Origin: Adineta vaga
Lineage: Eukaryota; Animalia; Rotifera
Length of the DNA stretch: 64,000 nt
Reading direction: 5' to 3'
NCBI GenBank assembly: GCA_021613535.1
Contig: CP075492.1
Coordinates: 5,332,001-5,396,000 of the forward strand
In this document: positions 1 to 64,000 of the stretch, in pieces
Layout: every line of letters begins with the position of its first letter
Position numbering within the stretch: position 1 is the first letter of the stretch
Program-made: the position numbers and the translations under genes
The notes under the pieces: generated by a model
Told to the model about the DNA's origin: nothing
The model's database searches: none
What the model saw: the letters and a program-made list of their open reading frames with translations, nothing else

Positions 1-3000
1 GTGTTAAATCACAGAGAACGGATACAGTTCGAAATTGGAAACTGATCATATTACGGTAATCAGCAGCGATAGAAGCTCTCGACATAATTTGGAACGTTTT
101 TACTAATGCATCATCCCATTCTGGTGTATTAAATATACTAGAACATATTTGATGATATTTTGGTTTCAGTTCAAGAATAAATCGATGATATTTAATTGCA
201 ATATGATTACAAGAACATTGTAAAGTTGAAGAATATTGCTTAAGTAGATCTTGGTATTGAGATACAGTGGGTGATCGAATAATGTATGTGTTTGTCTGTT
301 GTTTTAAGGATGTATATAGAAGAAGAATAAATAAGAAGGTGATTAATAGAATTAAATAGATTCGTGTTTTATATCGATTTTGATAGATAATTCTGATATT
401 TTGTGATGGTGGAATAGCTGGAAAGAGATCTAATTCAATGATACGTTTTCGAATAAAACTGTTCAAAGATCGAAATCGAATTGAAATAGATTGATTTGGT
501 GAGGGATGTCTAAAATAATTCCATAGTCTGATTAGTAGTCCAACAATTAGTGATGTTAAGAAACGTAAAATAATATTTAAACCACCAATTAAACCAAAAA
601 TAGTTGTGAAAATATAAATCATTTGTAATCGACTTTCAATTGAGTACTGACATATCAATGGATGACATTCATGAAAATATGATTGAAATGAACTTTGATT
701 ATACCATGAATGAACAAAAAGATTATTTACTAAAGATGCAATTGTTAAATGTCGCTGATCATCAGAAGAGAATGATTGAAGTATCGTAAAATTGGTTGAT
801 GTTGAATTAATAAACTGTTGAATATAAGAAAGACATGTTTGATTATAAAAACATTCTAATGTCGATATAAGAACTGAGTGAAAAGGAAACCAAGTATGCA
901 TCATTCCTGGAATAATAATTTCAATTGTATTATCATTAATGATTGTTTTCATGTAACATAAACTATCAGACGTAGGATTACAAATACAGCGTGATGGATA
1001 AATAGATACTACCTCACAACCAGGTTTGTCAGTAATCCAGTAATAACTTATTTTTACCCCAAGAAACGAATTACCATAGATATCAACAGTTTTATAAAAC
1101 TCGGTATTTTTCGATGAAATAAATTGATTAATATCAAAATTTGATTTAATCATTTGAGTAATAGATTGATAGGATACAAGTGTAGTTCTTTGATATTGTT
1201 CCAAAAGTAGATTAATTTGTTGTTGAAATGAACTATTACTGAGAGCTTTTTGACTAATCAATTCTTTTCGATAGAAAGAATACAATGAATCAGTGATTGT
1301 TTGATTGGCCATTTGACAAAGAGTAGACAAGAGTTGAAAATAAAATTGAGATTGTGAACGAAAATCATGTGTAAAAAGTACTGTTGAAGGTAATTTCATA
1401 AATTCGATATTAATCCATTCAGAAGATATGAATTTACTTGAACAAATTTCATGAAATTGTGGTTCGAGTAAAGAAATAACTTGAGAATATTTAATTGTAT
1501 TTTGTGAACATGGACAATTCAATGTTAATGGATATTGTTGATAAAGCTGAAGAAATTGTGATAATGTTGGTGAGTTAACAGTAAATGTTGTTAGAGGTGT
1601 TTTAATCATATTGAATAGAATCAGAATAATTAAAGAAATAGATAAGAAAAGAAGATAGATTCGTGTAATTAATCGTTCTTGTTGTAGTTTATGTTCGTCA
1701 GTAGTTGATGGAGTTTTTTCAAAAAGATTCAATGTAATTAGTTTTTTTTTACACCATCGAGAGAAAAGAAGTACTTCTATAGAATAATGGAAAGAAGAAT
1801 TATGCATGAATGAAAAAATTTCTAATTTATACTGTTTCCTTCTTGTAATTGTATATGACGTTGTTGTTTCCGTTGAATTAAACTCCATGTGATTCGAACA
1901 AGTAATGGCGCGAGAATTTTAATTGTTGATGACAATCCACCGAATAAACCAATCAATAATGTGATAATATGTAAAAATGAATGTTTAATACTATTTGTAT
2001 ATTGACATAGATCAGGTGAACAATGATTATAATATCGTTCATATGATGTTGTATTTAACCATTGTGAAACAAAGAGATGATTGAGTACAGTTTCAATAGT
2101 TAAAGTTGAAATCGAGGAATTTAATTTCCGAAAAGTTTTCGATGAATTTGTCAGTATGTCAATAAATGTTTGATTATGAAATGCTTGAAGGGTAGATTGA
2201 AGAAGAGCATTGATCATATAGCAACCGGTTTGAAAGCCCGGAATAGTTGTATTTTGAAATGTTGCTAATCCAAGACAAGTGGTCGAAGTTGAACTTGAAC
2301 AAATACAATTTGATCCATCCAGAAATGTATAATTAATTCCTGTGAAAGGAAGAGAAACTTCCAGACGTGGTTGATAATCATAATTAGGTAAGGCACTAGT
2401 TATTGCAGCACCAGTCATAATTAAACTTTGTGCCGTGATATTTTGTATAAAATTTAATTTCCTTTTAAATGTTTTTGGTAAAACATAAATAAACTCACCA
2501 ATCAAACTATCCATTTGAAGATAAAATGAATTACTAGAAATTAATTTTGATTGAATAAATTCTGTTATATAAAATTGTTTAAGTGCATTTTTGATGATAT
2601 TTTCTACTAAATAACATAATGCTTGTAGAGTTTGAAATTGAAATGCCGCTATACGACGAATATCATGATTTAAAGAATTATTCCAACTTTGATTATAGAG
2701 TATAAAGAGTTGATCAATCCATTCATTAGAGACTAGATCACTGTCACATAAATCATTATTAACGACATTGATAGTAAGAAATTCTTCATATTTAATATCT
2801 ATTTTTGAACAAGAACATTGCAATGTTGGATAGGATATGAATGATGAATATTCTTGAAATGACGGTGATTCGATTATAAATATTTGAGTAAATGATCCAA
2901 TTGAATAATATGAAATAAGCATAAGTAGAGATATTGAAAGAAGAATTAGATAAAATCGAGATGATCGTCGTTCATTTTGTATTATATCAATATTATCACT

Positions 3001-3069
3001 TCCAGTTGTATAGAAATTTAATTCTAATAAAAAAGATCTTAATTTTGTTAGAAACAAACGTATATTCAT
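1..3069 (-). CDS. Multi-pass membrane protein built from >=3 tandem ~430-aa modules (TM - Cys-rich loop - TM); runs off the left window edge
   Basis: ATG at 3069 (3108 is a TTG). Exon 1 3069-1833; 56-nt GT-AG intron 1832-1777 (phase 1); exon 2 1776 to <1 open throughout. Recurring motifs: R(F/I)YL(I/L)xL TM, L(Q/N)C(S/P)C, CxS, W, D(I/F/Y)R, FQxLxxLC, CIC, Y(Y/F)xxCxPxxCQY, GL(F/I)GGL TM. Confidence 0.85.
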
Positions 3070-3257
3070 ATCAAAAAGAAACAGAACTTTTAACAACTGA
3101 AGTATCAAATTTTGATGGAAAAAAATATTCTTTTTTTTTCTGTGTTTATAATAATAAAATGACGTAGTTAAATATTACCTCTCGGTTGATTGATCACTAT
3201 ACTTAAGTTTTAATAATCTTATATATATAAGAGAATAAGACGCATTTCTAAAATTCC

Positions 3258-6200
3258 ATGATGATTTTACTTATTTTTATACAATTGTTCATCGTGCTAT
3301 CAAATCAATTTAATCTGGATGGTATTCGACACAATTGTTTAACTGAATGGAAATTTGAAGAAAATTTTACATTTATTGAAATGTATGAGAAAAATATAAC
3401 GAGTGAAGAATTATACCATTGGTCAGCTCCACTTGATATTATCGAACATTATCAATTCTATCTTGATCAAGTGCAATTACATACAATCAATTTATCATCG
3501 ATAGAAACACAATTATACTATAATTGTACATTATCAAGATTTGGTTCTCGATGTGAATATGAATTGGTATGTGATGAAAAAGTTGATTGTTTAAATGATG
3601 CAGTCGATGAAAAATATTGTTGGCAACTATATATTAATGAATGTGAAGAGAATGAATTTCGATGTAAAAATGGACAATGTATTTCAAATATATTTCTGAA
3701 TGATCACCGTATGGGTTATGAATGTCTAGATAGATCAGATATAACGATATATAACAGAATGCATGAATTCTTAGTAAGTCAAGAACCATAGTATTCTATT
3801 ATGAAGATATACAATGTTCCAATCGATTTCCTGTTGCGGGAAATCAGTTTAACTAGTTCGTGTCATGAAATACGCACTCACGTATTAAAAACGATGATGT
3901 TAATGGATACGCCAGAATTCATATCTGATGCAGATTGTTGGTTAGCCTTTCGATGTCGCTATGAAATTCATTCTATGTGTCAAACTATTGATGCTAATAA
4001 AACAATACTTATATAGTCATCTCTATATAGGTTATCTACCAGAATATATTTGCTATAATCAAAGTTTATGTAATGGTTTCTATCCTACGAATGAACTTTT
4101 ATTTCTTAATCACAGTACATGCCGTCGTCCAAAAGATTTTCCAGTGACATTCGATGATACATCATCACTAACCATATCGGATTATCTTATTATGCAGCAA
4201 TATTATTCAAGACACTCTCACAATGTAACACAATAATCTATTCAGATCCTATTGCTTGTTCTGTAGGCAAATTCGATACACTTTTCAAATGTACATCATC
4301 AGATAAATGCATTTCGAAAAATCTAATTGGAAATCAAATTTGTGATTGTGGTTATGATCAGTATGGCTACTGTGACGAAGAAACTCAAGATAATGGCCGA
4401 AACAGAATGTGACCAATGGCCATGTATTAATAATTATACACGATGTGATGGTGCTACTGATGAATTGAAATATTGTCGAATGGAACTTGGTAATATAAAT
4501 ACTAAAGATATGTATTGCAAGAATGATAGGCATTATGTTTGTATTCCATCGACAGATGTGTGTAATAAAGTAGAATTATGTCTACAAAATGTTTCGGTCG
4601 ATCCCAATGTAAAAAAAATTTACTGCTCGCTCAAACTATTTTCAGTTTGATGATAGTAATGAAAGAATTATACATTCCTATCAACATTGTCCATTGAAAT
4701 TTAATGTCTATTTAATTTATTCTATTCATCCAGTTCTTTGGACGAAAAACTATTCCGTACATATTGATGTGTATGAAAAAGTCTCAATGATCTACCTAAA
4801 AATGAGAATAAAATCAGTTGCGCAGATTCATTGTGTATCGGCATTTCAGCAGACAATCGATCAATCTGTGTATGTCCACCGAATAGATGGGGTGCGCGAT
4901 GTTTACTTCGTAATAATGCATGTCACGCTTATGAAAATATGCCATGTCTTAATGGAGGTCAATGTATACGAGACGATGGTCATTTAGTTCGTCATGACAA
5001 ATTCAGGTGAAAGATGTGAAATTTTAAATCATAAGATTTCTCTAACATTTGACGAAGATATTATATTACCACAAGCAATTACTTTTCTTTTTATTCAAAT
5101 CAATCGTGAAGGAGTATCACTAATTGGATCTCTTTACAAGAGAATTCCTACGAGTAGAAAAACGATCGTTGTTCATTGGTCCAATTCATATCATCTTGCA
5201 TTAACTCGAATTCATAACAATTTCTATAGTTGTTCCGATGAAAAGGATTGATCTTGTGGTAAATATTACTAAAATCATTACATCATCGGATCGTTGTGAT
5301 CATATAAGTAATGTATTGAACAAGCAAATCGGGAAATTATCAGAAATTCGTCGTATTAAATATTTTCATTTAGCATGTCAGCACCTTCCCTTAAATTTTT
5401 CTTGTTTTTACGATGATGCTTATTTTTGCTTTTGTGATTTTTCTTCACAAAGTATGGCTAATTGTTTTCAACTCAATAGTACAATGAAACATAGTTGTTT
5501 TGGTCAGAATAGTTGTGAGAATGGTGCGGAATGTTTACAAGATAAACTACAATGTCCATCATGTTATTATGGAATACGATGTCAATTCAGTACAAATTTA
5601 TTTAGTCTCTCATTAGATGCTATTTTAGGTTATCATATTCAATCACAAGTAAGTGTATGTTGCAGCAACCATCGATTGTTAAATTCAGTTTAGCATTGAC
5701 TGTTATTATTACTGTGGGCGGACTGATTAATAGTGTTCTATGTTTATTTACATTTAAAAATAAAGAAACAAGACAACTAGGTTGTGGTATTTATCTCTTC
5801 GGATCATCAATCGTAATTCTATTTACTATGATTTTGTTTGCATTAAAATTCGTCCTTCTTGTAGTTACACATACTGTATACATTAATAATCGAACATTTT
5901 TAAATATTCAATGTCGTTCAATTGATTTCTTATTAAAAATTGGTCTGAATATGGATCAATGGTTAAATGCCTGTGTTGTGCTATCGAACGAGCTATTGCT
6001 ACGATAAAAGGTATTCGTTTCAACAGAAAACAAAGTAAACAGATAGCAATATTTATTATTCTTATGATTGCAATAATAAATATTGGTACAAGTATTCTGG
6101 ATCCTTTGCATCGACGATTACTTGATGAAAATGATGATGATAGTGATGTACAACAACGAATTTGGTGTATTGTTCGATATCCATCTCATATTCAAGGATT

Positions 6201-6549
6201 TAATTTAGCTATGAATCTATTTCATTTTTGTATTCCTTTTGCTATTAATTTGATTTCTACTATCGTTATTATTGTATTAACTAGTCGACAACAAATCAAA
6301 GTACAAACTAAGAAGAAATATCAAACTATTGTACGAGAACAACTTCGAAAACATAGATCTATTCTTGTTGCACCAATTCTTTTCGTTTTACTTGCTTTAC
6401 CACGTCTAATTATTTCTATTGTTTCAGGTTGTTTAAAATCTACGAATGAATCATGGATTTTTTTGATTGGTTATTTCTTAGCATTTATTCCACTAATGAT
6501 AAACTGTCACACAAATTCAACTGACACTTCGTTCGCCTGGAATGCATAA
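3258..6549 (+). pseudogene. Fragmented LDL-receptor class A / EGF-repeat rhodopsin-type GPCR
   Basis: Signal peptide; LDLa-like segments (CDEKVDCLNDAVDEKYC, CEENEFRCKNGQCI); EGF-like (CENGAEC, CYYGIRCQF); 7TM pieces (GCGIYL, DQWLNACV/AIERA). Many frameshifts and stops without intron signals, e.g. an extra GT near 5979 and TAG at 3789-3791. Confidence 0.75.
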
Positions 6550-6729
6550 AAAATAGATCTTTGAGTTGAGTACAATCAGTGATTCATTATCATCGAAGCA
6601 TTACATGGTTTGATGTTATCTTTCTTAATGTCAAATTAATAATTGAAAATAAATAAAACTATCATATTCTTCTTTATCTATCGATATATAAATATCAGGG
6701 TGATTTTTGTAAGGAAAACAACTAGCAAT

Positions 6730-7279
6730 ATGATGCATCAAATTTTCATCGTTTTATTCTTGATGAATTTCATTGGAATTACACATGAAGTTTTACTTGA
6801 TGATGGGGAATCAGTGAAAACAAAAGGGAATGAATTGGGTCTATTGATGGAGAAATTTTGGTCAATGAAACCAAAAGTAATGTTAAAAGAACAACCAATA
6901 AGACTCTGCACAATTATCTGGTTTTACTGCTTACCAAACAATACGAGATACATGTGATCATACAAATCAATCTTGTCAATCATTAATGGAATTAGATTCT
7001 TTACCTATGAGTAAGGAAGATGGTTTGATAGTTGATTAATATTTTAGTACGATGATGACATACGAAGTAGTTTTAAGTAAATTAATGGATTCTTTAGAAG
7101 GATCTTGTAATGCATTTGAAGAATATGCATTTATATGTTTAACGAACAAGACTCTCATACAATCGTGTGCTGGTAAAGTTCTCGAGAAAATACTCTATAA
7201 AGATGGTTATAGCAGTTATTACAATTTTATCAAAGAGATAATAAATGCTTTCAAGGATATTATTGCAAAATTAACTTAA
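6730..7279 (+). CDS. Small putative secreted protein, probably frameshifted or intron-containing
   Basis: TATA-like tatataaat near 6685; signal-peptide-like MMHQIFIVLFLMNFIG; gtaagg...ttttag intron-like segment 7011-7047. Frames do not join cleanly. Confidence 0.3.
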
Positions 7280-7894
7280 CTTTCGATTAAAATATTTTAT
7301 TTAATCTTGAAAAGTTTTTCTTCTTTATATAATCATTTTTGAATAAGTGTTGTTAAGGGAATGATTGGTTGAATTCTTCTTCGATTAGCTCTGCATAAAA
7401 TCATATCCATACATTCTCGACGAAACTTAATGCTAAATATCGATCTAAACAAATAAATATACGTAACCATGCTAATGTTTTGCAGTATGGTACAATTAAA
7501 AAATAAATTGAATTTACAAGAAGCAAATTGTCATTGATCGTTCACGAGCATTTCGAAAAAGTCCTCTTATTTCAATTACGAACTTTCTCCTTTTGTCTCT
7601 TGAATTAAGCAATTGTACATGTACGCGTTATAATCCATATTACATAGATTATATAATCAATTCTTTCGTGTTTGATTTCTATGACGTAAGTTTATTTCAA
7701 ATTGTTAATAACATATGTGAACAGAATTTTTTCTAGCGAGTGGATCAACAAATAATGATGTACAAGTTTTTCATTTGTATATATTTTTCTCCACGTTTCT
7801 GTAAATATATACGATCATAAGAGATGAGATTTATTGCATTTTATTATCTTCACGTGCTTCATAACATATATGACTGATAAGATTTCTATTTTAC

Positions 7895-7903
7895 TATATA
7901 AAA
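7895..7903 (+). promoter_or_regulatory. TATA box of the GH5 gene
   Basis: tatataaaa starting 40 nt upstream of ATG 7935. Confidence 0.45.
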
Positions 7904-7934
7904 TACTCAAAGACTTGCATTTTGATGTATAACT

Positions 7935-9352
7935 ATGCTATTTTATACAACAGTCTTTTTTGTTCTTCTTATTCGTATTACACAACAAACAGGATCATTC
8001 GTTAATGTTAAAAATGGTCGTTTAACTTTGAATGATCAAGATTATTTGTATGTTGGCACAAACTTTTGGTACGGTGCTAATCTAGGTTCAACAGGACCCG
8101 GTGGTAATCGTACACGTCTCTTACGTGAATTAGATCGTTTGCATTCATTAGGAATTGATAATCTACGTGTACAAGCAGGTAGTGAAGGTCCTAACACAGA
8201 ACCATGGCGTATTGTTCCTTCGATGCAACGTGAACCTGGTTTATATGATGATACCATTTTGGATGGTCTCGATTTTCTTTTATATGAAATGGGTCAACGA
8301 AAAATGCGAGCAGTAATGTGTTTGAATAATTTTTGGCATTGGTCAGGAGGTTATGCTCAATATATCGTATGGGCTGGTGGTGCTACTTCTATTCCTTATC
8401 CAGGTGATTATAATGCATTTGAATTATTTTCTGCACGATTTTATCAGTTACCAGTCGCAGTAGAATTGTTTAATAAGCACATTCAATTTATTATGAAACG
8501 TACAAATAAATATAATAATATAGCTTATACTGACGATTCGACTATTGTAAGTTGATAGTTCATGAATTTTCCATTTGTTATCAATTTTATTCGTAAATAA
8601 ATTTCATTTAGATGTCATGGGAATTGGCTAATGAACCTCGTCGTTTAGATTTAGCTTGGGTGAATCGAACAGCATGTTTAATTAAACAATTAGCTCCCAA
8701 ACAACTTGTTACGACAGGTGTTGAAGGAAACATTTCTTCAAAGAATTTCTCGAATGATCATGCTAGTCCATGTATCGATTATGCTACATTTCATTTATGG
8801 GTACAAAATTGGAATATTTATGATCCACACAATGCTTCTATGACATTTCCATCTGCATTAGAATTTGCTCAAAAATATATTGAATTTCACGCTGCCTACA
8901 AAGATAAACCAGTAGTACTTGAAGAATTTGGTATATCTCGGTAAATAGCAGATTTATTTTATTCTTATAGACTCATTCTTTTTCTTCCCATTAGAGACAA
9001 TGATGATCATAATCCAACAGCATCTGTTACTATACGTGATAAATATTATCGATCTATCTTTCAATGGGCTCGTGATCATCGCATACCCGTCAATTTTTGG
9101 GCATATGGTGGTGAAGGACGACCACGAATAGCACGTGCCAATTGGACACAAGGTGATGATTTTATTGGTGATCCACCTCATGAACCTCAAGGTTGGTATT
9201 CCGTCTACGATACAGATCAAAGTACCTTAGAAATTATTCGTCAATTTGCTGCCATCAATTCAGCATCATCTACAAATTTATTACTCTTACCTTTGTGTAA
9301 TCGAATGATGATTTTCTTTTTCATGTCAATACTCACATGTATTTACCTATAG
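7935..9352 (+). CDS. Glycoside hydrolase family 5 (GH5_7-type) beta-mannanase/mannosidase, with signal peptide and C-terminal GPI-like tail
   Basis: Exons 7935-8546, 8612-8940 and 8995-9352; introns of 65 and 54 nt with matching phase. Motifs GTNFWYG, NNFWHWSGG, WELANEPR (acid/base E), VLEEFG (nucleophile E), NFWAYGGEG, GDPPHEPQGWYSVYDTD. Confidence 0.93.
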
Positions 9353-9476
9353 GATTATAAAAAGAAAAATAAGTCATGTGCTCTATTTTTTAGCACACAA
9401 GCGTTAATAATAGTCATTTAATAATTCACACACACACCCTCAAGATTTAAAAGATCTTATATTTGTCTCTTTTAAT

Positions 9477-10352
9477 ATGCTCGTTCTAGAATCTTTGTTT
9501 ATTCTATTTGATATTTTCAATATCATATGTCTTACGTTCGTTATTCTTCTCTCATCTTTCTTTCTATTAATAATTATATGTGATAAAACATGCCATACAA
9601 CGCCAATGATTCACATCGCGAATTCATGTTTAGCAATACTAATATGTGCCAGTGACATGTGTTGGATATGTATTTCTACACTTCGAAATGATCTTCGACA
9701 AGTTCATATTCAATATGTACTATGTGTATTCAGCGGTTATTTAACTTATGTGACATGTGCAGTTCTTAATTATTCATTTCTATTACAAGCATTCTATCGT
9801 TATGTTACTGTTGTTTATCCTTCATATCTATCTTGGCAATCAGAACAAAGTCAAATACTATTGATTGTTATTGCATGGATATATGCATTAATATTTCCTA
9901 TAGGATTTATGTTCGTTGGTGAAATCGTTTACAATAGTGATAATCAGATTTGTCAAATACCTCTTCGACTTTCATTTACAATGATTTTTGTCACTCTATC
10001 TCTTTATATTAGTCCTCTATTATCAACAATGTTAATCTATTACAAATTAATTCGATATGTTTATAAAATGAATAAACGTATCATACTTGTGAATACATTA
10101 TCACGTGCTCAAAATGAATTAAAAATGGTTCGTCGAGCAGTGACACTATTGATACTTTTATTTACAATGGATTTTCCATATGCTTTATTTTTATTTATAT
10201 CATTCTTTACATCACCTCCACAATATCATTTTCGAATTGCTTATATATTTATTAATATTGCATTAGCATGTGCTATCATTATGTTATTTCAATTTACAGA
10301 TACATTAAAAGCATCAATTCGAACTATTTTTCCTACCAGCGATGAGATTTAA
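9477..10352 (+). CDS. Rhodopsin-like (class A) GPCR, single exon
   Basis: Seven hydrophobic segments; IANSCLA; C in TM3; QAFYRYVTVVYP (DRY equivalent); W in TM4; loop C; FPY in TM6. Confidence 0.85.
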   Translation: MLVLESLFILFDIFNIICLTFVILLSSFFLLIIICDKTCHTTPMIHIANSCLAILICASDMCWICISTLRNDLRQVHIQYVLCVFSGYLTYVTCAVLNYSFLLQAFYRYVTVVYPSYLSWQSEQSQILLIVIAWIYALIFPIGFMFVGEIVYNSDNQICQIPLRLSFTMIFVTLSLYISPLLSTMLIYYKLIRYVYKMNKRIILVNTLSRAQNELKMVRRAVTLLILLFTMDFPYALFLFISFFTSPPQYHFRIAYIFINIALACAIIMLFQFTDTLKASIRTIFPTSDEI

Positions 10353-11604
10353 AAATATTCGCAAAAAGACTTTTGATTGAAACAAAAAAAATGATTTAAC
10401 ATGATCACTCGTCCATATTGAATAATTAGTACAATGTGGTATAGGTCGCTTTAAAGAGGAAAAAAACTAAAGTTTGATTTATTTGAATGTTTTTCATCCT
10501 CACTCATTCCATTAATAAGACAACACGAATGAGCAGCACTTGAAACTAATGCCGTAGACCACACGGCCATACTGTCGACATATAGTCATTTCAGTCAATA
10601 TTTTGCTCCTGTAGAAGTATTACATCATCTTATGCTACATTTATATACACCTTTTTACCGTTCTTATTTACTTCGACGCACGTCACATTTTATTATTAAA
10701 ACTTTTTACAGGATGGCATTTAGCCTTTGGTTTAGGTACTATTATCCTTCTCGCATATCAGCTGCTTCAATGGCCATACAATTACTATTAGTTATTAGTG
10801 TTGCTACATGGATTCAATTGAGTGGTGGCGTATTTTCTACTCTTGGACTTGCAGCATTTGCAGTTGATGCTTGTTTTGGTCTCTTTTTCGCAATATGCAG
10901 TATAAAGAAAAGTATCGCATGTATAAAAAGAAATGGCGGAAGTTTTTTTCTATTTTGAGGTATAACCAAAAAAGATCTCCTAGTGCAGTACAATCTGAAC
11001 AAACAACTAAGTCAAATAGATTATTAAAAGTAAATGAATAATCTTATTGTGTTTCAATAATATGTCGATCATGCATAATTCCATATCATGAGGATTTCGA
11101 TGAATATATCCATGAATTTCTGGTTGTGTTTTACGAAATAGAATACAAACTAAAAATAAACCAGCTTCATTATCAGTTGGAAATAAATCATAAGCTTCTC
11201 TTATCATAATGAACGATTATTCCACCATTAAATAGTTTTCTTACAGCTTGAACAGATAGTTGTTCTTTTCAATATGAGTTAATGATAAGAAAACATATGC
11301 CATAGCAAATTTTAGAATGCGTTGTATGAGAGAGTATGTGTTCATGAGCGACATCTAACGTCGTACAAGATTATTATTGATCAATAGTATTTAAAAACTA
11401 TTTTTTAAAATAAATTAGAATTACATGAATAGTTTATTGATTGATTTGATTGAATTTAAAATAAAACAAAATCTTTCTATCTATTGTTTATTGGTTAAGA
11501 TTAGTTAATCAATCAAAGACTGAACAGTACAACTGTACCAAAACAAAGAACTAACGTTAACAATCACTTTTTTCACTTATATAGTATTGTTCGTCTATTT
11601 TCCA

Positions 11605-13231
11605 ATGAATTTAACGGACGGTTTAAGTTTAATTGGATGGCGATTAAAACGTGATGCTGAAATTCAAGGTTTTTGTTTTATTTATCATATAAAGTCATTT
11701 TCATCATACAACTTTTCTTTAGCACGTAAAAATGAAATCAATTTTGAATGTGATGTTGAACCTACATCTACGTCATATGCAGCTGCGGAATATGCATCTG
11801 TCATCGATGATAATTATAATATCGATCTTTGTTTAGAAGTTGATTCGATTGATATAAATGGATCGTCTCAAGATACCAATAATGATTATGATCCATACGA
11901 AGTATTTATGCGATTAAACACACGTCGAACAGGCGCTAGTGCTGGACGTGATCGGGCACCACTTACCATATTACCATCACTAACATCATCGGGATCATCT
12001 CTTGTAAATAATTATCGTAATTATAATTTTGCAGATGATGATACATCAGTGAAATATCCATTAGCGATTGGAATTGTTGACAAACGTTCAAAACAACAAC
12101 AACAACAACAACAACCGAATCGTGGTGGACTTTCTTCATCAATACATGTTCGTCAAAATAATGTGTCAAATATACGTCGACCAATGTCCTCGACTAACAA
12201 TCCTTCATTAAAACGAGTTACATTTCGTCAATCCGAAGATGAATTTGATATTGATGATAATGATGAGGATCAGTTTAATAATGATCTACGTCGTAGAAAT
12301 AAATTACCTAAGCGTACAGCTGCTCGAATAGCTGTTCAACGTTTTCGTGGTCATAATCAACGATCATTATCTTCTGCAAACGACGATGATCTAGATGATG
12401 ATATTGCTCCAACAGTAACAGAAATGGATATGTTAGAAGATGAAGATGAAGATGATGAACCGATTAAGAAATCCATGTCTTCTCCAATGAAACCATCAAT
12501 GCCACCATCATCATTATCTCAAAATAAACCTACAACAACAAGTAAATCATCTTATATAGGTAATATGTTACCTAGTTTTTACGAACAATTACCAGAATCG
12601 AAAAAAATGTTATTACAAGATGCTACGGTCGATTCCTCATCGAAGAATTCGAATGTAGGTGGAGAAGAAATAGTTGATGAAGAAAATCGTCTACAATTTC
12701 GTAATACAACACCCATACAAGGATATAAACGAACGAATCATCTTCAAGGTATAAAACGATACTATGGAAATGAAGATAATGATCATGAACAAAATCATCA
12801 ATCAAAAAAACGTACACATGAGTATCTTCAACAACAACAATATCGAAATTCACAAACTCATTATCGCCGAAATGATAATGATGATGATGGTGATGATGCT
12901 TATGATGAAGATTATGATACTAATCAAGATGATGAATATCAACAAACGATAAGAGCACCGGCAAGAAGAGGGTATGTCATTGATTGATTGTTTGAAAATG
13001 ATCTTTTTTTTTAAATTGGATTTTAGTCGTCCACCATCTCAACAATATCAAGAAGATCCAACAAAGAAAAGTGCTCGTTTAATTGCACAATTTGAAGAAC
13101 AACATGGTTTGAAATTAGGTGAAATGCGTGTTTATGCACCAAAACTTCGTCTACGGATATCCAGTGTCAATGTTAATTGGATCAATTTACCACCAATACC
13201 AAAGTTTCCTAATAAAATTCATCATTCTTAG
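11605..13231 (+). CDS. Low-complexity acidic/disordered protein with a C-terminal AT-hook-like motif (start uncertain)
   Basis: ORF 11587-12987 plus last exon 13027-13231 via intron 12972-13026; probable in-frame intron 11669-11722. The splice junction creates ARRGRPP. Confidence 0.7.
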
Positions 13232-13345
13232 ACTTAGTCATCCGTCTCTCGACTTGTTTTGTTCTTTGTTTTTTTTTCTCGTCTTTTTCATCATTTTGTA
13301 TATAAATTATACTATTGTCGATATTGCAGATTAACAACAACTAAA

Positions 13346-14123
13346 ATGTTTATGACAAGAAGTGAATATGATCGAGGTGTTAATACATTTTCACCTGAAG
13401 GTCGACTCTTTCAAGTTGAATATGCTATTGAAGCAATTAAATTTGGTACAACAGCCATTGGTATTATGACTCAAGAAGGTGTTGTATTGGCTACAGAGAA
13501 ACGTATTACATCGGTTCTTATTGAACCACGTAGTATCGAAAAAATTGTCGAAATTGATGCTCAGTAAGTTGTGGATTTTTCAAACTTTTGTTTTTTCTTA
13601 GCATTCAATATATTTTAGTTGTGGTTGTGCAATGTCCGGTTTAATTGCTGATGCTAAAATGTTGGTTGATAAAGCACGTGTCGAAGCACAAAATCATTGG
13701 TTTACACATAATGAACGAATGACAATTGAATCAATTACACAATCCGTATCAAATATGGCATTAGCATTTAGTGATGATTCGGACGAAGTCGCACCTATAT
13801 CACGTCCATTTGGTGTTGCACTTTTATTTGCTGGGTGGGATGAAAATGGTCCACATTTATTTCATCTTGATCCATCTGGTACTTATACAGAATATGATGC
13901 AAAAGCGATTGGATCTGGCAGTGAAGGTGCTGATCAAACACTTCAAGATGTTTATCATAAATCAATGAAATTATCGGAAGCATGTAAACATATTTTAACA
14001 ATTCTCAAACAAGTCATGGAAGAAAAATTGAATGCTACAAATGTTGAAATGGCAACTGTCGATGCTAATGGATACCGTTTATTTAAAAAAGAAGAAATTG
14101 ATGATATCATTAAAAATATGTAA
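13346..14123 (+). CDS. PSMA5: 20S proteasome subunit alpha type-5
   Basis: [32 protein letters not shown]; intron 13564-13618 joins [15 protein letters not shown]; [12 protein letters not shown]; AIGSGSEGA; [10 protein letters not shown]. Confidence 0.97.
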
Positions 14124-14217
14124 ACGATTTATTAATTAATAAATTCAGAACATTCCTCTGTTTACCTTTTTTTTCTTCAATTGTTTTTATGCTTTCTTTT
14201 CATCGTCTGTTTTAGAT

Positions 14218-16740
14218 ATGAATAGTGAAGAAGAAGAAGAAGAAGAAGAACACGAATCTTCTGATGAATTTTCTGATGACTATTATAATGACTATTACGA
14301 TGATGATGATGATGATGAGGAAGAAGATGAAGATGAAGATGAAGATGAACCAACATCACAACCCATTCATTTTCGTGAATGTCTTCGTTTACTTGATGCA
14401 GCATTAACATCTAGTAATCCACCGATTCTTCCACGATGGTGTACAAGTGAACATATTGATATACTTGAAGATCCGATGTTACTAATTAATGGACATCAAA
14501 AATGTCTTTCATTGCCGATGAATAAACGAGAAGTTCAACGGTTTATTCGACATGCTGAACCATTTGATATGAAAATCGATATGATCGATGGAATTTCTTT
14601 TTTACCAACTGCTCGTCAGATACCAACGAATGCATTTAATATTCTTAATCCACGATGGTCAACAAAAGTCGAACCTTATCTAAAACGTTCCTGTATTGGA
14701 CCAGCACTTCAACTTGATCCAAATCAAATTCAATTAAAAGTTTCCAATTTACTTTTACTTGAACCGTGTCAATTTCCACGACAATTTCAATGGTCTACTG
14801 ATCAACATCCAAATACAATAGCTAAATTATTTCTCAGTTTACCATCAACATATAAAGGTGGCAAAGAAACAATTATTCATTATAAAGAAAAACATGTTTT
14901 TGATTTATCAAAAATGAATACAATGAAATCTAGCTATTGTACAATTGTTCCGATGAGTCATGAATGTAAACATGAAATTGATTTTATATCACAAGGATAT
15001 AAATTAGTTTTAGTCTATGATATTATTCCATTGACATCAACAATTTTTTATAATGTTGATATTAATGAAGCAACATTGACACGTGTTAGTCGAGTCTTCG
15101 AAACATGGATCAATGGATTAGAACATGAATATCATGGTTATTCATCAAAAATTATTCTACCATTTTCCGATATGTTTCATATGGGTCATAATCCACTTTT
15201 ACATGGTATTGATCGAGTTATTGGAACTATTCTTCGACGAACAATCGAACAGTATCATTCGGAACAATTTTTACTCTATCAAGGTATTATTCAACCAAAT
15301 AGAGCCAATGATGGAACAGTACATGCTTGTCGTCTATTAACAGATTTAAAATTAATGATTACGAATAGTAGTACAACAATGAAAACACTCTTCAATAAAA
15401 TTGATTTCTGTTTAGGAAATTGTAATGAAACTTATTCAGGTAATGTTTTCGTTCGAAAAACACGTTCTGAACAAGGTCAATTTGTTTCGTTTGAACAATT
15501 CAATGTACCTATCTGGTGTATTGTTCCTGTGACAGAAAAATACAATCTTTTAATTGATAATATTCCACGTGTTATAATTCATCTTGAACAAAATCTTCTT
15601 CCTCATCATCAACAACATCATACCGAAATATTTTTACTTATTGATTGGTTATTAACAACTACGAAGAAGATTAATTTTAATGCAAAATCACTTCTTCATC
15701 AATTACTTCGTCTTTCAACAGATCAAAGCATTACACATGACTTTATTATGACAATTCGACAATTACTTGAACATAAAAAATATCAGGATCATTTTTTTCC
15801 TATGATACAAAAACAAGACTATGATGATATTATTTATCTTTTAAAATATTCGAAAGATACAAAAATTCAATTATATATTCATCAAGTCTTTCGAACTGTT
15901 CTTAAACGTCGTTCACGTGATTCCGAAAGAATTCGTGATGCAATTAAATTTATTGGTGTTTTATCGACACGAAATGTTGATTTAACTTTTTTACTTGTTC
16001 TTATTCATGAATTACTTTCCAATGTATTAAAACCAACGAGTCCAAAATTATCGATTACTGATCTTGCTAATCTTTTAGCACTTTTATCTATTTCGATTGA
16101 TTCTTACGAAACATCATGTGAAAAGATTTCTCAACAAATTATTCAACAAATTAAAATAACGACAACAGCAATGACAATATCATCAACAATTACAAATCTA
16201 TTACGAACAGTTCTTGTACCAACGTTAATTCAAATTTATCGACAATTTGTAGATATAAATTGTTTTTATCGAAAACGAAAACGTGACTCAACAACAGTAA
16301 ATTTTCCTCCGTGGTTTTTATCACTCTATCAAACATGTCTTTCATTATTAAATGCTTATTGTAATAGTACTCCAGCAATTCCTACTTATGATAATCTTTC
16401 TACTTATTGTAATTGTTCCATTTGTAAACAATTATTTGTTTTTCTTCAAAATTCGAAATTATTTGAACAAACATTTCTTATTCCAGACGATAATATTTAT
16501 CATTTTAATATGAGCGTAAATACATTTACACCGTTATTTATTATAACAAAATCAATGACGTCAGATAAAACTAAACATCAGATTCATATTATGAAAATGT
16601 CTACTTATGATGAAGAAATATGGCGTGAAAATAATCTTCTTCGTTCATTATTAACTCATATTCCATTGTCCAATTATTCTGATGAAGATCAATTTCAAAT
16701 GATGAAAACTATGAAACGTTTTAAATCATCATCATCTTGA
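14218..16740 (+). CDS. 840-aa protein: acidic N-terminus, degenerate 2OG-Fe(II) oxygenase-like domain, C-terminal CxCxxC motif; intronless
   Basis: LSLPSTYKGG and CKHEIDFISQGYKLVLVYDI match the LPSxxxGG and CxHEVxPVxSGxRLVLVYNL pattern of the fungal/oomycete/bacterial Fe2OG family; CNCSICKQLFVFL near the end. Confidence 0.75.
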   Translation: MNSEEEEEEEEHESSDEFSDDYYNDYYDDDDDDEEEDEDEDEDEPTSQPIHFRECLRLLDAALTSSNPPILPRWCTSEHIDILEDPMLLINGHQKCLSLPMNKREVQRFIRHAEPFDMKIDMIDGISFLPTARQIPTNAFNILNPRWSTKVEPYLKRSCIGPALQLDPNQIQLKVSNLLLLEPCQFPRQFQWSTDQHPNTIAKLFLSLPSTYKGGKETIIHYKEKHVFDLSKMNTMKSSYCTIVPMSHECKHEIDFISQGYKLVLVYDIIPLTSTIFYNVDINEATLTRVSRVFETWINGLEHEYHGYSSKIILPFSDMFHMGHNPLLHGIDRVIGTILRRTIEQYHSEQFLLYQGIIQPNRANDGTVHACRLLTDLKLMITNSSTTMKTLFNKIDFCLGNCNETYSGNVFVRKTRSEQGQFVSFEQFNVPIWCIVPVTEKYNLLIDNIPRVIIHLEQNLLPHHQQHHTEIFLLIDWLLTTTKKINFNAKSLLHQLLRLSTDQSITHDFIMTIRQLLEHKKYQDHFFPMIQKQDYDDIIYLLKYSKDTKIQLYIHQVFRTVLKRRSRDSERIRDAIKFIGVLSTRNVDLTFLLVLIHELLSNVLKPTSPKLSITDLANLLALLSISIDSYETSCEKISQQIIQQIKITTTAMTISSTITNLLRTVLVPTLIQIYRQFVDINCFYRKRKRDSTTVNFPPWFLSLYQTCLSLLNAYCNSTPAIPTYDNLSTYCNCSICKQLFVFLQNSKLFEQTFLIPDDNIYHFNMSVNTFTPLFIITKSMTSDKTKHQIHIMKMSTYDEEIWRENNLLRSLLTHIPLSNYSDEDQFQMMKTMKRFKSSSS

Positions 16741-16888
16741 TCTTCTCTTTGTTTTTATTCGGTGATCTGTTTTTTTTTTGTACTCAAGAAGAACTTTTTT
16801 TTCTTATTTTTTACACAGAGAGAGAGATGGAATAAACATGGTTATTTTGACAGCTATTGTAATATTCTTGAAAAACTTGGATTATAAA

Positions 16889-18107
16889 CTATGTAGTTCG
16901 AGCGCGCCAACATTGATTTTCTCGTTTTATTTCCTTGATGAAATGTCTTGATTTACTTAAAATCAGCCGTCGCCAATAACTGAATTCAAGCTTTTCTAAC
17001 TGATAAATAGATCGTGTCTTAGCTTTATTTTTAGTTATTTCTTTCAGTCTAGCATATAGAAATTCTTCAGTAATCTCGTTTTCATTATTGATAACAATGA
17101 TCGGTAAATCAATATAGAGTGAATTTAATGTGGAATGCCATACAATGGGAATCACATCGAGATAAAGTGCTTCCCAAGTTCATGACAATCTAGACCATTA
17201 CCACGAGGAGAAAGCCAAAATGGATACTGACGATTACGAGCATAGATAGTTGGAAGACCAGAAATATTTACACCATCAGATTTATCAATACACAAAATAA
17301 ATTTAGTTGTTGTATTATTATTACACAAAGCCTTCCATACATGTGAACGAATTCCAGTGGGATCTGTTAATCGTTGAAAATTAATGAGCAAAAGTTTACT
17401 TTTAGGGCGGTCATCTAAACTATGCGATGTTCTATTATGAGTGAACGTTTGTTGTCGTTGTCGTTGTGCATTTCGAAGTGCATTGGCCATCTCATAACAA
17501 TTGATGCCTACAAGAACTAGGATGTGTTTTATGCTACCATGATTTCTATATTCTTACCAATGGGAATAGGAGTGAATTTGTTATTATCCGACAAATGTAT
17601 CTCGGAATTTTGACCGAACCAATGAATGATTTTTGAGTCATGCTTGTCCAAATAAGACAAATAGCGACTCGGTGATGACGCATCGCTTTGTCCCGTGATT
17701 AACACAAATTTATTTTGTAAGTATGGATAGACTTTGCTAAAGAATGCGTCAAGATAATCAGTTTTAACATAGATAATACTTCCAGCAACTAAACAAGATT
17801 TTATATGGTATCCTCTGGTTGTTGTCATTTCTATTCGTTCGTCAAATTCGTATGTGGGCCAGCCATAAATCCAGTCAGCCAGATTGCGAAAATTTTGCGG
17901 ACAAATAAACTCCGAATGATATGGTACAGTATGTGAACTATCGAATATTAGTTGATTCTCATTTATGATCGATTTATATGGGCATAAATGAGAACAATCA
18001 GGTGATCGATACACAAAAAGATAAAAACTAAGGATAATATGGTATGCACAGATAGTAAGAATCAATTTCATTTTAAGACTGATATGAAATTTCGGACACG
18101 AAATCAT
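16889..18107 (-). pseudogene. Exostosin/GT47-like glycosyltransferase-related type II membrane protein with a 1-nt frameshift
   Basis: N-terminal TM; IIYVKTDYL, FVLITGQSD, WFGQN, PIPIG; 50-nt intron 17557-17508; FWLSPRGNGLDCH[R]TWEALYLDVIPIV broken by a 1-nt deletion at ~17181. Confidence 0.75.
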
Positions 18108-19356
18108 TTCTTCGCTTTGAGAATTCTAGAATTTCTAGATGTAAAAAGTATTAATCAGAAAATCGAATTACAAGTTCAAAAAATACTTGTAGTATTCTCT
18201 CGACTGAAATGAGAATCATATGAAAAAAAATAGTTTGCGTGTGTTTGTGTCAGGGTTAAAGACCAAAGATGAAAAACACATTTCTTTTTATTAATATCTG
18301 GGGGTACGCTTGGATCATCATGTACTTTGAAATTGAGATAGAAAGGTGATTAAGCAGGTACTGGTTAAGTTTTGCTTGAGTCTTATCAATCGATGTCGTG
18401 AGAAAATTCAAGAGACAAAGATCTTTGGAGAGGCGCCGCATAATCTATAGTATGCGAAGGTATGCAGGCAATCGTTCTCCCTTTTTAGTTTCTCTTCGAT
18501 GATCGTAATGATAAAAGATCGGATAGGAGGTCCAATTATTCCTCTCAAAATTGAACTATGAGCAAAAGAAATACTAAGGAAACTCGGAAACGATCAGGCG
18601 TTTATAAAAAAGATTATCATATAACCAAACATTGAAATGACTCTGAAAAAACTTACGAGGGAACCTTTCCAACTGTCTAATCGCTTTTTAGATAAAGAGA
18701 GCGCTAGAAAGTAAAACCTATCATTTAAAGGTGTACCGATGTTCGACAGGCGTATATGTTCTCGTTTGTTTAAGATTCGAATTTACATTTTGGTAGAGCC
18801 GAAAGTCTTGATGTTTGAGAAGCTATCGAACGATACGATTCAGAGCGAAATGGTTACTTCATTAGAAATTTTACGTAACAAAGTGCATTGATTTTCCGTT
18901 AACGTGATGCTTTTTTTATAAAAATGTTCATTTGCAAAACAAAAGCTTTAGCTGAAATAGTGAGTAAATTTCGTTTTGTTAATCCTTCAGTCGCGAAGTC
19001 AAGCGAGTCATCGTCGACGAGCGTTATTTATTTCATTTCATGGGATTTTTGAAAAACTGTGTTCTCTCTCTTGCATAAAGAATCAATTCTTATAGGTTCA
19101 TATTCATACACCAATCAGAAGTGATGATTGCGAATATTCAGTCTTTTCTTTCAGTTGTGATCTTGCGCGAACATACCGATAAATTATAGTCCTATATAAA
19201 AGTCATTTGTGATTGCACAGATGCTGAAATATTTCTTTGATGAGGCTGGGGCTGAAGCCCTGCGGAATGCAGATAACTTGCCTGTCAGCGCAGGGTAGGT
19301 TACTAAAATGTCTCACCCTGCAGACCTCTAGCTGGGAGTAAAAGTACTAGTATTAT

Positions 19357-20355
19357 AACGGGTGGTCTAGGATACATGTTACTCTCAGTATTTGTTGGAA
19401 TATCTTTTCAAATTTCAATGTGTGGACGTGTATTTTTTTTAAAGATTCGTCTTTAAATGCTCTACAAAAGCAGGGCTTTTATTAACGTAAGTAGCAACCG
19501 TTATTTTTCGACAAAAGATACATTCGTTAGGCGCAAGATGCTCAACTTTCGAACACAACTTCCGGTCGAATTTTTTTGATAGATCGTTTGAGTTCTACAG
19601 TTAGAGTTCTTTTACATTCCACTTTATCCCAATGGACAACGCGAGCGAATTCGTCTATATTGAATAATCCAAGGGATTCAAATCAGGACTCTGAGGAGGC
19701 CATCTTGAGGGTGGGATGGGTTACTGTCCACACACGATCATTTTGGCTGCTACAAATTCCAGTTATGCCGCACATTTTTCCGTCAGAAAAGAGAAATCAC
19801 ATTGTCTCTTCCTTATGGAAATTTGTTCGGATTCAGTTAGCAAATTTTATTCGCTTGCCTTTATCTTAACGGCTCGGATATCTTTTTGTAGGAACGAAAA
19901 CCCAGATGGTTTTTGAGTATTTGCCGGGTAATCGTTCTCGAATTACCAAACTCATTCACCAACTTTTGAGATGATATCGGTTTCTCACCTTTCCGATTGC
20001 ACCCTTCGTTCGAAGTATATGTAGTCATCCTGGCGGACTCGAGAGTTGTATATAACCCGTGTCACGGATCATTTTGCACCATCTTTTAATTGTGAGAGAA
20101 CAGAAAACACCATTAAGATCACAAAATATTTTCGTTGAACCCTCTCGTTTTTCGTACTTTGGAAAAACGATCTGTCGAAGATCTTTATTTTTCGTGATTT
20201 TGAGAATATCGAATAAAATTGACTATAAAATGAAGGATAAGTTCTTGTAGAGCGTCAAATGATAGGTGTTTAGAAAAAAACTTAGACCAAACGAATGAAA
20301 TTTGAACAAGATGTCACAGAAATACTGAGGGTAACATTTATCCTAAGCCACTTAT
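19357..20355 (-). mobile_element. Internally deleted Tc1/mariner (maT-like) DNA transposon
   Basis: TIRs gtggtctaggatacatgttactctcagtattt / aaatactgagggtaacatttatcctaagccac; minus-strand remnants FLFSDGKM..SSQNDRVW and RWPPQSPDLNPLDYSI. Confidence 0.75.
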
Positions 20356-20694
20356 TATCTGTCTGTGCTGGTTCATATTTGCAGAAATGCGTTTAATAAC
20401 AAGCGTACTATCAAAAGGAACAGATTTTTCCTGGAATTCATCAAAGCGATTCAATCCGAATAGCTAAACAGTCATTCTGATTCTGAAACAATACATATGG
20501 TCTCGAATTAGTTATACGACAAACAGACGATGACCTATGAGTACTATTGTTCACGTAAGTTTTGTCACTTAAATTTACAAAATTATGAGCGAGTCTTGAC
20601 AACGGTTTTGTGTTTTATCTATACATTTCAGAGTAATATTATGTCTATGCTACTAGTCATATTCTGCCCGATGAAAAGAACACTTAAAAGAAAT

Positions 20695-23600
20695 ATATTT
20701 CATTCATTCTGATTCAATTCAAGTTTTGTTTACTTTTCGCTTCGTTTTTCTCTCTCTCACTCGTTTGTGTGATCTAATCACTTTCTTTTTTCGTTCGTCT
20801 CAATACGTCACTCACGTAAGTAGTGATTACATATGCACATTCTCCATCTTCCACTTTTTCTCCTTCCATTCATCAGCAGACATATATTTGAACTCTTGCG
20901 ATTCTTTCTTTTTCATACGTTGTAATTCGCCGATCACAAACGCACGTATAAATATGGGATATTGTATAATTTCTATTTCTGATATTTTAATGGGATGGAT
21001 CTAGGTAAGATTTAGAATTTATCAGTGCATCGTTTATTTTTCATTTATTATTATTATTATTGTATTATCATGAATATGGGAGAACATCAAATGACATGTC
21101 ATTTATTCAACGAGATTATCTTATGGATGGATGTTCATTAAACCATATTCTATGTAAATAATTTGACATAAATGACTTCTAAAAGTTGGAATATTATTAT
21201 TTTGAATTCGACATGAACAATGATCATTATTTTCTATACGAACATGGGGCAGCACTAAAAAAGCGTGTAGACTAAAGGATTGTCTTTTATTTTTCTATGC
21301 ATATAATGTATTATGGTCATGCGCATCTATCATTTCATCCGTTCGATATATATATATATTATAGGAAATATGCACTAGTAATAGTACTATCATTACGATT
21401 TATATGGAAATGTTATTTTGATAGATGCACTAAATCGATGTGAAATACAAAAATAGACTCGCGATGTGCACATGGAATATTGGAAAATATTTTGTATATA
21501 TTTGTGACAAACATTTCTTTTTTTTAAGGTATTTATTCTAAATCAACGAACTGACTGATTTATATGCCATACAATATATTTACATTTATTTCATATGAAA
21601 TGATTGGGAATAACATATGAATAATGGAATAAATATGTTCATTGATTGTTAAGAACTCTAAGCTATCGACACACTATATTATGATGGATGAACTAACTAA
21701 CTAATTAGAATAATACAGACAGGATTTGCTTATTTATGAATGAATACTTTCCTTTATGTTTTTAGGACACTTTTTTCTGGGATTATCTATATTAAGGAAT
21801 TATTTAATGTTCACTTTTTATCAATATCATTTCTATCTATTTATTGATAGCGACAATTTTTATTTATGGGATAATTATGTTTAATATTATACATACTTTC
21901 ATATTTCATCGAACGAACATTATGTTTTTGGGGCGACTAAACATGAATAGTTGGAATCTAATTTTATTAGAATTATGAATAACAGTCGAAATATTATGGT
22001 TTGAAATAGATCTAAATAGATTTATTTCGACTCGGATTATTTTTTTTAGGAATTAATTATAGAAACAGATGAAACGCTTGTATCAATAGTACTTTTGAAT
22101 TCGCTTATTTTCAACGAATTATGGGACTTCTGTGCGTGCTATAGCGTTTTAAGGAATATATTATTTATGAAATATCTATGGTTAATGAAAGTAATACGAG
22201 CACTATTATGTATTTTGTTGTAATAAATAACCAAAATGTCCATTTATGAGCGTCAATCTTCTGGAGACTACGCGTCTGACGCTGCGAGACAATGTCGATA
22301 TTCTTTCTATTAGATCAAACAAATAAATTTCTTATATAATTTTCGCTTTTGATAGGGAACGTATAATTTTGAACAGTCGTTTGAATATTTCAACTATAAT
22401 AGCTTGATTAAGTATTTAGTATTTAGTATTTACATATTTACATGACACATGATAACTTTAAATGGCGTATAAACAAACGATAATGCATAACAAATGATTT
22501 AGTTATATTTCATCTGTAATTTTGAAGCAGCAATTTTATGTTTTATATTTAGATATTAGCCTAAGTGGATATGCTATAAACTTTCGAAGTTATTTTCATT
22601 TTTTACATTAGTAGAACATTTCATTCGTCTTATAGGTCAAAAAGGTAAGTGATTAGAAAAAGTTCAAAAGCAAAAATAGATTTGCTTAATTTCATTTGAA
22701 TAGACTATTTCAACGATGTTGTTTTCTTTTGTATGTTGAAAAGAAACTGATTGATAACCACGACTAGTCAGAAGTCATTTTTACTATTTGTTCTCAAGCT
22801 AACTATCCTGTGTCTTCATATTTCTTAGAGACATTAACTTGATTTGTGTCAAGAAAGTTTCTTACTACTCACTTTTTCGCACTATTTCTATCAATGAAAA
22901 TCTAGAAGACAACATAAGTATTTGTGAGTAACTAGTCTCGTTCTTCTTTTTTTCTACTTATGACTTCCATGCTCTCTGAGATGTATAGTACTAGAGTTTT
23001 AATTCAAATATTATTCGTAATTACTCGTTCAAATTGATAATTCTAGCCCATCAGATCTTTTCTAAAAATATAATTGTTTCTACTGCAACAATCATATGTA
23101 ATGCCATGTTGCATAGTTATATTCCACTGTATAATAAGTGCACTTAGACGAAGTGAGTTTCATCCATTTTCATATGACTCAAGTTTGGTTTATTTTTCTC
23201 TTGTGCTTTACATTTTATTTCTTTTATATGACCTAATCAGTGTCTTTTCTTCTCGTGCCTAGCAACATCATCAGTTGCAAGAGATGGTTGCATATGAACA
23301 TTCTCTTTCTCTCCTTGTTTTCATTTCATCATGAAGCACACATTTGAACTCTTACAATTCTTTCTTCTTCATATGTAATAATTCATCGATCACAAGTCTA
23401 CTACTGAATATTACATATTGCATAATTTTTTCTTTTTATACTTTAACAAAATAGATCTAAGTAAAATCGTGAGGTAATCATCTCTTCTACATTTATACAT
23501 CATTGCATCGACTATTTTTCATCTATTAAGCTTTATCATGGAAACATGGAAAACTATAAAATGATACAAAGAATCTATTCTATAAGATTATCGCTCGAAT

Positions 23601-24020
23601 GAACAATCATTGAGTAATGTCTTATATAATTTAATACAAATGACTGAAAAATGCTCGAGGATTCTTTTGGAGTTGATATAAGTAATCATCACTATTCTCT
23701 ATACTAACATATAATAATAAGAAGCAACTTGAAAAAAATGGCCATCTTTTATATTTATGTGTCTGTGTATCATGATCATTTGCAACTATTGTCTGTTAGT
23801 TTGATACATAGCACATGTAATTTGTACGAAAACATCAGAATTTACTTACTGGTGATAGTGTGATCGTTATCCTATATGAAAAATATTAGTTTGGTCATTT
23901 CACTATGCCTATGTAAAATATAAAACATGACTCACTAGGTGTACATGAAAAGTGAAAATTATTATTCGTATATGTTTGTGACAAACGTTTCCTTTTTTAG
24001 GTATTTATTCTAAATTAATA
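20695..24020. repeat. Two diverged direct copies (~20695-21560 and ~23115-24020) of a decayed, probably once-coding sequence
   Basis: Collinear shared blocks, e.g. gaactcttgcgattctttctttttcata / gaactcttacaattctttcttcttcata and tttgtgacaaac.tttc..ttttt.aggtatttattctaaat. Confidence 0.6.
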
Positions 24021-26305
24021 TATTAGTTTATACCTATAGCATAATTTGAATTTTCATTATGTGGGACTCTAGACACTTTATAGTATATTAAGTAAGTTTA
24101 TATCGAATTTGATGACATTTCCTTTATCGCTGTATATAATTTCTCAAGTATTGAATCATGTATGGCTTGAAAAGTGCTTTCTGATGTAGATTTACTATTA
24201 TACGGCCTTAAATCATTGGTTTTAGTAGATTCTATACAAGCATTTTTCTGTCATCTCCCTCTGACAATTCTATTCCATTTCTGCGTCGCTTTATATTTTC
24301 TTTAAAGCAAATAAATTATACCATAAGCTACAGCATGAAAAGAACTACGATCTGCAAAGTAAAGCTTACTTTATTTGTGTACTTGCTAGTTTCAAACGAA
24401 AGTGAAATTGTGTGCGACCGACTTTCGACGCTGCATAAATCTCTTTTTTTTCTATGTCAACGACACATTCCTTTTTCATATTTCATCGCTTCGGCAATTA
24501 ATATGCATGTCAAAAAATATACATCAAAAGATGCAGCGCAAAAACCTCTATAATTTACATAGAACTAGTTGTTCAAGTAAGAGGAAAGGAATTGTTCATC
24601 CTTGTCAAAAATCATTTTCTCGCAATGTTACGCATTGGTGTCATGAAATTTTGCTGTTTTGAAAACTGAAAAGCACATAACTCAAATACATTTTACACTG
24701 TAATGGTATAGCTTTTCACACTGCGTATTCTCCGGTATTTCGTTTCTCTTCGGAAAAGCAGATCAAGTGATATAAAGAGGAAATAAGAAAAAAATACTTT
24801 CAGAGCGTCGAAAATTGATTGCACATAATTTTCTCTTTTCTAAAAGCAAAAATTGCACAAATAAAATAGGCTTTTCCTTGTAGATTGTAGTTCATTTTAT
24901 AATGTATGTTGTGGTATATTCTAGATGTTTCAAACAAAATACAAAGCGATGTAAAAGTGGAATAAAAAACACATTTTTTTGTACGAGAGAACGTATTTGA
25001 TTTGATATGTAATTGGCATCCCTAACTTACTAACAATTATCACTAGAATTTCTCGGTTTCTGGTTCAAGCTATTTTACTATAAAATATGTCAGTCCTCTC
25101 TGACGTAGCATCAGATGCCACTTAAGACTATAAGAAGCATTATAGTATCGAGTTTTATACTCTATTATTTCCAAATTTCTTTCTACTGCTCTTACTCAAA
25201 ATTACTTATATTTGAGCTTGTCCATCGTTAGGTGAACCAGCGTGGCCAAAGTTGAAGTTCAGATTTTTCAAATCTATTTGGAATCAGTTTGTAGAGTATG
25301 TTTCGCTGTATAAGAATATGCGTCTTGCTTTGTCATTCTTTCTATTTAACGAAAGAACAGACATGCCAAACATTAATTACGAATTAGCACTATTATTATT
25401 TGTCTTGATAGTGAATACACAAAGGTTTTCATTAAACGTTCTACAGTGCTTTATGAAATAGCTAGAGTAGCAAAAGAATCAGTAATAAATGAGCCTTGTC
25501 CTGGCGTATCTAATAAATTATTATTTTCTTCCTCAGTTGAAATAGTCATCCTGCAAAACTTGGCCAAAATAGCGATAAGTGCGTGACCATTTAGAGGTTT
25601 TCTACACTTTGTCTCATTAATATGTGAAAGTTTTTTAAAGAATATTATCTATTTTTAAGTCATTTTTGATGGTCTGGGTGAGGGTGTGGGTGCTGCTAAG
25701 TAGTATTTTGACACCCACACTCTCAAAAGGTTCCCTCGTCAGACGTAGTGGTTTTGGTATAAATAAGAAATACTAGCGGAGATACTGGATTATGCTCGAA
25801 AATTTCTTATATTGCAGATAGAGTCATAAATCCTAACCGTACTAATATTTTTGCCGCTACCCGTTAAGTCAATAGTTCCACCATTCATACCAACGAAAAT
25901 ATCTTAGACTGAGGAAAAAATAGAAAAAACATGTGAATGGATTAAAGGTGTAGAACAAGAAAAGCTTCATTTTATACTTAATTTATGCTACCCCATCTCA
26001 ATCTGATCTTCCACGACGTCTGTATTCGTTCTAGTGAATAATTTCTCTCTATTCACGCCGATACTTTTACTCGGCAATCCTTCGATCATATAAAATCTGT
26101 TGTTAATCAAAGAAAACTTTAAATAGTGAATGTCAATGTGAGGTTGTTTTGAGGATGTGAATGTATGTGCTCGTTCATCATTATCCATGCCAATTTGATC
26201 ATACTCTCACTCACAACAAAAAATGCTCGACCGAATTCGATGGGCTGTGTAGCAATAGGTTGAAAACTGTTTCATTAGAATTCGACAGATCTCTACTTGA
26301 ATAGG

Positions 26306-26533
26306 TGTAACGAAATCAGTGAAAAGCGTCACATCCTTATACTAGTCCTTACTTTGCACTTTGCACTTTGTCCTTATTTTGTATTCTATCATTACAATCC
26401 TTTGTCCTTTTCTCTCTCAGCAGGGTATATAAGTGACTGTTTTGTGTGAGAGCTATGTGATATATGATATGAAGAGATAAAGAAAAGCGTATGTCCATCA
26501 ACACTGCAGCCTCTTCTATCAGAAATCGTCACA
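26306..26533 (+). mobile_element. Solo LTR (family A)
   Basis: TGTAACG...CGTCACA termini; internal TATATAA; 5-bp TSD atagg/gtagg; homologous to 38434-38652. Confidence 0.75.
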
Positions 26534-26767
26534 GTAGGTGAATAACTTTAGAATATGGATTACAGTTTTACTCACCGTAGTCCTTAATTATAATTACGGT
26601 AATCTATTTAATCATATTTAGCGTTGTATTTTAACCGATCTTCGCAAGTATATACATTGCTACGCATCTTGATAGTAATTTGCATATGGGCACATTCACC
26701 TTTGTGTCCGCAACCACTTGCTTCCACTTTTGACAAACAACCGTCAAAGGACATGCATTTTCATATG

Positions 26768-27766
26768 TTATGGAATGGGTATTTGAGTTAGTATGTCGCT
26801 AGTATCTCGAAGTACTGTCAATTGTTGACAAGATTTTTTTATTTCCGCTTCAAACCGTTCTGCCACCACATATCTCATTCCGCTCTTGCGTGGCATCACA
26901 TGAAAATTATGACCATAAGAAATGTCAGTGATACGTTCTACTTTGACCTGATTATCAATTTTTAACATAGCTGCATGAGCACATCCATCGCCAATGTATT
27001 CACGAATCATTAAATCATCGCGAACTAACTCATTGACGAAAGTTTGAACTCGTTTTGATTCGTGATACCATTTTAATCGAACTATAAAGAAATTATTGTA
27101 AATGCAGCTAGAGACTTCGGATATATCGTAAAGAAAATGTTTCAGAACAGGCTTCATTGGTGTGATTGGTTCCCAGTATTCAGCACGATAAACATAATCT
27201 AGTTTTTGCTTGTCTGTATATATAAAAAGATCCTTTTTAGTCACATCGGAGAAATACGAATCAGCATCCATTCTCATAAGATAATCATATTGACCACCAG
27301 TGATCGATGGGTGATAAAAGATATCATGTGTCCAAAATCGACACATCAGACGATAGCTAATTGGTTTGTTGGATCGTGATCTATTATTGGGTTGTATTGA
27401 TGTTTGAAGATCGGCAAGAGCAAATGAAATCTTTATTTCTGTATTATTCCTAACTGTACATGATACTATGCGTTGGCGCATGGCAGATGTAAAGCTGTTA
27501 TCATGAAAAATAATGATTGGATAGAATGAGTTATTTTTAATTGAATGAAACCTCACTACAGAATGGATCATATTAATGGTTAAGAAAACAGATCGATCAT
27601 CGCTACGGATAAGTGTCGCGATGACACCTCGCGGTTGATAATAATTATTCTCGGAAATGAAATCATAATCGTTTCTAAAAATACCGAAATATATAGTAGT
27701 AACAATAGTAGTAACTAAGCAGATCAGCATTTTCGGCGTAGAAACGGTTACATTATAACATTTCAT
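26768..27766 (-). CDS. GT15 (KRE2/MNT1-like) alpha-mannosyltransferase-related type II membrane protein, intronless
   Basis: TM anchor; YPIIIFHD; SYRLMCRFW; YDYLMRMDADSYF (DxD); CIYNNF; IGD motif. Confidence 0.8.
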   Translation of the reverse strand: MKCYNVTVSTPKMLICLVTTIVTTIYFGIFRNDYDFISENNYYQPRGVIATLIRSDDRSVFLTINMIHSVVRFHSIKNNSFYPIIIFHDNSFTSAMRQRIVSCTVRNNTEIKISFALADLQTSIQPNNRSRSNKPISYRLMCRFWTHDIFYHPSITGGQYDYLMRMDADSYFSDVTKKDLFIYTDKQKLDYVYRAEYWEPITPMKPVLKHFLYDISEVSSCIYNNFFIVRLKWYHESKRVQTFVNELVRDDLMIREYIGDGCAHAAMLKIDNQVKVERITDISYGHNFHVMPRKSGMRYVVAERFEAEIKKSCQQLTVLRDTSDILTQIPIP

Positions 27767-28220
27767 TATTGCTGTAACATGTTAATAGGAGAGCTATAAA
27801 GAGTTTGTTTATGCATTGTATTTAAAGTAATCAAATATATCGCGCACAATTCTTTTGAACTATAATTATGAAAAGTAAACAATATACATGTTTGACAAGT
27901 CCATTATCATCACAAAATAATTAAAATACGATACAGTTCTATAATGTGTCAATGTCAAACTATATCAGTGTCATAAAATGTACATTGAGGGCGTGGGTAT
28001 GGATAATAGTAGGTTTTGACTGGCTCAGTATGCACATCCTCAAGATACACACATTACTAAAAGCGTCTTTTAAACTATTTACAGGGAACTCAATGTCCCC
28101 GAAAATTCTTGTTGTAACAACAAATTGCTTGAGTAGCTCACCGCTTCTCACGGTGTAGATGTCTACTAAGCTATCTCACATAGCCACAATGTCATCACTT
28201 AGTAATACAATCCACGCGTA

Positions 28221-29053
28221 TCCAGGTCAGTCGTTCCGGCCTCCAGTATCAATAGAAAAAACCCGTAAAAGCTAGACTGTCCCAGAGGTTCCCAACCGTT
28301 TCCGTCCGGAAGGGCACACAGAAATCGAAATAGTATTCAGACCGTATTACGCCGTACCCGGATTCATTACCATTCCGCATAGATCCCGTACTTTGCAAAC
28401 GATCATATCTCTTCACCATGTCGAAAATAGGTTCAGATTTCGACAACAGAATTCTCAGGAAAACCACGTTCCCTGGTGAACGAAACTGTCGCTTTGAGAA
28501 CAACTCATTTAAGAAATTATAATAAAGAAATTTTTCATTGCTGAAAAATCTTGTTTTGAAAATTTTTTGGATCAGCACGTCTCCATCCTTTTCCGAGTGC
28601 CCGTATCTGTTGCGAAAATGAACAGATTTTTCCGAAAAAAGCTCCTAGTTTCCGGTAGGATACAATTGGAAGGACGCGGGGGAAATCCACCAACATTCAG
28701 CCGTTTCAGGGCCGAGATGGGTGTGCTGATAAGATGAATAGCCCGCTCGGTGATTCTCTATCGGTCAAGAATATGTGTCTGATGACCGTTCAACATTCAG
28801 GTCATGACCGATTGACCGATAGTAACTGCTCAGACATTGCATCTCTCATTCTTTCTAATCTATGCGTCTTCTCTAGTATATAAGCGCATGTTGTTTGTAA
28901 CTTGAGCAGAACTGGAGCAATGATGTAGTAAGAGGAACATCATACATCGAGGATAGCGGTAACGCTTCTCATCCAGCTTTTCATTGTTGATCAACAATAA
29001 AGATATACTGCAGTGGTAACGAAAGGTCTCTATCTAAATTTCGTTACAATGGG
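28221..29053. mobile_element. CCCAGG-terminus (CMC/EnSpm-like) MITE carrying a solo LTR in its right end
   Basis: ta|tccaggtc ... gagatggg|ta (2-bp TSD TA); degenerate termini. Confidence 0.5.
28722..29048 (+). mobile_element. Solo LTR (family B)
   Basis: TGT...TTACA termini; perfect 5-bp TSD ATGGG; internal TATATAA (~28877) and AATAAA (~28996). Confidence 0.8.
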
Positions 29054-29148
29054 TATATAGAGAGAGAGAAAGTAGCGCGGGAGACGACAATAGCGGGAGG
29101 GTACGCATAAGTGATTAGGAGAGATGATCATATATTGATATCACCACA

Positions 29149-29565
29149 CACTCTAAATAAAAAAGGTGTATTCCCAAACCCATCGAAAAGATTCTGTATA
29201 TTTCAAAAGCTTCAGAATACGTTGACAAATCGCAAGAAATGGTTTTCAAAATCTACGAAACCTTTTTAAGTTCCGTACAGCGAAAAAACGTTTCGTATTT
29301 GCTCACGAAACCTTAATGCTTTCGTATAAAACTACAGTGCTGAACCCCGAGGTTTCGTACTTTCTGACGGAACCTTTTTTTCGCTGCACAAAACTTAAAA
29401 AGGTTTCGTAGAAGATGGTTCGGAGCGTGTATCCACGGTCTGATCCTTTTAGGTTTCGTAAATTTTGAAAACCATCTTTTTCGATTTGTCAACGCATTCT
29501 GAAGCTTTTGAAATCTATGAAATCCTTTGATGGGTTCGGTCACGTTACCTTTTTTATTTAGGATG
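29149..29565. mobile_element. Palindromic CAC-terminus MITE (CMC/EnSpm-like)
   Basis: cactctaaataaaaaagg ... ccttttttatttaggatg; long internal inverted arms; 2-bp TSD CA. Confidence 0.75.
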
Positions 29566-29958
29566 CAGAGCGTTATATCTATAGCATTACAATCTTGAAA
29601 GTATGTGAGGGTGTGGGTGCGAGTATTTATTGTTTACCGCCAGCCATACCCATACCCGGATGCTTATCCTTATATTCACATACTGAAATATACACATTTA
29701 AATATGTGTCGCGAACGAAATCGAAATTTAGTTAAAACTAAAATTTCAGTTGTGACTGTACCAGGACTGTACAGAACTAAAACTGTCTTCCTATAATAAA
29801 AAGCAAGACCAAGAAAAAATAAATAAAAATATAACAAGCGTTCTACATCGGCATGAAAGGAATTTCCGAGATTTTAGAAAAGTCAAGTGATAAAGGATGT
29901 GATTGTTTTGGAGCTAGTATGAGAAAACAAACACAAAGAACACTGGTACTCACACTCA

Positions 29959-30024
29959 TGGGTGGGTGTGGGTGTGGGTATGAAAGAAGAAGAGATAACC
30001 ACACCCACACCCACACCCTCAAGA
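29959..30024. repeat. Best-preserved telomere-like hairpin: (GGGTGT)n - spacer - (ACACCC)n-TCAAGA
   Basis: gggtgggtgtgggtgtgggt atgaaagaagaagagata accacacccacacccacaccctcaaga; about 12 related copies or half-copies in the window. Confidence 0.8.
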
Positions 30025-30702
30025 TTTGAATACTATAGTGAAAACCAAAAAGGTGTTATTCGAAACCTAAAAAGGATTTTGTTGTTAATACAAAGCCTAA
30101 AAGAGATTTCGAGGTTTGCATCGAGTTTGAAACTCTTTATTAACTTTTTATATTAGCTGTGAAACCATTTTAGATTTCGAAGAACGCCTTTTTCGTTTTC
30201 AGTGCATCGACTGGTTTATGAACAAAGGAAAATATGAGAAAACATCTCAGAGTCATTTCTCGTTACATAAAACGGAAATATTTCATTCAGCCTAATTATC
30301 GTGCTTCTTCAGAGTTTGAATTGATTGAAAGAGACGCGATTACTTATGATTATTACAGGTCAATTTCAATCCTGTTGACATACATGTTACACTAAAAAAA
30401 TTCACAGTTTTCACGTTTGAATCGAAACATTCCAGAGGATTATTTATTTAGTGTGGATGTTGATGTGGGTGGGTGGGTAAGCGTGAGCGTAGCATTATTA
30501 TACATCAATCCTATTCATACCCACACGTTCGTCCACATCTCCGCGCACACTCACACTCACACCCTTAGTAAGTAATTTCGATCAGTTTTTGTAGAAAGTT
30601 GACTTAGCGACGATAGAAGCATCCATATTAACGCATGTACGAATTTAAATATCCTTCGACAGTTTTCTTATTTTATTGAGGATTGCTTTGTGGAATTTCA
30701 AC

Positions 30703-33700
30703 ATGAACAAAAAACACTTTGTTCTTATAATGACTGTTATAAGTTTATTAAGTATACTGGTTAATAATACGATTCGTAATTTTGTAATCGAAAGTCAACT
30801 GAACCCTAAAACCATTATTAGTATTTTATCTGGATCTAGTGTATCTAATAAACGTGCATTGCTAAAAATTGCGATTATTGGTTCATCTGGTTACATCGGT
30901 TCACGTTTATTACGCCACTTACAAAGTATAGAAGAATGGAGTGTCGTCGGTTACGATCGAATATTTCCAGGAGAAGCTAGTCATGAGATACCATATAGTG
31001 ATTTGCAAAGCTTTCATGTGGTCATCTACTTAGGAGGCTTAACAGGTCGTGCGGCCTGCCGTGATCGTCCGAAGGATGTCGAACAAGAAAATATCGGAGA
31101 TATATACGCTCTTGCAAAGCGTATGACATCGTTTCAACTTTTAATATTTGCTTCAACATCTGCCATTGCGGAAGGCTCTGGCTCGACTCCTTTTAGCGAA
31201 GACTCTCCTGTGCAGTCACAGTTATTTGACTCTTATACGGCATCGTTAAAGCGCCGTGAAGAAGTTTTACAAAGTTTCAGTTTGAAACGCAAGACTGCTC
31301 CACGAATGATAGGTTTACGATTCGGTACAGTAGTTGGTTTATCATCCAGCCAACGTACTGATTTAGCATATATGGCACTGATTTGTCAAGCATTTCTTGG
31401 CGGAAGGCTGTACGTTACTCATCCTGAGTCAAATCGTGCTTGGTTGTGCATGGAAGACCTTATGGAAGCATTTACCGTATTAATTAAGGGTTCTCAAAGA
31501 GCGAAATGGTTCGATATATTTCATCTTCAATCATTTTCGTGCAGTATATCCAACGTCGTCAATTCGATCGCACGTCTTTCAGGAGCGCACGTCGATATAA
31601 AAAGTCATTCCATTAATGATGATAATGTGGGATTTTCGCTCAATACAACAAAATTCGAGACTACATTTAATTTTACCTTCTCGGGAAACCAAGATCAAAT
31701 CATCACCAGAATGATGGATGATGTACCACGAATGTGCCTCGGTCGAGAGTCACGGAAGGACAACAATTCGGTTCCATGTGTCGTCTGTGGCTCACATGAA
31801 ATGCATACAGTACTAGATTTACATACACAACCTCTCGCTAATGATTTTAAAACACAACCAAACGCATCAATTGCATGTGATCGATTTCCACTTCGTCTAG
31901 TACGCTGTACAAAATGTCATCATACGCAACTATCATATATTGTGGATAGATCCTATTTATTCAGTCATTATCTGTACCAAAGCGGTACTAGTGATAGTTT
32001 GAAAAACTATTTTGAATGGTTAGCTAGAAAAGTTATAGATGAAAGTGATACCAGGAATGGAACTGTAGTTGAGATTGCCTGCAACGACGGCAGTCAATTG
32101 AATCAATTCTTGAAGTACGGTTGGCAAACCATCGGAATCGATCCAGCTAAGAATCTAGTTAAGCTTGCAAAAGCACAGGGTCATACAGTTTATAGTGGCT
32201 TTTGGGGTACTGATAAGTTTTCTCAATTACCTCCACCCGATACCCTGAATGCTATCATTGCGCAGAATGTACTAGCTCATGTTGACACACCTGTAAAATT
32301 TCTACGTGCGTGTGCTGCAGTAATGGGTCTCAAAACAAAACTATACATTCAAACTTCTCAATGTGAAATGTACGAGACAGGACAGTTTGATACGATATAT
32401 CATGAGCATGTATCTTTCTTCACAGCGCATTCATTTAAAAAAATTGCAAACCTTGCTGGCTTAAATATTATCAACTTCGAGATTACACCTATACATGGAC
32501 GTTCATGTTTGGTAACTTTCCAGCGGATGAAATCATCTAATAAATCTTTTCTCACTGCTGCTCAACTGCAATTAGCGCCATCGTTTTCTTCTGCACTGGG
32601 AAAAGAATACAATCTTGGCATGACAGAACATTGGTTTTATCTGAAGTACCAAGCTCAAGCACAATCGATGCGGCAATGGATCATACGTCAGTTAGAAAAC
32701 TTGAACAGTCAAGGACATACCATCGTTGCATATGGTGCTGCAGCCAAGGGCATGGTTCTTTTACATTACTTGTTAGAAATGCCCAATCGATTATGGAATA
32801 TATCTTATATATGCGATGATGCGCCATTGAAACAAAATACATACTGTCCTGGTACACTCATACCGGTGCGTCCCACAACTGAATTGAGTAGATCGGATCC
32901 AACTAAGCCTCTAACAATTATTGTGTTTGCATGGAATTTTTGGAATGAAATAGCCACAAAAATTCGCAAACAGACGATCAAGGAAGGAATTAATAACGTT
33001 TTTGTAATACTTCCGTTTCCTCAACAGCAACTCATTAGATTAAGCTCAGCTACAACTCTAACACTAACAGAAAATCCATATCGATTATTACCTTGGCCAA
33101 ACATACTACCGAGAACGCGTTTGCCTGTGATTTTACTCTCTCATTTCTTCAATGAAGAAATCTTATTACCATATTGGATACGCCATCATGTCTCTATGTT
33201 TGACATGGCGATTTTGATTAACTACAACAGTACTGATCGATCGGTGGAAATTATTCGCCAAGAAGCTCCAAAAACTTGGAAAATTGTAGATTCACGGAAT
33301 GAAGGATTCGAAGCTCAAAAGGTTGACGAGGAAGTAATGAATTATGAACAGATGTATCCGAAAGCATGGAAAATTGTGCTAAATACACCCGAATTTTTGG
33401 TGCATTCAAATCTTCGTCAGATGCTTGCAGAAACAGAGCGCAATACCGATATCAAGGCACTACGTTTTCGTGCTATAGCCATGTCGGGTGATGATTCCAA
33501 ACCATTACAACGATTTGTATCACTATTAAAACAACGTTCTCAATATACTCTGAACACCTCTTCTACAAGCGAAATGCACGGTGAAACATATTATTCACGT
33601 TATTTACATCGTTTTCCGACAGTGCAGTATGGAATTGGTCGTCATAGCATTGCCGATGCCATATGGCAATGGACTGACACTGGGTTCATAGCTAAGTATC

Positions 33701-33933
33701 AATATACACCATGGCCAGAAATAATTAATCGTAAACTTCAGATTCGTCATCGGATTCCATCTAGTGATTTGGCTCAACTACGTGGTTTCCAGCATGATAT
33801 TAACTTCGAGCAACTTCAAATGACAAAAAATCTTGCTCAACGTATGTGTCAGAACGACCTTAAAAACTTAAGTGCAATAACCGGTGAATTAGTGGCTATG
33901 CATCGTTTATGGCGAGAAGTCACCAACTACTGA
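30703..33933 (+). CDS. 1076-aa fusion: signal anchor + NAD-dependent NDP-sugar epimerase/dehydratase (SDR) + zinc-binding NDP-hexose C-methyltransferase + GT2-like domain; intronless
   Basis: GSSGYIG, FASTS, LRFGTVVG (SDR, ~30865-31720); CVVCGS..QPLAN..CTKCHHTQL, EIACNDG, NVLAHV, FDTIYHEH, YGAAAKG, AWNF (C-methyltransferase, ~31777-33020); HFFNEEILLPYWIRHH..NYNSTDRS..WKIVLNTPEFL (GT2-like, ~33120-33930). Confidence 0.9.
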   Translation: MNKKHFVLIMTVISLLSILVNNTIRNFVIESQLNPKTIISILSGSSVSNKRALLKIAIIGSSGYIGSRLLRHLQSIEEWSVVGYDRIFPGEASHEIPYSDLQSFHVVIYLGGLTGRAACRDRPKDVEQENIGDIYALAKRMTSFQLLIFASTSAIAEGSGSTPFSEDSPVQSQLFDSYTASLKRREEVLQSFSLKRKTAPRMIGLRFGTVVGLSSSQRTDLAYMALICQAFLGGRLYVTHPESNRAWLCMEDLMEAFTVLIKGSQRAKWFDIFHLQSFSCSISNVVNSIARLSGAHVDIKSHSINDDNVGFSLNTTKFETTFNFTFSGNQDQIITRMMDDVPRMCLGRESRKDNNSVPCVVCGSHEMHTVLDLHTQPLANDFKTQPNASIACDRFPLRLVRCTKCHHTQLSYIVDRSYLFSHYLYQSGTSDSLKNYFEWLARKVIDESDTRNGTVVEIACNDGSQLNQFLKYGWQTIGIDPAKNLVKLAKAQGHTVYSGFWGTDKFSQLPPPDTLNAIIAQNVLAHVDTPVKFLRACAAVMGLKTKLYIQTSQCEMYETGQFDTIYHEHVSFFTAHSFKKIANLAGLNIINFEITPIHGRSCLVTFQRMKSSNKSFLTAAQLQLAPSFSSALGKEYNLGMTEHWFYLKYQAQAQSMRQWIIRQLENLNSQGHTIVAYGAAAKGMVLLHYLLEMPNRLWNISYICDDAPLKQNTYCPGTLIPVRPTTELSRSDPTKPLTIIVFAWNFWNEIATKIRKQTIKEGINNVFVILPFPQQQLIRLSSATTLTLTENPYRLLPWPNILPRTRLPVILLSHFFNEEILLPYWIRHHVSMFDMAILINYNSTDRSVEIIRQEAPKTWKIVDSRNEGFEAQKVDEEVMNYEQMYPKAWKIVLNTPEFLVHSNLRQMLAETERNTDIKALRFRAIAMSGDDSKPLQRFVSLLKQRSQYTLNTSSTSEMHGETYYSRYLHRFPTVQYGIGRHSIADAIWQWTDTGFIAKYQYTPWPEIINRKLQIRHRIPSSDLAQLRGFQHDINFEQLQMTKNLAQRMCQNDLKNLSAITGELVAMHRLWREVTNY

Positions 33934-34502
33934 GACGTTTCGTTTTATTTAGTAGTCAACTCTGTAAAAAAGGTGGTGCCATAGGAAACTATAAAATGTT
34001 TTAGTGAGGATTCAGAACCTCTCAAGGTTTCATTCGTTTATTAACCCCTTGAATGTTATCGATGCCTATAGGCGTCAGAGAAATTTTTGTGAGAGAAATG
34101 AAAAAAAAATTCTATGTTGTTTGTTCCATAAATAATAAATTATTTCGAAGATCTCATTTCATTTCAAGAATTTTTATGTTCTTAGCAGTGCCTCTGAATT
34201 TATACTTGCCTGGCAGACAGAAAGTGTACCAGGTTCATGACATATATAAAGCGGGAATCAAAAGTTTAAGGCGCTTTTGTTTAGTCCATTTTCTACATCA
34301 AAAGTCTTTTCTTAGCGACATCTATATAACTATTTCGATAGCTTTCACAATGGGACATAAGATTAATATGCTGAGATCTTGGAAGGAATTATTTTTATTT
34401 ATTCAGAAAATTTTTTTTCATGTGATCAAAAGTTTAAGGCTTTTTTAAATGACCCCTTTGTCCTCTGAGGAACAAAAGCTACAGTATGTTTTTGACTATT
34501 AT

Positions 34503-37027
34503 CCCAGGTCGATGATTTCGAGGGCCGTTTCCGACGCCGTTTAAGGCTTGAAACGGCTAGAAAACGACTAAATTCGTGCCGGAAACGGGCACGAACGGCT
34601 GCCGTTTTTTGCCGTTTTATATAGTAATCCGTTCACCCAGATTTTTATATGTAGTTTCACCGGAACGGAAACGGCGCCGTTTCAGTTCGTTTCCGGTGAT
34701 ATACGATAGACCGTATCGATGCGTTTTTATGCCTGAAACGTGGCGTTTTCTCAACGTTTTACGCCGGAATTAGTAGTCTTTATTTATCTATTCTAACATA
34801 ATTACACACTGTTTCACTTCTACATATAATCTTTTATTGAAATACAGTGTTCGAACATATAAGCAAAAAGATATGTTTTTCACTTACCAGTTTCACAATG
34901 ACAAGAATACAATAAAAAGACCCGCACTTTAAAACAAACTATTTTCAAAATAATCACACAACACGAGAAAAATGTATATGGTTCAAACAAAACTGATATC
35001 TGAGAAATTAATAAAACGTACCATTTTATTGATCTTTATGTTCAACAGCAAATGTTTCCGAATATGGATAAGAATTTTGTGTATTCATGACCATAAAATC
35101 AGGATCTCGAGGGATTTCATCAGTTGCTGCAGCATCTCTTTGAACAATTTGTGATCTTTCTTTTCTTGAACATGAATCATATAAAAATCGACTAAGTTTT
35201 ACTCGAAATGAATTAGTGTAATAACGACGATATCCATCATGAGATAATTTGTATTTGACTCGAATAGATTCTAAAAGATATAAATAGAATGAAATAAATA
35301 ATTCAACGGTTAGTAATAAATAGATTTTCCATATTTAATGAAGATAATCAATATTCATATGTGGATGTAAAATTATGTGGAATAGGCAAGATTGACTTAA
35401 TTAATTAAGTAAAGCGTTTTAAATGAAATTTAGAAATATTTGTTTCACTTAATAATTTCATTAATTCAATACAATAAGAAGATGCGGTTGTATCATCATT
35501 TGAAAACTGATGTACAAATAATGGTATTTTTATACATAAATATTTATAATCATTTAAGGATTTAAACATAGACTTTTATCATCATCAATTGGTGAGTCAA
35601 AATGCGAATTTTCGTCGATATCAATTAACAATCCATTAATAAATTGATCAGCATTGGTATAACTATTAACATCATCATAATGATTATTTAATAACTCAGC
35701 ATATTCACCACTAATAATATCATTGTTATCTACAAATAAATCATCTTCTTAGTTGTTTAATAATCTATCATATTTTTTTTCTCATCGTGTGAAGAATAAT
35801 TAGCTTGAGATGTACAATATGATTTGATTTGAGGTAAATATAGTTTTTCATCTTCTTGTGTAGCAATTAGCTTCTTTGTCTGAGCTGAGCGTTGAATTTG
35901 TACCAACATTTTTTCTCTTGTTTTGATTTTGACCAAATAGACTATCATTATGTATCTGAAAACCCATCTAAAGTACAGAAAAGGCATTTATGCTATGAAA
36001 ATATTAAAAAAAATTACTAAATAATTCATTTAACTCACACATATATATGGGTGATTCCACCGTATCTGTCACGTTTACAGTGACCTTCTCTAAATAGATT
36101 TTGGAGGCCATATTCGTGTAGAGCATAGTCGATAACCAATGCATGGTGGCATAGCAGGTTTTGTAGATAAATTTTTTCTCTACAAACCTGCTAATTCACT
36201 ATACTCCCAAAGTCTGCGTTCGTGTTCTATAGCGATCAACAAGAACAAAGGATTTTCGTCATTTTTCGCTATTTTTGCTATTTTCGCATCAGCAATAATG
36301 ATAGCTGTTCGCTTTACTGTTTGACTATTGAGGGAAACTTGTGACCAAACATAGGTTATCGACTATGCTCTACACGAATATGGCCTTCAAAATCAATTTG
36401 GAGAAAGTCGTGTATAAAGTATCAGAGATACGGTGGAACCGCCCATATATTATATTAATTCTTTGTTTGACCAATTGTCAGTCATTAAAATAGTCTAAAA
36501 AAATTATTTAGTTTTAGGATTAAATATTCATTTTAGAAATTCAGTTTTGATATTTCTGTAAGATATAGTCTCGTATTCAATATAATGTATGTTTATTTTC
36601 TTGTCATGATATAGATGTCGCTATAATAAATGTCTATACGCAGTAATTACTACAATAATATAATAACTATACTCTTCCCCATGATCTATGCAAATTCGTA
36701 TTAATACAGAAATTTAAAACATTTTTTGTATAAAAGGCGTAGTATTCTAATCTATCGACAGAATACGACATGATAACGGCGGAAAACGAGAGCCCGTACG
36801 ACTACCGTTTTCCAATGAGACGGAATACGATATAATAACGTCGAAAAACGGTAACCTTCACAACTGCCGTTTACGATGAGATGGAATCGACTAAAGGAAA
36901 TACCTCCCGTTTTCTAAAGTTCTCAAGCCGTTTTCCAACACACCGTAAACGATGGTCTTAAGGTGACCGTTTTTTAATCGTTTTTCATTGTTTAAGGCAG
37001 TTTACGACGCCGTATTCATTCACCTGG
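34503..37027. mobile_element. CCCAGG-terminus (CMC/EnSpm-like) non-autonomous element nested in the Tc1 5' region
   Basis: at|cccaggtcga ... ttcacctgg|at; subterminal ccgttt/aaacgg repeats at both ends. Confidence 0.7.
36049..36444. mobile_element. Palindromic MITE with GGG...CCC ends in a TA run
   Basis: gggtgattccaccgtatct..ggccatattcgtgtagagcatagtcgataacc / ggttatcgactatgctctacacgaatatggcc..agatacggtggaaccgccc. Confidence 0.75.
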
Positions 37028-37084
37028 ATTGTTTGTTTCTACTTATAAATATACTTCGATTTCTTTGAATTATATAATTTATTT

Positions 37085-38105
37085 ATGGGTAAAAAACCTG
37101 TTGATCCTTTCGTCCGGGCCCAGACAGTGGCTCTTGATAATGCTGGTTTTAAACAGGTCGATACTTCAACACGACTCGAAATATCTCTATGTTTTGTCCA
37201 AAATGCTATCACGAAATTCAAAAATGATGGTCATTATAATGATATGAAACGTTCAGGACGTCCAAAAAAAATTACTGGTGATGATATTCGTTATTTGAAG
37301 AAATTGGTTCGTGGTGATGTTCGACCTAGTGCAAGCAAAGTTACATCTGAATTAAATATTAGCTTACCAAATCCAGTCTCGGTGGTGCCAGTACCTCGGT
37401 ATCTGAAGTATTTGGGCTATGAATACGTTGTGAAATCGAAAAGGCAATGATTAACGGCCAAACATCGACGACAACGTATTGCATGGTGTAATCAATATTC
37501 AAATTGGACACCTGATGATTGGCGAAAGGTGATTTTTTCTGATGAATCGACATTTTATGTTTTAAAACGAAAAAATCTATGCAAAATATGCCGTTTAGAC
37601 AAAGAAAAACTTCTTCCAGAATGTTTGAAACAAACTAACACAACTGATGGTGGTAAGGTCGGCATCTGGAGTGGAATCTCCGGTCATGGAACAACAGCGT
37701 CAAAGAGTTACACAGAAAATATGAACAGTAGTTTATACTGTGATGTATTGGAACACGAATTGCACCAATCCATGCGAAAAATTCCAAGAAAAAATAAAAT
37801 GATCTTTCAACAGGACCTGCCTCCCTGGCATACCTCCAAAATGGTTAGTCAAAAGATTCGTCAAACGAAGCTGAATGATCTTGACTAGGCTGCAAAGAGC
37901 CCAGATTTATACCCCATAGAGATGCTCTGGTCAATTATTGATAAAAAAACTAACTGCTAAACCAATTTATTCAAAAACAGCTTTGAAGGAACGTTTACAA
38001 GAAGTATGGAACGATATCGATCAAGATTTATGCGTCAAGTTGGTCGAATCAATGCCTGAACGTATTCGAAAATGTTTAGCAGCGAAAGGTGGACACTTCA
38101 AATGA
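37085..38105 (+). pseudogene. Tc1 DD34E transposase with in-frame stops and a frameshift
   Basis: RSGRPKK, IFSDES, FQQD-34aa-E (SPDLYPIE), KGGHFK; stops at 37448 and 37886. Confidence 0.9.
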
Positions 38106-38433
38106 AATTACTATTTCTGTACGCAAAAGTTGTGCTTTTTTAGATTTTTTGAAAATAAACGAATATTTGAAAAAAGCCTTAAACTTTTGATCACATGAAA
38201 AAAAAATTTCTGAATAAATAAAAGTAATTCCTTCCAAGATCTCAGCATATTAATCTTATGTCCCATTGTGAAAGCTATCGAAATAGTTATATAGATGTCG
38301 CTAAGAAAAGACTTTTGATATAGAAAATGGACTAACCAAAAGCGCCTTAAACTTTTGATTTCCGCTTTATATATCAACAAAAGATTTATTAATGTTAAAT
38401 ATCTTTAAATTTGTAGAATCCCAGAAAGAAAAG

Positions 38434-38652
38434 TGTGACGATTTTTATAGAAGAATTTCTAGTGTCGATGGAGCTGCGTTTTCCTTTATTTCTTCAGGTC
38501 ATAAAGCACATTGTTGTCACATAAAACAGTCACTTATATACCCTTACAAAAGAGAAAAGGACAAAGGATTATAAGAATAGAATACAAAATAAGGGCAAAA
38601 TACAAAATGAAGACAAATATAAGGATGTGACACTTTTCACTGATTGGTCACA
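38434..38652 (-). mobile_element. Solo LTR (family A, second copy)
   Basis: TGTGAC...GTCACA; TSD aaaag/aacag; reverse-complement homologue of 26306-26533. Confidence 0.75.
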
Positions 38653-39199
38653 AACAGGCTTTTAGTTATCGAAGAAAACTTAACAATTAAGGAGTTAACC
38701 AGTGTTTACGAAATTCACATAGATTAGCTCTTTCAAAAAGAAGAAAACCCTTCAGTCGAATTCGAGATCGATACAAGATATCTTTTCCAGTACCTAACAC
38801 ACCGGCCTTTCAAGGACAATCCATCAAGTAGATGCGCAAAGAAAATTTCATTCTATTGAAGACAAAAGAGCGTAGGGCGTAATACAGAATAATAAAAATT
38901 TAGACAAATTTTCTTGTTAGTTATGAGTTAAAAGAGGACACACGGGATCAGTGACGTGACCAGGAATTATTCGGTAGGTAGGCGGCGCCTACCCATGCCC
39001 TGCCCAGAATATGTCTCAAAATGCAACCCACCTATGAACCAAGTACCATTAAAATAAAATCGCATTTTCGAAAGTTACTGGTAGGCTGGCGAACAGATTC
39101 GGTTAGTAGGCGCCGCCTAGACACGCCTTACCCTAGTTACGCCACTACAAAAGATATATCCAAGCTAAAATTGGTAATACGTGAGAGTAAAAAAGAGTT

Positions 39200-40430
39200 T
39201 TTCTAAGACTACGACTAGAGCGCCCAAATAATTTAATTGAACGAATTAGAGCTATTCTTTTTCGCACATTGGATTCTACGTTTTTAATTAATTTGCTCCA
39301 ATCTAAACTTGAGAAACTATGTAACTGAGATAATTATACTCTTTTCCCAACATATCTCATCATTGTCATCAACGAATGTAGTGATGAAATTAGGTTTACC
39401 TATAGCTCGAGCGCTGAAAAGTGCTTCAGTTTGAGATCTATTTAAAGGTTAATCAGCCACATAAGCATAGAATTTAGGTAATCGACAAACAATTTTACTC
39501 TTTTTCTAAATCAGTGCATTGATCTATATAGCGAATACCAATTTAACCAGCTACCCAGGTCCACCGATCCCATATTCGGATCCGATCGGATCCTATGTTG
39601 GATTTTGTCGGAATCCATCGATCCGACAAAATCCGATAGGTGAGCATAAGGTCATAATACAATATAGCGAAAAACATCGTTCATCAAATTTGCAGCAAAT
39701 GACTGAGTTGTCTTCCGACGGAATCCAATGCATTTCCGTCACGAGAAATTCCATCGGATTATGTAGGATGAGCGGATCCTATAAGATCCTATAGCATCCG
39801 TTGTCAGATTCGTGAACCTGGGTAAAACGGCAGCAACATCATCAGCAAAAAAATGAATTGAACACGAAGAGAGCAACTGACTCATATCACAGTTATAAGT
39901 GACAAACAAAGTCAGTGTTAGAACACCTCCTCGAGGTCCTTCTTTTTTAATCGAAAATTAAGAAGATTTTTTACCAGAAATTCCAATGAAACTTCTTCTA
40001 TTAAAGAGCCAAGCTTCTATCCATTTCAAGAAAGAAATGGGAATACCTAGTCTATGAAGTTTACCGATACAGCTACAGTGCGAAAGTTGACCAAATGCGG
40101 AACGGAAATTTAGAAAGACTGTACAAACAGGTGAACTATTCGACATGAGACTACAAATGTCTTAAAAATAATTGCAAAGGGGTTTGAAGACGTGATCCAT
40201 CCCAAAAATATGATTGATCGTCAGGAAGTAAACTCCGATGCAAAAGAACATCACGAAATCTTGTCAAGAATAGTCTGTCGCTGGTTTTAAAAAAAGAATC
40301 AATAAGTGAAATAGGATGAGCTAGAGAAGATGAAAAAAAATTCTTTTTTAGCAAGATGAATCATTATGGTATCTTTTCAATCACTAGTCAGAAGAGTCTT
40401 TTAACTGCTGACGTTTGTTAATTGTAAAGA
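39200..40430 (-). mobile_element. Decayed non-LTR (LINE) reverse transcriptase fragment interrupted by a MITE
   Basis: VFLNFRSAF, LGIPISFLKWIEAWLFNR, GPRGGVL, HFFADDVA. Confidence 0.7.
39554..39822. mobile_element. CCCAGG-terminus GGATCC-rich MITE
   Basis: ta|cccaggt...acctggg|ta; same family as 56092-56465. Confidence 0.85.
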
Positions 40431-40499
40431 CTACCGAATGTTTTCATGAAATAATAAAAAATAATTTTTATGATGTTTTATACAGAAAGAAACATCACA

Positions 40500-40910
40500 A
40501 AATCTGCACTTTATGTTACTAAAAACTGGGCGAGCTTTCGTGCCACAATATTCGCATCTGCCTTTGGGTGCAGCAACAGGTATATGTGCTAATAGTGAGG
40601 TTGATTAACAATTATTCTTAAGCGTCGAATGAATTCATCTTTGCTTTTGAGCAGAATAGTAAATAAATCTGTCGCTTCTTTCTCCTGGATTTGTATCACC
40701 AACCATTGACGACAAGAGAGTGGAGAGGAATTCAACACAACTCCTGTGTTGCTGATTCAAATCACTGTAGCAGATGAATGAATTCGAAAAACTTCCTCGA
40801 AGAAATAGAGAAATATGCGAAACCCAATTCGTGTATATTCTCTGTCAATTGAATTGTAAGAGATGCGCTGATCAAATGAATCGACGCCACCCATGAACTG
40901 ATTGTATTTA
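40500..40910 (-). mobile_element. piggyBac transposase C-terminal fragment
   Basis: KYNQFMGGVDSFDQ followed by Cys-rich GRCEYCG. Confidence 0.7.
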
Positions 40911-41994
40911 GATCAGGCTTGCCAAATTAAATTTTTGGAAATCAGGGATTTTTCAAAACATCAGGAGTTTATTAGGAGAAATTGTCTTCTGAATCAGGAG
41001 GAAAACCAAGAGATTTTCTATGGATATTCAACAGCATTTATATAATTCTTCCTAAAGAAGTGATGCTCATCCAAAGACTCGCTCAAAGGTTTCTGGGGAA
41101 AACAATGTTCTACACTGTTACCGAACTTTTCATTTATACAGTTCGCAAAAATTGACCTCATATTCAAGCCCCACTACTCCGACTATTCGTCGATTATCTT
41201 TTTGTTAAGTATCAGGTGAAAACAGGCGCTTTTGTCTTTACTTTCTCCCGATCAATCATTGAAGTGCGGACAGACAACTAGATGAACAATTTATTCTTGC
41301 AACACTCTTCTCTACGAAAACAGAAAAATATTTAACTTTTGGGTCAGTGTACGTGGGTAAGTAGAAATATGGGTTAATCTTTCTTTATAAATTAATCATA
41401 GAAGAATTCATATATAACTAAAGAAAAATTGAAAATAATAATTTCATAAAATTTACTTCTATATTTATTTTACAGATCGTTATTAGAAAATTAAAATTCA
41501 CTTCTCAGTTAAAAGCGAAATATAGAGCAGAAAATACGTAATCGAGTATTTACTGATAAGTTCGCAGATCTTTTGCAATGAAACTATATTCATCTGACGA
41601 TCAGATTTTTCTGACTATACTTGGTTTAGTTAAAAGACTATCATAAAACTGTGTACACATTAAATAAGTGTTCATTCATTTTGCACTTCTACTTCTACTT
41701 CAGTTAAATCGTGTATGCCGCCTTATTTGTGTTATTGTTCTCTGATAATTTCATGTGACTGAAAACTGACTAAAAGAATTTTCGGTTCAAGAATAGTTAA
41801 TACAAGTGCAATTATTTCAGATTATATTATCTTGTTTTCGTCCTAAAATTTCTATAAGCAAAATGTGTCAGTGATTCACTGTAAAAAAGGAGTTTTAACG
41901 AATCAAGAAAGGTTCCAAATAGAAGGATGAGTGGGTGTGCGTGTGCATTGGTATGAAGCTACTACCACGAAGCTTGCATGAAAAACTAAAATTA

Positions 41995-42280
41995 AGCTGA
42001 AATTTTTTCAAGAAATGAATTCCCGTCCACACAAATGAGTCCATTCGATTCAAAATTTAATTATGCATCGAATAAGGATACTCTTATCCACCGGAAAACA
42101 ATTGGGGAGATTTTTATCTAGATCTTTATTTTTCCTTCGTATAGAAGGGGAAAATCCAGATGAAATTTTCCTAATCGTTTTCCCGTCGAGAAAAGTATCA
42201 CCATCCGAAGCGTAATTAAATTCTGAATCAAATGGACTCATTTTTATGGACGTGAATTCATTTTCAGAACATTTTGTCAG
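41995..42280. mobile_element. Palindromic MITE
   Basis: aaatgaattcccgtcca..atgagtccattcgattcaaaatttaattatgc / gcgtaattaaattctgaatcaaatggactcat..tggacgtgaattcattt. Confidence 0.65.
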
Positions 42281-42593
42281 GAAATGTGGGTGTCTTTCAA
42301 GGGTTTATCACACGACCGTACACTCTTTAAGAGTTTATCCGCAAAAATCAATAGTATAGAGGTAGATAATTACACGGAATTCTTTTAGTTTACTAAACAG
42401 GAAGGGAAAAGCATACAGTAGAGAGAAATATTGATTTTAAGAGTAAAGAAAGAGGAAGAGAATATACACTGTTGAAAAATAACTAAGGACCATCGAAAGG
42501 AATCGCCATCCACCACTGAGTATCACCATCATTGGTCTTCTCGTATGTTCCTGATACATCAGATGACGCATTACATTTTCGCGTGGATACATA

Positions 42594-42977
42594 CACTGAA
42601 AAAAATCGTCGTCAATTGATAAACTCTCCAAAAGCATTTTTTTTATCCTTCTCAATCCTTTGATATACGTTTTTTGAATTTATTAGAATCATCAACCTTT
42701 TTGTATACCCTCCTAATTCATAAACCCTATAAAGGGCATTTCATACGTTGCGCTTTGATCAACCCTTTCGGGCATTTTAGTAGTAAAATGATCTTTATAG
42801 CTTCATAAACCCTTTGAAACAGGGCTTTTTTATTCTGCCTTTCCTTCCGAAGCTTATATTAAAAAACCCTGCTTCGAAAGGTTTATGAAGCTGAAAAGAT
42901 CATTTTAATACTAAAATGTCCGAAAGGATTGATCAAAGTACAACGTATGAAATACTCTTTATGTGATTTATGAATTA
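42594..42977. mobile_element. CACTG-start palindromic MITE interrupted at 42979 by a CCCAGG element
   Basis: ~115-bp inverted arms at about 42716-42830 and 42860-42977. Confidence 0.6.
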
Positions 42978-42978
42978 T

Positions 42979-43340
42979 CCCAGGTCAAAACGTGCACATC
43001 GGATCCTATCGGACACCTTTCAAATCCGTTGTTAAACGGATGATCGGATCCGGTCGGCCACTTCTCAACGGATTCCGATGCAATCCATTAACTTCCCTTG
43101 GTATCCGCCTCTCGGATCCGGCAATTTCCGTCAAGATACATAAACTCAGAATCGATCAGATTCGAAGCAATCCGGTGACAAGAAACTATCAGAATTTACA
43201 GTTTCACATGACATCGAATTCCAAGATAAAACCGTTCGATTACTGTTGCCGGATCTTATCGGATTCTACAGGAACACAGGTGTTTCTTTGATTGGGTTTT
43301 AACGCTGTCCGACAATATAGATCCGACAGGAACTTGTCAC
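42979..43340. mobile_element. CCCAGG/GGATCC-rich MITE-like segment (right end uncertain)
   Basis: cccaggtcaa followed by repeated cggatcc/atccg motifs. Confidence 0.55.
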
Positions 43341-45559
43341 AAATACATGTCTGAAATAATTGGACTGTTATGTACGTAGTTCAGCATAATAACTAGACTT
43401 CAATGAAAGAAATACTATTTCCTAATTACATTTGGAGCTTATTGCGGTATAATTTGTCATGTGAACTCAAACTGAATAATGATTATGATCGTATGTGTAC
43501 CAAATAAAAGGGTAATCCTGAAATGTTGGTGAATACAAATAGTCATCGTACATGGTGATTACTACAATAATAAACAATATACGTGAGAGATAGCAATTTA
43601 TCTTTGAAATTCATTATAGTATTGTAAATTGATCCAGATGAAGAAATTCATTTCTTAACAACTAGGAACAAACTCAGTTCCAGCCAGAAATCACGAAGAA
43701 ATCAGTCAAAGTTACGGAAATCAAGCGAAATCATTATACCTAATGCATATCCCTCCCAAGATTTCATCTGACTCGTGCTGATTTTTATGATTAATCTTGA
43801 TTTCCGTGATATATTTTCGATTTCGTGATTTCCAATAACTACACCGCCTGACAGCGCGATTTTCCATTTGAAAGTCGATTTCTCTTATATCATCTGAAAT
43901 CTTTAGAAATTAGACAAATCAGAAAGTCAATTTGTCTTTCCCTGTTTCTGAACGAGAAAACATTACAAACCGTACCACACTATATTTTCCTCTTTTAAAA
44001 ATATTCAGAACGCGTAAATATCAGACAGAGAGGATTGCAGTGATCAAAAACGGTTCACAATCGACAGAATTCATCCGAAAACTTGCGAAATCCTGATAAA
44101 ATCATCAATATAAGCAGGCATCCTGAGAAGTCAGAATAATCTGGATTGGTTCATTCTTAAAAAAGGTACTATTTGTTTTTTATAATTAAATTGGCAAAAA
44201 ATGATTGGTTGGATACAAATGCACTTTTGTTTTCTTTCCGTTTTGTAGTTTATATACAGCTGTTTGATTCTTTCCTTAGCAATCTAAAGATCTTTTAGCT
44301 ACTTCACTTGCTATAGTTATTTGTTCTATTCGATAACTATTTAAACTATTGCACAGCTATTTAATCGATTGTACAGCTTTTTGAGTCATTTATTATTACG
44401 GCGATCTTTTACTTTAACAATCTAATCAACACACCAAACATATTCATCAAATATCGATGATCAAATTCACCTTCTGAATGTCTTTTTTCGTTGTCACATT
44501 CATAAAAAGGAGGAGTGCCAAAAAATATTTAGGAATAATACATATGTTTCTAAAAGCTAGCAGCAACTTTTAGGACAACCAAAACAAACCAATATTCCGA
44601 CTTATACACAGTTCGACATAAACGTGTTAGCCTGCTTCATACGTTTCTACCTCTGGATAGTTAATGTCAGAATATTATGGAATACGAATGAATTTTAGAA
44701 TTAATATAAACTCACATAAAATCCTATGAAACGACACCGCAATTGACTTATTTATGTTGAGCAGAGGGTGGCTGAGGAAAAAAACATTTACTCTATATAA
44801 TTCAATATTAAAAAGCTATGTAACTGAATAACACATTATTCGTTTTTCTTTTACATATTTCAATTAATATATAGCTATGAATAAAATATCTGGCTAAGAA
44901 AACAAAGAAAATGTTTGTTGCGAAAAATGAAAAGATAATATATATGATTAGAATCGATTTTTTTACAGATGTTATAAAAATAAATGCGGAAACTTCGGAT
45001 TTTATCCCAGAGTTATGTGTACTGCAAAAAGTGTATGGGAGAGATGGACCATTCTAGAATGTCTACGCATCAAAATTACCACGAGAAATTTTTCGATGAG
45101 CAAGATTTTTCATGTTGAGTTATGAATGAATTTTTGTATTGGAATCTATCGGAATAACGGTCATATGCAACCTCATGAATCTATAAAAGATCTATGATAG
45201 ATACACATATCAGCATTTTCATAATAGATCATCATAAATATCAATAGGTTTGGAGATCAGATTTTTCTCTCTTGATAGTCGTTCCGACTGGCTACAAAAC
45301 CAAGCATTTGGGAAGCTCCCAAATTGCAGATCATATGAAACGTATTTAGGCAATTCGGTGTTAAAATACAGTTTTTTGCGCATTTTGAGACCTTCTTTAA
45401 GCATTTTTTCATTAGGAAACTACGATTTGACTCAAAACCAATATCAGATTCAGAATCAGCGTTAAAAACTGAGTCGATTCATACATGTTTTAGATAATTT
45501 TGAGAGAAAAGGTTTTTTCAGAAAAACTCTGTATCCCCCTCAGGGATGGTCTGGTCAAA

Positions 45560-45753
45560 AATGACAATTTTTTCGATAACTCAGCCATTTCTTGAGAGAT
45601 CATTCTCATCTTCTAACTCGGCCGAGATACTGATGAGACAATTATGTGCACAAAGTTTCAGCTCAATCGAATGTAGTTGTGAAGAGTTATCGTGTAAACG
45701 GACGGACATATAGGCCGATTATAGTAGTGTACTCACTTTTAGAGTACACTAAA
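45560..45753 (+). mobile_element. Helentron/DINE-like non-autonomous element 3' end
   Basis: acggacggaca microsatellite followed by a terminal stem-loop agtgtactc-actttta-gagtacact and an A run. Confidence 0.4.
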
Positions 45754-45858
45754 AAGAGTGCTGGCACTTGTAAAATAGATCCATGTTAAACTTTTCCTAA
45801 AAAACCTTTCGAGAAATGGTTAGCACTAAATATTTTTCTATCCGAACGCTCAGTGGTT

Positions 45859-48166
45859 GGTATCCGTCAAGAATGTCCTTTAGAAAATGTCCTACGTTGT
45901 AAATGTTCTCTTTAGAAAATGTCTTTTAGAAATGGTCCTTTGTCGTTTAATCCTTTGAAAAAATGTCTTCCATTATTAAAATGTCCTTTAAGTATAAAAC
46001 AAAGAATTAATCGATGAGTAACAAAAATTAGGTATTTGTTTATTATAACGAGTGAATTACTGATTTACTTATCATTTGTCACAAAAAAAGAAAGTTGATG
46101 TAACAGCTCTTCGACTGTGATTTTGCCTTTATTGTAACGACTATATAATTCTTTAGTTCTTCGTTCGATAATCTTGGATTGAATTTTTTTTCACGAGGTG
46201 TCATTCCAGCATTTATTTGAGAAATTAAACTATGAACAGTATATACTTCGTTTTTGATCGAATCGATGAAGGACCAAATATTTGGATGGCTTCCCTGCAT
46301 TCTTCATTTAAATCTATTGTTATATCCTAAAATGTGTGACAGTTAATTGAAATGTTACGATCATTACTTTAGTTTTACGTACCTTCGGAGAAGTTATTTG
46401 TTTTATCACGAATGTCGAAAACATTCCACATCGAGATTTCGCGCAACCATTGACGTTCAAAATAAGTAAACACACATTTCAATTCATCACGTTCACCCTC
46501 ACTAAGTTCTTCGCCGAGATCAGCAAACAATGACAATATATGTTGCTCAGGAACTAACGCAAGTGCCATCATTCGTCGGATCACACTGCGAACCATAAGA
46601 TTCTCCAAGTAAGTTGATGGTAAACCATTGGATTGAATGTTTCGATACACCGCCTGGCAAAAGTGGAAGAAACAACCTTTTTGTACTGTTGCTTCTGTAA
46701 ATTACAAGGAAATGTTTTCAATTTGATCAATGAGACTTGAGAAAAAAGTCATACCGTAAGTGAGATTGCTCGTGAAATTCCTGGCTCAAAATCGGACATG
46801 ATTAAGTAAGGATTGAATTTTTTATTAATTTTGTGTGCTTCAGAAATTAAAACATGAAACATATATAAATACGTTGTTATTTTTCTATCTGGAAGTAATG
46901 CGAATACTACCGGCAAACCTAAAGTAATGAAGAATAATTCATTATATGAATTTATATTTATTCTATATTTAAATAAGTAGAAATAACTTACATGATCCAT
47001 GATGAATGGCTTGGATAATGTGCACTTGATCAAAATTGGGTGGAGACGTGGAAAAGGTTCCATCCATATAAAGTTTATCACTGTCAAAAAGGAATTTCAA
47101 TTGAAAATCTGATGACCACATGAGTAATCTTCCTTCAGGTCGCGTATATAATGAATCATTTATAGAAAATTGTGGATCGTAACTATCGTGCAATATAAGG
47201 CGATCTTTATTAAGATAATCATTTCTATATAAATCTGGAATATCAAAAGAGCAGGATTGTGGAATTGGAGGCATCATTGCTCGCCGATTATTCACCAAAT
47301 TATGACCTTAATGAAGTATATATGTATGTCATTATTATATAAACTCTTGATAGCTTACCAAGATTAAGAATATTTGGTAAAACAGCAAGAGCTTCACCAG
47401 TGAGTAGCCCTTGTCGTACTTCTTGTTCAGCAATTTGTTCTAAAGGTAATAACTCATTTTCAGCTCGTTTTCGCATTTTTTCTCTTAAGTTTCGTATTTC
47501 TAAAGCGGCTGGATTTGGTAAATGGGAGTGATCACTTTTATTCTTGGAGAACTTCACAAATCCATTATTCAGATTTGTATGTAAAATGACGTTGCAAAGT
47601 CGATTGGCACATCGCCAGAACTTCATAGTTTTTGCTTTATTGAAATCTTTGAATTGAAATTGAAAAGCATCAATTGTTAACATGGATTTTCGTTTATTTG
47701 ATGTTGTTTTAACGATTGAAGGTTTGGACGAAGACGATAATGAGGAAGAAGATGACGATGTCTCATCAATTATAACGAAATCATCCGTTTCCATTTAAAA
47801 ATATTCCGTTTTTGTTATCTTTAAATTATATCTCAATACAAACAATACGAGTACAATGACCATCTTTCTTTTGTTTTATCCCTTTCTTGAATATACAAGT
47901 GAATCCTCTATTCGGCTTAGGACACAAATTTAAATTGAATTACAGCGTCATCTGTGTTTTAGATACGCTTCATTCTAAATTCTCTTCGTTAAGCGAAAAG
48001 AACATTTTCAAATATCGGACCAATTCTTAGAAGACATTTTTCTCAAGGACATTTGGTTAAAAGACGTTTTCTAAAGGACAAAATATAAAAGACATTTTTT
48101 TCGAGGACCAAAATTTGAGGACATTTCGTCGAGGACATTTCCTAAAGGACATTCCTGCCATGATTC
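45859..48166 (-). mobile_element. Mutator-like element (MULE) with an intron-containing FLYWCH + MULE transposase pseudogene (47794 to ~46070)
   Basis: TIRs of tandem aatgtcct/aggacatt units; TSD cagtggtt/cagtgttt; FWRCANRLC..HSH, YMDGTFS, MSDFEPG, GCFFHFCQ, TNNFSEG; TGA and a frameshift in the last exon. Confidence 0.88.
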
Positions 48167-49066
48167 CAGTGTTTCCATCGTTTGTCTGCAAAACCTTGAA
48201 AAAATGTGCAAAACTGGTATGTAGTCGAATTGATCATATATTATTTTTGTAGAACCATTTTAGTTCACCGTTATTGGACGCAAGTCTTTCATGGTTCAGC
48301 ATGTTTGGTCAGAATTTTTTTTGTAGTTCCGTGTCATCAGTCTGAATCGTTCAAGGATATATGGCCTGCAGCTTAGATATTTTCATACATCTCGGCCAGC
48401 CATCGGGCTTTTCGTTGTGGAAGGTTTAAAATTAGTATTTTATAGGAAAAAAGTTTGTTATAGCCAGTATGATCTTTAAATATAATTAAGTCTGCTCAGC
48501 ATTCAGAGTTACTTAGCTAACACAGAACATCAATATAGGTTCTCTTCCGGACGAGTTTAAAAGCACGAAAAAGTACGAAATTTGTCAGTTTTTTCATTTT
48601 CAACCTTTCATTTTTGTCAAAAAGATAAATGAAAGTTCCCATAAGAGTTTGAAAATAAAATGAAAATGAATTAGTCGATTAGTAGGAAACAATATTCTTA
48701 ATCGCTACAAATAAAAATAAGTTCGATTTCATTGTTAAAGTTATCATAAAAATGGTACTAAACTATCCTGCATGGAAAACGGCAAAATTGGCGAAATTTC
48801 GTAACGAACGATACTTTTCGAATAACTTCACTATGGTTTATGATAACTTAGTGAAATTTTCAGCGTGGATAGAGCTCGTTAGTCTTCATATATACCCAAA
48901 CTTTCATAAAGACCTCTTTTTTCATTGAGAAGATATGTATCTCACAAGTTGAAAAAATGAAATTCCTTAACGGTTGGCCGAGTCGATACACATTCAACTG
49001 GTGACCTTGGAATACTTAACTATGAGTCCATTCGATGGGTCGACATTTGAAGAGCTTTTTCTCATG

Positions 49067-49313
49067 AGCTGCCTAATTATAGTTATAATATAAATGGACA
49101 CTCACAAGCATCATATCAGTTCGAATATAAATATATATATACATATAAATATAAATGCATACATATAAATATAAATATAAATCAATATAGATATATAGAT
49201 ATATATATATATATCCATCTATATAGGTGTATATCTATATCTATATCTGTTGATAGATGCATAGATATATAGTAATGAAAATCCATTTATATTATAAGTC
49301 GAATTAGGCAGCT
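49067..49313. mobile_element. Small TIR element enclosing a TA-rich microsatellite
   Basis: agctgcctaatt..ttataatataaatgga / tccatttatattataag..aattaggcagct. Confidence 0.55.
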
Positions 49314-50346
49314 ACTCACAAATTTGCTATTAAGCAAGCTTATCGCTCTGTGATCTGAAAGATTATTATTCATTTGTTTAGATTATAAATTTTTCACATT
49401 GGCTGAATATTCAAATAGATGCACCTTCTTGAGAAACCATCTTCCTCTCCCTGACCGACAATTCACCTCGTACTATACGATGTATAGTATATATTATTTT
49501 AAGTTTGAAAATCATGATGATAAACAATTCCGATGCGATATAGTTTTGCTATTGGTATGAAGGACAATATAAATAAAATAAAAGTCAGAAAATAGTTTGG
49601 AATAATCTCGAATCATTTTGTAGAGCTCTTTATCAGTGAAAAGTCCTGACTGGTATTAATCTCAATACAAAAGAAGAATGATTTGTCGGTGTCTCTCTTG
49701 TCGAAAATACTTGCAGTAAGCCTTTATCTTTGGTAAAACGTTTACCTTTATTGTTTCGGCGGATAAGGCACATCTTTTTTATTTCTGCTCGAGGTATTAT
49801 TTATGGACTGCTTTGCATTTTGAACTAAATCTGAAAATTGAGATGAGAAAATAGATAGAGTAATCACCTTTGGCCAATCAACTTAATTTTCTTGCGAAAG
49901 TAACACAGGTAAAGAGCTGAAAACAAAGACTTATGTCAAAATAAATTAGCAAGGAGATATATAATAGCCTATAGAATCGAATGCAGTCCTTTGTTTATTA
50001 AAATGAAGAGATTTTTCTGATGAGACAAATTTCGTCGTAGACATGATCCTCCAAAATTGTTTGTTGACCAAATTAGAACAAAAATAGTTAAAAAGTGTGA
50101 ATGTGAGTGTAATTTTACAAGCTTTCCAGACCATCACCGTCGAACACGTACATCCAGACTCTCATCCATACTCCTCACCTAGACTATACCTCTTTGCTCA
50201 TATTCATACTATGGATTCATTGATTGTCATCCAGTATATCTTACGAGCACTGTGAATAGTATGTCACTATTGATATTTAAGATATACTTTTTTATTCAGA
50301 ATATGTCGAATTATTATTTTTATATGCGCATGACAAATGTATCATA

Positions 50347-51645
50347 ATGAACAGTCGACGTTTTCTTCAATGCAAAAAGTTTTTGCGAAAAATAAACGGA
50401 ATTCAAGCTCTACTATTTTTTATCTTATTAGTCGTAACAATAAGCTTCGTCGTTTTTCGGTGGTCAGCGTTTCACAACTTTCGAACTTATTTTTTCTCCA
50501 GATCAAATAAAAACACCGATTTCGAATCGAAAGAAAAGCATGAATTAAACAACAGACTATGCGACTGGTATTTTCTAAACTACACGCCAAGCTCTTGGGA
50601 GAATACATGGTTTAACAATATAAAACAATATCAAAATAATATTTGTGATATACTTTCAAGTTCCGAAAATTTGAATAAATCACGAAGATTAGTTAGCAAG
50701 TTAATACAATTGCAAATGTTCGGTAGAAAATTACAGGATGATAAAGATCAAGATACCAATGATCTCCTCTCAAAAATGTTTTATCGGCAAGAATGTATTA
50801 GTTCACAGACCGGAGAATCGTTCATAGTAGCAGACGTATCGCATTTGATTGAACCACTTGTTGGATTACTTCGAGACCCTTTAAGCGTCTGTTCTCAGCC
50901 TGATTCTTCGTTGTTATCACTTTCATTGTATAAAGGAGCAATAATACAATCAAAACGATTTCTCCTTTTATCTGTTTCAGCTCCAATTTACGTTCATTTT
51001 CTAATGGAGGATCATGAAAGTACTTTACAAAATAGTATTAGCTCAGGAAAAGGCGAGGCCAACATTCTGCCTTGGATGTATAAGCGATCAAAATCTAGCT
51101 TATTTGATACAAGTATAGACATGGCTAGTGCGAAAAGTATATTGATTGATTTGGGGAGTTCTTATTTTGGCGCTTGGAATAATGACACAAGCGCTGCTGC
51201 AGGGCGTTGGTTTTACGAATATTACAAGCGATTTGGAGTCAAATTTGATCGTGTTATCGCATTTGAGCAATCAACGTTAGATCCGAAAGTTGCATGGCAG
51301 CAATTACCGGATGATGTTTTCCCAATCTATACTCTTATTAATGTCGGCTGTTCTGCAACTGGACAGTTCAATCCTTGGAGAACTTTAAAAGCGATCGCAC
51401 GTCCACACGATAATGTAGTTATTAAACTAGATATAGACACTCCTGAAATCGAAACCGCTCTAATAAATCAGATTCTCAACAACCCAAGTATCCATAGCTT
51501 GATAGATGAACTTTTTTTTGAGCATCACGTCACCATAAAAGAGATGATGCCTCATTGGGGGAACCCGTTAGGTACATTGGAAAATTCTTATGTTTTATTC
51601 ACTAAGTTAAGACAACTTGGAATACGGATGCACTCATGGCCGTAG
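50347..51645 (+). CDS. FkbM-like SAM-dependent methyltransferase-domain type II membrane protein, intronless
   Basis: TM anchor at aa ~20-38; LIDLGSS, VIAFE, VVIKLDIDTPEIE, IDELFFEHH, LRQLGIRMHSWP. Confidence 0.75.
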   Translation: MNSRRFLQCKKFLRKINGIQALLFFILLVVTISFVVFRWSAFHNFRTYFFSRSNKNTDFESKEKHELNNRLCDWYFLNYTPSSWENTWFNNIKQYQNNICDILSSSENLNKSRRLVSKLIQLQMFGRKLQDDKDQDTNDLLSKMFYRQECISSQTGESFIVADVSHLIEPLVGLLRDPLSVCSQPDSSLLSLSLYKGAIIQSKRFLLLSVSAPIYVHFLMEDHESTLQNSISSGKGEANILPWMYKRSKSSLFDTSIDMASAKSILIDLGSSYFGAWNNDTSAAAGRWFYEYYKRFGVKFDRVIAFEQSTLDPKVAWQQLPDDVFPIYTLINVGCSATGQFNPWRTLKAIARPHDNVVIKLDIDTPEIETALINQILNNPSIHSLIDELFFEHHVTIKEMMPHWGNPLGTLENSYVLFTKLRQLGIRMHSWP

Positions 51646-53568
51646 ATCTAGCTTTACGTATTAGTGTAAATTGTATACAAATATCTAGATTAACTTTCTA
51701 GTTAATAAGTATCATGGCTGATCAAGGTTCATAATGGTATTTCTTCAAAATAAATTGGTCGATCTTCCAGGTTCAATTATTTCATTTTTATCAATGTTCA
51801 TTGTTCGTGTATATCATTTATTTTGAATAAAAGTGAAAATAACGAGTACTTTCTGGTTTATTAAACTGCATTTAATGTTACCCAATACCTAATACTGTTT
51901 ATAAGATGAAAAAGAATACATTTTTTACAGAAAATTCAGAACATCTATAACTAGTAGAATGTACATGAGTATGAAATAATCATAACAAGAGATTTTGAAC
52001 AATATGAAATATAAATATACGATGTGATTTAATTTGTATCTTATAAGTCCATGTTTGTAATACTTTTAATATCAGTTCAAATGTCTTATGTTGTTTGTTG
52101 ATAATGATTGATAGGCGATCGAAACTTCCAAAAAAAGAAAATAAATTATATTTAAAATTATCTTGATCATATCTTTATATTTTATATAGTAGACTGTAGT
52201 AATCATTCGTATAGATGTCTGTAGAGATATTTTCGAGAGTAAATGTGGGCATGGGTGTGGTCATCAACAGGCCAGCAAAGGCATGAAACGGATAATTGCC
52301 CCCTGAAAACATTTTAAGAGAGTAAGGAAACTTTATTGCTGCCGACATTGCAAATGTTTTTTGGCCGATTATGCCTCTATCTGTAGTACTATAGAATCGT
52401 ATTCATGTATATCATGGTCTTTAAAAGAGTCTTCGAATGATATAAGACTTAGGTACAGAACAGCAAAGCCTAGTCCATGCCAAAGCGCGAAAAATTTAAG
52501 CAAAAACATTTTGATTTAAAAATGGCACATATCTACTATAAGGAGTATAGAATAATATTTTGTTTGAAACCAAAACTATTTTATTGCCATCCCCCTAGAA
52601 AACTCTCGCCCATCCGTCCATACTCGTGGCTTTTGAACAGAAAAAAAGATCTTCATTACATTCATACCATCAGCTTCGTTCATGCGTACTCCAGATGAAC
52701 CACTATAAATATGTAGATTTAGAGCGCCTTTCTCTTTAAAACAACAGTTTTCCGGGAAAATTTTGAAATCGAAATAAATGCATGAGAGATAGTGCTGATC
52801 TTAGATCTTGCAGAAGCGATAAACTCTTTTTATTCAATACGTCTTCCCTTACAAACTTTCGCATGATTTCTATAGTCGATTGTTCAAACAAAATACGGCT
52901 TTTGGTTCTTTTAGCTCAGTTTATGATAATTTAATTTCTTCACTAATATTTCCTCGTCTCGAACCTTTTAATATATTAGAATTCTTTGTCAGAAGAAGTT
53001 TTCGCAGATGCAGTGAACTACATAGGGTGTGGGTAAGTCTAGGTGGACGTTGGTACTACCTGCATCCAACACCCACACCTATCTGTAAGGATAGCGAGTG
53101 TCAATGGGATAGGTATCCATCATCTCATTTTCAATTCCATTACAGATTTCTAAGTTGAATTGACATGATCTCGATGCCATGACGTAATAATTAAATTATG
53201 TATTCCATTCGACATTTTGATTTTGTCTGAATAATGCGTTCATTGACATACCAGTCATTAATCAATAAAACTTACAGGAAGTGAATAAGAGGGAAAGGGT
53301 AATAAATATTCATTTCCAGAGAAAAGAAAGAGAGAACGAACATAAAACGTTTACGAATAAGGTAGGAAATACCATAGAGAAGGACGATCAATGTCGAATC
53401 TCAACATACTTGACCATTTCGTATGATAGTAATATATCCATCGCTACATTCACATTCTCATCTTCATTCTTTTACCAGAACATATACAAGGTATTATACG
53501 CAAGTCTTGTAGTTTGAAATGGACAACTATATTTTATTTTTTTCACTTTTTATTGTTCTGACTTAAAC

Positions 53569-56500
53569 ATGAGGTTGATTAAAGCAAAATATATTCTTGT
53601 GGTTAATGGGCTCTTTTTGTTCGGTAAGTAACATCATGAGTATTATCGAAAGTTGAACCTTAAAATCCAATAATATAATATTAGGGTTATTATGGTGGAC
53701 TGTGTCGAAAATCCCACAAACAAGTGAATCGGTTCAACGTACAAGCATCAATCCACCATTCTATCCAATGGGTTCTGGTGATCTTTCTCGTTTGGCTCAT
53801 GTTTATTTCCCAAAAAACAAAGTATTTCATGTCAACGGAGTCGCATACGATTTTTATTCGATATGGGAACTAGGCAAATCAGAGCCAGGTCAGCAATGGT
53901 TGACATTCCCGCTTCCAGGTGAAATAAATAATAAAAATATTCCTCCTCCCTGGCATCCGATTTGTTCAAGTGTCAATCTACCAATTCACATTTCCCCTTT
54001 GACCAAAACACGAATTGCATTTCTCGAACAAGTATATGTGATTAGTGACGAAGGGTTTGTTGATAGACATGAGCATTTGAAAAAAGTGTTTCACCGACAA
54101 GCAATTCCAGATAGCTCAATACATTGGGTATGGAAATGGAATCGTACAACATGTAATGCCAAAAACAACTTTGATGAAGTCTACAGAAAAAAGCTAAATA
54201 TGAAACCTGGTAAGTTGAAGTATTATTTTTTGATTATTCGTCAACGTTACACGTGAGACATAAGATATGCGATTATAAACTCTCAGATAATACACTTGCT
54301 AATATAGATAATTCAGAGCATCAACAATAAATTGCACTGAATTCAGGATGAGAGGATAGGGATGAACATTGGTGTAATGGTATCTCTCGCCCACAATGTC
54401 TCATATGTATCCATATTTCACCAACAAAATCAGAACATACTTTATTATATGTGATAAATAACAGGTCTCCAGCATTTATAGCTCTAAAATATCAGTATTA
54501 AGTTCTCCAAAATTATTTGCTCAATTCGTACTCGACTAAATAGCACTAATAATAAATCAGATTTTCCAAAGTCAAATAGAGTTGCTCACTCTTCGAAAAT
54601 GATCATCGTAAACCGAATAAAAAATACATAAAACTTAGAAACATCATTCGAAAAGCAGAACGAATCGGTTTCATTTTGAAATCAGAAATTCTAATAACAG
54701 AAGAAAATTTTTCTGTATTGAGTATGATACTTTTGGGTTCGGAATACCTTTGTCTAATTTTTGCGAATCACCTATTCGCAGTTAACAACATTATTGGGTT
54801 TGAAAACGGGAACCTCCAATCTCACAACGGCTTTTTGGTGGTTTAGGAAGAAGCTTGTTCAGCGTCGTCTCGCAGTTACAAAAAATATTCAGTTAGACAT
54901 GGAGCTGTGAGTGAGTTCGAACTTTCGAATTAATGCGGCGCATCTGCTTTCTCAGATCAATGATAATGCTTATTTTACCTAAAAGTCCTCGCGTTGAACG
55001 CGATAATTCGTAAAGTAACCGTTTTACTTGAATTTCGCTTGCGGTGGTCTATCATATTTCAATCTGAATTTGGAAAAAACGACTTTATTTAAGATCAGAA
55101 TGATCGGACTATGGCTACCAGAATTTAGCAATTATTACAATATCAGTTCTAGAACTAATGATTAACCATTTCCGTTACAAAGGAAGATTAAGACTAAAAG
55201 AAACTAGGATGATTTACGACACACGAAAGACTAAGAGAACTCAACATGTTTTCGATATTAATCGTTACTAAAATTCACTACTCTCAACATTGAAATTAAA
55301 AAAAGGGTTTTGCGGTAGTTAAGATGTCTAAAAATAGTTTTCTGCTCGTGACAAAATAAATACCGTCTAGAAGCTGTCGCACATAACTACAAAACTCGTA
55401 AAAAGGACTTCCCATCGCTTTTCAAATATCTCAGTGGTTTTGGATCAACTTACAAACTGAAGAAGGGCTTAGAACTGGTTGCAATATCGAAGCTCTTTTG
55501 TTCAGTGAAAGGTTTGTAGCCATAGTACTATAGAAGTTTTTGAGTAGAAGTAATGCTTGCGAGTGTGCGTAGTTTTTGTATAGCTTGGTAAAAAGAAACT
55601 GTAATAGTTGGACTTTGGAGCTAAGCGTTGATAGTAAAAAATGGAAGACTTTAACTATTGTATCAGCAATAACATTTCTACTTTAAGAAATTATATAGCA
55701 ATAGAGACGTGAACTATATGACAAAGAGAGCGATAGAAAACATCCTTGTTGGGTCATGTGAATACGTATCAATTAATAGATGAACATTTCTCATTCATTT
55801 TTAGATATCTGTATACAGAAATACTCTGGAAAAAGACGTAGTTTACCGAAATCTTCCTAAATGCTCTACATGATACATAGATTCGAAAAAACAAGTTTTC
55901 AGATTTTAAGAAAAGATTCTTTCAAGGTTTCGTAAATCTGAAAACCTATTTTTTCAAATCTGTGCATTATGGAGAGCATTTACGAAGAGTTCAGTAGAAT
56001 ACCTTTTTTTTTAGAGTGATCATCTGTGAAAGAAGCATTTATTCAAATATATATATGTTTTAGGAAACAAGAATTTTTTTGAAAACTATATCCCAGGTCG
56101 ATCAATCCGATACTCGGATCCGATCGGATCCCATGCCGGATTCTATCGGAATCCGATGATCCGACAATATCCTATCGGATTCCTGGTGACGGAATCACTT
56201 CGGATTCTGTCGGTTGCGGATCCTATCGGATCCAATACAAGATCCTATAGTTTCCAAAAAACGGATTTCGACGGATCCGATAGGTGGGCATAAGACCGTA
56301 ATAAAATATAGCTAAAAAGAACGCTCATAAAATATGCAGCTTCCGACGGAAATTTTACTGACGGAATCCAATACAGATCCGTCACCAGGAATCCGATAGG
56401 ATTTTGTAGGAACGTTGGATCCTATAGGGTCCTATCGGATCCAATATCGGATTTGTCGACCTGGGATCATGACAAGCTGATATTTAAATCAAGCTTCGTT

Positions 56501-58144
56501 TGTTACATAAAATCTATGAAATTTTTAAGTAAATGATTAATCTGTTGTTTGCATTCCAACCACTCAACTAATTCATACAGTGTCTCAAGCCTCCGTTAGT
56601 TCTTCTGGTCGGTCCGTATTCTTGATATATATATATATATATTGCTACACAATAAGAGAAAAGTGACAAGATGATGTATATACATAGAAGACATCTTTCG
56701 CAGATAGAATATGAGAATGAAGCAAGGGGAAAAAAGCGAAAAATCGGTACTGCAGTATACCCTTTGTACTCCCGCGATAAATTATGAGTATTCTTGAGAG
56801 GTTTTTCAGTATTTTCAAGTCCACCGGTGATTAGTGTTACAGTGCACCCGCTAGAGTACAATGCAAATAAACCAAGCGAATAGAAATGTTCAAATACTCC
56901 ATGATACTTCGAAACTGGAGTATTTTGGAGCATTTGAGGCTTTCTGCTCGCTAGTGTTAGTTACATTGTATTCCAGCGGGTGCACTGTAACACTGGTCAC
57001 TGGTGAACTTGAAAACACTAAGAAAAATTTCAAGGATACTGATAACTTACCGAGGGAGTACAAAGAGTATACTGGAGTACCGACTTTTCGCTTTTTCCAC
57101 CTTGGAATGAAGACAGGAGCAAAGAACGAAAATATAAAGCAAATAAATATAAAATAACAAACGAAGGCTAATAAGCTCTGTATTTTTTATTCCAGCCTAT
57201 TCTTTTGTGAACGTCATTAAGTTTTGGACATTAACACACCAGAAATGAACTTTGCATTTAATAAATCCACGCTATAATTAGAAGAAAACAGAATTGCCCG
57301 CTCGAAAATTCTCTTCCTATTAATTTTCTGAAGTTTTTTTTCAATGCGATTATACCGTAACGATTTATCATGGTTCGATTGCCTGCGGCTACAACTAAGT
57401 GACACATTTATATGTTAAGTAATTACGCTTATGATACTCATCTGCAAGGTATTTACAGCACAATTTTCATGTCATTTTTTTACTTGATGTGTAGGGTTTC
57501 ATCTTCCGGACAATCTCTGTCCAATTATCATGAAGCATGTTGAGGCATGGCATTATGTGGCTGAGAACCAAATTAAACTGGCATTAATCCTGGAGGATGA
57601 TCCACTCTTTGTACCATTTTTCAGGAAAAAGTTGGAGAGAGTTATTTACACAGCCATTCGAACAGGTGCTCTGCGCATTGATACAAATTGTTTAAATCTT
57701 AGTGAAAGTCGGACCATGAGAAACGACGAGTGGATTTACCAAGAACCAATGATAGTTATTGGAACATGCTTCGATTTTTACGATGAATCATTTAATAGTT
57801 CAGTTCCAGATCCGCAGCCATTACTTACGACACACAAGCTGCGTCCATCGCGTTGTGCCCATGCATATATGATTACAGCATGTAGCGCACGGGCTATGCT
57901 AAGAGAAATCGCTGCGAAACCAACAGAAATCGATACACCTGACTTTCTAATGAACGAATTGTTTCCTCGATCACATGTCCTTCAATCATTTTGGGCTGAT
58001 CCACCGCTTGTATACCAAGGCAATCGAGTCGATGATCTTGAGCAGTTACAAACTTTCAAAGAAACTAAATACCAACTGAAGGCAGAAAATAAAAGAAACT
58101 TAAAAAGCTTTTCCTCTTGGTTTTTTTCTAAAAGCCAATTATAA
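53569..58144 (+). CDS. GT25 family glycosyltransferase, type II membrane; 3 exons
   Basis: Exons 53569-53623, 53685-54209 and 57495-58144, with phase-1 junctions checked. TM ILVVNGLFLFGLLWW; QVYVIS..DRHE; KHVEAW; LILEDD; RCAHAYMIT..A; PPLVYQ. Confidence 0.82.
55822..56018. mobile_element. Palindromic CACTCT-type MITE in the GT25 intron
   Basis: tactct..aaatgctct / agagcattt..agagtg inverted arms. Confidence 0.55.
56092..56465. mobile_element. CCCAGG-terminus GGATCC-rich MITE in the GT25 intron
   Basis: at|cccaggtcga...tcgacctggg|at; 2-bp TSD AT. Confidence 0.88.
56723..57104. mobile_element. hAT-type palindromic MITE in the GT25 intron
   Basis: CAAGG...CCTTG termini; ~180-bp arms; perfect 8-bp TSD gaatgaag. 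Confidence 0.88.
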
Positions 58145-60699
58145 GCTGAACAATGTTATCATAATGCTCAAATATTAAAAACTGTATACAAGATTTTGAA
58201 ATTCTATATTCGAAGAATCACTACAATTTCTAAAATTTGTTTCATGTTACTTGTCATTTATTTCAATTTGGATGGGGCTGCGTGTGAGAGTGTGGAAATG
58301 AGTCAGAAAGAGATAAGTTCACTTACATCCATACCCGTCGTGAGATGGTGAATTTAACATTTAATTCGTAAAAGCAAAAAGTTAGTTTTTGTAGAAAGCG
58401 GTTACATAATCACCAACTAGCTTCGTGAACAAAAATAGATTCTCGATACGTTTCCTATCAGAGATCTTTAGTAGTTACGATAAGCATCGAACATGAGCAA
58501 GTCAAGTCATTCTTTGGCTTGAAAACTGCCATACACGCCAAGTCACAAGTGAAATATAAGAACTAGATATAATTATGTATTCGATGCATCTAATTTCTGT
58601 GCAATTAGTATTGACTATCGATGTCCAAAATAAAACAAGGAAATACACTGACGTACTACAGGAAAACATGAACGAAACTCTTATTTAACACTAATCCGAC
58701 CAATTTCAGACGGATCATTTGATGTCAAAGTGAGTTTTAATCTCAAGTAACAGAAAACTGAGGTTTGTCTGTACACATGGTATTTTGAGAAAAGTAAAAT
58801 AAAAAAGATATTGAAAGAACGAATGAGCTATATATCCGAGAAGTATAGACTTAATAGTACAAATATCAGCAACTATCAGAATTCAAATGATCAGTAACGA
58901 ATTATCTTCACAAATTTTTGTTCAATAGATGACAGCAGATATTGAACTTCTGGGCCTTGCATGACCTATAACTCGAGGCTGATTCAAGGTAAGCATGCGA
59001 TTTTTTATGGTAGTGAGGCGTTCTTAAGTAGAATAAATGGTAAAAAAATCACAAGCATTGGTTAAGTAGAACTGGAGATATTAAAATTTTACGTTGAAAA
59101 ATACGACAGTACAATAAAATTGCAATTCGTCCATATAGTCTTAAATTAAAAATTGATCTTTTTCTCTCCAATACAGAATTTAACATTGATATGCTCTTGA
59201 AAGGAGTCGTAAAAAAAGAAAAGGTACTTTTTTCTTTTCAACAAATAGAAATAAGTAGTAATATAAAAAAATACAATGATCCATCTTTTTCGATTTGTTT
59301 TTCAGAAAATGACTATACTATATATACGCGTTTAACGCAAAATATTTGACGGAAAAAATGTTTCTTCGAAAGTTATACTGTGATATTTCATGTAAATAGA
59401 GTAATGACGAACAAAAGTAATTGCACTCGCTATATATATCGTTTTTCACAATATCGAAAAAATACAACAACAACGAGTCACGAGAAAAACTGTACCGTTT
59501 TAATATTACGCAACTAGAGTATTATGATTAACCATATCTCTCATATCACAAACCGTGGTATATGTGGATACGAATCTGATTGCCATAAAGATATTTAAGC
59601 TACATCCTCCCTATATTAGGACCATGCTTTTGTCTGCTATATACGAAACTCTATTTGCAAAAAAGATTTTATAACGATAAACCTTTTAAATAAAGTTCTG
59701 ACAATAAGAGCTACACAGATCATATTTTATCTTTCAAATTCTTTAGTACTTCTTGTTTTAAGTGAGATAACGAGAAGTATTGCGAAGGGCGAACTTTTTA
59801 TTGTCTCTTACTCCCAGTAACCAGAACGTTTGGTTTTCAGTGCCTTTCTACAGAAACATCTTTCTTTCAACATAGTCGAACAGAAAATCGGTCAAAGTTT
59901 ACCAACAATGGGCAGCACTTTTTCGATTCAGTAAAACTGATCAATTTACACCTGTGCTCCCGTATGTTTCGATAGAACGTTTAAATGCCGTAAAATTGGA
60001 GAAAAACTATCAGGTGATTTAGTGACAGAAGGCTGGACTATTAAAATTATGAATTTATAGGAGAACTTCTGCGAATCAAGACAATTGAAGACACAATCGA
60101 TTGCGGTTCAAGAGTTGATGAGGAGAACACTCAAGATACTATATAATCGTCTATTATATTTCAATCTGAATTTTAAATTGAAATGATGAAGCATGACTTC
60201 ATACAATAGGGTTCAGCATGTGGAAAAAGTGTAAAATAGTGCTGTTTTCTCGACGTTAGCGAGGGCAGCTAAAATGTCGATATTCGAGATATATAAAATG
60301 GTCACTTCACGGCAGAATACTTTTAAACTGGATCTCAGTGGGTACGCTCAAATATGTTCCCGGTAAGTAGAATCTAAATATTTTAAATATTATTCTACGC
60401 TAAAATTTACTAATGCAAAGTAATGTATTGAGGGTCATAACTCATTGAGGACGCCACAAAGCATCAAATTGGCAGAAGAATGATTCAATTGCACTTCTAT
60501 TATTCGCCTAATTATTAACGTGCTCTTCTGTCACTCAAATCCACCAAGTCCCTTAAGTCTCTGTTAGATCCATAATGGTCTTAATATATAAACTACACTA
60601 CAATCTGAAAGTGACAAGATAATGTATACAAATCAAATACATCTTGTGTGTATAGAGTATGACAATAAAAGAAAAATTAATGAAGTAAGGATATTGCTA

Positions 60700-61453
60700 G
60701 GCTTGTATTTATTTGAGCAACAAAAATATTGGAATGAGCAATAATTAAAGCATGATTTAGCAGTAACTTTCGAGCAATGAGAAAACGTTGTTTGAGCAAT
60801 TTTATAATATTAAATGAACAATAAATAGTTTATTATATAACAATATTAATTTCATATTTAAGCAACAAAAAAAGAAAAAACTACATTATTTTTCTTTACA
60901 ATTAGCAAGAAACAAAAAGAAAAATGGAAAATATAACTAATCATTGAATCAATAAAGCTTTTTTTGCTTTCGATGGTCTGCCTCTTTTCCTTTTTGTACC
61001 AATTTCTACATTTTTTGCCTCAGGTGGAGGTTTACAATATTTCAATCTAATGGGCATACGAATGGTGTGCTTTGAAATATAATATTCCATGAATGATGGA
61101 CAGGTGCAGGGTGTGGGTGTCTTTGTTATATTCAGACCCACCCTCACACTCACACCTAACACCTTCATCCTCAATATTACTTGAAAGTTGCATTTCCATG
61201 TCATTTTCAGAATCAGAAATATAGTCTGCTACACTTTTCGATTGAGCCATTTGTATTAAATGAACGGATTATTATTGCCCTTTTTATACACATATTGTTT
61301 TATTTAAATTAATTATTGCTCATTTCATCTAATTATCCCTCATTCAGTATAATTATCGCTCATTGATTATATATATTGCTCATTCAATATATTTAGTGCT
61401 AAATTTGATTATTGCTCATTCCAATATTTTTATTGCTCAATTAAATATAAGTC
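60700..61453 (-). mobile_element. Internally deleted MULE retaining the transposase N-terminus and SWIM/AT-hook C-terminus
   Basis: TIRs ggcttgtatttatttgagcaa / ttgctcaattaaatataagtc; imperfect 9-bp TSD atattgcta/atattgtaa; CTCPSF..SKH and KRKRGRPSKAKKAL. Confidence 0.75.
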
Positions 61454-61603
61454 ATATTGTAATATAAGATAAAGAATACTAATCGAAGTGTAAGAAGTAT
61501 TGTATTTTTATTCAAGTTAGTATTGCTAATTGCAATAAAGATGAATAAGCTTCTTCTACAACTAAAAAGGTTTCGTCACTCAAGTCCCTCTAATCCCACC
61601 CGA

Positions 61604-61996
61604 TGGGGGTGCACCAAATCCAATTCCAGTCAGATCCAAATCTATGATTTGACTGGGTTTGATCAGATTTTACTTGAATGGTAGTAGGTAAAGACTTGTG
61701 TTGATATGTAGTTTCACAATAACAGTGAATGTGTCGGTGAATAAAAATGGATACATATGAGAGTGGGTGAACTCAATGCACGTATGTTAGTATCGGGGTA
61801 GGAAAGATATCCTGACATATTACTATCCACAACCTCACATAATGCCCCGTCTGCATCTATCGCACCTCCGTACCCACACATACACCCTCGCTCACATTCG
61901 CACGCTTATATTCTGTCAGGTCCAAACAATATCTAGTCAAATCCAAATCCAATTCTAGAATTGGATTTGACTGGAATTGGTTTTGGTGCATCCCTA
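61604..61996. mobile_element. TAGGG-terminus (hAT-like) MITE enclosing a degenerate GT/AC hairpin
   Basis: ggggtgcaccaaatccaattccagtca / tgactggaattggttttggtgcatcccta. Confidence 0.65.
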
Positions 61997-62810
61997 ATTC
62001 CACGGGTTTGCATAAAAGTGATTCAACTTTGTCTCCAAAATTCAATATGAAATATAAAAGATCATAGACTCCAATATACAATGTTGTCCATTAGCAACGT
62101 TTGTATTTTATGTATCGGGAGAGAAGACACTTATTGTCTCGGCAAAAACAGACAGAATCCTTATGAATTCTCCTTAATTACATGATAGAATCATTTAAAG
62201 TTACGTAGTCATGCAGTGAACCATTTTAGTTTCCTCTATCTGGTTGGATTACTTATTATGATTCAACATGAGGAGAAAAGAAAAACCTTTTAAAGATCTA
62301 CAAGCATTAAGTAGAACCTGATAGGTTCATCACTCTCCTACAAAAGACTTTCTGTGGTTTGGCATTACTCGGTAGACTCATCTCCAGTACCGCATTGATC
62401 GGCAGAACCAATTAGAGTTCAATGTTGTTGATTAAAATTATCTATGGTCTTTCAGTTCTGTAAGTAGCAAAGAGTCAAAAATAGTTCTCCAAAACTACTT
62501 TTGCTAAAAAACGATTTTAGAAATGCGTTAAAAATGAGTGTTCAGTTTTATAAACATATTTATATAGTAAAAACCAAAGCTTAGTTTAATAAAACACTCT
62601 TTGATGCTCCATATCTTTGGCGTGCTTGTTTTAGTAAAAGAAATTTTCATTTATGGAAAGGAACTGAACTCAACGATCTTGGACGGAAAATTAAAACAAT
62701 AAACGAAGAAAAAACGAAGATTTTGAGTTTCTCTAGAAAAGGTCTAATATGGCAAGATTTGATTATTGAAACTACGGAATTTTTAACCAAAAAGAGATAC
62801 TGAGAAAAAG

Positions 62811-64000
62811 GGTTCCATGACAGTTCCGCGCACGACACTACCGCGTACGACTCTTGCGCACATTGACATTTCAGTGTATGAACATTATCGCGCACGACAC
62901 TTTAGCGGACGACATATATGCGAATTTTTTTAATCTCTTTTCTATTTGATCAATAAGCTTACGACTATTAATCAGAGAAGGTTGTGTTCTTTTTTTGGTC
63001 GATTGATTTAGGTGAAACCGGATATCTTAAAGATTAATTGGATTAGATAATAATGAGTGGATAAGTATAATTGACACGTTAATGAGAAGAAATAAGATGA
63101 AATTGACTAAATATTATATATATATATACAAGATAAGTTCATGTCAAAAATAAAAATGTCTCTTATCAAGTCAAGTAAAGGAAACGATCAACTTCTACTT
63201 GATGGTTTTCGTTATCGTCAAGATAAGACAATGTGCCGTTGTGTAAAGGACAAGTGTAAAGGTCGTGCTCGTTCTGATGGAAATACGTTCAAAATGTACC
63301 AAGATCATGCATGTCAAGCGCCAGATCCAGACGAAATTGAAAAAGCTTTATTTAATTATGAAATTAGGAAGAAAGCTAAAGAATGTCATGATTCACCAAG
63401 ATTAATAATACACGAAGCTCGACTTAAATTATCTTCAGATGCTGCTATTACTAGTCCTCAATACATTACATCAACACGTACTATTCAACGTATTCGAAGA
63501 GATGATAATATTCCATCAGGATCTAAAACACTCGCCGATATTATTATTCCATTAAATTTTCAAAATACTATTATGAATCAAAAGTTTCTTTTATATGATA
63601 ATAATAATGTTAATCGTCGATTATTGATATTTGCTAGCCAAGAACAATTGGATTTCTTAAATCAATGTGAAATTTGGCATTGTGATAGTACATTTGCTGT
63701 AAGTAGTTGAAATATATCCAAAATTTAAAACGAAATCTTCTATTTATAGGTTGCGCCTAAAATGTTTGAGCAAATGTATTCTATACATGGCTCTATACGT
63801 GGAAAAAGCTTACCATTGGTTTACTCATTGTTATCTAACAAAGATGAAGAAATTTATGAAGAATTATTCAAAATTATCAAACAACATGTTACACGTAAAC
63901 CAAAATACCTTTCAATCGATTTTGAAAAAGCAGCTGAAAACTCGTTTGGTGTTATATATCCTAAATGTGAAATATTTGGGTGTCTTTTTTCATTTTAAAC
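62811..64000 (+). mobile_element. MULE with FLYWCH + MULE transposase (ATG 63141, intron ~63699-63749), truncated by the window edge
   Basis: Subterminal gcgcacgaca repeats; LLLDGFRY..CRC..C..H, WHCDSTF, YSIHG, PLVYSLL, SIDFEKA, GCLF. Confidence 0.8.

Follow-up and report, generated by a model that had tools for sequence, protein, structure and literature searches.

The DNA analysed here, referred to as the window, is the 64,000-nucleotide stretch C3:5,332,001-5,396,000 on chromosome piece C3 of Adineta vaga, a bdelloid rotifer. It takes in the left boundary and the first part of an interstitial island of about 118 kb (C3:5,348,889-5,466,788), which lies 5.3 Mb into the 20.4-Mb piece and continues about 60 kb beyond the window end. 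The following features were located in the window, with positions counted from its first nucleotide:

13632-14123, plus strand: proteasome alpha-subunit gene, final exon (PF00227, E 4e-35), left boundary
14218-16740, plus strand: gene for an 840-aa protein, single-copy in the genome, left boundary
16889-18107, minus strand: exostosin/RXYLT1-like ("GT47-like") gene with exon 1 at 17558-18107, a 50-nt intron at 17508-17557, and exon 2 at 16889-17507; signal anchor at residues 15-33
20698-29851, no strand assigned: inverted partial copy of a roughly 22-kb unit, 92-97% identity, containing the GT15-like gene
26768-27766, minus strand: GT15-like (Ktr/Kre2-type) gene, intact single-exon ORF of 332 aa with signal anchor
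30703-33933, plus strand: tri-domain fusion gene, intact ORF of 1076 aa, found once in the genome; it encodes a signal anchor at residues 6-24, an SDR of RmlD/epimerase-like type at about 56-310, a zinc-ribbon sugar 3-C-methyltransferase at about 357-780, and a GT-A glycosyltransferase at about 810-1076
34242-38374, no strand assigned: Tc1/mariner-like transposon, its terminal inverted repeats 208 nt long (97% complementary) and its transposase decayed
45876-48166, minus strand: MULE/FLYWCH transposon remnant with FLYWCH and MULE Pfam matches
50347-51645, plus strand: DUF7870/FkbM-like putative methyltransferase gene, intact single-exon ORF of 432 aa with signal anchor
53569-58144, plus strand: GT25 glycosyltransferase gene (PF01755; five loci in the genome) with exons at 53569-53623, 53685-54209, and 57495-58144; intron 2 at 54210-57494 is 3,285 nt long and has inverted repeats inside

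Both left-boundary genes (13632..16740) are ordinary animal genes, and the borders of the island with such genes are sharp. Eight families of glycan enzymes are found in the island: exostosin/RXYLT1-like (broken), GT15-like, tri-domain fusion, DUF7870/FkbM-like, GT25, FkbM, GT61, and GH125. Its part past the window adds a true FkbM gene, three GT61 genes, three GH125 genes, and two more GT15-like copies, one of them a pseudogene. Inside the island, glycan enzymes make up 8 of the 13 ORF families, while none of the 20 ORFs in the flanks is of this kind (hypergeometric p about 9e-5), a concentration that exceeds chance; this claim is based on the contrast of island and flank ORFs, because a permutation of family placement is circular when the island itself supplied the families. 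The sequence-only reading had proposed five membrane-anchored glycan enzymes in the window, and all five ORF sets were found where it had placed them. The glycan-enzyme theme proved stronger than claimed, with its about 118 kb and eight families, and the proposed type II anchor topology agrees with a single N-terminal hydrophobic helix after a short basic tail in five of five window genes.

The tri-domain fusion gene is the sole self-contained pathway module of the island. Pfam recognized Epimerase, Methyltransf_13 (zinc; PF08421, E 4e-15), Methyltransf_23 (PF13489), and Methyltransf_14 (PF08484) on its product. Over its whole length, the methyltransferase part can be aligned with the solved sugar 3-C-methyltransferases 4rv9, 5t64, and 3ndi (KijD1, TcaB9 type), with E values from 4e-44 to 4e-35; the phmmer match to 4rv9 (E 4e-44) covers query residues 358-754. 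Residues Cys359, 362, 402, and 405 of the zinc ribbon are invariant across 12 diverse homologs. The motif FDTIYHEH is identical in the fusion and 4rv9, with Y566, H567, E568, and H569 invariant, and its Tyr, Glu, and His residues are those which we take to be catalytic in TcaB9. By its zinc ribbon, SAM domain with Methyltransf_14, and YHEH motif, the domain is predicted to be an NDP-hexose 3-C-methyltransferase. Its likeness to TylC3, TcaB9, and KijD1 (4rv9, 3ndi, and 5t64) extends over about 400 aligned residues and includes the Cys4 zinc ribbon, the class I SAM domain, Methyltransf_14, and FDTIYHEH. Unlike these enzymes, the methyltransferase found here sits in the middle of a protein of 1076 aa, with SDR before and GT-A after it, and this protein has an N-terminal signal anchor and is encoded on an animal chromosome.

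In the C-terminal domain of the fusion, a GT2/GT92-like candidate, Glyco_tranf_2_4 reached 24.4 bits, below the cut-off of 27.5, and in a bacterial homolog 28.8 bits, above it. The AF2 model of this domain (pLDDT 81) has a GT-A fold, and Foldseek gave 218 PDB matches at E<=0.001 with GT-A enzymes first (GalS1 with E 9e-9, ThuS/SunS, and SpsA). In the SDR domain, the family consensus is YxxSMxxR, without the lysine of canonical YxxxK, and the activity of this domain is uncertain for this reason. As TylC3, TcaB9, and KijD1 do, the methyltransferase domain would methylate C-3 of an NDP-4-keto-6-deoxyhexose, whose 4-keto group the SDR domain would next reduce; a glycoconjugate, secreted or on the surface, would then receive the branched sugar through the GT-A domain. 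We infer this order of reactions, together with the substrates, a lumenal orientation, and any joint product.

In the phylogenetic tree, eight bdelloid fusion sequences form one clade (SH-aLRT 99) amid protist-type and metagenome fusions, while bacterial sequences are in a separate clade (100). The bdelloid clade is divided into two subclades, each with Adineta and Rotaria. Metazoans other than bdelloids were absent among the 120 best matches to the fusion, and the locus lies 14 kb from the proteasome gene on a 20-Mb chromosome piece. Nested with support among non-metazoan sequences and integrated beside animal genes, the fusion is judged to be horizontally acquired. Protist fusions (Lotharella, Amorphochlora, Hemiselmis, and Tetradesmus) and giant-virus MAG contigs share the full tri-domain architecture with 40-46% identity over >90% of the length, and many of these homologs also have N-terminal hydrophobic segments; unlike them, the bdelloid fusions group in a clade apart, split into two paralog lineages that are old. 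The bacterial SDR/C-methyltransferase/Glyco_tranf_2_4 module (Polynucleobacter L045, in a flagellin island) has the functions and order of the fusion with about 30-36% identity. It differs in being encoded by separate, overlapping, adjacent ORFs without signal anchors and in having its own clade in the tree. An assembly of the fusion from bacterial parts inside the rotifer was rejected, since bacteria keep the parts separate and fused ORFs of about 1000 aa are present in protists and giant-virus MAG contigs. The foreign nature of the fusion proposed earlier was retained; judged from its relatives, the gene entered bdelloids already fused, in a form of protist or giant-virus type.

The other family labels of the sequence-only reading fared unequally: like that of the fusion, the GT25 label was confirmed, the GT15-like one was supported, and the FkbM and GT47 labels, both without a Pfam match, were weakly supported. 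The C-terminal part of the GT25 protein matched PF01755 with 26.4 bits (cut-off 24) and its paralog L001 with 31.5 bits, and an acidic DxD-type motif, LILEDDPLF, is present, by which its identity is confirmed at the level of sequence. Its introns are of the GT..AG type with splice sites read directly, and the exons are in frame. Paralog L002 has an intron of 49 nt at the same phase-1 position as the 3,285-nt intron of the window gene, and function of the latter needs splicing across this unusually long second intron. For the GT15-like protein itself, Pfam gave no match even at E<=10. A profile of its 25-sequence family matched Ktr4 (7boo, 5a07) and Kre2 (1s4n) over about 130-170 residues with E values from 1e-8 to 4e-5, and about one in three of its homologs has a precomputed PF01793 match, which supports its assignment as a distant GT15. 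Of about nine GT15-like loci genome-wide, one, at C3:5449451, is a 95% copy, and another, at C3:5427613, is a pseudogene.

For the FkbM-like protein, PF05050 gave no match, the gene is also absent from the results of the genome-wide PF05050 scan, and hhalign against the true FkbM of the island gave a probability of 0.2%. The AF2 model (pLDDT 76) has structure matches at the Rossmann level. In the Atlas fold search, rotifer clusters were followed by a diatom cluster and then by DUF7870/FkbM clusters, the last with TM of 0.36-0.54 (by matched model). VIA aligned 183 residues with FkbM 2py6 at Z 7.2, amid Rossmann folds at Z 6-8, and Foldseek against PDB gave nothing at E<=0.001. Among its bdelloid homologs are some that bear the name of FkbM-domain proteins. 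Taken as a label for 50347-51645, FkbM is weakly suggested by these matches.

The GT47-like gene lacks one base in exon 2 of the assembled sequence, between 17182 and 17181, and is thereby frameshifted within the CHRTWEAL motif, a correction to the sequence-only reading. Paralogs L003 and L004 have CHRTWEALYL in a single frame, and because of this one-base gap in a conserved motif, the gene is, barring an assembly error, a probable pseudogene. Pfam gave no match on the window pieces or on the exons of the intact paralog. Distant homologs have RXYLT1_C at 27-29 bits, at or above the cut-off of 27, and Exostosin_GT47 (PF03016) at 22-25 bits, below the cut-off of 33.4; the nearest named relatives are from aphelid and chytrid. 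These weakly point to GT47 as the label for 16889-18107.

Transposable elements (TEs) lie between the genes, as had been noted from the sequence: the Tc1/mariner-like transposon, with an HTH_32 match on its ORF at 37085-37450, the MULE/FLYWCH remnant, which has a 92% copy on C5, and many dispersed repeats. The public annotation has about ten gene models numbered between the GT15-like and FkbM-like genes, as read from locus tags. The 22-kb unit occurs in three tandem copies downstream of the window (local blastn against C3:5396001-5496000 and genome DNA search), and the number of genes in the island is raised by recent segmental duplications.

Linkage of the island genes is not conserved in other bdelloids. 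At the collinear A. ricciae locus (L147), PSMA5 and the 840-aa gene (97% and 82% identity) are directly followed by a GT15-like gene, with no other island gene within the next 10 kb. Around the fusion genes of Rotaria, A. ricciae, A. steineri, and two metagenome contigs, no island genes were found within +-10 kb (less at contig ends), flanks that are too short for the 15-25 kb spacings seen in A. vaga. In Rotaria, relatives of the fusion, GT15-like, and FkbM-like genes are dispersed, apart from other island families; the FkbM-like gene is solitary there among animal genes and the GT15-like genes are in tandem arrays. The A. steineri GT15-like ortholog is 685 bp from a contig end and the fusion ortholog is on a separate contig of 16.5 kb, an arrangement compatible with adjacency. 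The A. ricciae fusion found is a member of the other paralog subclade, and the true ortholog may be lost or unsampled. In two other bdelloid-type contigs, the fusion gene lies 2-4 kb from a GT61 gene without detectable similarity to the GT61 of the island.

TE-rich regions of bdelloid genomes reportedly concentrate horizontally acquired genes (Gladyshev, Meselson and Arkhipova 2008; Flot et al. 2013). As in such regions, the foreign-type genes of the island sit among transposons, with carbohydrate-active enzymes as a major class. Unlike them, the island is interstitial, has sharp borders with animal genes, and is thematically uniform. The CAZyme repertoire of A. vaga is very large, with 623 GH and 412 GT (PMC4498783). 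Horizontally acquired NRPS/PKS genes are known from bdelloids, and glycosyltransferase or methyltransferase clusters are not described in the same report (PMC11258130).

The observation of a glycan-enzyme cluster is thus partly confirmed and its interpretation as a cluster partly supported. The island of foreign glycan enzymes is real and specific to this lineage, and we consider it rather probable that it arose by accumulation and is no single transferred or conserved pathway cluster. All five window families are found in both Adineta and Rotaria, each with dispersed paralogs in the two genera, and the acquisitions are therefore old. The apparent donors are protist or algal for the fusion, aphelid or chytrid for the GT47-like gene, and a diatom cluster followed by streptophyte DUF7870 clusters for the FkbM-like gene, and since they differ by gene, a single co-transfer is unlikely. 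The families would have been gained long ago from several different donors and, in the A. vaga lineage, gathered by rearrangement, TE activity, and recent segmental duplication. Accretion alone leaves the uniform glycan theme unexplained, and this counts against such an origin.

An alternative, and the view of the sequence-only reading, is a genuine biosynthetic cluster, assembled and kept by selection for co-inheritance or co-regulation, whose enzymes would jointly make and tailor a single glycan, methylated or branched, that is secreted or lies at the surface. The contrast of eight families in about 118 kb with none in the 20 flanking ORFs, secretory signal anchors on all, four consecutive genes on the same strand (fusion, FkbM-like, GT25, and FkbM), the fusion as a plausible first committed step, and the GT61 genes beside fusion genes in two other contigs all speak for it. 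As in eukaryotic biosynthetic gene clusters, non-homologous enzymes of one theme are co-located; unlike in these, the linkage is not conserved and the pathway is putative. We regard such a cluster as unlikely, because no linkage exists at the collinear A. ricciae locus or around the Rotaria relatives, the fusion-adjacent GT61 elsewhere is dissimilar from that of the island, the GT47-like member is frameshifted, spacers consist of 3-16 kb of TEs, apparent donors differ, and repeated members are due to recent duplications.

Decay within the island could also suggest a TE-rich sink in which duplicated or transferred genes land and degenerate, with most members non-functional. The GT47-like frameshift, the GT15-like pseudogene at C3:5427613, one truncated GT61 copy, GH125 copies with internal stops or TE insertion, and a GT25 gene split by 3.3 kb of repeats are consistent with this. 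However, the ORFs of the fusion (1076 aa), GT15-like, FkbM-like, and true FkbM genes and two GT61 copies are fully open with conserved motifs, and in GT25 the splice sites are canonical and the reading frame is maintained. The fusion is single-copy, both bdelloid paralog clades are preserved, and several public runs that are small and of transcriptome size, none of them recorded as RNA, have contigs with the whole fusion ORF. A mere sink is therefore improbable.

Least credible is a decayed remnant of one large donor fragment, such as a giant-virus or protist glycosylation block, that would have entered in a single insertion before TEs invaded it: contigs of giant-virus type commonly have the fused gene (GVMAG fused ORFs), with relatives encoded in at least 587 viral stretches, and two viral contigs have weak exostosin-like matches at a distance of a few kb from the fusion homolog, but a search of +-8 kb around the fusion homolog in 115 bacterial and viral loci gave no other island family, the viral neighbours on two contigs scanned include collagen-like genes and no glycosyltransferases, the island showed no viral hallmark genes, dispersed paralogs in Adineta and Rotaria indicate old acquisitions, nearest relatives vary by gene, and the GT15-like gene is alone at the syntenic A. 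ricciae site.

One common product or a single biosynthetic pathway for the island is hypothetical. The enzymes neighbouring the fusion probably decorate glycans of the same compartment, by mannosyl or other transfers, O-methylation, and mannose trimming.

The enzyme genes and the mobile element discussed here are listed below; plain positions are those of the window, and positions with the prefix C3 are those of the chromosome piece.

16889-18107, minus strand: GT47-like gene, with a 50-nt intron at 17508-17557
26768-27766, minus strand: GT15-like gene, assigned by family profile against Ktr4/Kre2
30703-33933, plus strand: tri-domain fusion gene, intact ORF of 1076 aa
34242-38374, strand not given: Tc1-like element with terminal inverted repeats of 208 nt
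50347-51645, plus strand: DUF7870/FkbM-like gene, a weakly supported label
53569-53623, 53685-54209, and 57495-58144, plus strand: exons of the GT25 gene as read from the DNA, PF01755
C3:5397798-5398931, strand not given: true FkbM gene, PF05050 (E-value 1e-14)

The fusion gene was found in one copy in a search of the Adineta vaga genome. Pfam domains of its product are Epimerase (residues 65-272), the zinc-binding Methyltransf_13 (368-429), Methyltransf_23 (457-599), and Methyltransf_14 (629-773); Glyco_tranf_2_4 on residues 826-914 scored under the threshold. About 400 residues of the methyltransferase part were aligned with solved sugar 3-C-methyltransferases (E-value 4e-44 for 4rv9, about 1e-35 for KijD1 and TcaB9). 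The motif FDTIYHEH is identical to that of a solved sugar 3-C-methyltransferase, and neither the four zinc cysteines nor YHEH vary in a set of 12 diverse homologs. The structure predicted for the C-terminal 282 residues (pLDDT 81) has 218 matches at E≤0.001, headed by GT-A glycosyltransferases, of which GalS1 is the most similar (E-value 9e-9), followed by ThuS/SunS and SpsA. The N-terminus consists of a tail, MNKKH, and a hydrophobic helix at residues 6-24. The fusion of epimerase, C-methyltransferase, and GT2-like parts proposed in the sequence-only reading is thus upheld by the intact ORF, Pfam, the 4rv9 match, and the GT-A fold model.

The SDR domain, coded at 30868-31632, has a weak likeness to RmlD (E-value 0.008). 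Its residues 176-186 read D-x-Y-x-x-S-M-x-x-R-E in 12 diverse homologs, and the family has YxxSMxxR in place of the usual SDR motif YxxxK. Replacement of the lysine, together with an invariant arginine three positions later, suggests a non-canonical active site. The fusion protein would methylate C-3 of an NDP-4-keto-6-deoxyhexose; the 4-keto group would then be reduced, and the sugar would finally be transferred. It is the sole self-contained pathway module in the island. To our knowledge, C-methyl-branched sugars come from bacterial secondary metabolism and surface polysaccharides, and we know of no such sugar chemistry in animals. The complete ORF is also present in contigs of several small public sequencing runs of transcriptome-like size, none of which is on record as RNA, and expression of the gene is therefore not claimed.

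Full-length relatives of the fusion are coded by many bdelloids (54-74% identity) and, with 40-46% identity, by Lotharella, Amorphochlora, Hemiselmis, Tetradesmus, and metagenome contigs. The bacterial counterpart is a module of three separate, overlapping ORFs for SDR, C-methyltransferase, and GT, conserved in the order of the fusion, whereas the bdelloid version is one gene. In Polynucleobacter sp. 73C-SIWE (L045:3631-10898), the module comes right after three flagellin genes and a TPR-repeat gene and has a flagellar export gene nearby; it looks like a flagellin-glycosylation island. On contigs of giant-virus MAGs, the homolog is encoded by a single ORF (about 1000 aa). On two giant-virus-type IMG/VR contigs (L082:6642-11024 and L068:3982-7953), the fused gene is divergent from an adjoining collagen-triple-helix-repeat gene, and a fibre protein that carries glycans may be the substrate.

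In the tree computed according to the methyltransferase domain (52 rows, 420 columns), bdelloid fusions form one clade (SH-aLRT 99) of two subclades, each with both Adineta and Rotaria, and the gene is kept across bdelloids as two old paralog lineages. The clade is placed among eukaryote-type fusions, while bacteria and most viral contigs are in a separate clade (100). This topology argues that the gene was acquired once, already fused, before the split of Adineta and Rotaria, from a protist- or virus-type source. Piecewise assembly from bacterial genes is ruled out by the placement of bdelloids among eukaryote-type fusions, apart from bacteria; the gene is of foreign type, as had been proposed. 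The fusion can be considered a "Rosetta stone" linking three genes that are separate but adjacent in bacterial loci of flagellin-glycosylation type and fused in giant viruses and protists. No description of it or of the island was found in the literature.

The other enzymes of the window were recognized with different certainty. The GT15-like protein has no Pfam match by itself; its family profile matches Ktr4 and Kre2 (E-values 1e-8 to 4e-5), PF01793 is present on many homologs, and the assignment stands at the profile level. A 713-aa model of Rotaria socialis (L152:13939-16195), inside a tandem GT15-like array, has both GT15 and Branch (GT14) Pfam matches. The GT25 assignment was confirmed by PF01755 on the C-terminal part (26.4 bits, cut-off 24); the same part had no match in PDB by phmmer. 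The introns of this gene are 61 and 3,285 nt long, both GT..AG; inverted repeats lie inside the long one, whose counterpart in a paralog, likewise in phase 1, measures 49 nt.

The product of 50347-51645 had no PF05050 match, and hhalign against true FkbM gave nothing. Its AF2 model (pLDDT 76) has matches at the Rossmann level only, namely DUF7870/FkbM clusters with TM 0.4-0.54 and FkbM 2py6 with Z 7.2. The conserved stretches DxGSS, AFE, and KLDIDTPE are similar to FkbM motifs. The FkbM-like label given from the sequence is retained as weakly supported DUF7870/FkbM likeness, but not at the level of PF05050 or hhalign. A second pair of GT15-like (minus strand) and FkbM-like (plus strand) genes lies 13 kb apart at C1:14898531-14912986 (A. 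vaga loci L008 and L010), with FkbM-like in frame-shifted pieces and unrelated genes in between; this pairing is consistent with chance.

The GT47-like gene lacks one base between 17182 and 17181, in the CHRTWEAL motif, which two paralogs read in one frame. The second exon of an intact paralog, used as a query, found 4,593 relatives, and those sampled had RXYLT1_C at or above the cut-off and Exostosin_GT47 under it; the named relatives are one aphelid and one chytrid. The models of this gene and of GT25 were searched one exon at a time, not as joined proteins. The exostosin kinship claimed earlier was thus recovered through distant relatives, but not as a working gene: the gene is probably exostosin/RXYLT1-like and dead, and the missing base may be an assembly error. 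Each island enzyme opens with one hydrophobic helix, in agreement with the type II anchors seen in the sequence-only reading.

The island extends from C3:5,348,889 to about 5,466,788. The concentration first described as five genes in 41 kb is real and larger than claimed, as FkbM, GT61, and GH125 are present downstream, together with two anchored or unknown ORFs. An atlas search with the anchored 235-aa ORF (C3:5403736-5404440) gave sub-0.9 leads only, and a 370-aa island ORF had no Pfam match. The flanks are formed by ordinary animal genes, namely LDLa, two GPCR, proteasome, and FG-GAP genes on one side, and by prenyltransferase beta, CLAMP, GMC oxidoreductase, AhpC-TSA_2, and Mlf1IP genes on the other; none of the 20 flanking ORFs is glycan-related. 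Glycan ORF families thus make up 8 of 13 inside and 0 of 20 outside (hypergeometric p about 9e-5). The families have few loci in the genome (fusion 1, GT15-like about 9, FkbM-like 6, GT47-like 6-9, GT25 5, GT61 about 13, FkbM about 26, GH125 about 4), so such a concentration is unusual. In a family-placement permutation, eight families in 120 kb were never reached, even when only 3% of the genome was open to the loci; this result was discarded because the families were chosen from the island and the test is circular. Outside the island, three cross-family pairs within 45 kb were observed where about 1.6 would be expected, no significant excess.

The window (G000:C3:5332001-5396000) lies on a record of 20,354,754 bp in a six-piece assembly of 100.8 Mb, and the region is AT-rich, with G+C content of 28-40%. 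Besides the Tc1-like element, the spacers hold the remains of a MULE/FLYWCH element and numerous dispersed repeats, which fits the earlier description of only TEs and decayed DNA between the genes; by the numbering of locus tags, the public annotation has about 10 models between two window genes. A repeat of about 780 bp (44978-45760) has more than 20 copies with 85-95% identity, mostly less than 2 Mb from chromosome-piece ends, and one of about 220 bp (26305-26535) has more than 30 copies. A further FLYWCH/MULE-like ORF was recognized by eye at 63141-63710, between GT25 and the downstream FkbM, with no Pfam match at E≤0.01. Downstream, a unit of about 22 kb is repeated three times in tandem at C3:5413359-5465891 (L012-L016, L025-L026; 96-99% identity). 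It contains a 159-aa ORF, GT61 (PF04577), two unknown ORFs, GH125 (PF06824), and a piggyBac-type transposase. GT15-like is present in two of the three units as well, once as a gene 95% identical to that of the window and once as a pseudogene. In the window, part of this unit recurs in inverted orientation at 20698-29851 (92-97% identity; local blastn for repeat units omitted 53001-54000), a stretch that includes the GT15-like gene. The repeat arms of the window copy and the tandem units flank a segment of about 48 kb with fusion, FkbM-like, GT25, and FkbM. The island is probably a collection specific to this lineage, in which secretory-pathway glycan enzymes acquired long ago from several donors were brought together in TE-rich DNA through rearrangement and duplication.

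A biosynthetic cluster maintained by selection is unlikely: the theme enrichment is set against linkage that was not recovered at the loci compared in other bdelloids. A. ricciae locus L147 (CAJNOJ010000127.1, 8147-29366) is collinear with the left flank of the window (proteasome 97%, 840-aa gene 82%, GT15-like 65%), and no other island gene follows in the next 10 kb after GT15-like. There, 186 bp separate GT15-like from the 840-aa gene ortholog, and in A. vaga the broken GT47-like gene and 8.6 kb of repeats are inserted between them. No island family was found within 10 kb on either side of the fusion (less at contig ends) in A. steineri, A. ricciae, Rotaria, and two metagenome contigs; these flanks are narrower than the 15-25 kb spacings in the A. 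vaga island, A. steineri contigs end near genes so that adjacency is possible there, and the fusion gene of A. ricciae falls in the other of the two paralog subclades. In Rotaria the families are dispersed, with FkbM-like among claudin, WGG, and CUB genes and GT15-like in tandem arrays. On two further bdelloid-type contigs, the fusion adjoins a GT61 gene; this proximity was not counted as conserved linkage because these genes have no significant similarity to the island GT61. On present evidence, the clustering thus appears specific to this lineage.

A graveyard of genes, with the frameshifted GT47-like gene and the GT15-like pseudogene on its side and the intact fusion on the other, is very unlikely. 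A single co-transferred block is extremely improbable, because apparent donors of fusion, FkbM-like, and GT47-like differ from gene to gene and 115 bacterial and viral loci with a fusion homolog, searched by tblastn with 13 island proteins, gave only weak exostosin-like matches on two viral contigs. The collection from several donors remains the preferred reading. Also unlikely is an animal glycan cluster assembled de novo by A. vaga from genes of several kinds of microbes. Such a cluster would yield a glycan, secreted or at the surface, with a 3-C-methyl-branched deoxyhexose that the fusion makes and transfers in the secretory pathway; the glycan would then be extended and trimmed by GT15-, GT25-, and GT61-type transferases, FkbM-type O-methyltransferases, and GH125 mannosidase.

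Here, one interstitial stretch, rich in TEs, prone to duplication, and sharply bordered, has a concentration of foreign glycan enzymes and is therefore a useful test case for whether animals can form metabolic clusters out of transferred parts. In the fusion, the key C-methyltransferase, a reductase-like domain, and a glycosyltransferase are united in one intact, single-copy, signal-anchored gene. Its predicted chemistry is open to direct test and would bring a new sugar chemistry to animals.

Follow-up and report, generated by a model that had tools for sequence, protein, structure and literature searches.

How could a single animal protein carry out the oxidation, C-methylation and transfer of a nucleotide sugar, and from where would such a protein have come? 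The question is raised by an open reading frame of the bdelloid rotifer Adineta vaga within the window analysed here, a stretch of 64,000 nucleotides (GenBank assembly GCA_021613535.1, contig CP075492.1, positions 5,332,001 to 5,396,000, forward strand). A first interpretation made from the letters alone (the sequence-only reading) had described it as an anchored fusion of an NDP-sugar short-chain dehydrogenase/reductase (SDR), a zinc C-methyltransferase and a glycosyltransferase (GT)-like domain. The fusion is real, conserved and so far uncharacterised. The intact, intronless frame is confirmed: 1076 codons run uninterrupted from 30703 to 33933 (+), and two sequencing runs, X1 (30437-34150) and X8 (30416-34146), whose RNA nature is a guess and whose contigs carry no strand, each yield one contig over the gene with no joint. 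The flanks of the gene are almost uncovered in X1 and X8, and a genomic-looking run covers the flanks too; this coverage fits an unspliced transcript of 3.7 kb. The gene lies in a chromosome of 20 Mb, close to a proteasome subunit gene and GPCR genes, with no paralogue or homeologue in the genome (100.8 Mb, six contigs searched) and no conserved synteny with its window neighbours in the fetched bdelloid loci. Each of the three domains has a dN/dS of 0.08-0.13 when set against the orthologues from Adineta steineri and Rotaria socialis, at a dS near saturation, and is under purifying selection. A contaminant is ruled out by the chromosome-scale contig and by bdelloid orthologues of equal GC3 (~0.3 in all), and a pseudogene by the intact frame, the transcript-like coverage and a dN/dS of ~0.1. 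The full-length predicted model (pTM 0.85) suggests that the domains take up a defined mutual arrangement. Features are listed in Table 1.

Table 1. Positions of the gene, its putative transcript and the parts of the encoded protein (window coordinates).
Feature	Position	Strand	Details
CDS	30703..33933	+	1076 aa, ATG to TGA, one copy per genome
Putative transcript extent	30416..34150	+ (strand taken from ORF)	~3.7 kb, CDS unspliced
Hydrophobic signal anchor F6-V20	30718..30762	+	predicted type II; possibly cleavable signal
Variable low-confidence stem, residues 21-53	30763..30861	+	pLDDT <50 over 19-50; not alignable in A1
Extended SDR, Cj1427-like, residues 54-345	30862..31737	+	GxxGxxG 60-66, D85, N130, S151-T152
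Catalytic helix Y178-x3-L182-x2-R185-E186	31234..31260	+	Lys of YxxxK replaced; Arg at i+7
Predicted Zn-binding NDP-sugar C3-methyltransferase, residues 355-790	31765..33072	+	Cys359/362/402/405, Y423, H526, Y566-H-E568-H569
GT-A-fold glycosyltransferase-like domain, residues 806-1076	33118..33930	+	N894-T-P-E897 at DxD position

Active sites of the three domains

The domain identities proposed earlier hold, with Pfam Epimerase (residues 56-263, E 1e-9), Methyltransf_13 (3.5e-15), Methyltransf_23 (3.3e-14) and Methyltransf_14 (1.8e-26) above cut-off, curated for the methyltransferase families, and Glyco_tranf_2_4 just below it. In the central domain, every motif that had been quoted was found again: CVVC (359-362), CTKC (402-405), the SAM motif EIACNDG (457-463), NVLAH (522-526), YHEH (566-569) and YGAAAKG (677-683, of which YGAAAK occupies 677-682). 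The domain passes the sequence tests for the NDP-sugar C3-methyltransferase family. Its best solved sequence matches are MtmC, KijD1 and TcaB9 (E 4e-44 for MtmC to 4e-35; PDB 4rv9, 5t64 and 3ndi), and Foldseek returned TMt values of 0.86-0.90 to their structures. Residues Y76, H181, Y222, E224 and H225 of TcaB9, listed as the positions mutated in its structures according to the structure titles, align to Y423, H526, Y566, E568 and H569. The presence of these five equivalents and of the four zinc cysteines, all nearly invariant across the family, bears out the earlier claim of an intact C-methyltransferase site. The rotifer domain shares with the three enzymes a three-part fold, a Cys4 zinc site, the SAM motif and the Tyr/His/Tyr-x-Glu-His site; however, they are only ~25% identical to it and are soluble stand-alone actinomycete enzymes acting on dTDP-deoxysugars, whereas the rotifer methyltransferase is fused, anchored and eukaryotic. 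Judged by sequence, it would perform SAM-dependent C-methylation of an NDP-4-keto sugar. In enzymes of the TcaB9 type, the methyl group is placed on C3 of an NDP-4-keto sugar by way of an enolate, and this chemistry requires a 4-keto substrate.

The N-terminal domain shows the features of an extended SDR (G60, G63 and G66, an acidic D85 after beta-2, S151-T152 and Y178), of which D85 presumably favours NAD over NADP. The lysine of the YxxxK motif is missing: L182 stands in its place, and Met or Leu does so in 118 of 124 fusions with an N-terminal extension, while all 124 retain R185 together with Tyr178, the Ser/Thr and the NAD motif. Across an alignment of 382 rows, K182 and R185 exclude each other in 379 and exactly one of them is present in 378: 124 have K182 without R185, 254 have R185 without K182, and four break the pattern or lack both; despite these row counts, the exchange is a single event on the tree. 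Positions 182 and 185 lie on the same helix of the model (177-195), at i+4 and i+7 from Tyr178. This suggests that R185 may compensate for the missing lysine. A profile built from both the fused and the stand-alone SDRs found Cj1427 of Campylobacter jejuni (PDB 6vo6) as its best solved match, thirteen orders of magnitude better than the next structure (E 2.5e-37 and 2.6e-24), and by this sequence measure the domain is best called Cj1427-like. The match extends along the full length, and both proteins have the segment R-x-[AG]-T-V-x-G-x-S-P-x-x-R-x-D-L. In contrast to the fusion SDR, Cj1427 has the YxxxK lysine and works with alpha-ketoglutarate and a separate epimerase and reductase rather than with a C-methyltransferase. 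Cj1427 is reported to oxidise C4 of a GDP-heptose in a ping-pong reaction with tightly bound, non-exchanging NAD(H) (PMC10680097). By analogy, the fusion SDR would hold NAD(H) tightly and oxidise C4 of its substrate.

For the C-terminal domain, the Glyco_tranf_2_4 match in the full protein (817-905, E 4e-5) falls below the cut-off; the isolated domain scores 27.3 bits against a gathering score of 27.5, and 89 of its 95 relatives match at E<=0.01. In its predicted model (isolated domain, pLDDT 94.7) it has a GT-A fold, in common with SunS (GT2; Z 13.6, rmsd 4.6, 206 aligned), GalS1 (GT92; Z 13.5, rmsd 3.6, 213 aligned) and WrtF (Z 12.0), but identity to any solved GT is just 9-14%, and GT-A-fold is the most fitting name for the domain. 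The DxD motif is replaced by N/T-x-T/P-E throughout the family. Like the missing SDR lysine, this change had escaped the sequence-only reading. Conserved residues include R966, H969, R980, H981, R1010 and K1011, and E897, R966, H981 and R1010 are kept from phages to rotifers. In BoGT6a, an NXN motif and C-terminal basic residues can stand in for DXD and metal (PMC3961637); the fusion likewise combines an Asn at the first DxD position with conserved C-terminal basic residues, and by this analogy the domain is probably metal-independent. We found no characterised member of this DxD-less subfamily. The fusion defines a new DxD-less GT subfamily as well as a Lys-to-Arg variant of the SDR.

Distribution and origin

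A search with the full-length protein gave 426 matches, most without an organism name. Among the named ones within the best 120 of the 426, Adineta and Rotaria share 54-74% identity, followed at 42-45% by the chlorarachniophytes Lotharella and Amorphochlora and the cryptophyte Hemiselmis; bdelloids are the only animals. Partial relatives occur in Tetradesmus (green alga), Symbiodinium (dinoflagellate) and Emiliania (haptophyte). A clear N-terminal hydrophobic helix is present in 78 of 173 fetched three-domain proteins, the rest being shortened, mis-started or truly anchor-less. Full triple fusions without anchor are encoded on giant-virus (GVMAG) contigs, and Klosneuvirus KNV1 has an anchor-less, only automatically annotated protein of 743 aa (A0A1V0SJ68) that matches the SDR and methyltransferase (39% identity, E 3e-81), an arrangement without GT that many relatives share. 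T4-like phages and bacteria (Roseomonas, Massilia, Pseudoduganella, Polynucleobacter, Methylobacter) encode the three domains as neighbouring but separate genes, mostly in the order SDR, methyltransferase, GT; one phage carries an independently permuted order, GT-SDR-methyltransferase, and the phages that bear a name have stand-alone methyltransferases only. A regular-expression heuristic, applied to flanks of up to ~6 kb around 51 three-domain loci that are not independent of one another, picked up no second extended SDR at 47 of them; at two giant-virus loci, L009 and L011, a dehydratase-like SDR adjoins the fusion.

The recurrent clustering and fusion of the three domains indicate a single functional module, and the earlier idea of a self-contained oxidise/methylate/transfer unit gains support from this cassette and from the confident three-domain model. 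The architecture search that the sequence-only reading had suggested brought to light fusions in microbial eukaryotes and giant viruses and cassettes in bacteria and phages. Half of one of its own objections, that the fusion might already be widespread and characterised, applies: it is widespread, but we found no characterisation, and a literature search that covered a minority of subscription papers returned nothing relevant, for eukaryotes or for viruses, on the fusion or on the Pfam families that it contains. Of the proposed retargeting to the secretory pathway in an animal, the type II-like anchor stands; the animal setting is not supported, as the anchored form has a wide distribution among microbial eukaryotes. 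A rotifer-specific fusion or retargeting is ruled out by full anchored fusions in protists.

The three domain trees, which were rooted on prokaryotic sequences and contain a subset of the rows, agree in splitting fused from stand-alone forms (support 100 for the SDR, 99 for the GT and 100/99 for the methyltransferase). Anchored eukaryotic forms and bdelloids together form a clade with support of 100/100 for the methyltransferase and 96 for the SDR, the GT tree being less resolved, and bdelloids are monophyletic in the domain trees. A constraint that groups bdelloids with prokaryotes or phages is rejected (p-AU 1e-7), so that direct transfer from bacteria or phage is ruled out; this and the 100/100 grouping with microbial eukaryotes contradict the view of bacteria as the direct source of the gene. 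The test does not separate a position of bdelloids inside the protist group from one as its sister (p-AU 0.084). Since the clade includes anchored forms beyond bdelloids, the anchor is older than, or at least not limited to, rotifers. Most likely, on the sequence evidence, early bdelloids acquired the gene horizontally, the most likely source being a eukaryote or virus with an anchored form. In the history that we propose, a prokaryote/phage three-gene cassette would have been fused once, in a lineage represented today by giant viruses and microbial eukaryotes, the anchor would have been gained later, and acquisition by early bdelloids would have followed. Two viral SDR-methyltransferase genes, one with a signal-like N-terminus, lie inside the eukaryotic clade, which indicates that exchange ran both ways.

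Compartment, proposed reaction and alternatives

The N-terminus follows the type II pattern by heuristic measures, with a short basic tail, one hydrophobic helix (hydropathy 2.9, two Lys ahead, C-N charge difference of -3.5) and a variable stem. The N side is also the more positive one in 61 of 78 anchored family members, a heuristic answer to the topology prediction called for earlier that fits type II; some members resemble cleavable signal peptides. The A. steineri and R. socialis orthologues have the helix as well, unannotated, via an in-frame upstream ATG; its apparent absence from these closest orthologues is an annotation error, the helix lying upstream of the annotated start. N-glycosylation sequons, relative to shuffled sequences, are at 1.63x in bdelloid members, 1.06x in other anchored members and 0.85x in stand-alone prokaryotic ones, and on two eukaryotic contigs the fusion adjoins Golgi-type GTs and a nucleotide-sugar transporter. 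From these features, we infer that the catalytic part faces the Golgi/ER lumen. The main oddity of this luminal model is that a Cys4 zinc site is unusual in an oxidising lumen. Luminal SDRs that act on NDP-sugars and hold their NAD have precedents: animal UXS1 and plant GAE/MUR4 are also type II anchored extended SDRs with bound NAD in the Golgi lumen, but they are single-domain proteins without C-methylation or transfer and, as far as the profile comparison shows, are not near the fusion SDR by sequence. Luminal SAM, NAD and NDP-sugar had been named as needs of the system; of these, free NAD is perhaps dispensable if the SDR retains its cofactor like Cj1427. Full-length genes of MFS_5, the family to which proposed Golgi SAM transporters belong (10.1101/2021.07.06.451061), are present in the A. 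vaga genome. MFS_5 also occurs in humans and is hence not specific evidence for luminal SAM use.

On balance, we slightly favour a type II Golgi/ER enzyme with redox-neutral chemistry, in which (i) the SDR with tightly held NAD+ would oxidise C4 of an NDP-sugar, a Cj1427-like step that would provide the ketone needed by the methyltransferase; (ii) the Zn/SAM methyltransferase would take the C3 proton from the 4-keto sugar and then methylate C3; (iii) the same SDR would give the hydride of its retained NADH, which could reduce the methylated product, back to C4; and (iv) the DxD-less GT-A domain, as its modelled fold suggests, would pass the branched sugar to a glycan or glycoconjugate. The re-reduction by the same SDR is argued by analogy; it would make the cycle redox-neutral, so that the lumen must supply NDP-sugar and SAM only. 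As a guess, the product is a 3-C-methyl-hexose such as 3-C-methyl-mannose.

Every solved relative of the methyltransferase belongs to deoxysugar pathways, and a classical route can be drawn up in which a separate 4,6-dehydratase makes an NDP-4-keto-6-deoxy-hexose, C3 is methylated and the SDR acts as 4-ketoreductase only. The dehydratase-like SDR beside the giant-virus fusions L009 and L011 agrees with it, and such an intermediate is, to our general knowledge, found in all GDP-fucose-making eukaryotes. However, the SDR is nearest to a dehydrogenase rather than to reductases, the heuristic scan detected no partner SDR at 47 of 51 cassettes, and the keto intermediate would have to enter the lumen along with net reducing power, so that we consider this route rather unlikely. 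Its product would be a 6-deoxy-3-C-methyl sugar of the evalose, virenose or mycarose type. The anchoring helix, with only 15 aa, is short, a Cys4-Zn site fits a reducing compartment, and the viral and bacterial relatives act in the cytosol; a catalytic part that faces the cytosol, with its free SAM, NAD and NDP-sugars, and acts on a lipid or cytosolic acceptor would accommodate all three points. The N-in/C-out charge bias in 61 of 78 members, the bdelloid sequon excess and the several members with likeness to cleavable signal peptides speak against this orientation, which seems improbable to us.

An equally small chance is given to an open ping-pong, documented for Cj1427 as the nearest characterised SDR, in which a 2-oxo acid re-oxidises the NADH and the product, a methylated 4-keto sugar, is either reduced elsewhere or transferred directly; the heuristic scan showed no partner reductase in the cassette, and luminal oxo-acid supply would be needed. 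Against a closed cycle, Cj1427 recycles its NADH with alpha-ketoglutarate and its product is passed to a separate reductase. Least probable, by a little, is that one atypical domain, the Lys-less SDR or the DxD-less GT, is non-catalytic and serves binding or scaffolding only. Both canonical motifs are changed, some paralogues (e.g. P0031, P0053, P0066 and P0087) have a degenerate GT tail and many relatives dispense with the GT, but the retention of Tyr178, the Ser/Thr, the NAD motif and R185 in 124/124 N-terminally extended fusions, the GT residues E897, R966, H981 and R1010 conserved from phage to rotifer and the dN/dS of ~0.1 argue against the loss of either activity.

Branched sugars and wider meaning

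To our knowledge, the methylation of glycans in eukaryotes takes the form of O-methylation, and branched sugars with a SAM-derived C-methyl group are described from bacterial antibiotics and LPS. Bacterial LPS contains 3-C-methyl-D-mannose in Helicobacter pylori (PMC12961483) and virenose in Coxiella (PMC3204966), which represent the likely product class of the fusion, the likeness being one of product class alone. In a literature search that reached few subscription papers, 3-C-methyl sugars were found described from bacteria only. By analogy, the fusion would work like a compact form of the bacterial 3-C-methyl sugar pathways. With chances that we place just short of even, it may represent a widespread, undescribed eukaryotic Golgi pathway on one polypeptide, in which closed-redox C-methylation, a Tyr-x6-Arg SDR and a GT from a new family that works without metal place a 3-C-methyl sugar on surface glycans of an animal and of algae from several supergroups. 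If the favoured model holds, an unreported monosaccharide is to be expected in rotifers and giant viruses as well as in several groups of algae, to be sought as a mass of +14 Da resistant to O-demethylation. The protein is also a possible test case for the making of 3-C-methyl sugars by one protein without dehydratase or reductase, and its relatives document a route for a glycosylation module from phage and bacteria through giant virus and protist to animal. As a rotifer curiosity it is less surprising, because foreign glycosylation genes are numerous in bdelloids and protists share the anchored form.

Relatives of the fusion in eukaryotes, viruses and phages

Two eukaryotic contigs (L007, L145) carry the fusion inside glycosylation gene clusters, whose listed genes are a nucleotide-sugar transporter, GT25 and GT90; GT17, GT92 and PC-esterase. 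The two-domain giant-virus protein groups within eukaryotic sequences. The permuted phage-like protein, which retains the lysine of the SDR YxxxK motif, is an independent fusion. The cassette of adjacent, separate SDR, methyltransferase and GT genes is present in many T4-like phages, both freshwater and marine (L030-L061), some of which bear the GT in two copies.

Gene start and upstream region

In the public models of the A. steineri and R. socialis orthologues, the annotated start lies 3' of the true ATG and the anchor is left out (L138:7920-8000, L140:3320-3378). Just upstream of the A. vaga gene, the two elements with inverted arms, at very high depth in the genomic-looking run, are MITE-like repeats. 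The region of the two short upstream ORFs may be an outron that trans-splicing removes.

Features of the window and of related loci
Feature	Position	Strand	Remark
Giant-virus SDR+methyltransferase	L013:5887-8199		signal-like N-terminus
Permuted GT-SDR-methyltransferase fusion	L026:5974-8877		in phage-like contigs
Short elements with inverted arms	29186-29528; 29605-30021		just 5' of fusion gene
Two short upstream ORFs	30457-30480; 30635-30679	+	within transcript-like contig
Methyltransferase-like motifs, glycan-type	50347-51645	+	anchored, 432 aa; no clear Pfam
GT25 fragment, glycan-type	57530-58144	+
Anchored ORF, counted glycan-type	17529-18107	-
Resembles secreted GH5 mannanase exon	7935-8555	+	motifs judged by eye
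GT15-like ORF	26768-27766	-	signal-anchored, 332 aa, intronless

Other glycan-type ORFs

Pfam searches gave no match for the anchored minus-strand ORF counted as glycan-type or for the mannanase-like ORF. The GT15-like ORF, divergent from the three-domain fusion, weakly matches KTR4 mannosyltransferases (E 0.009); a second copy with 95% identity lies at a distance of about 90 kb, and the ORF has several paralogues at other places.
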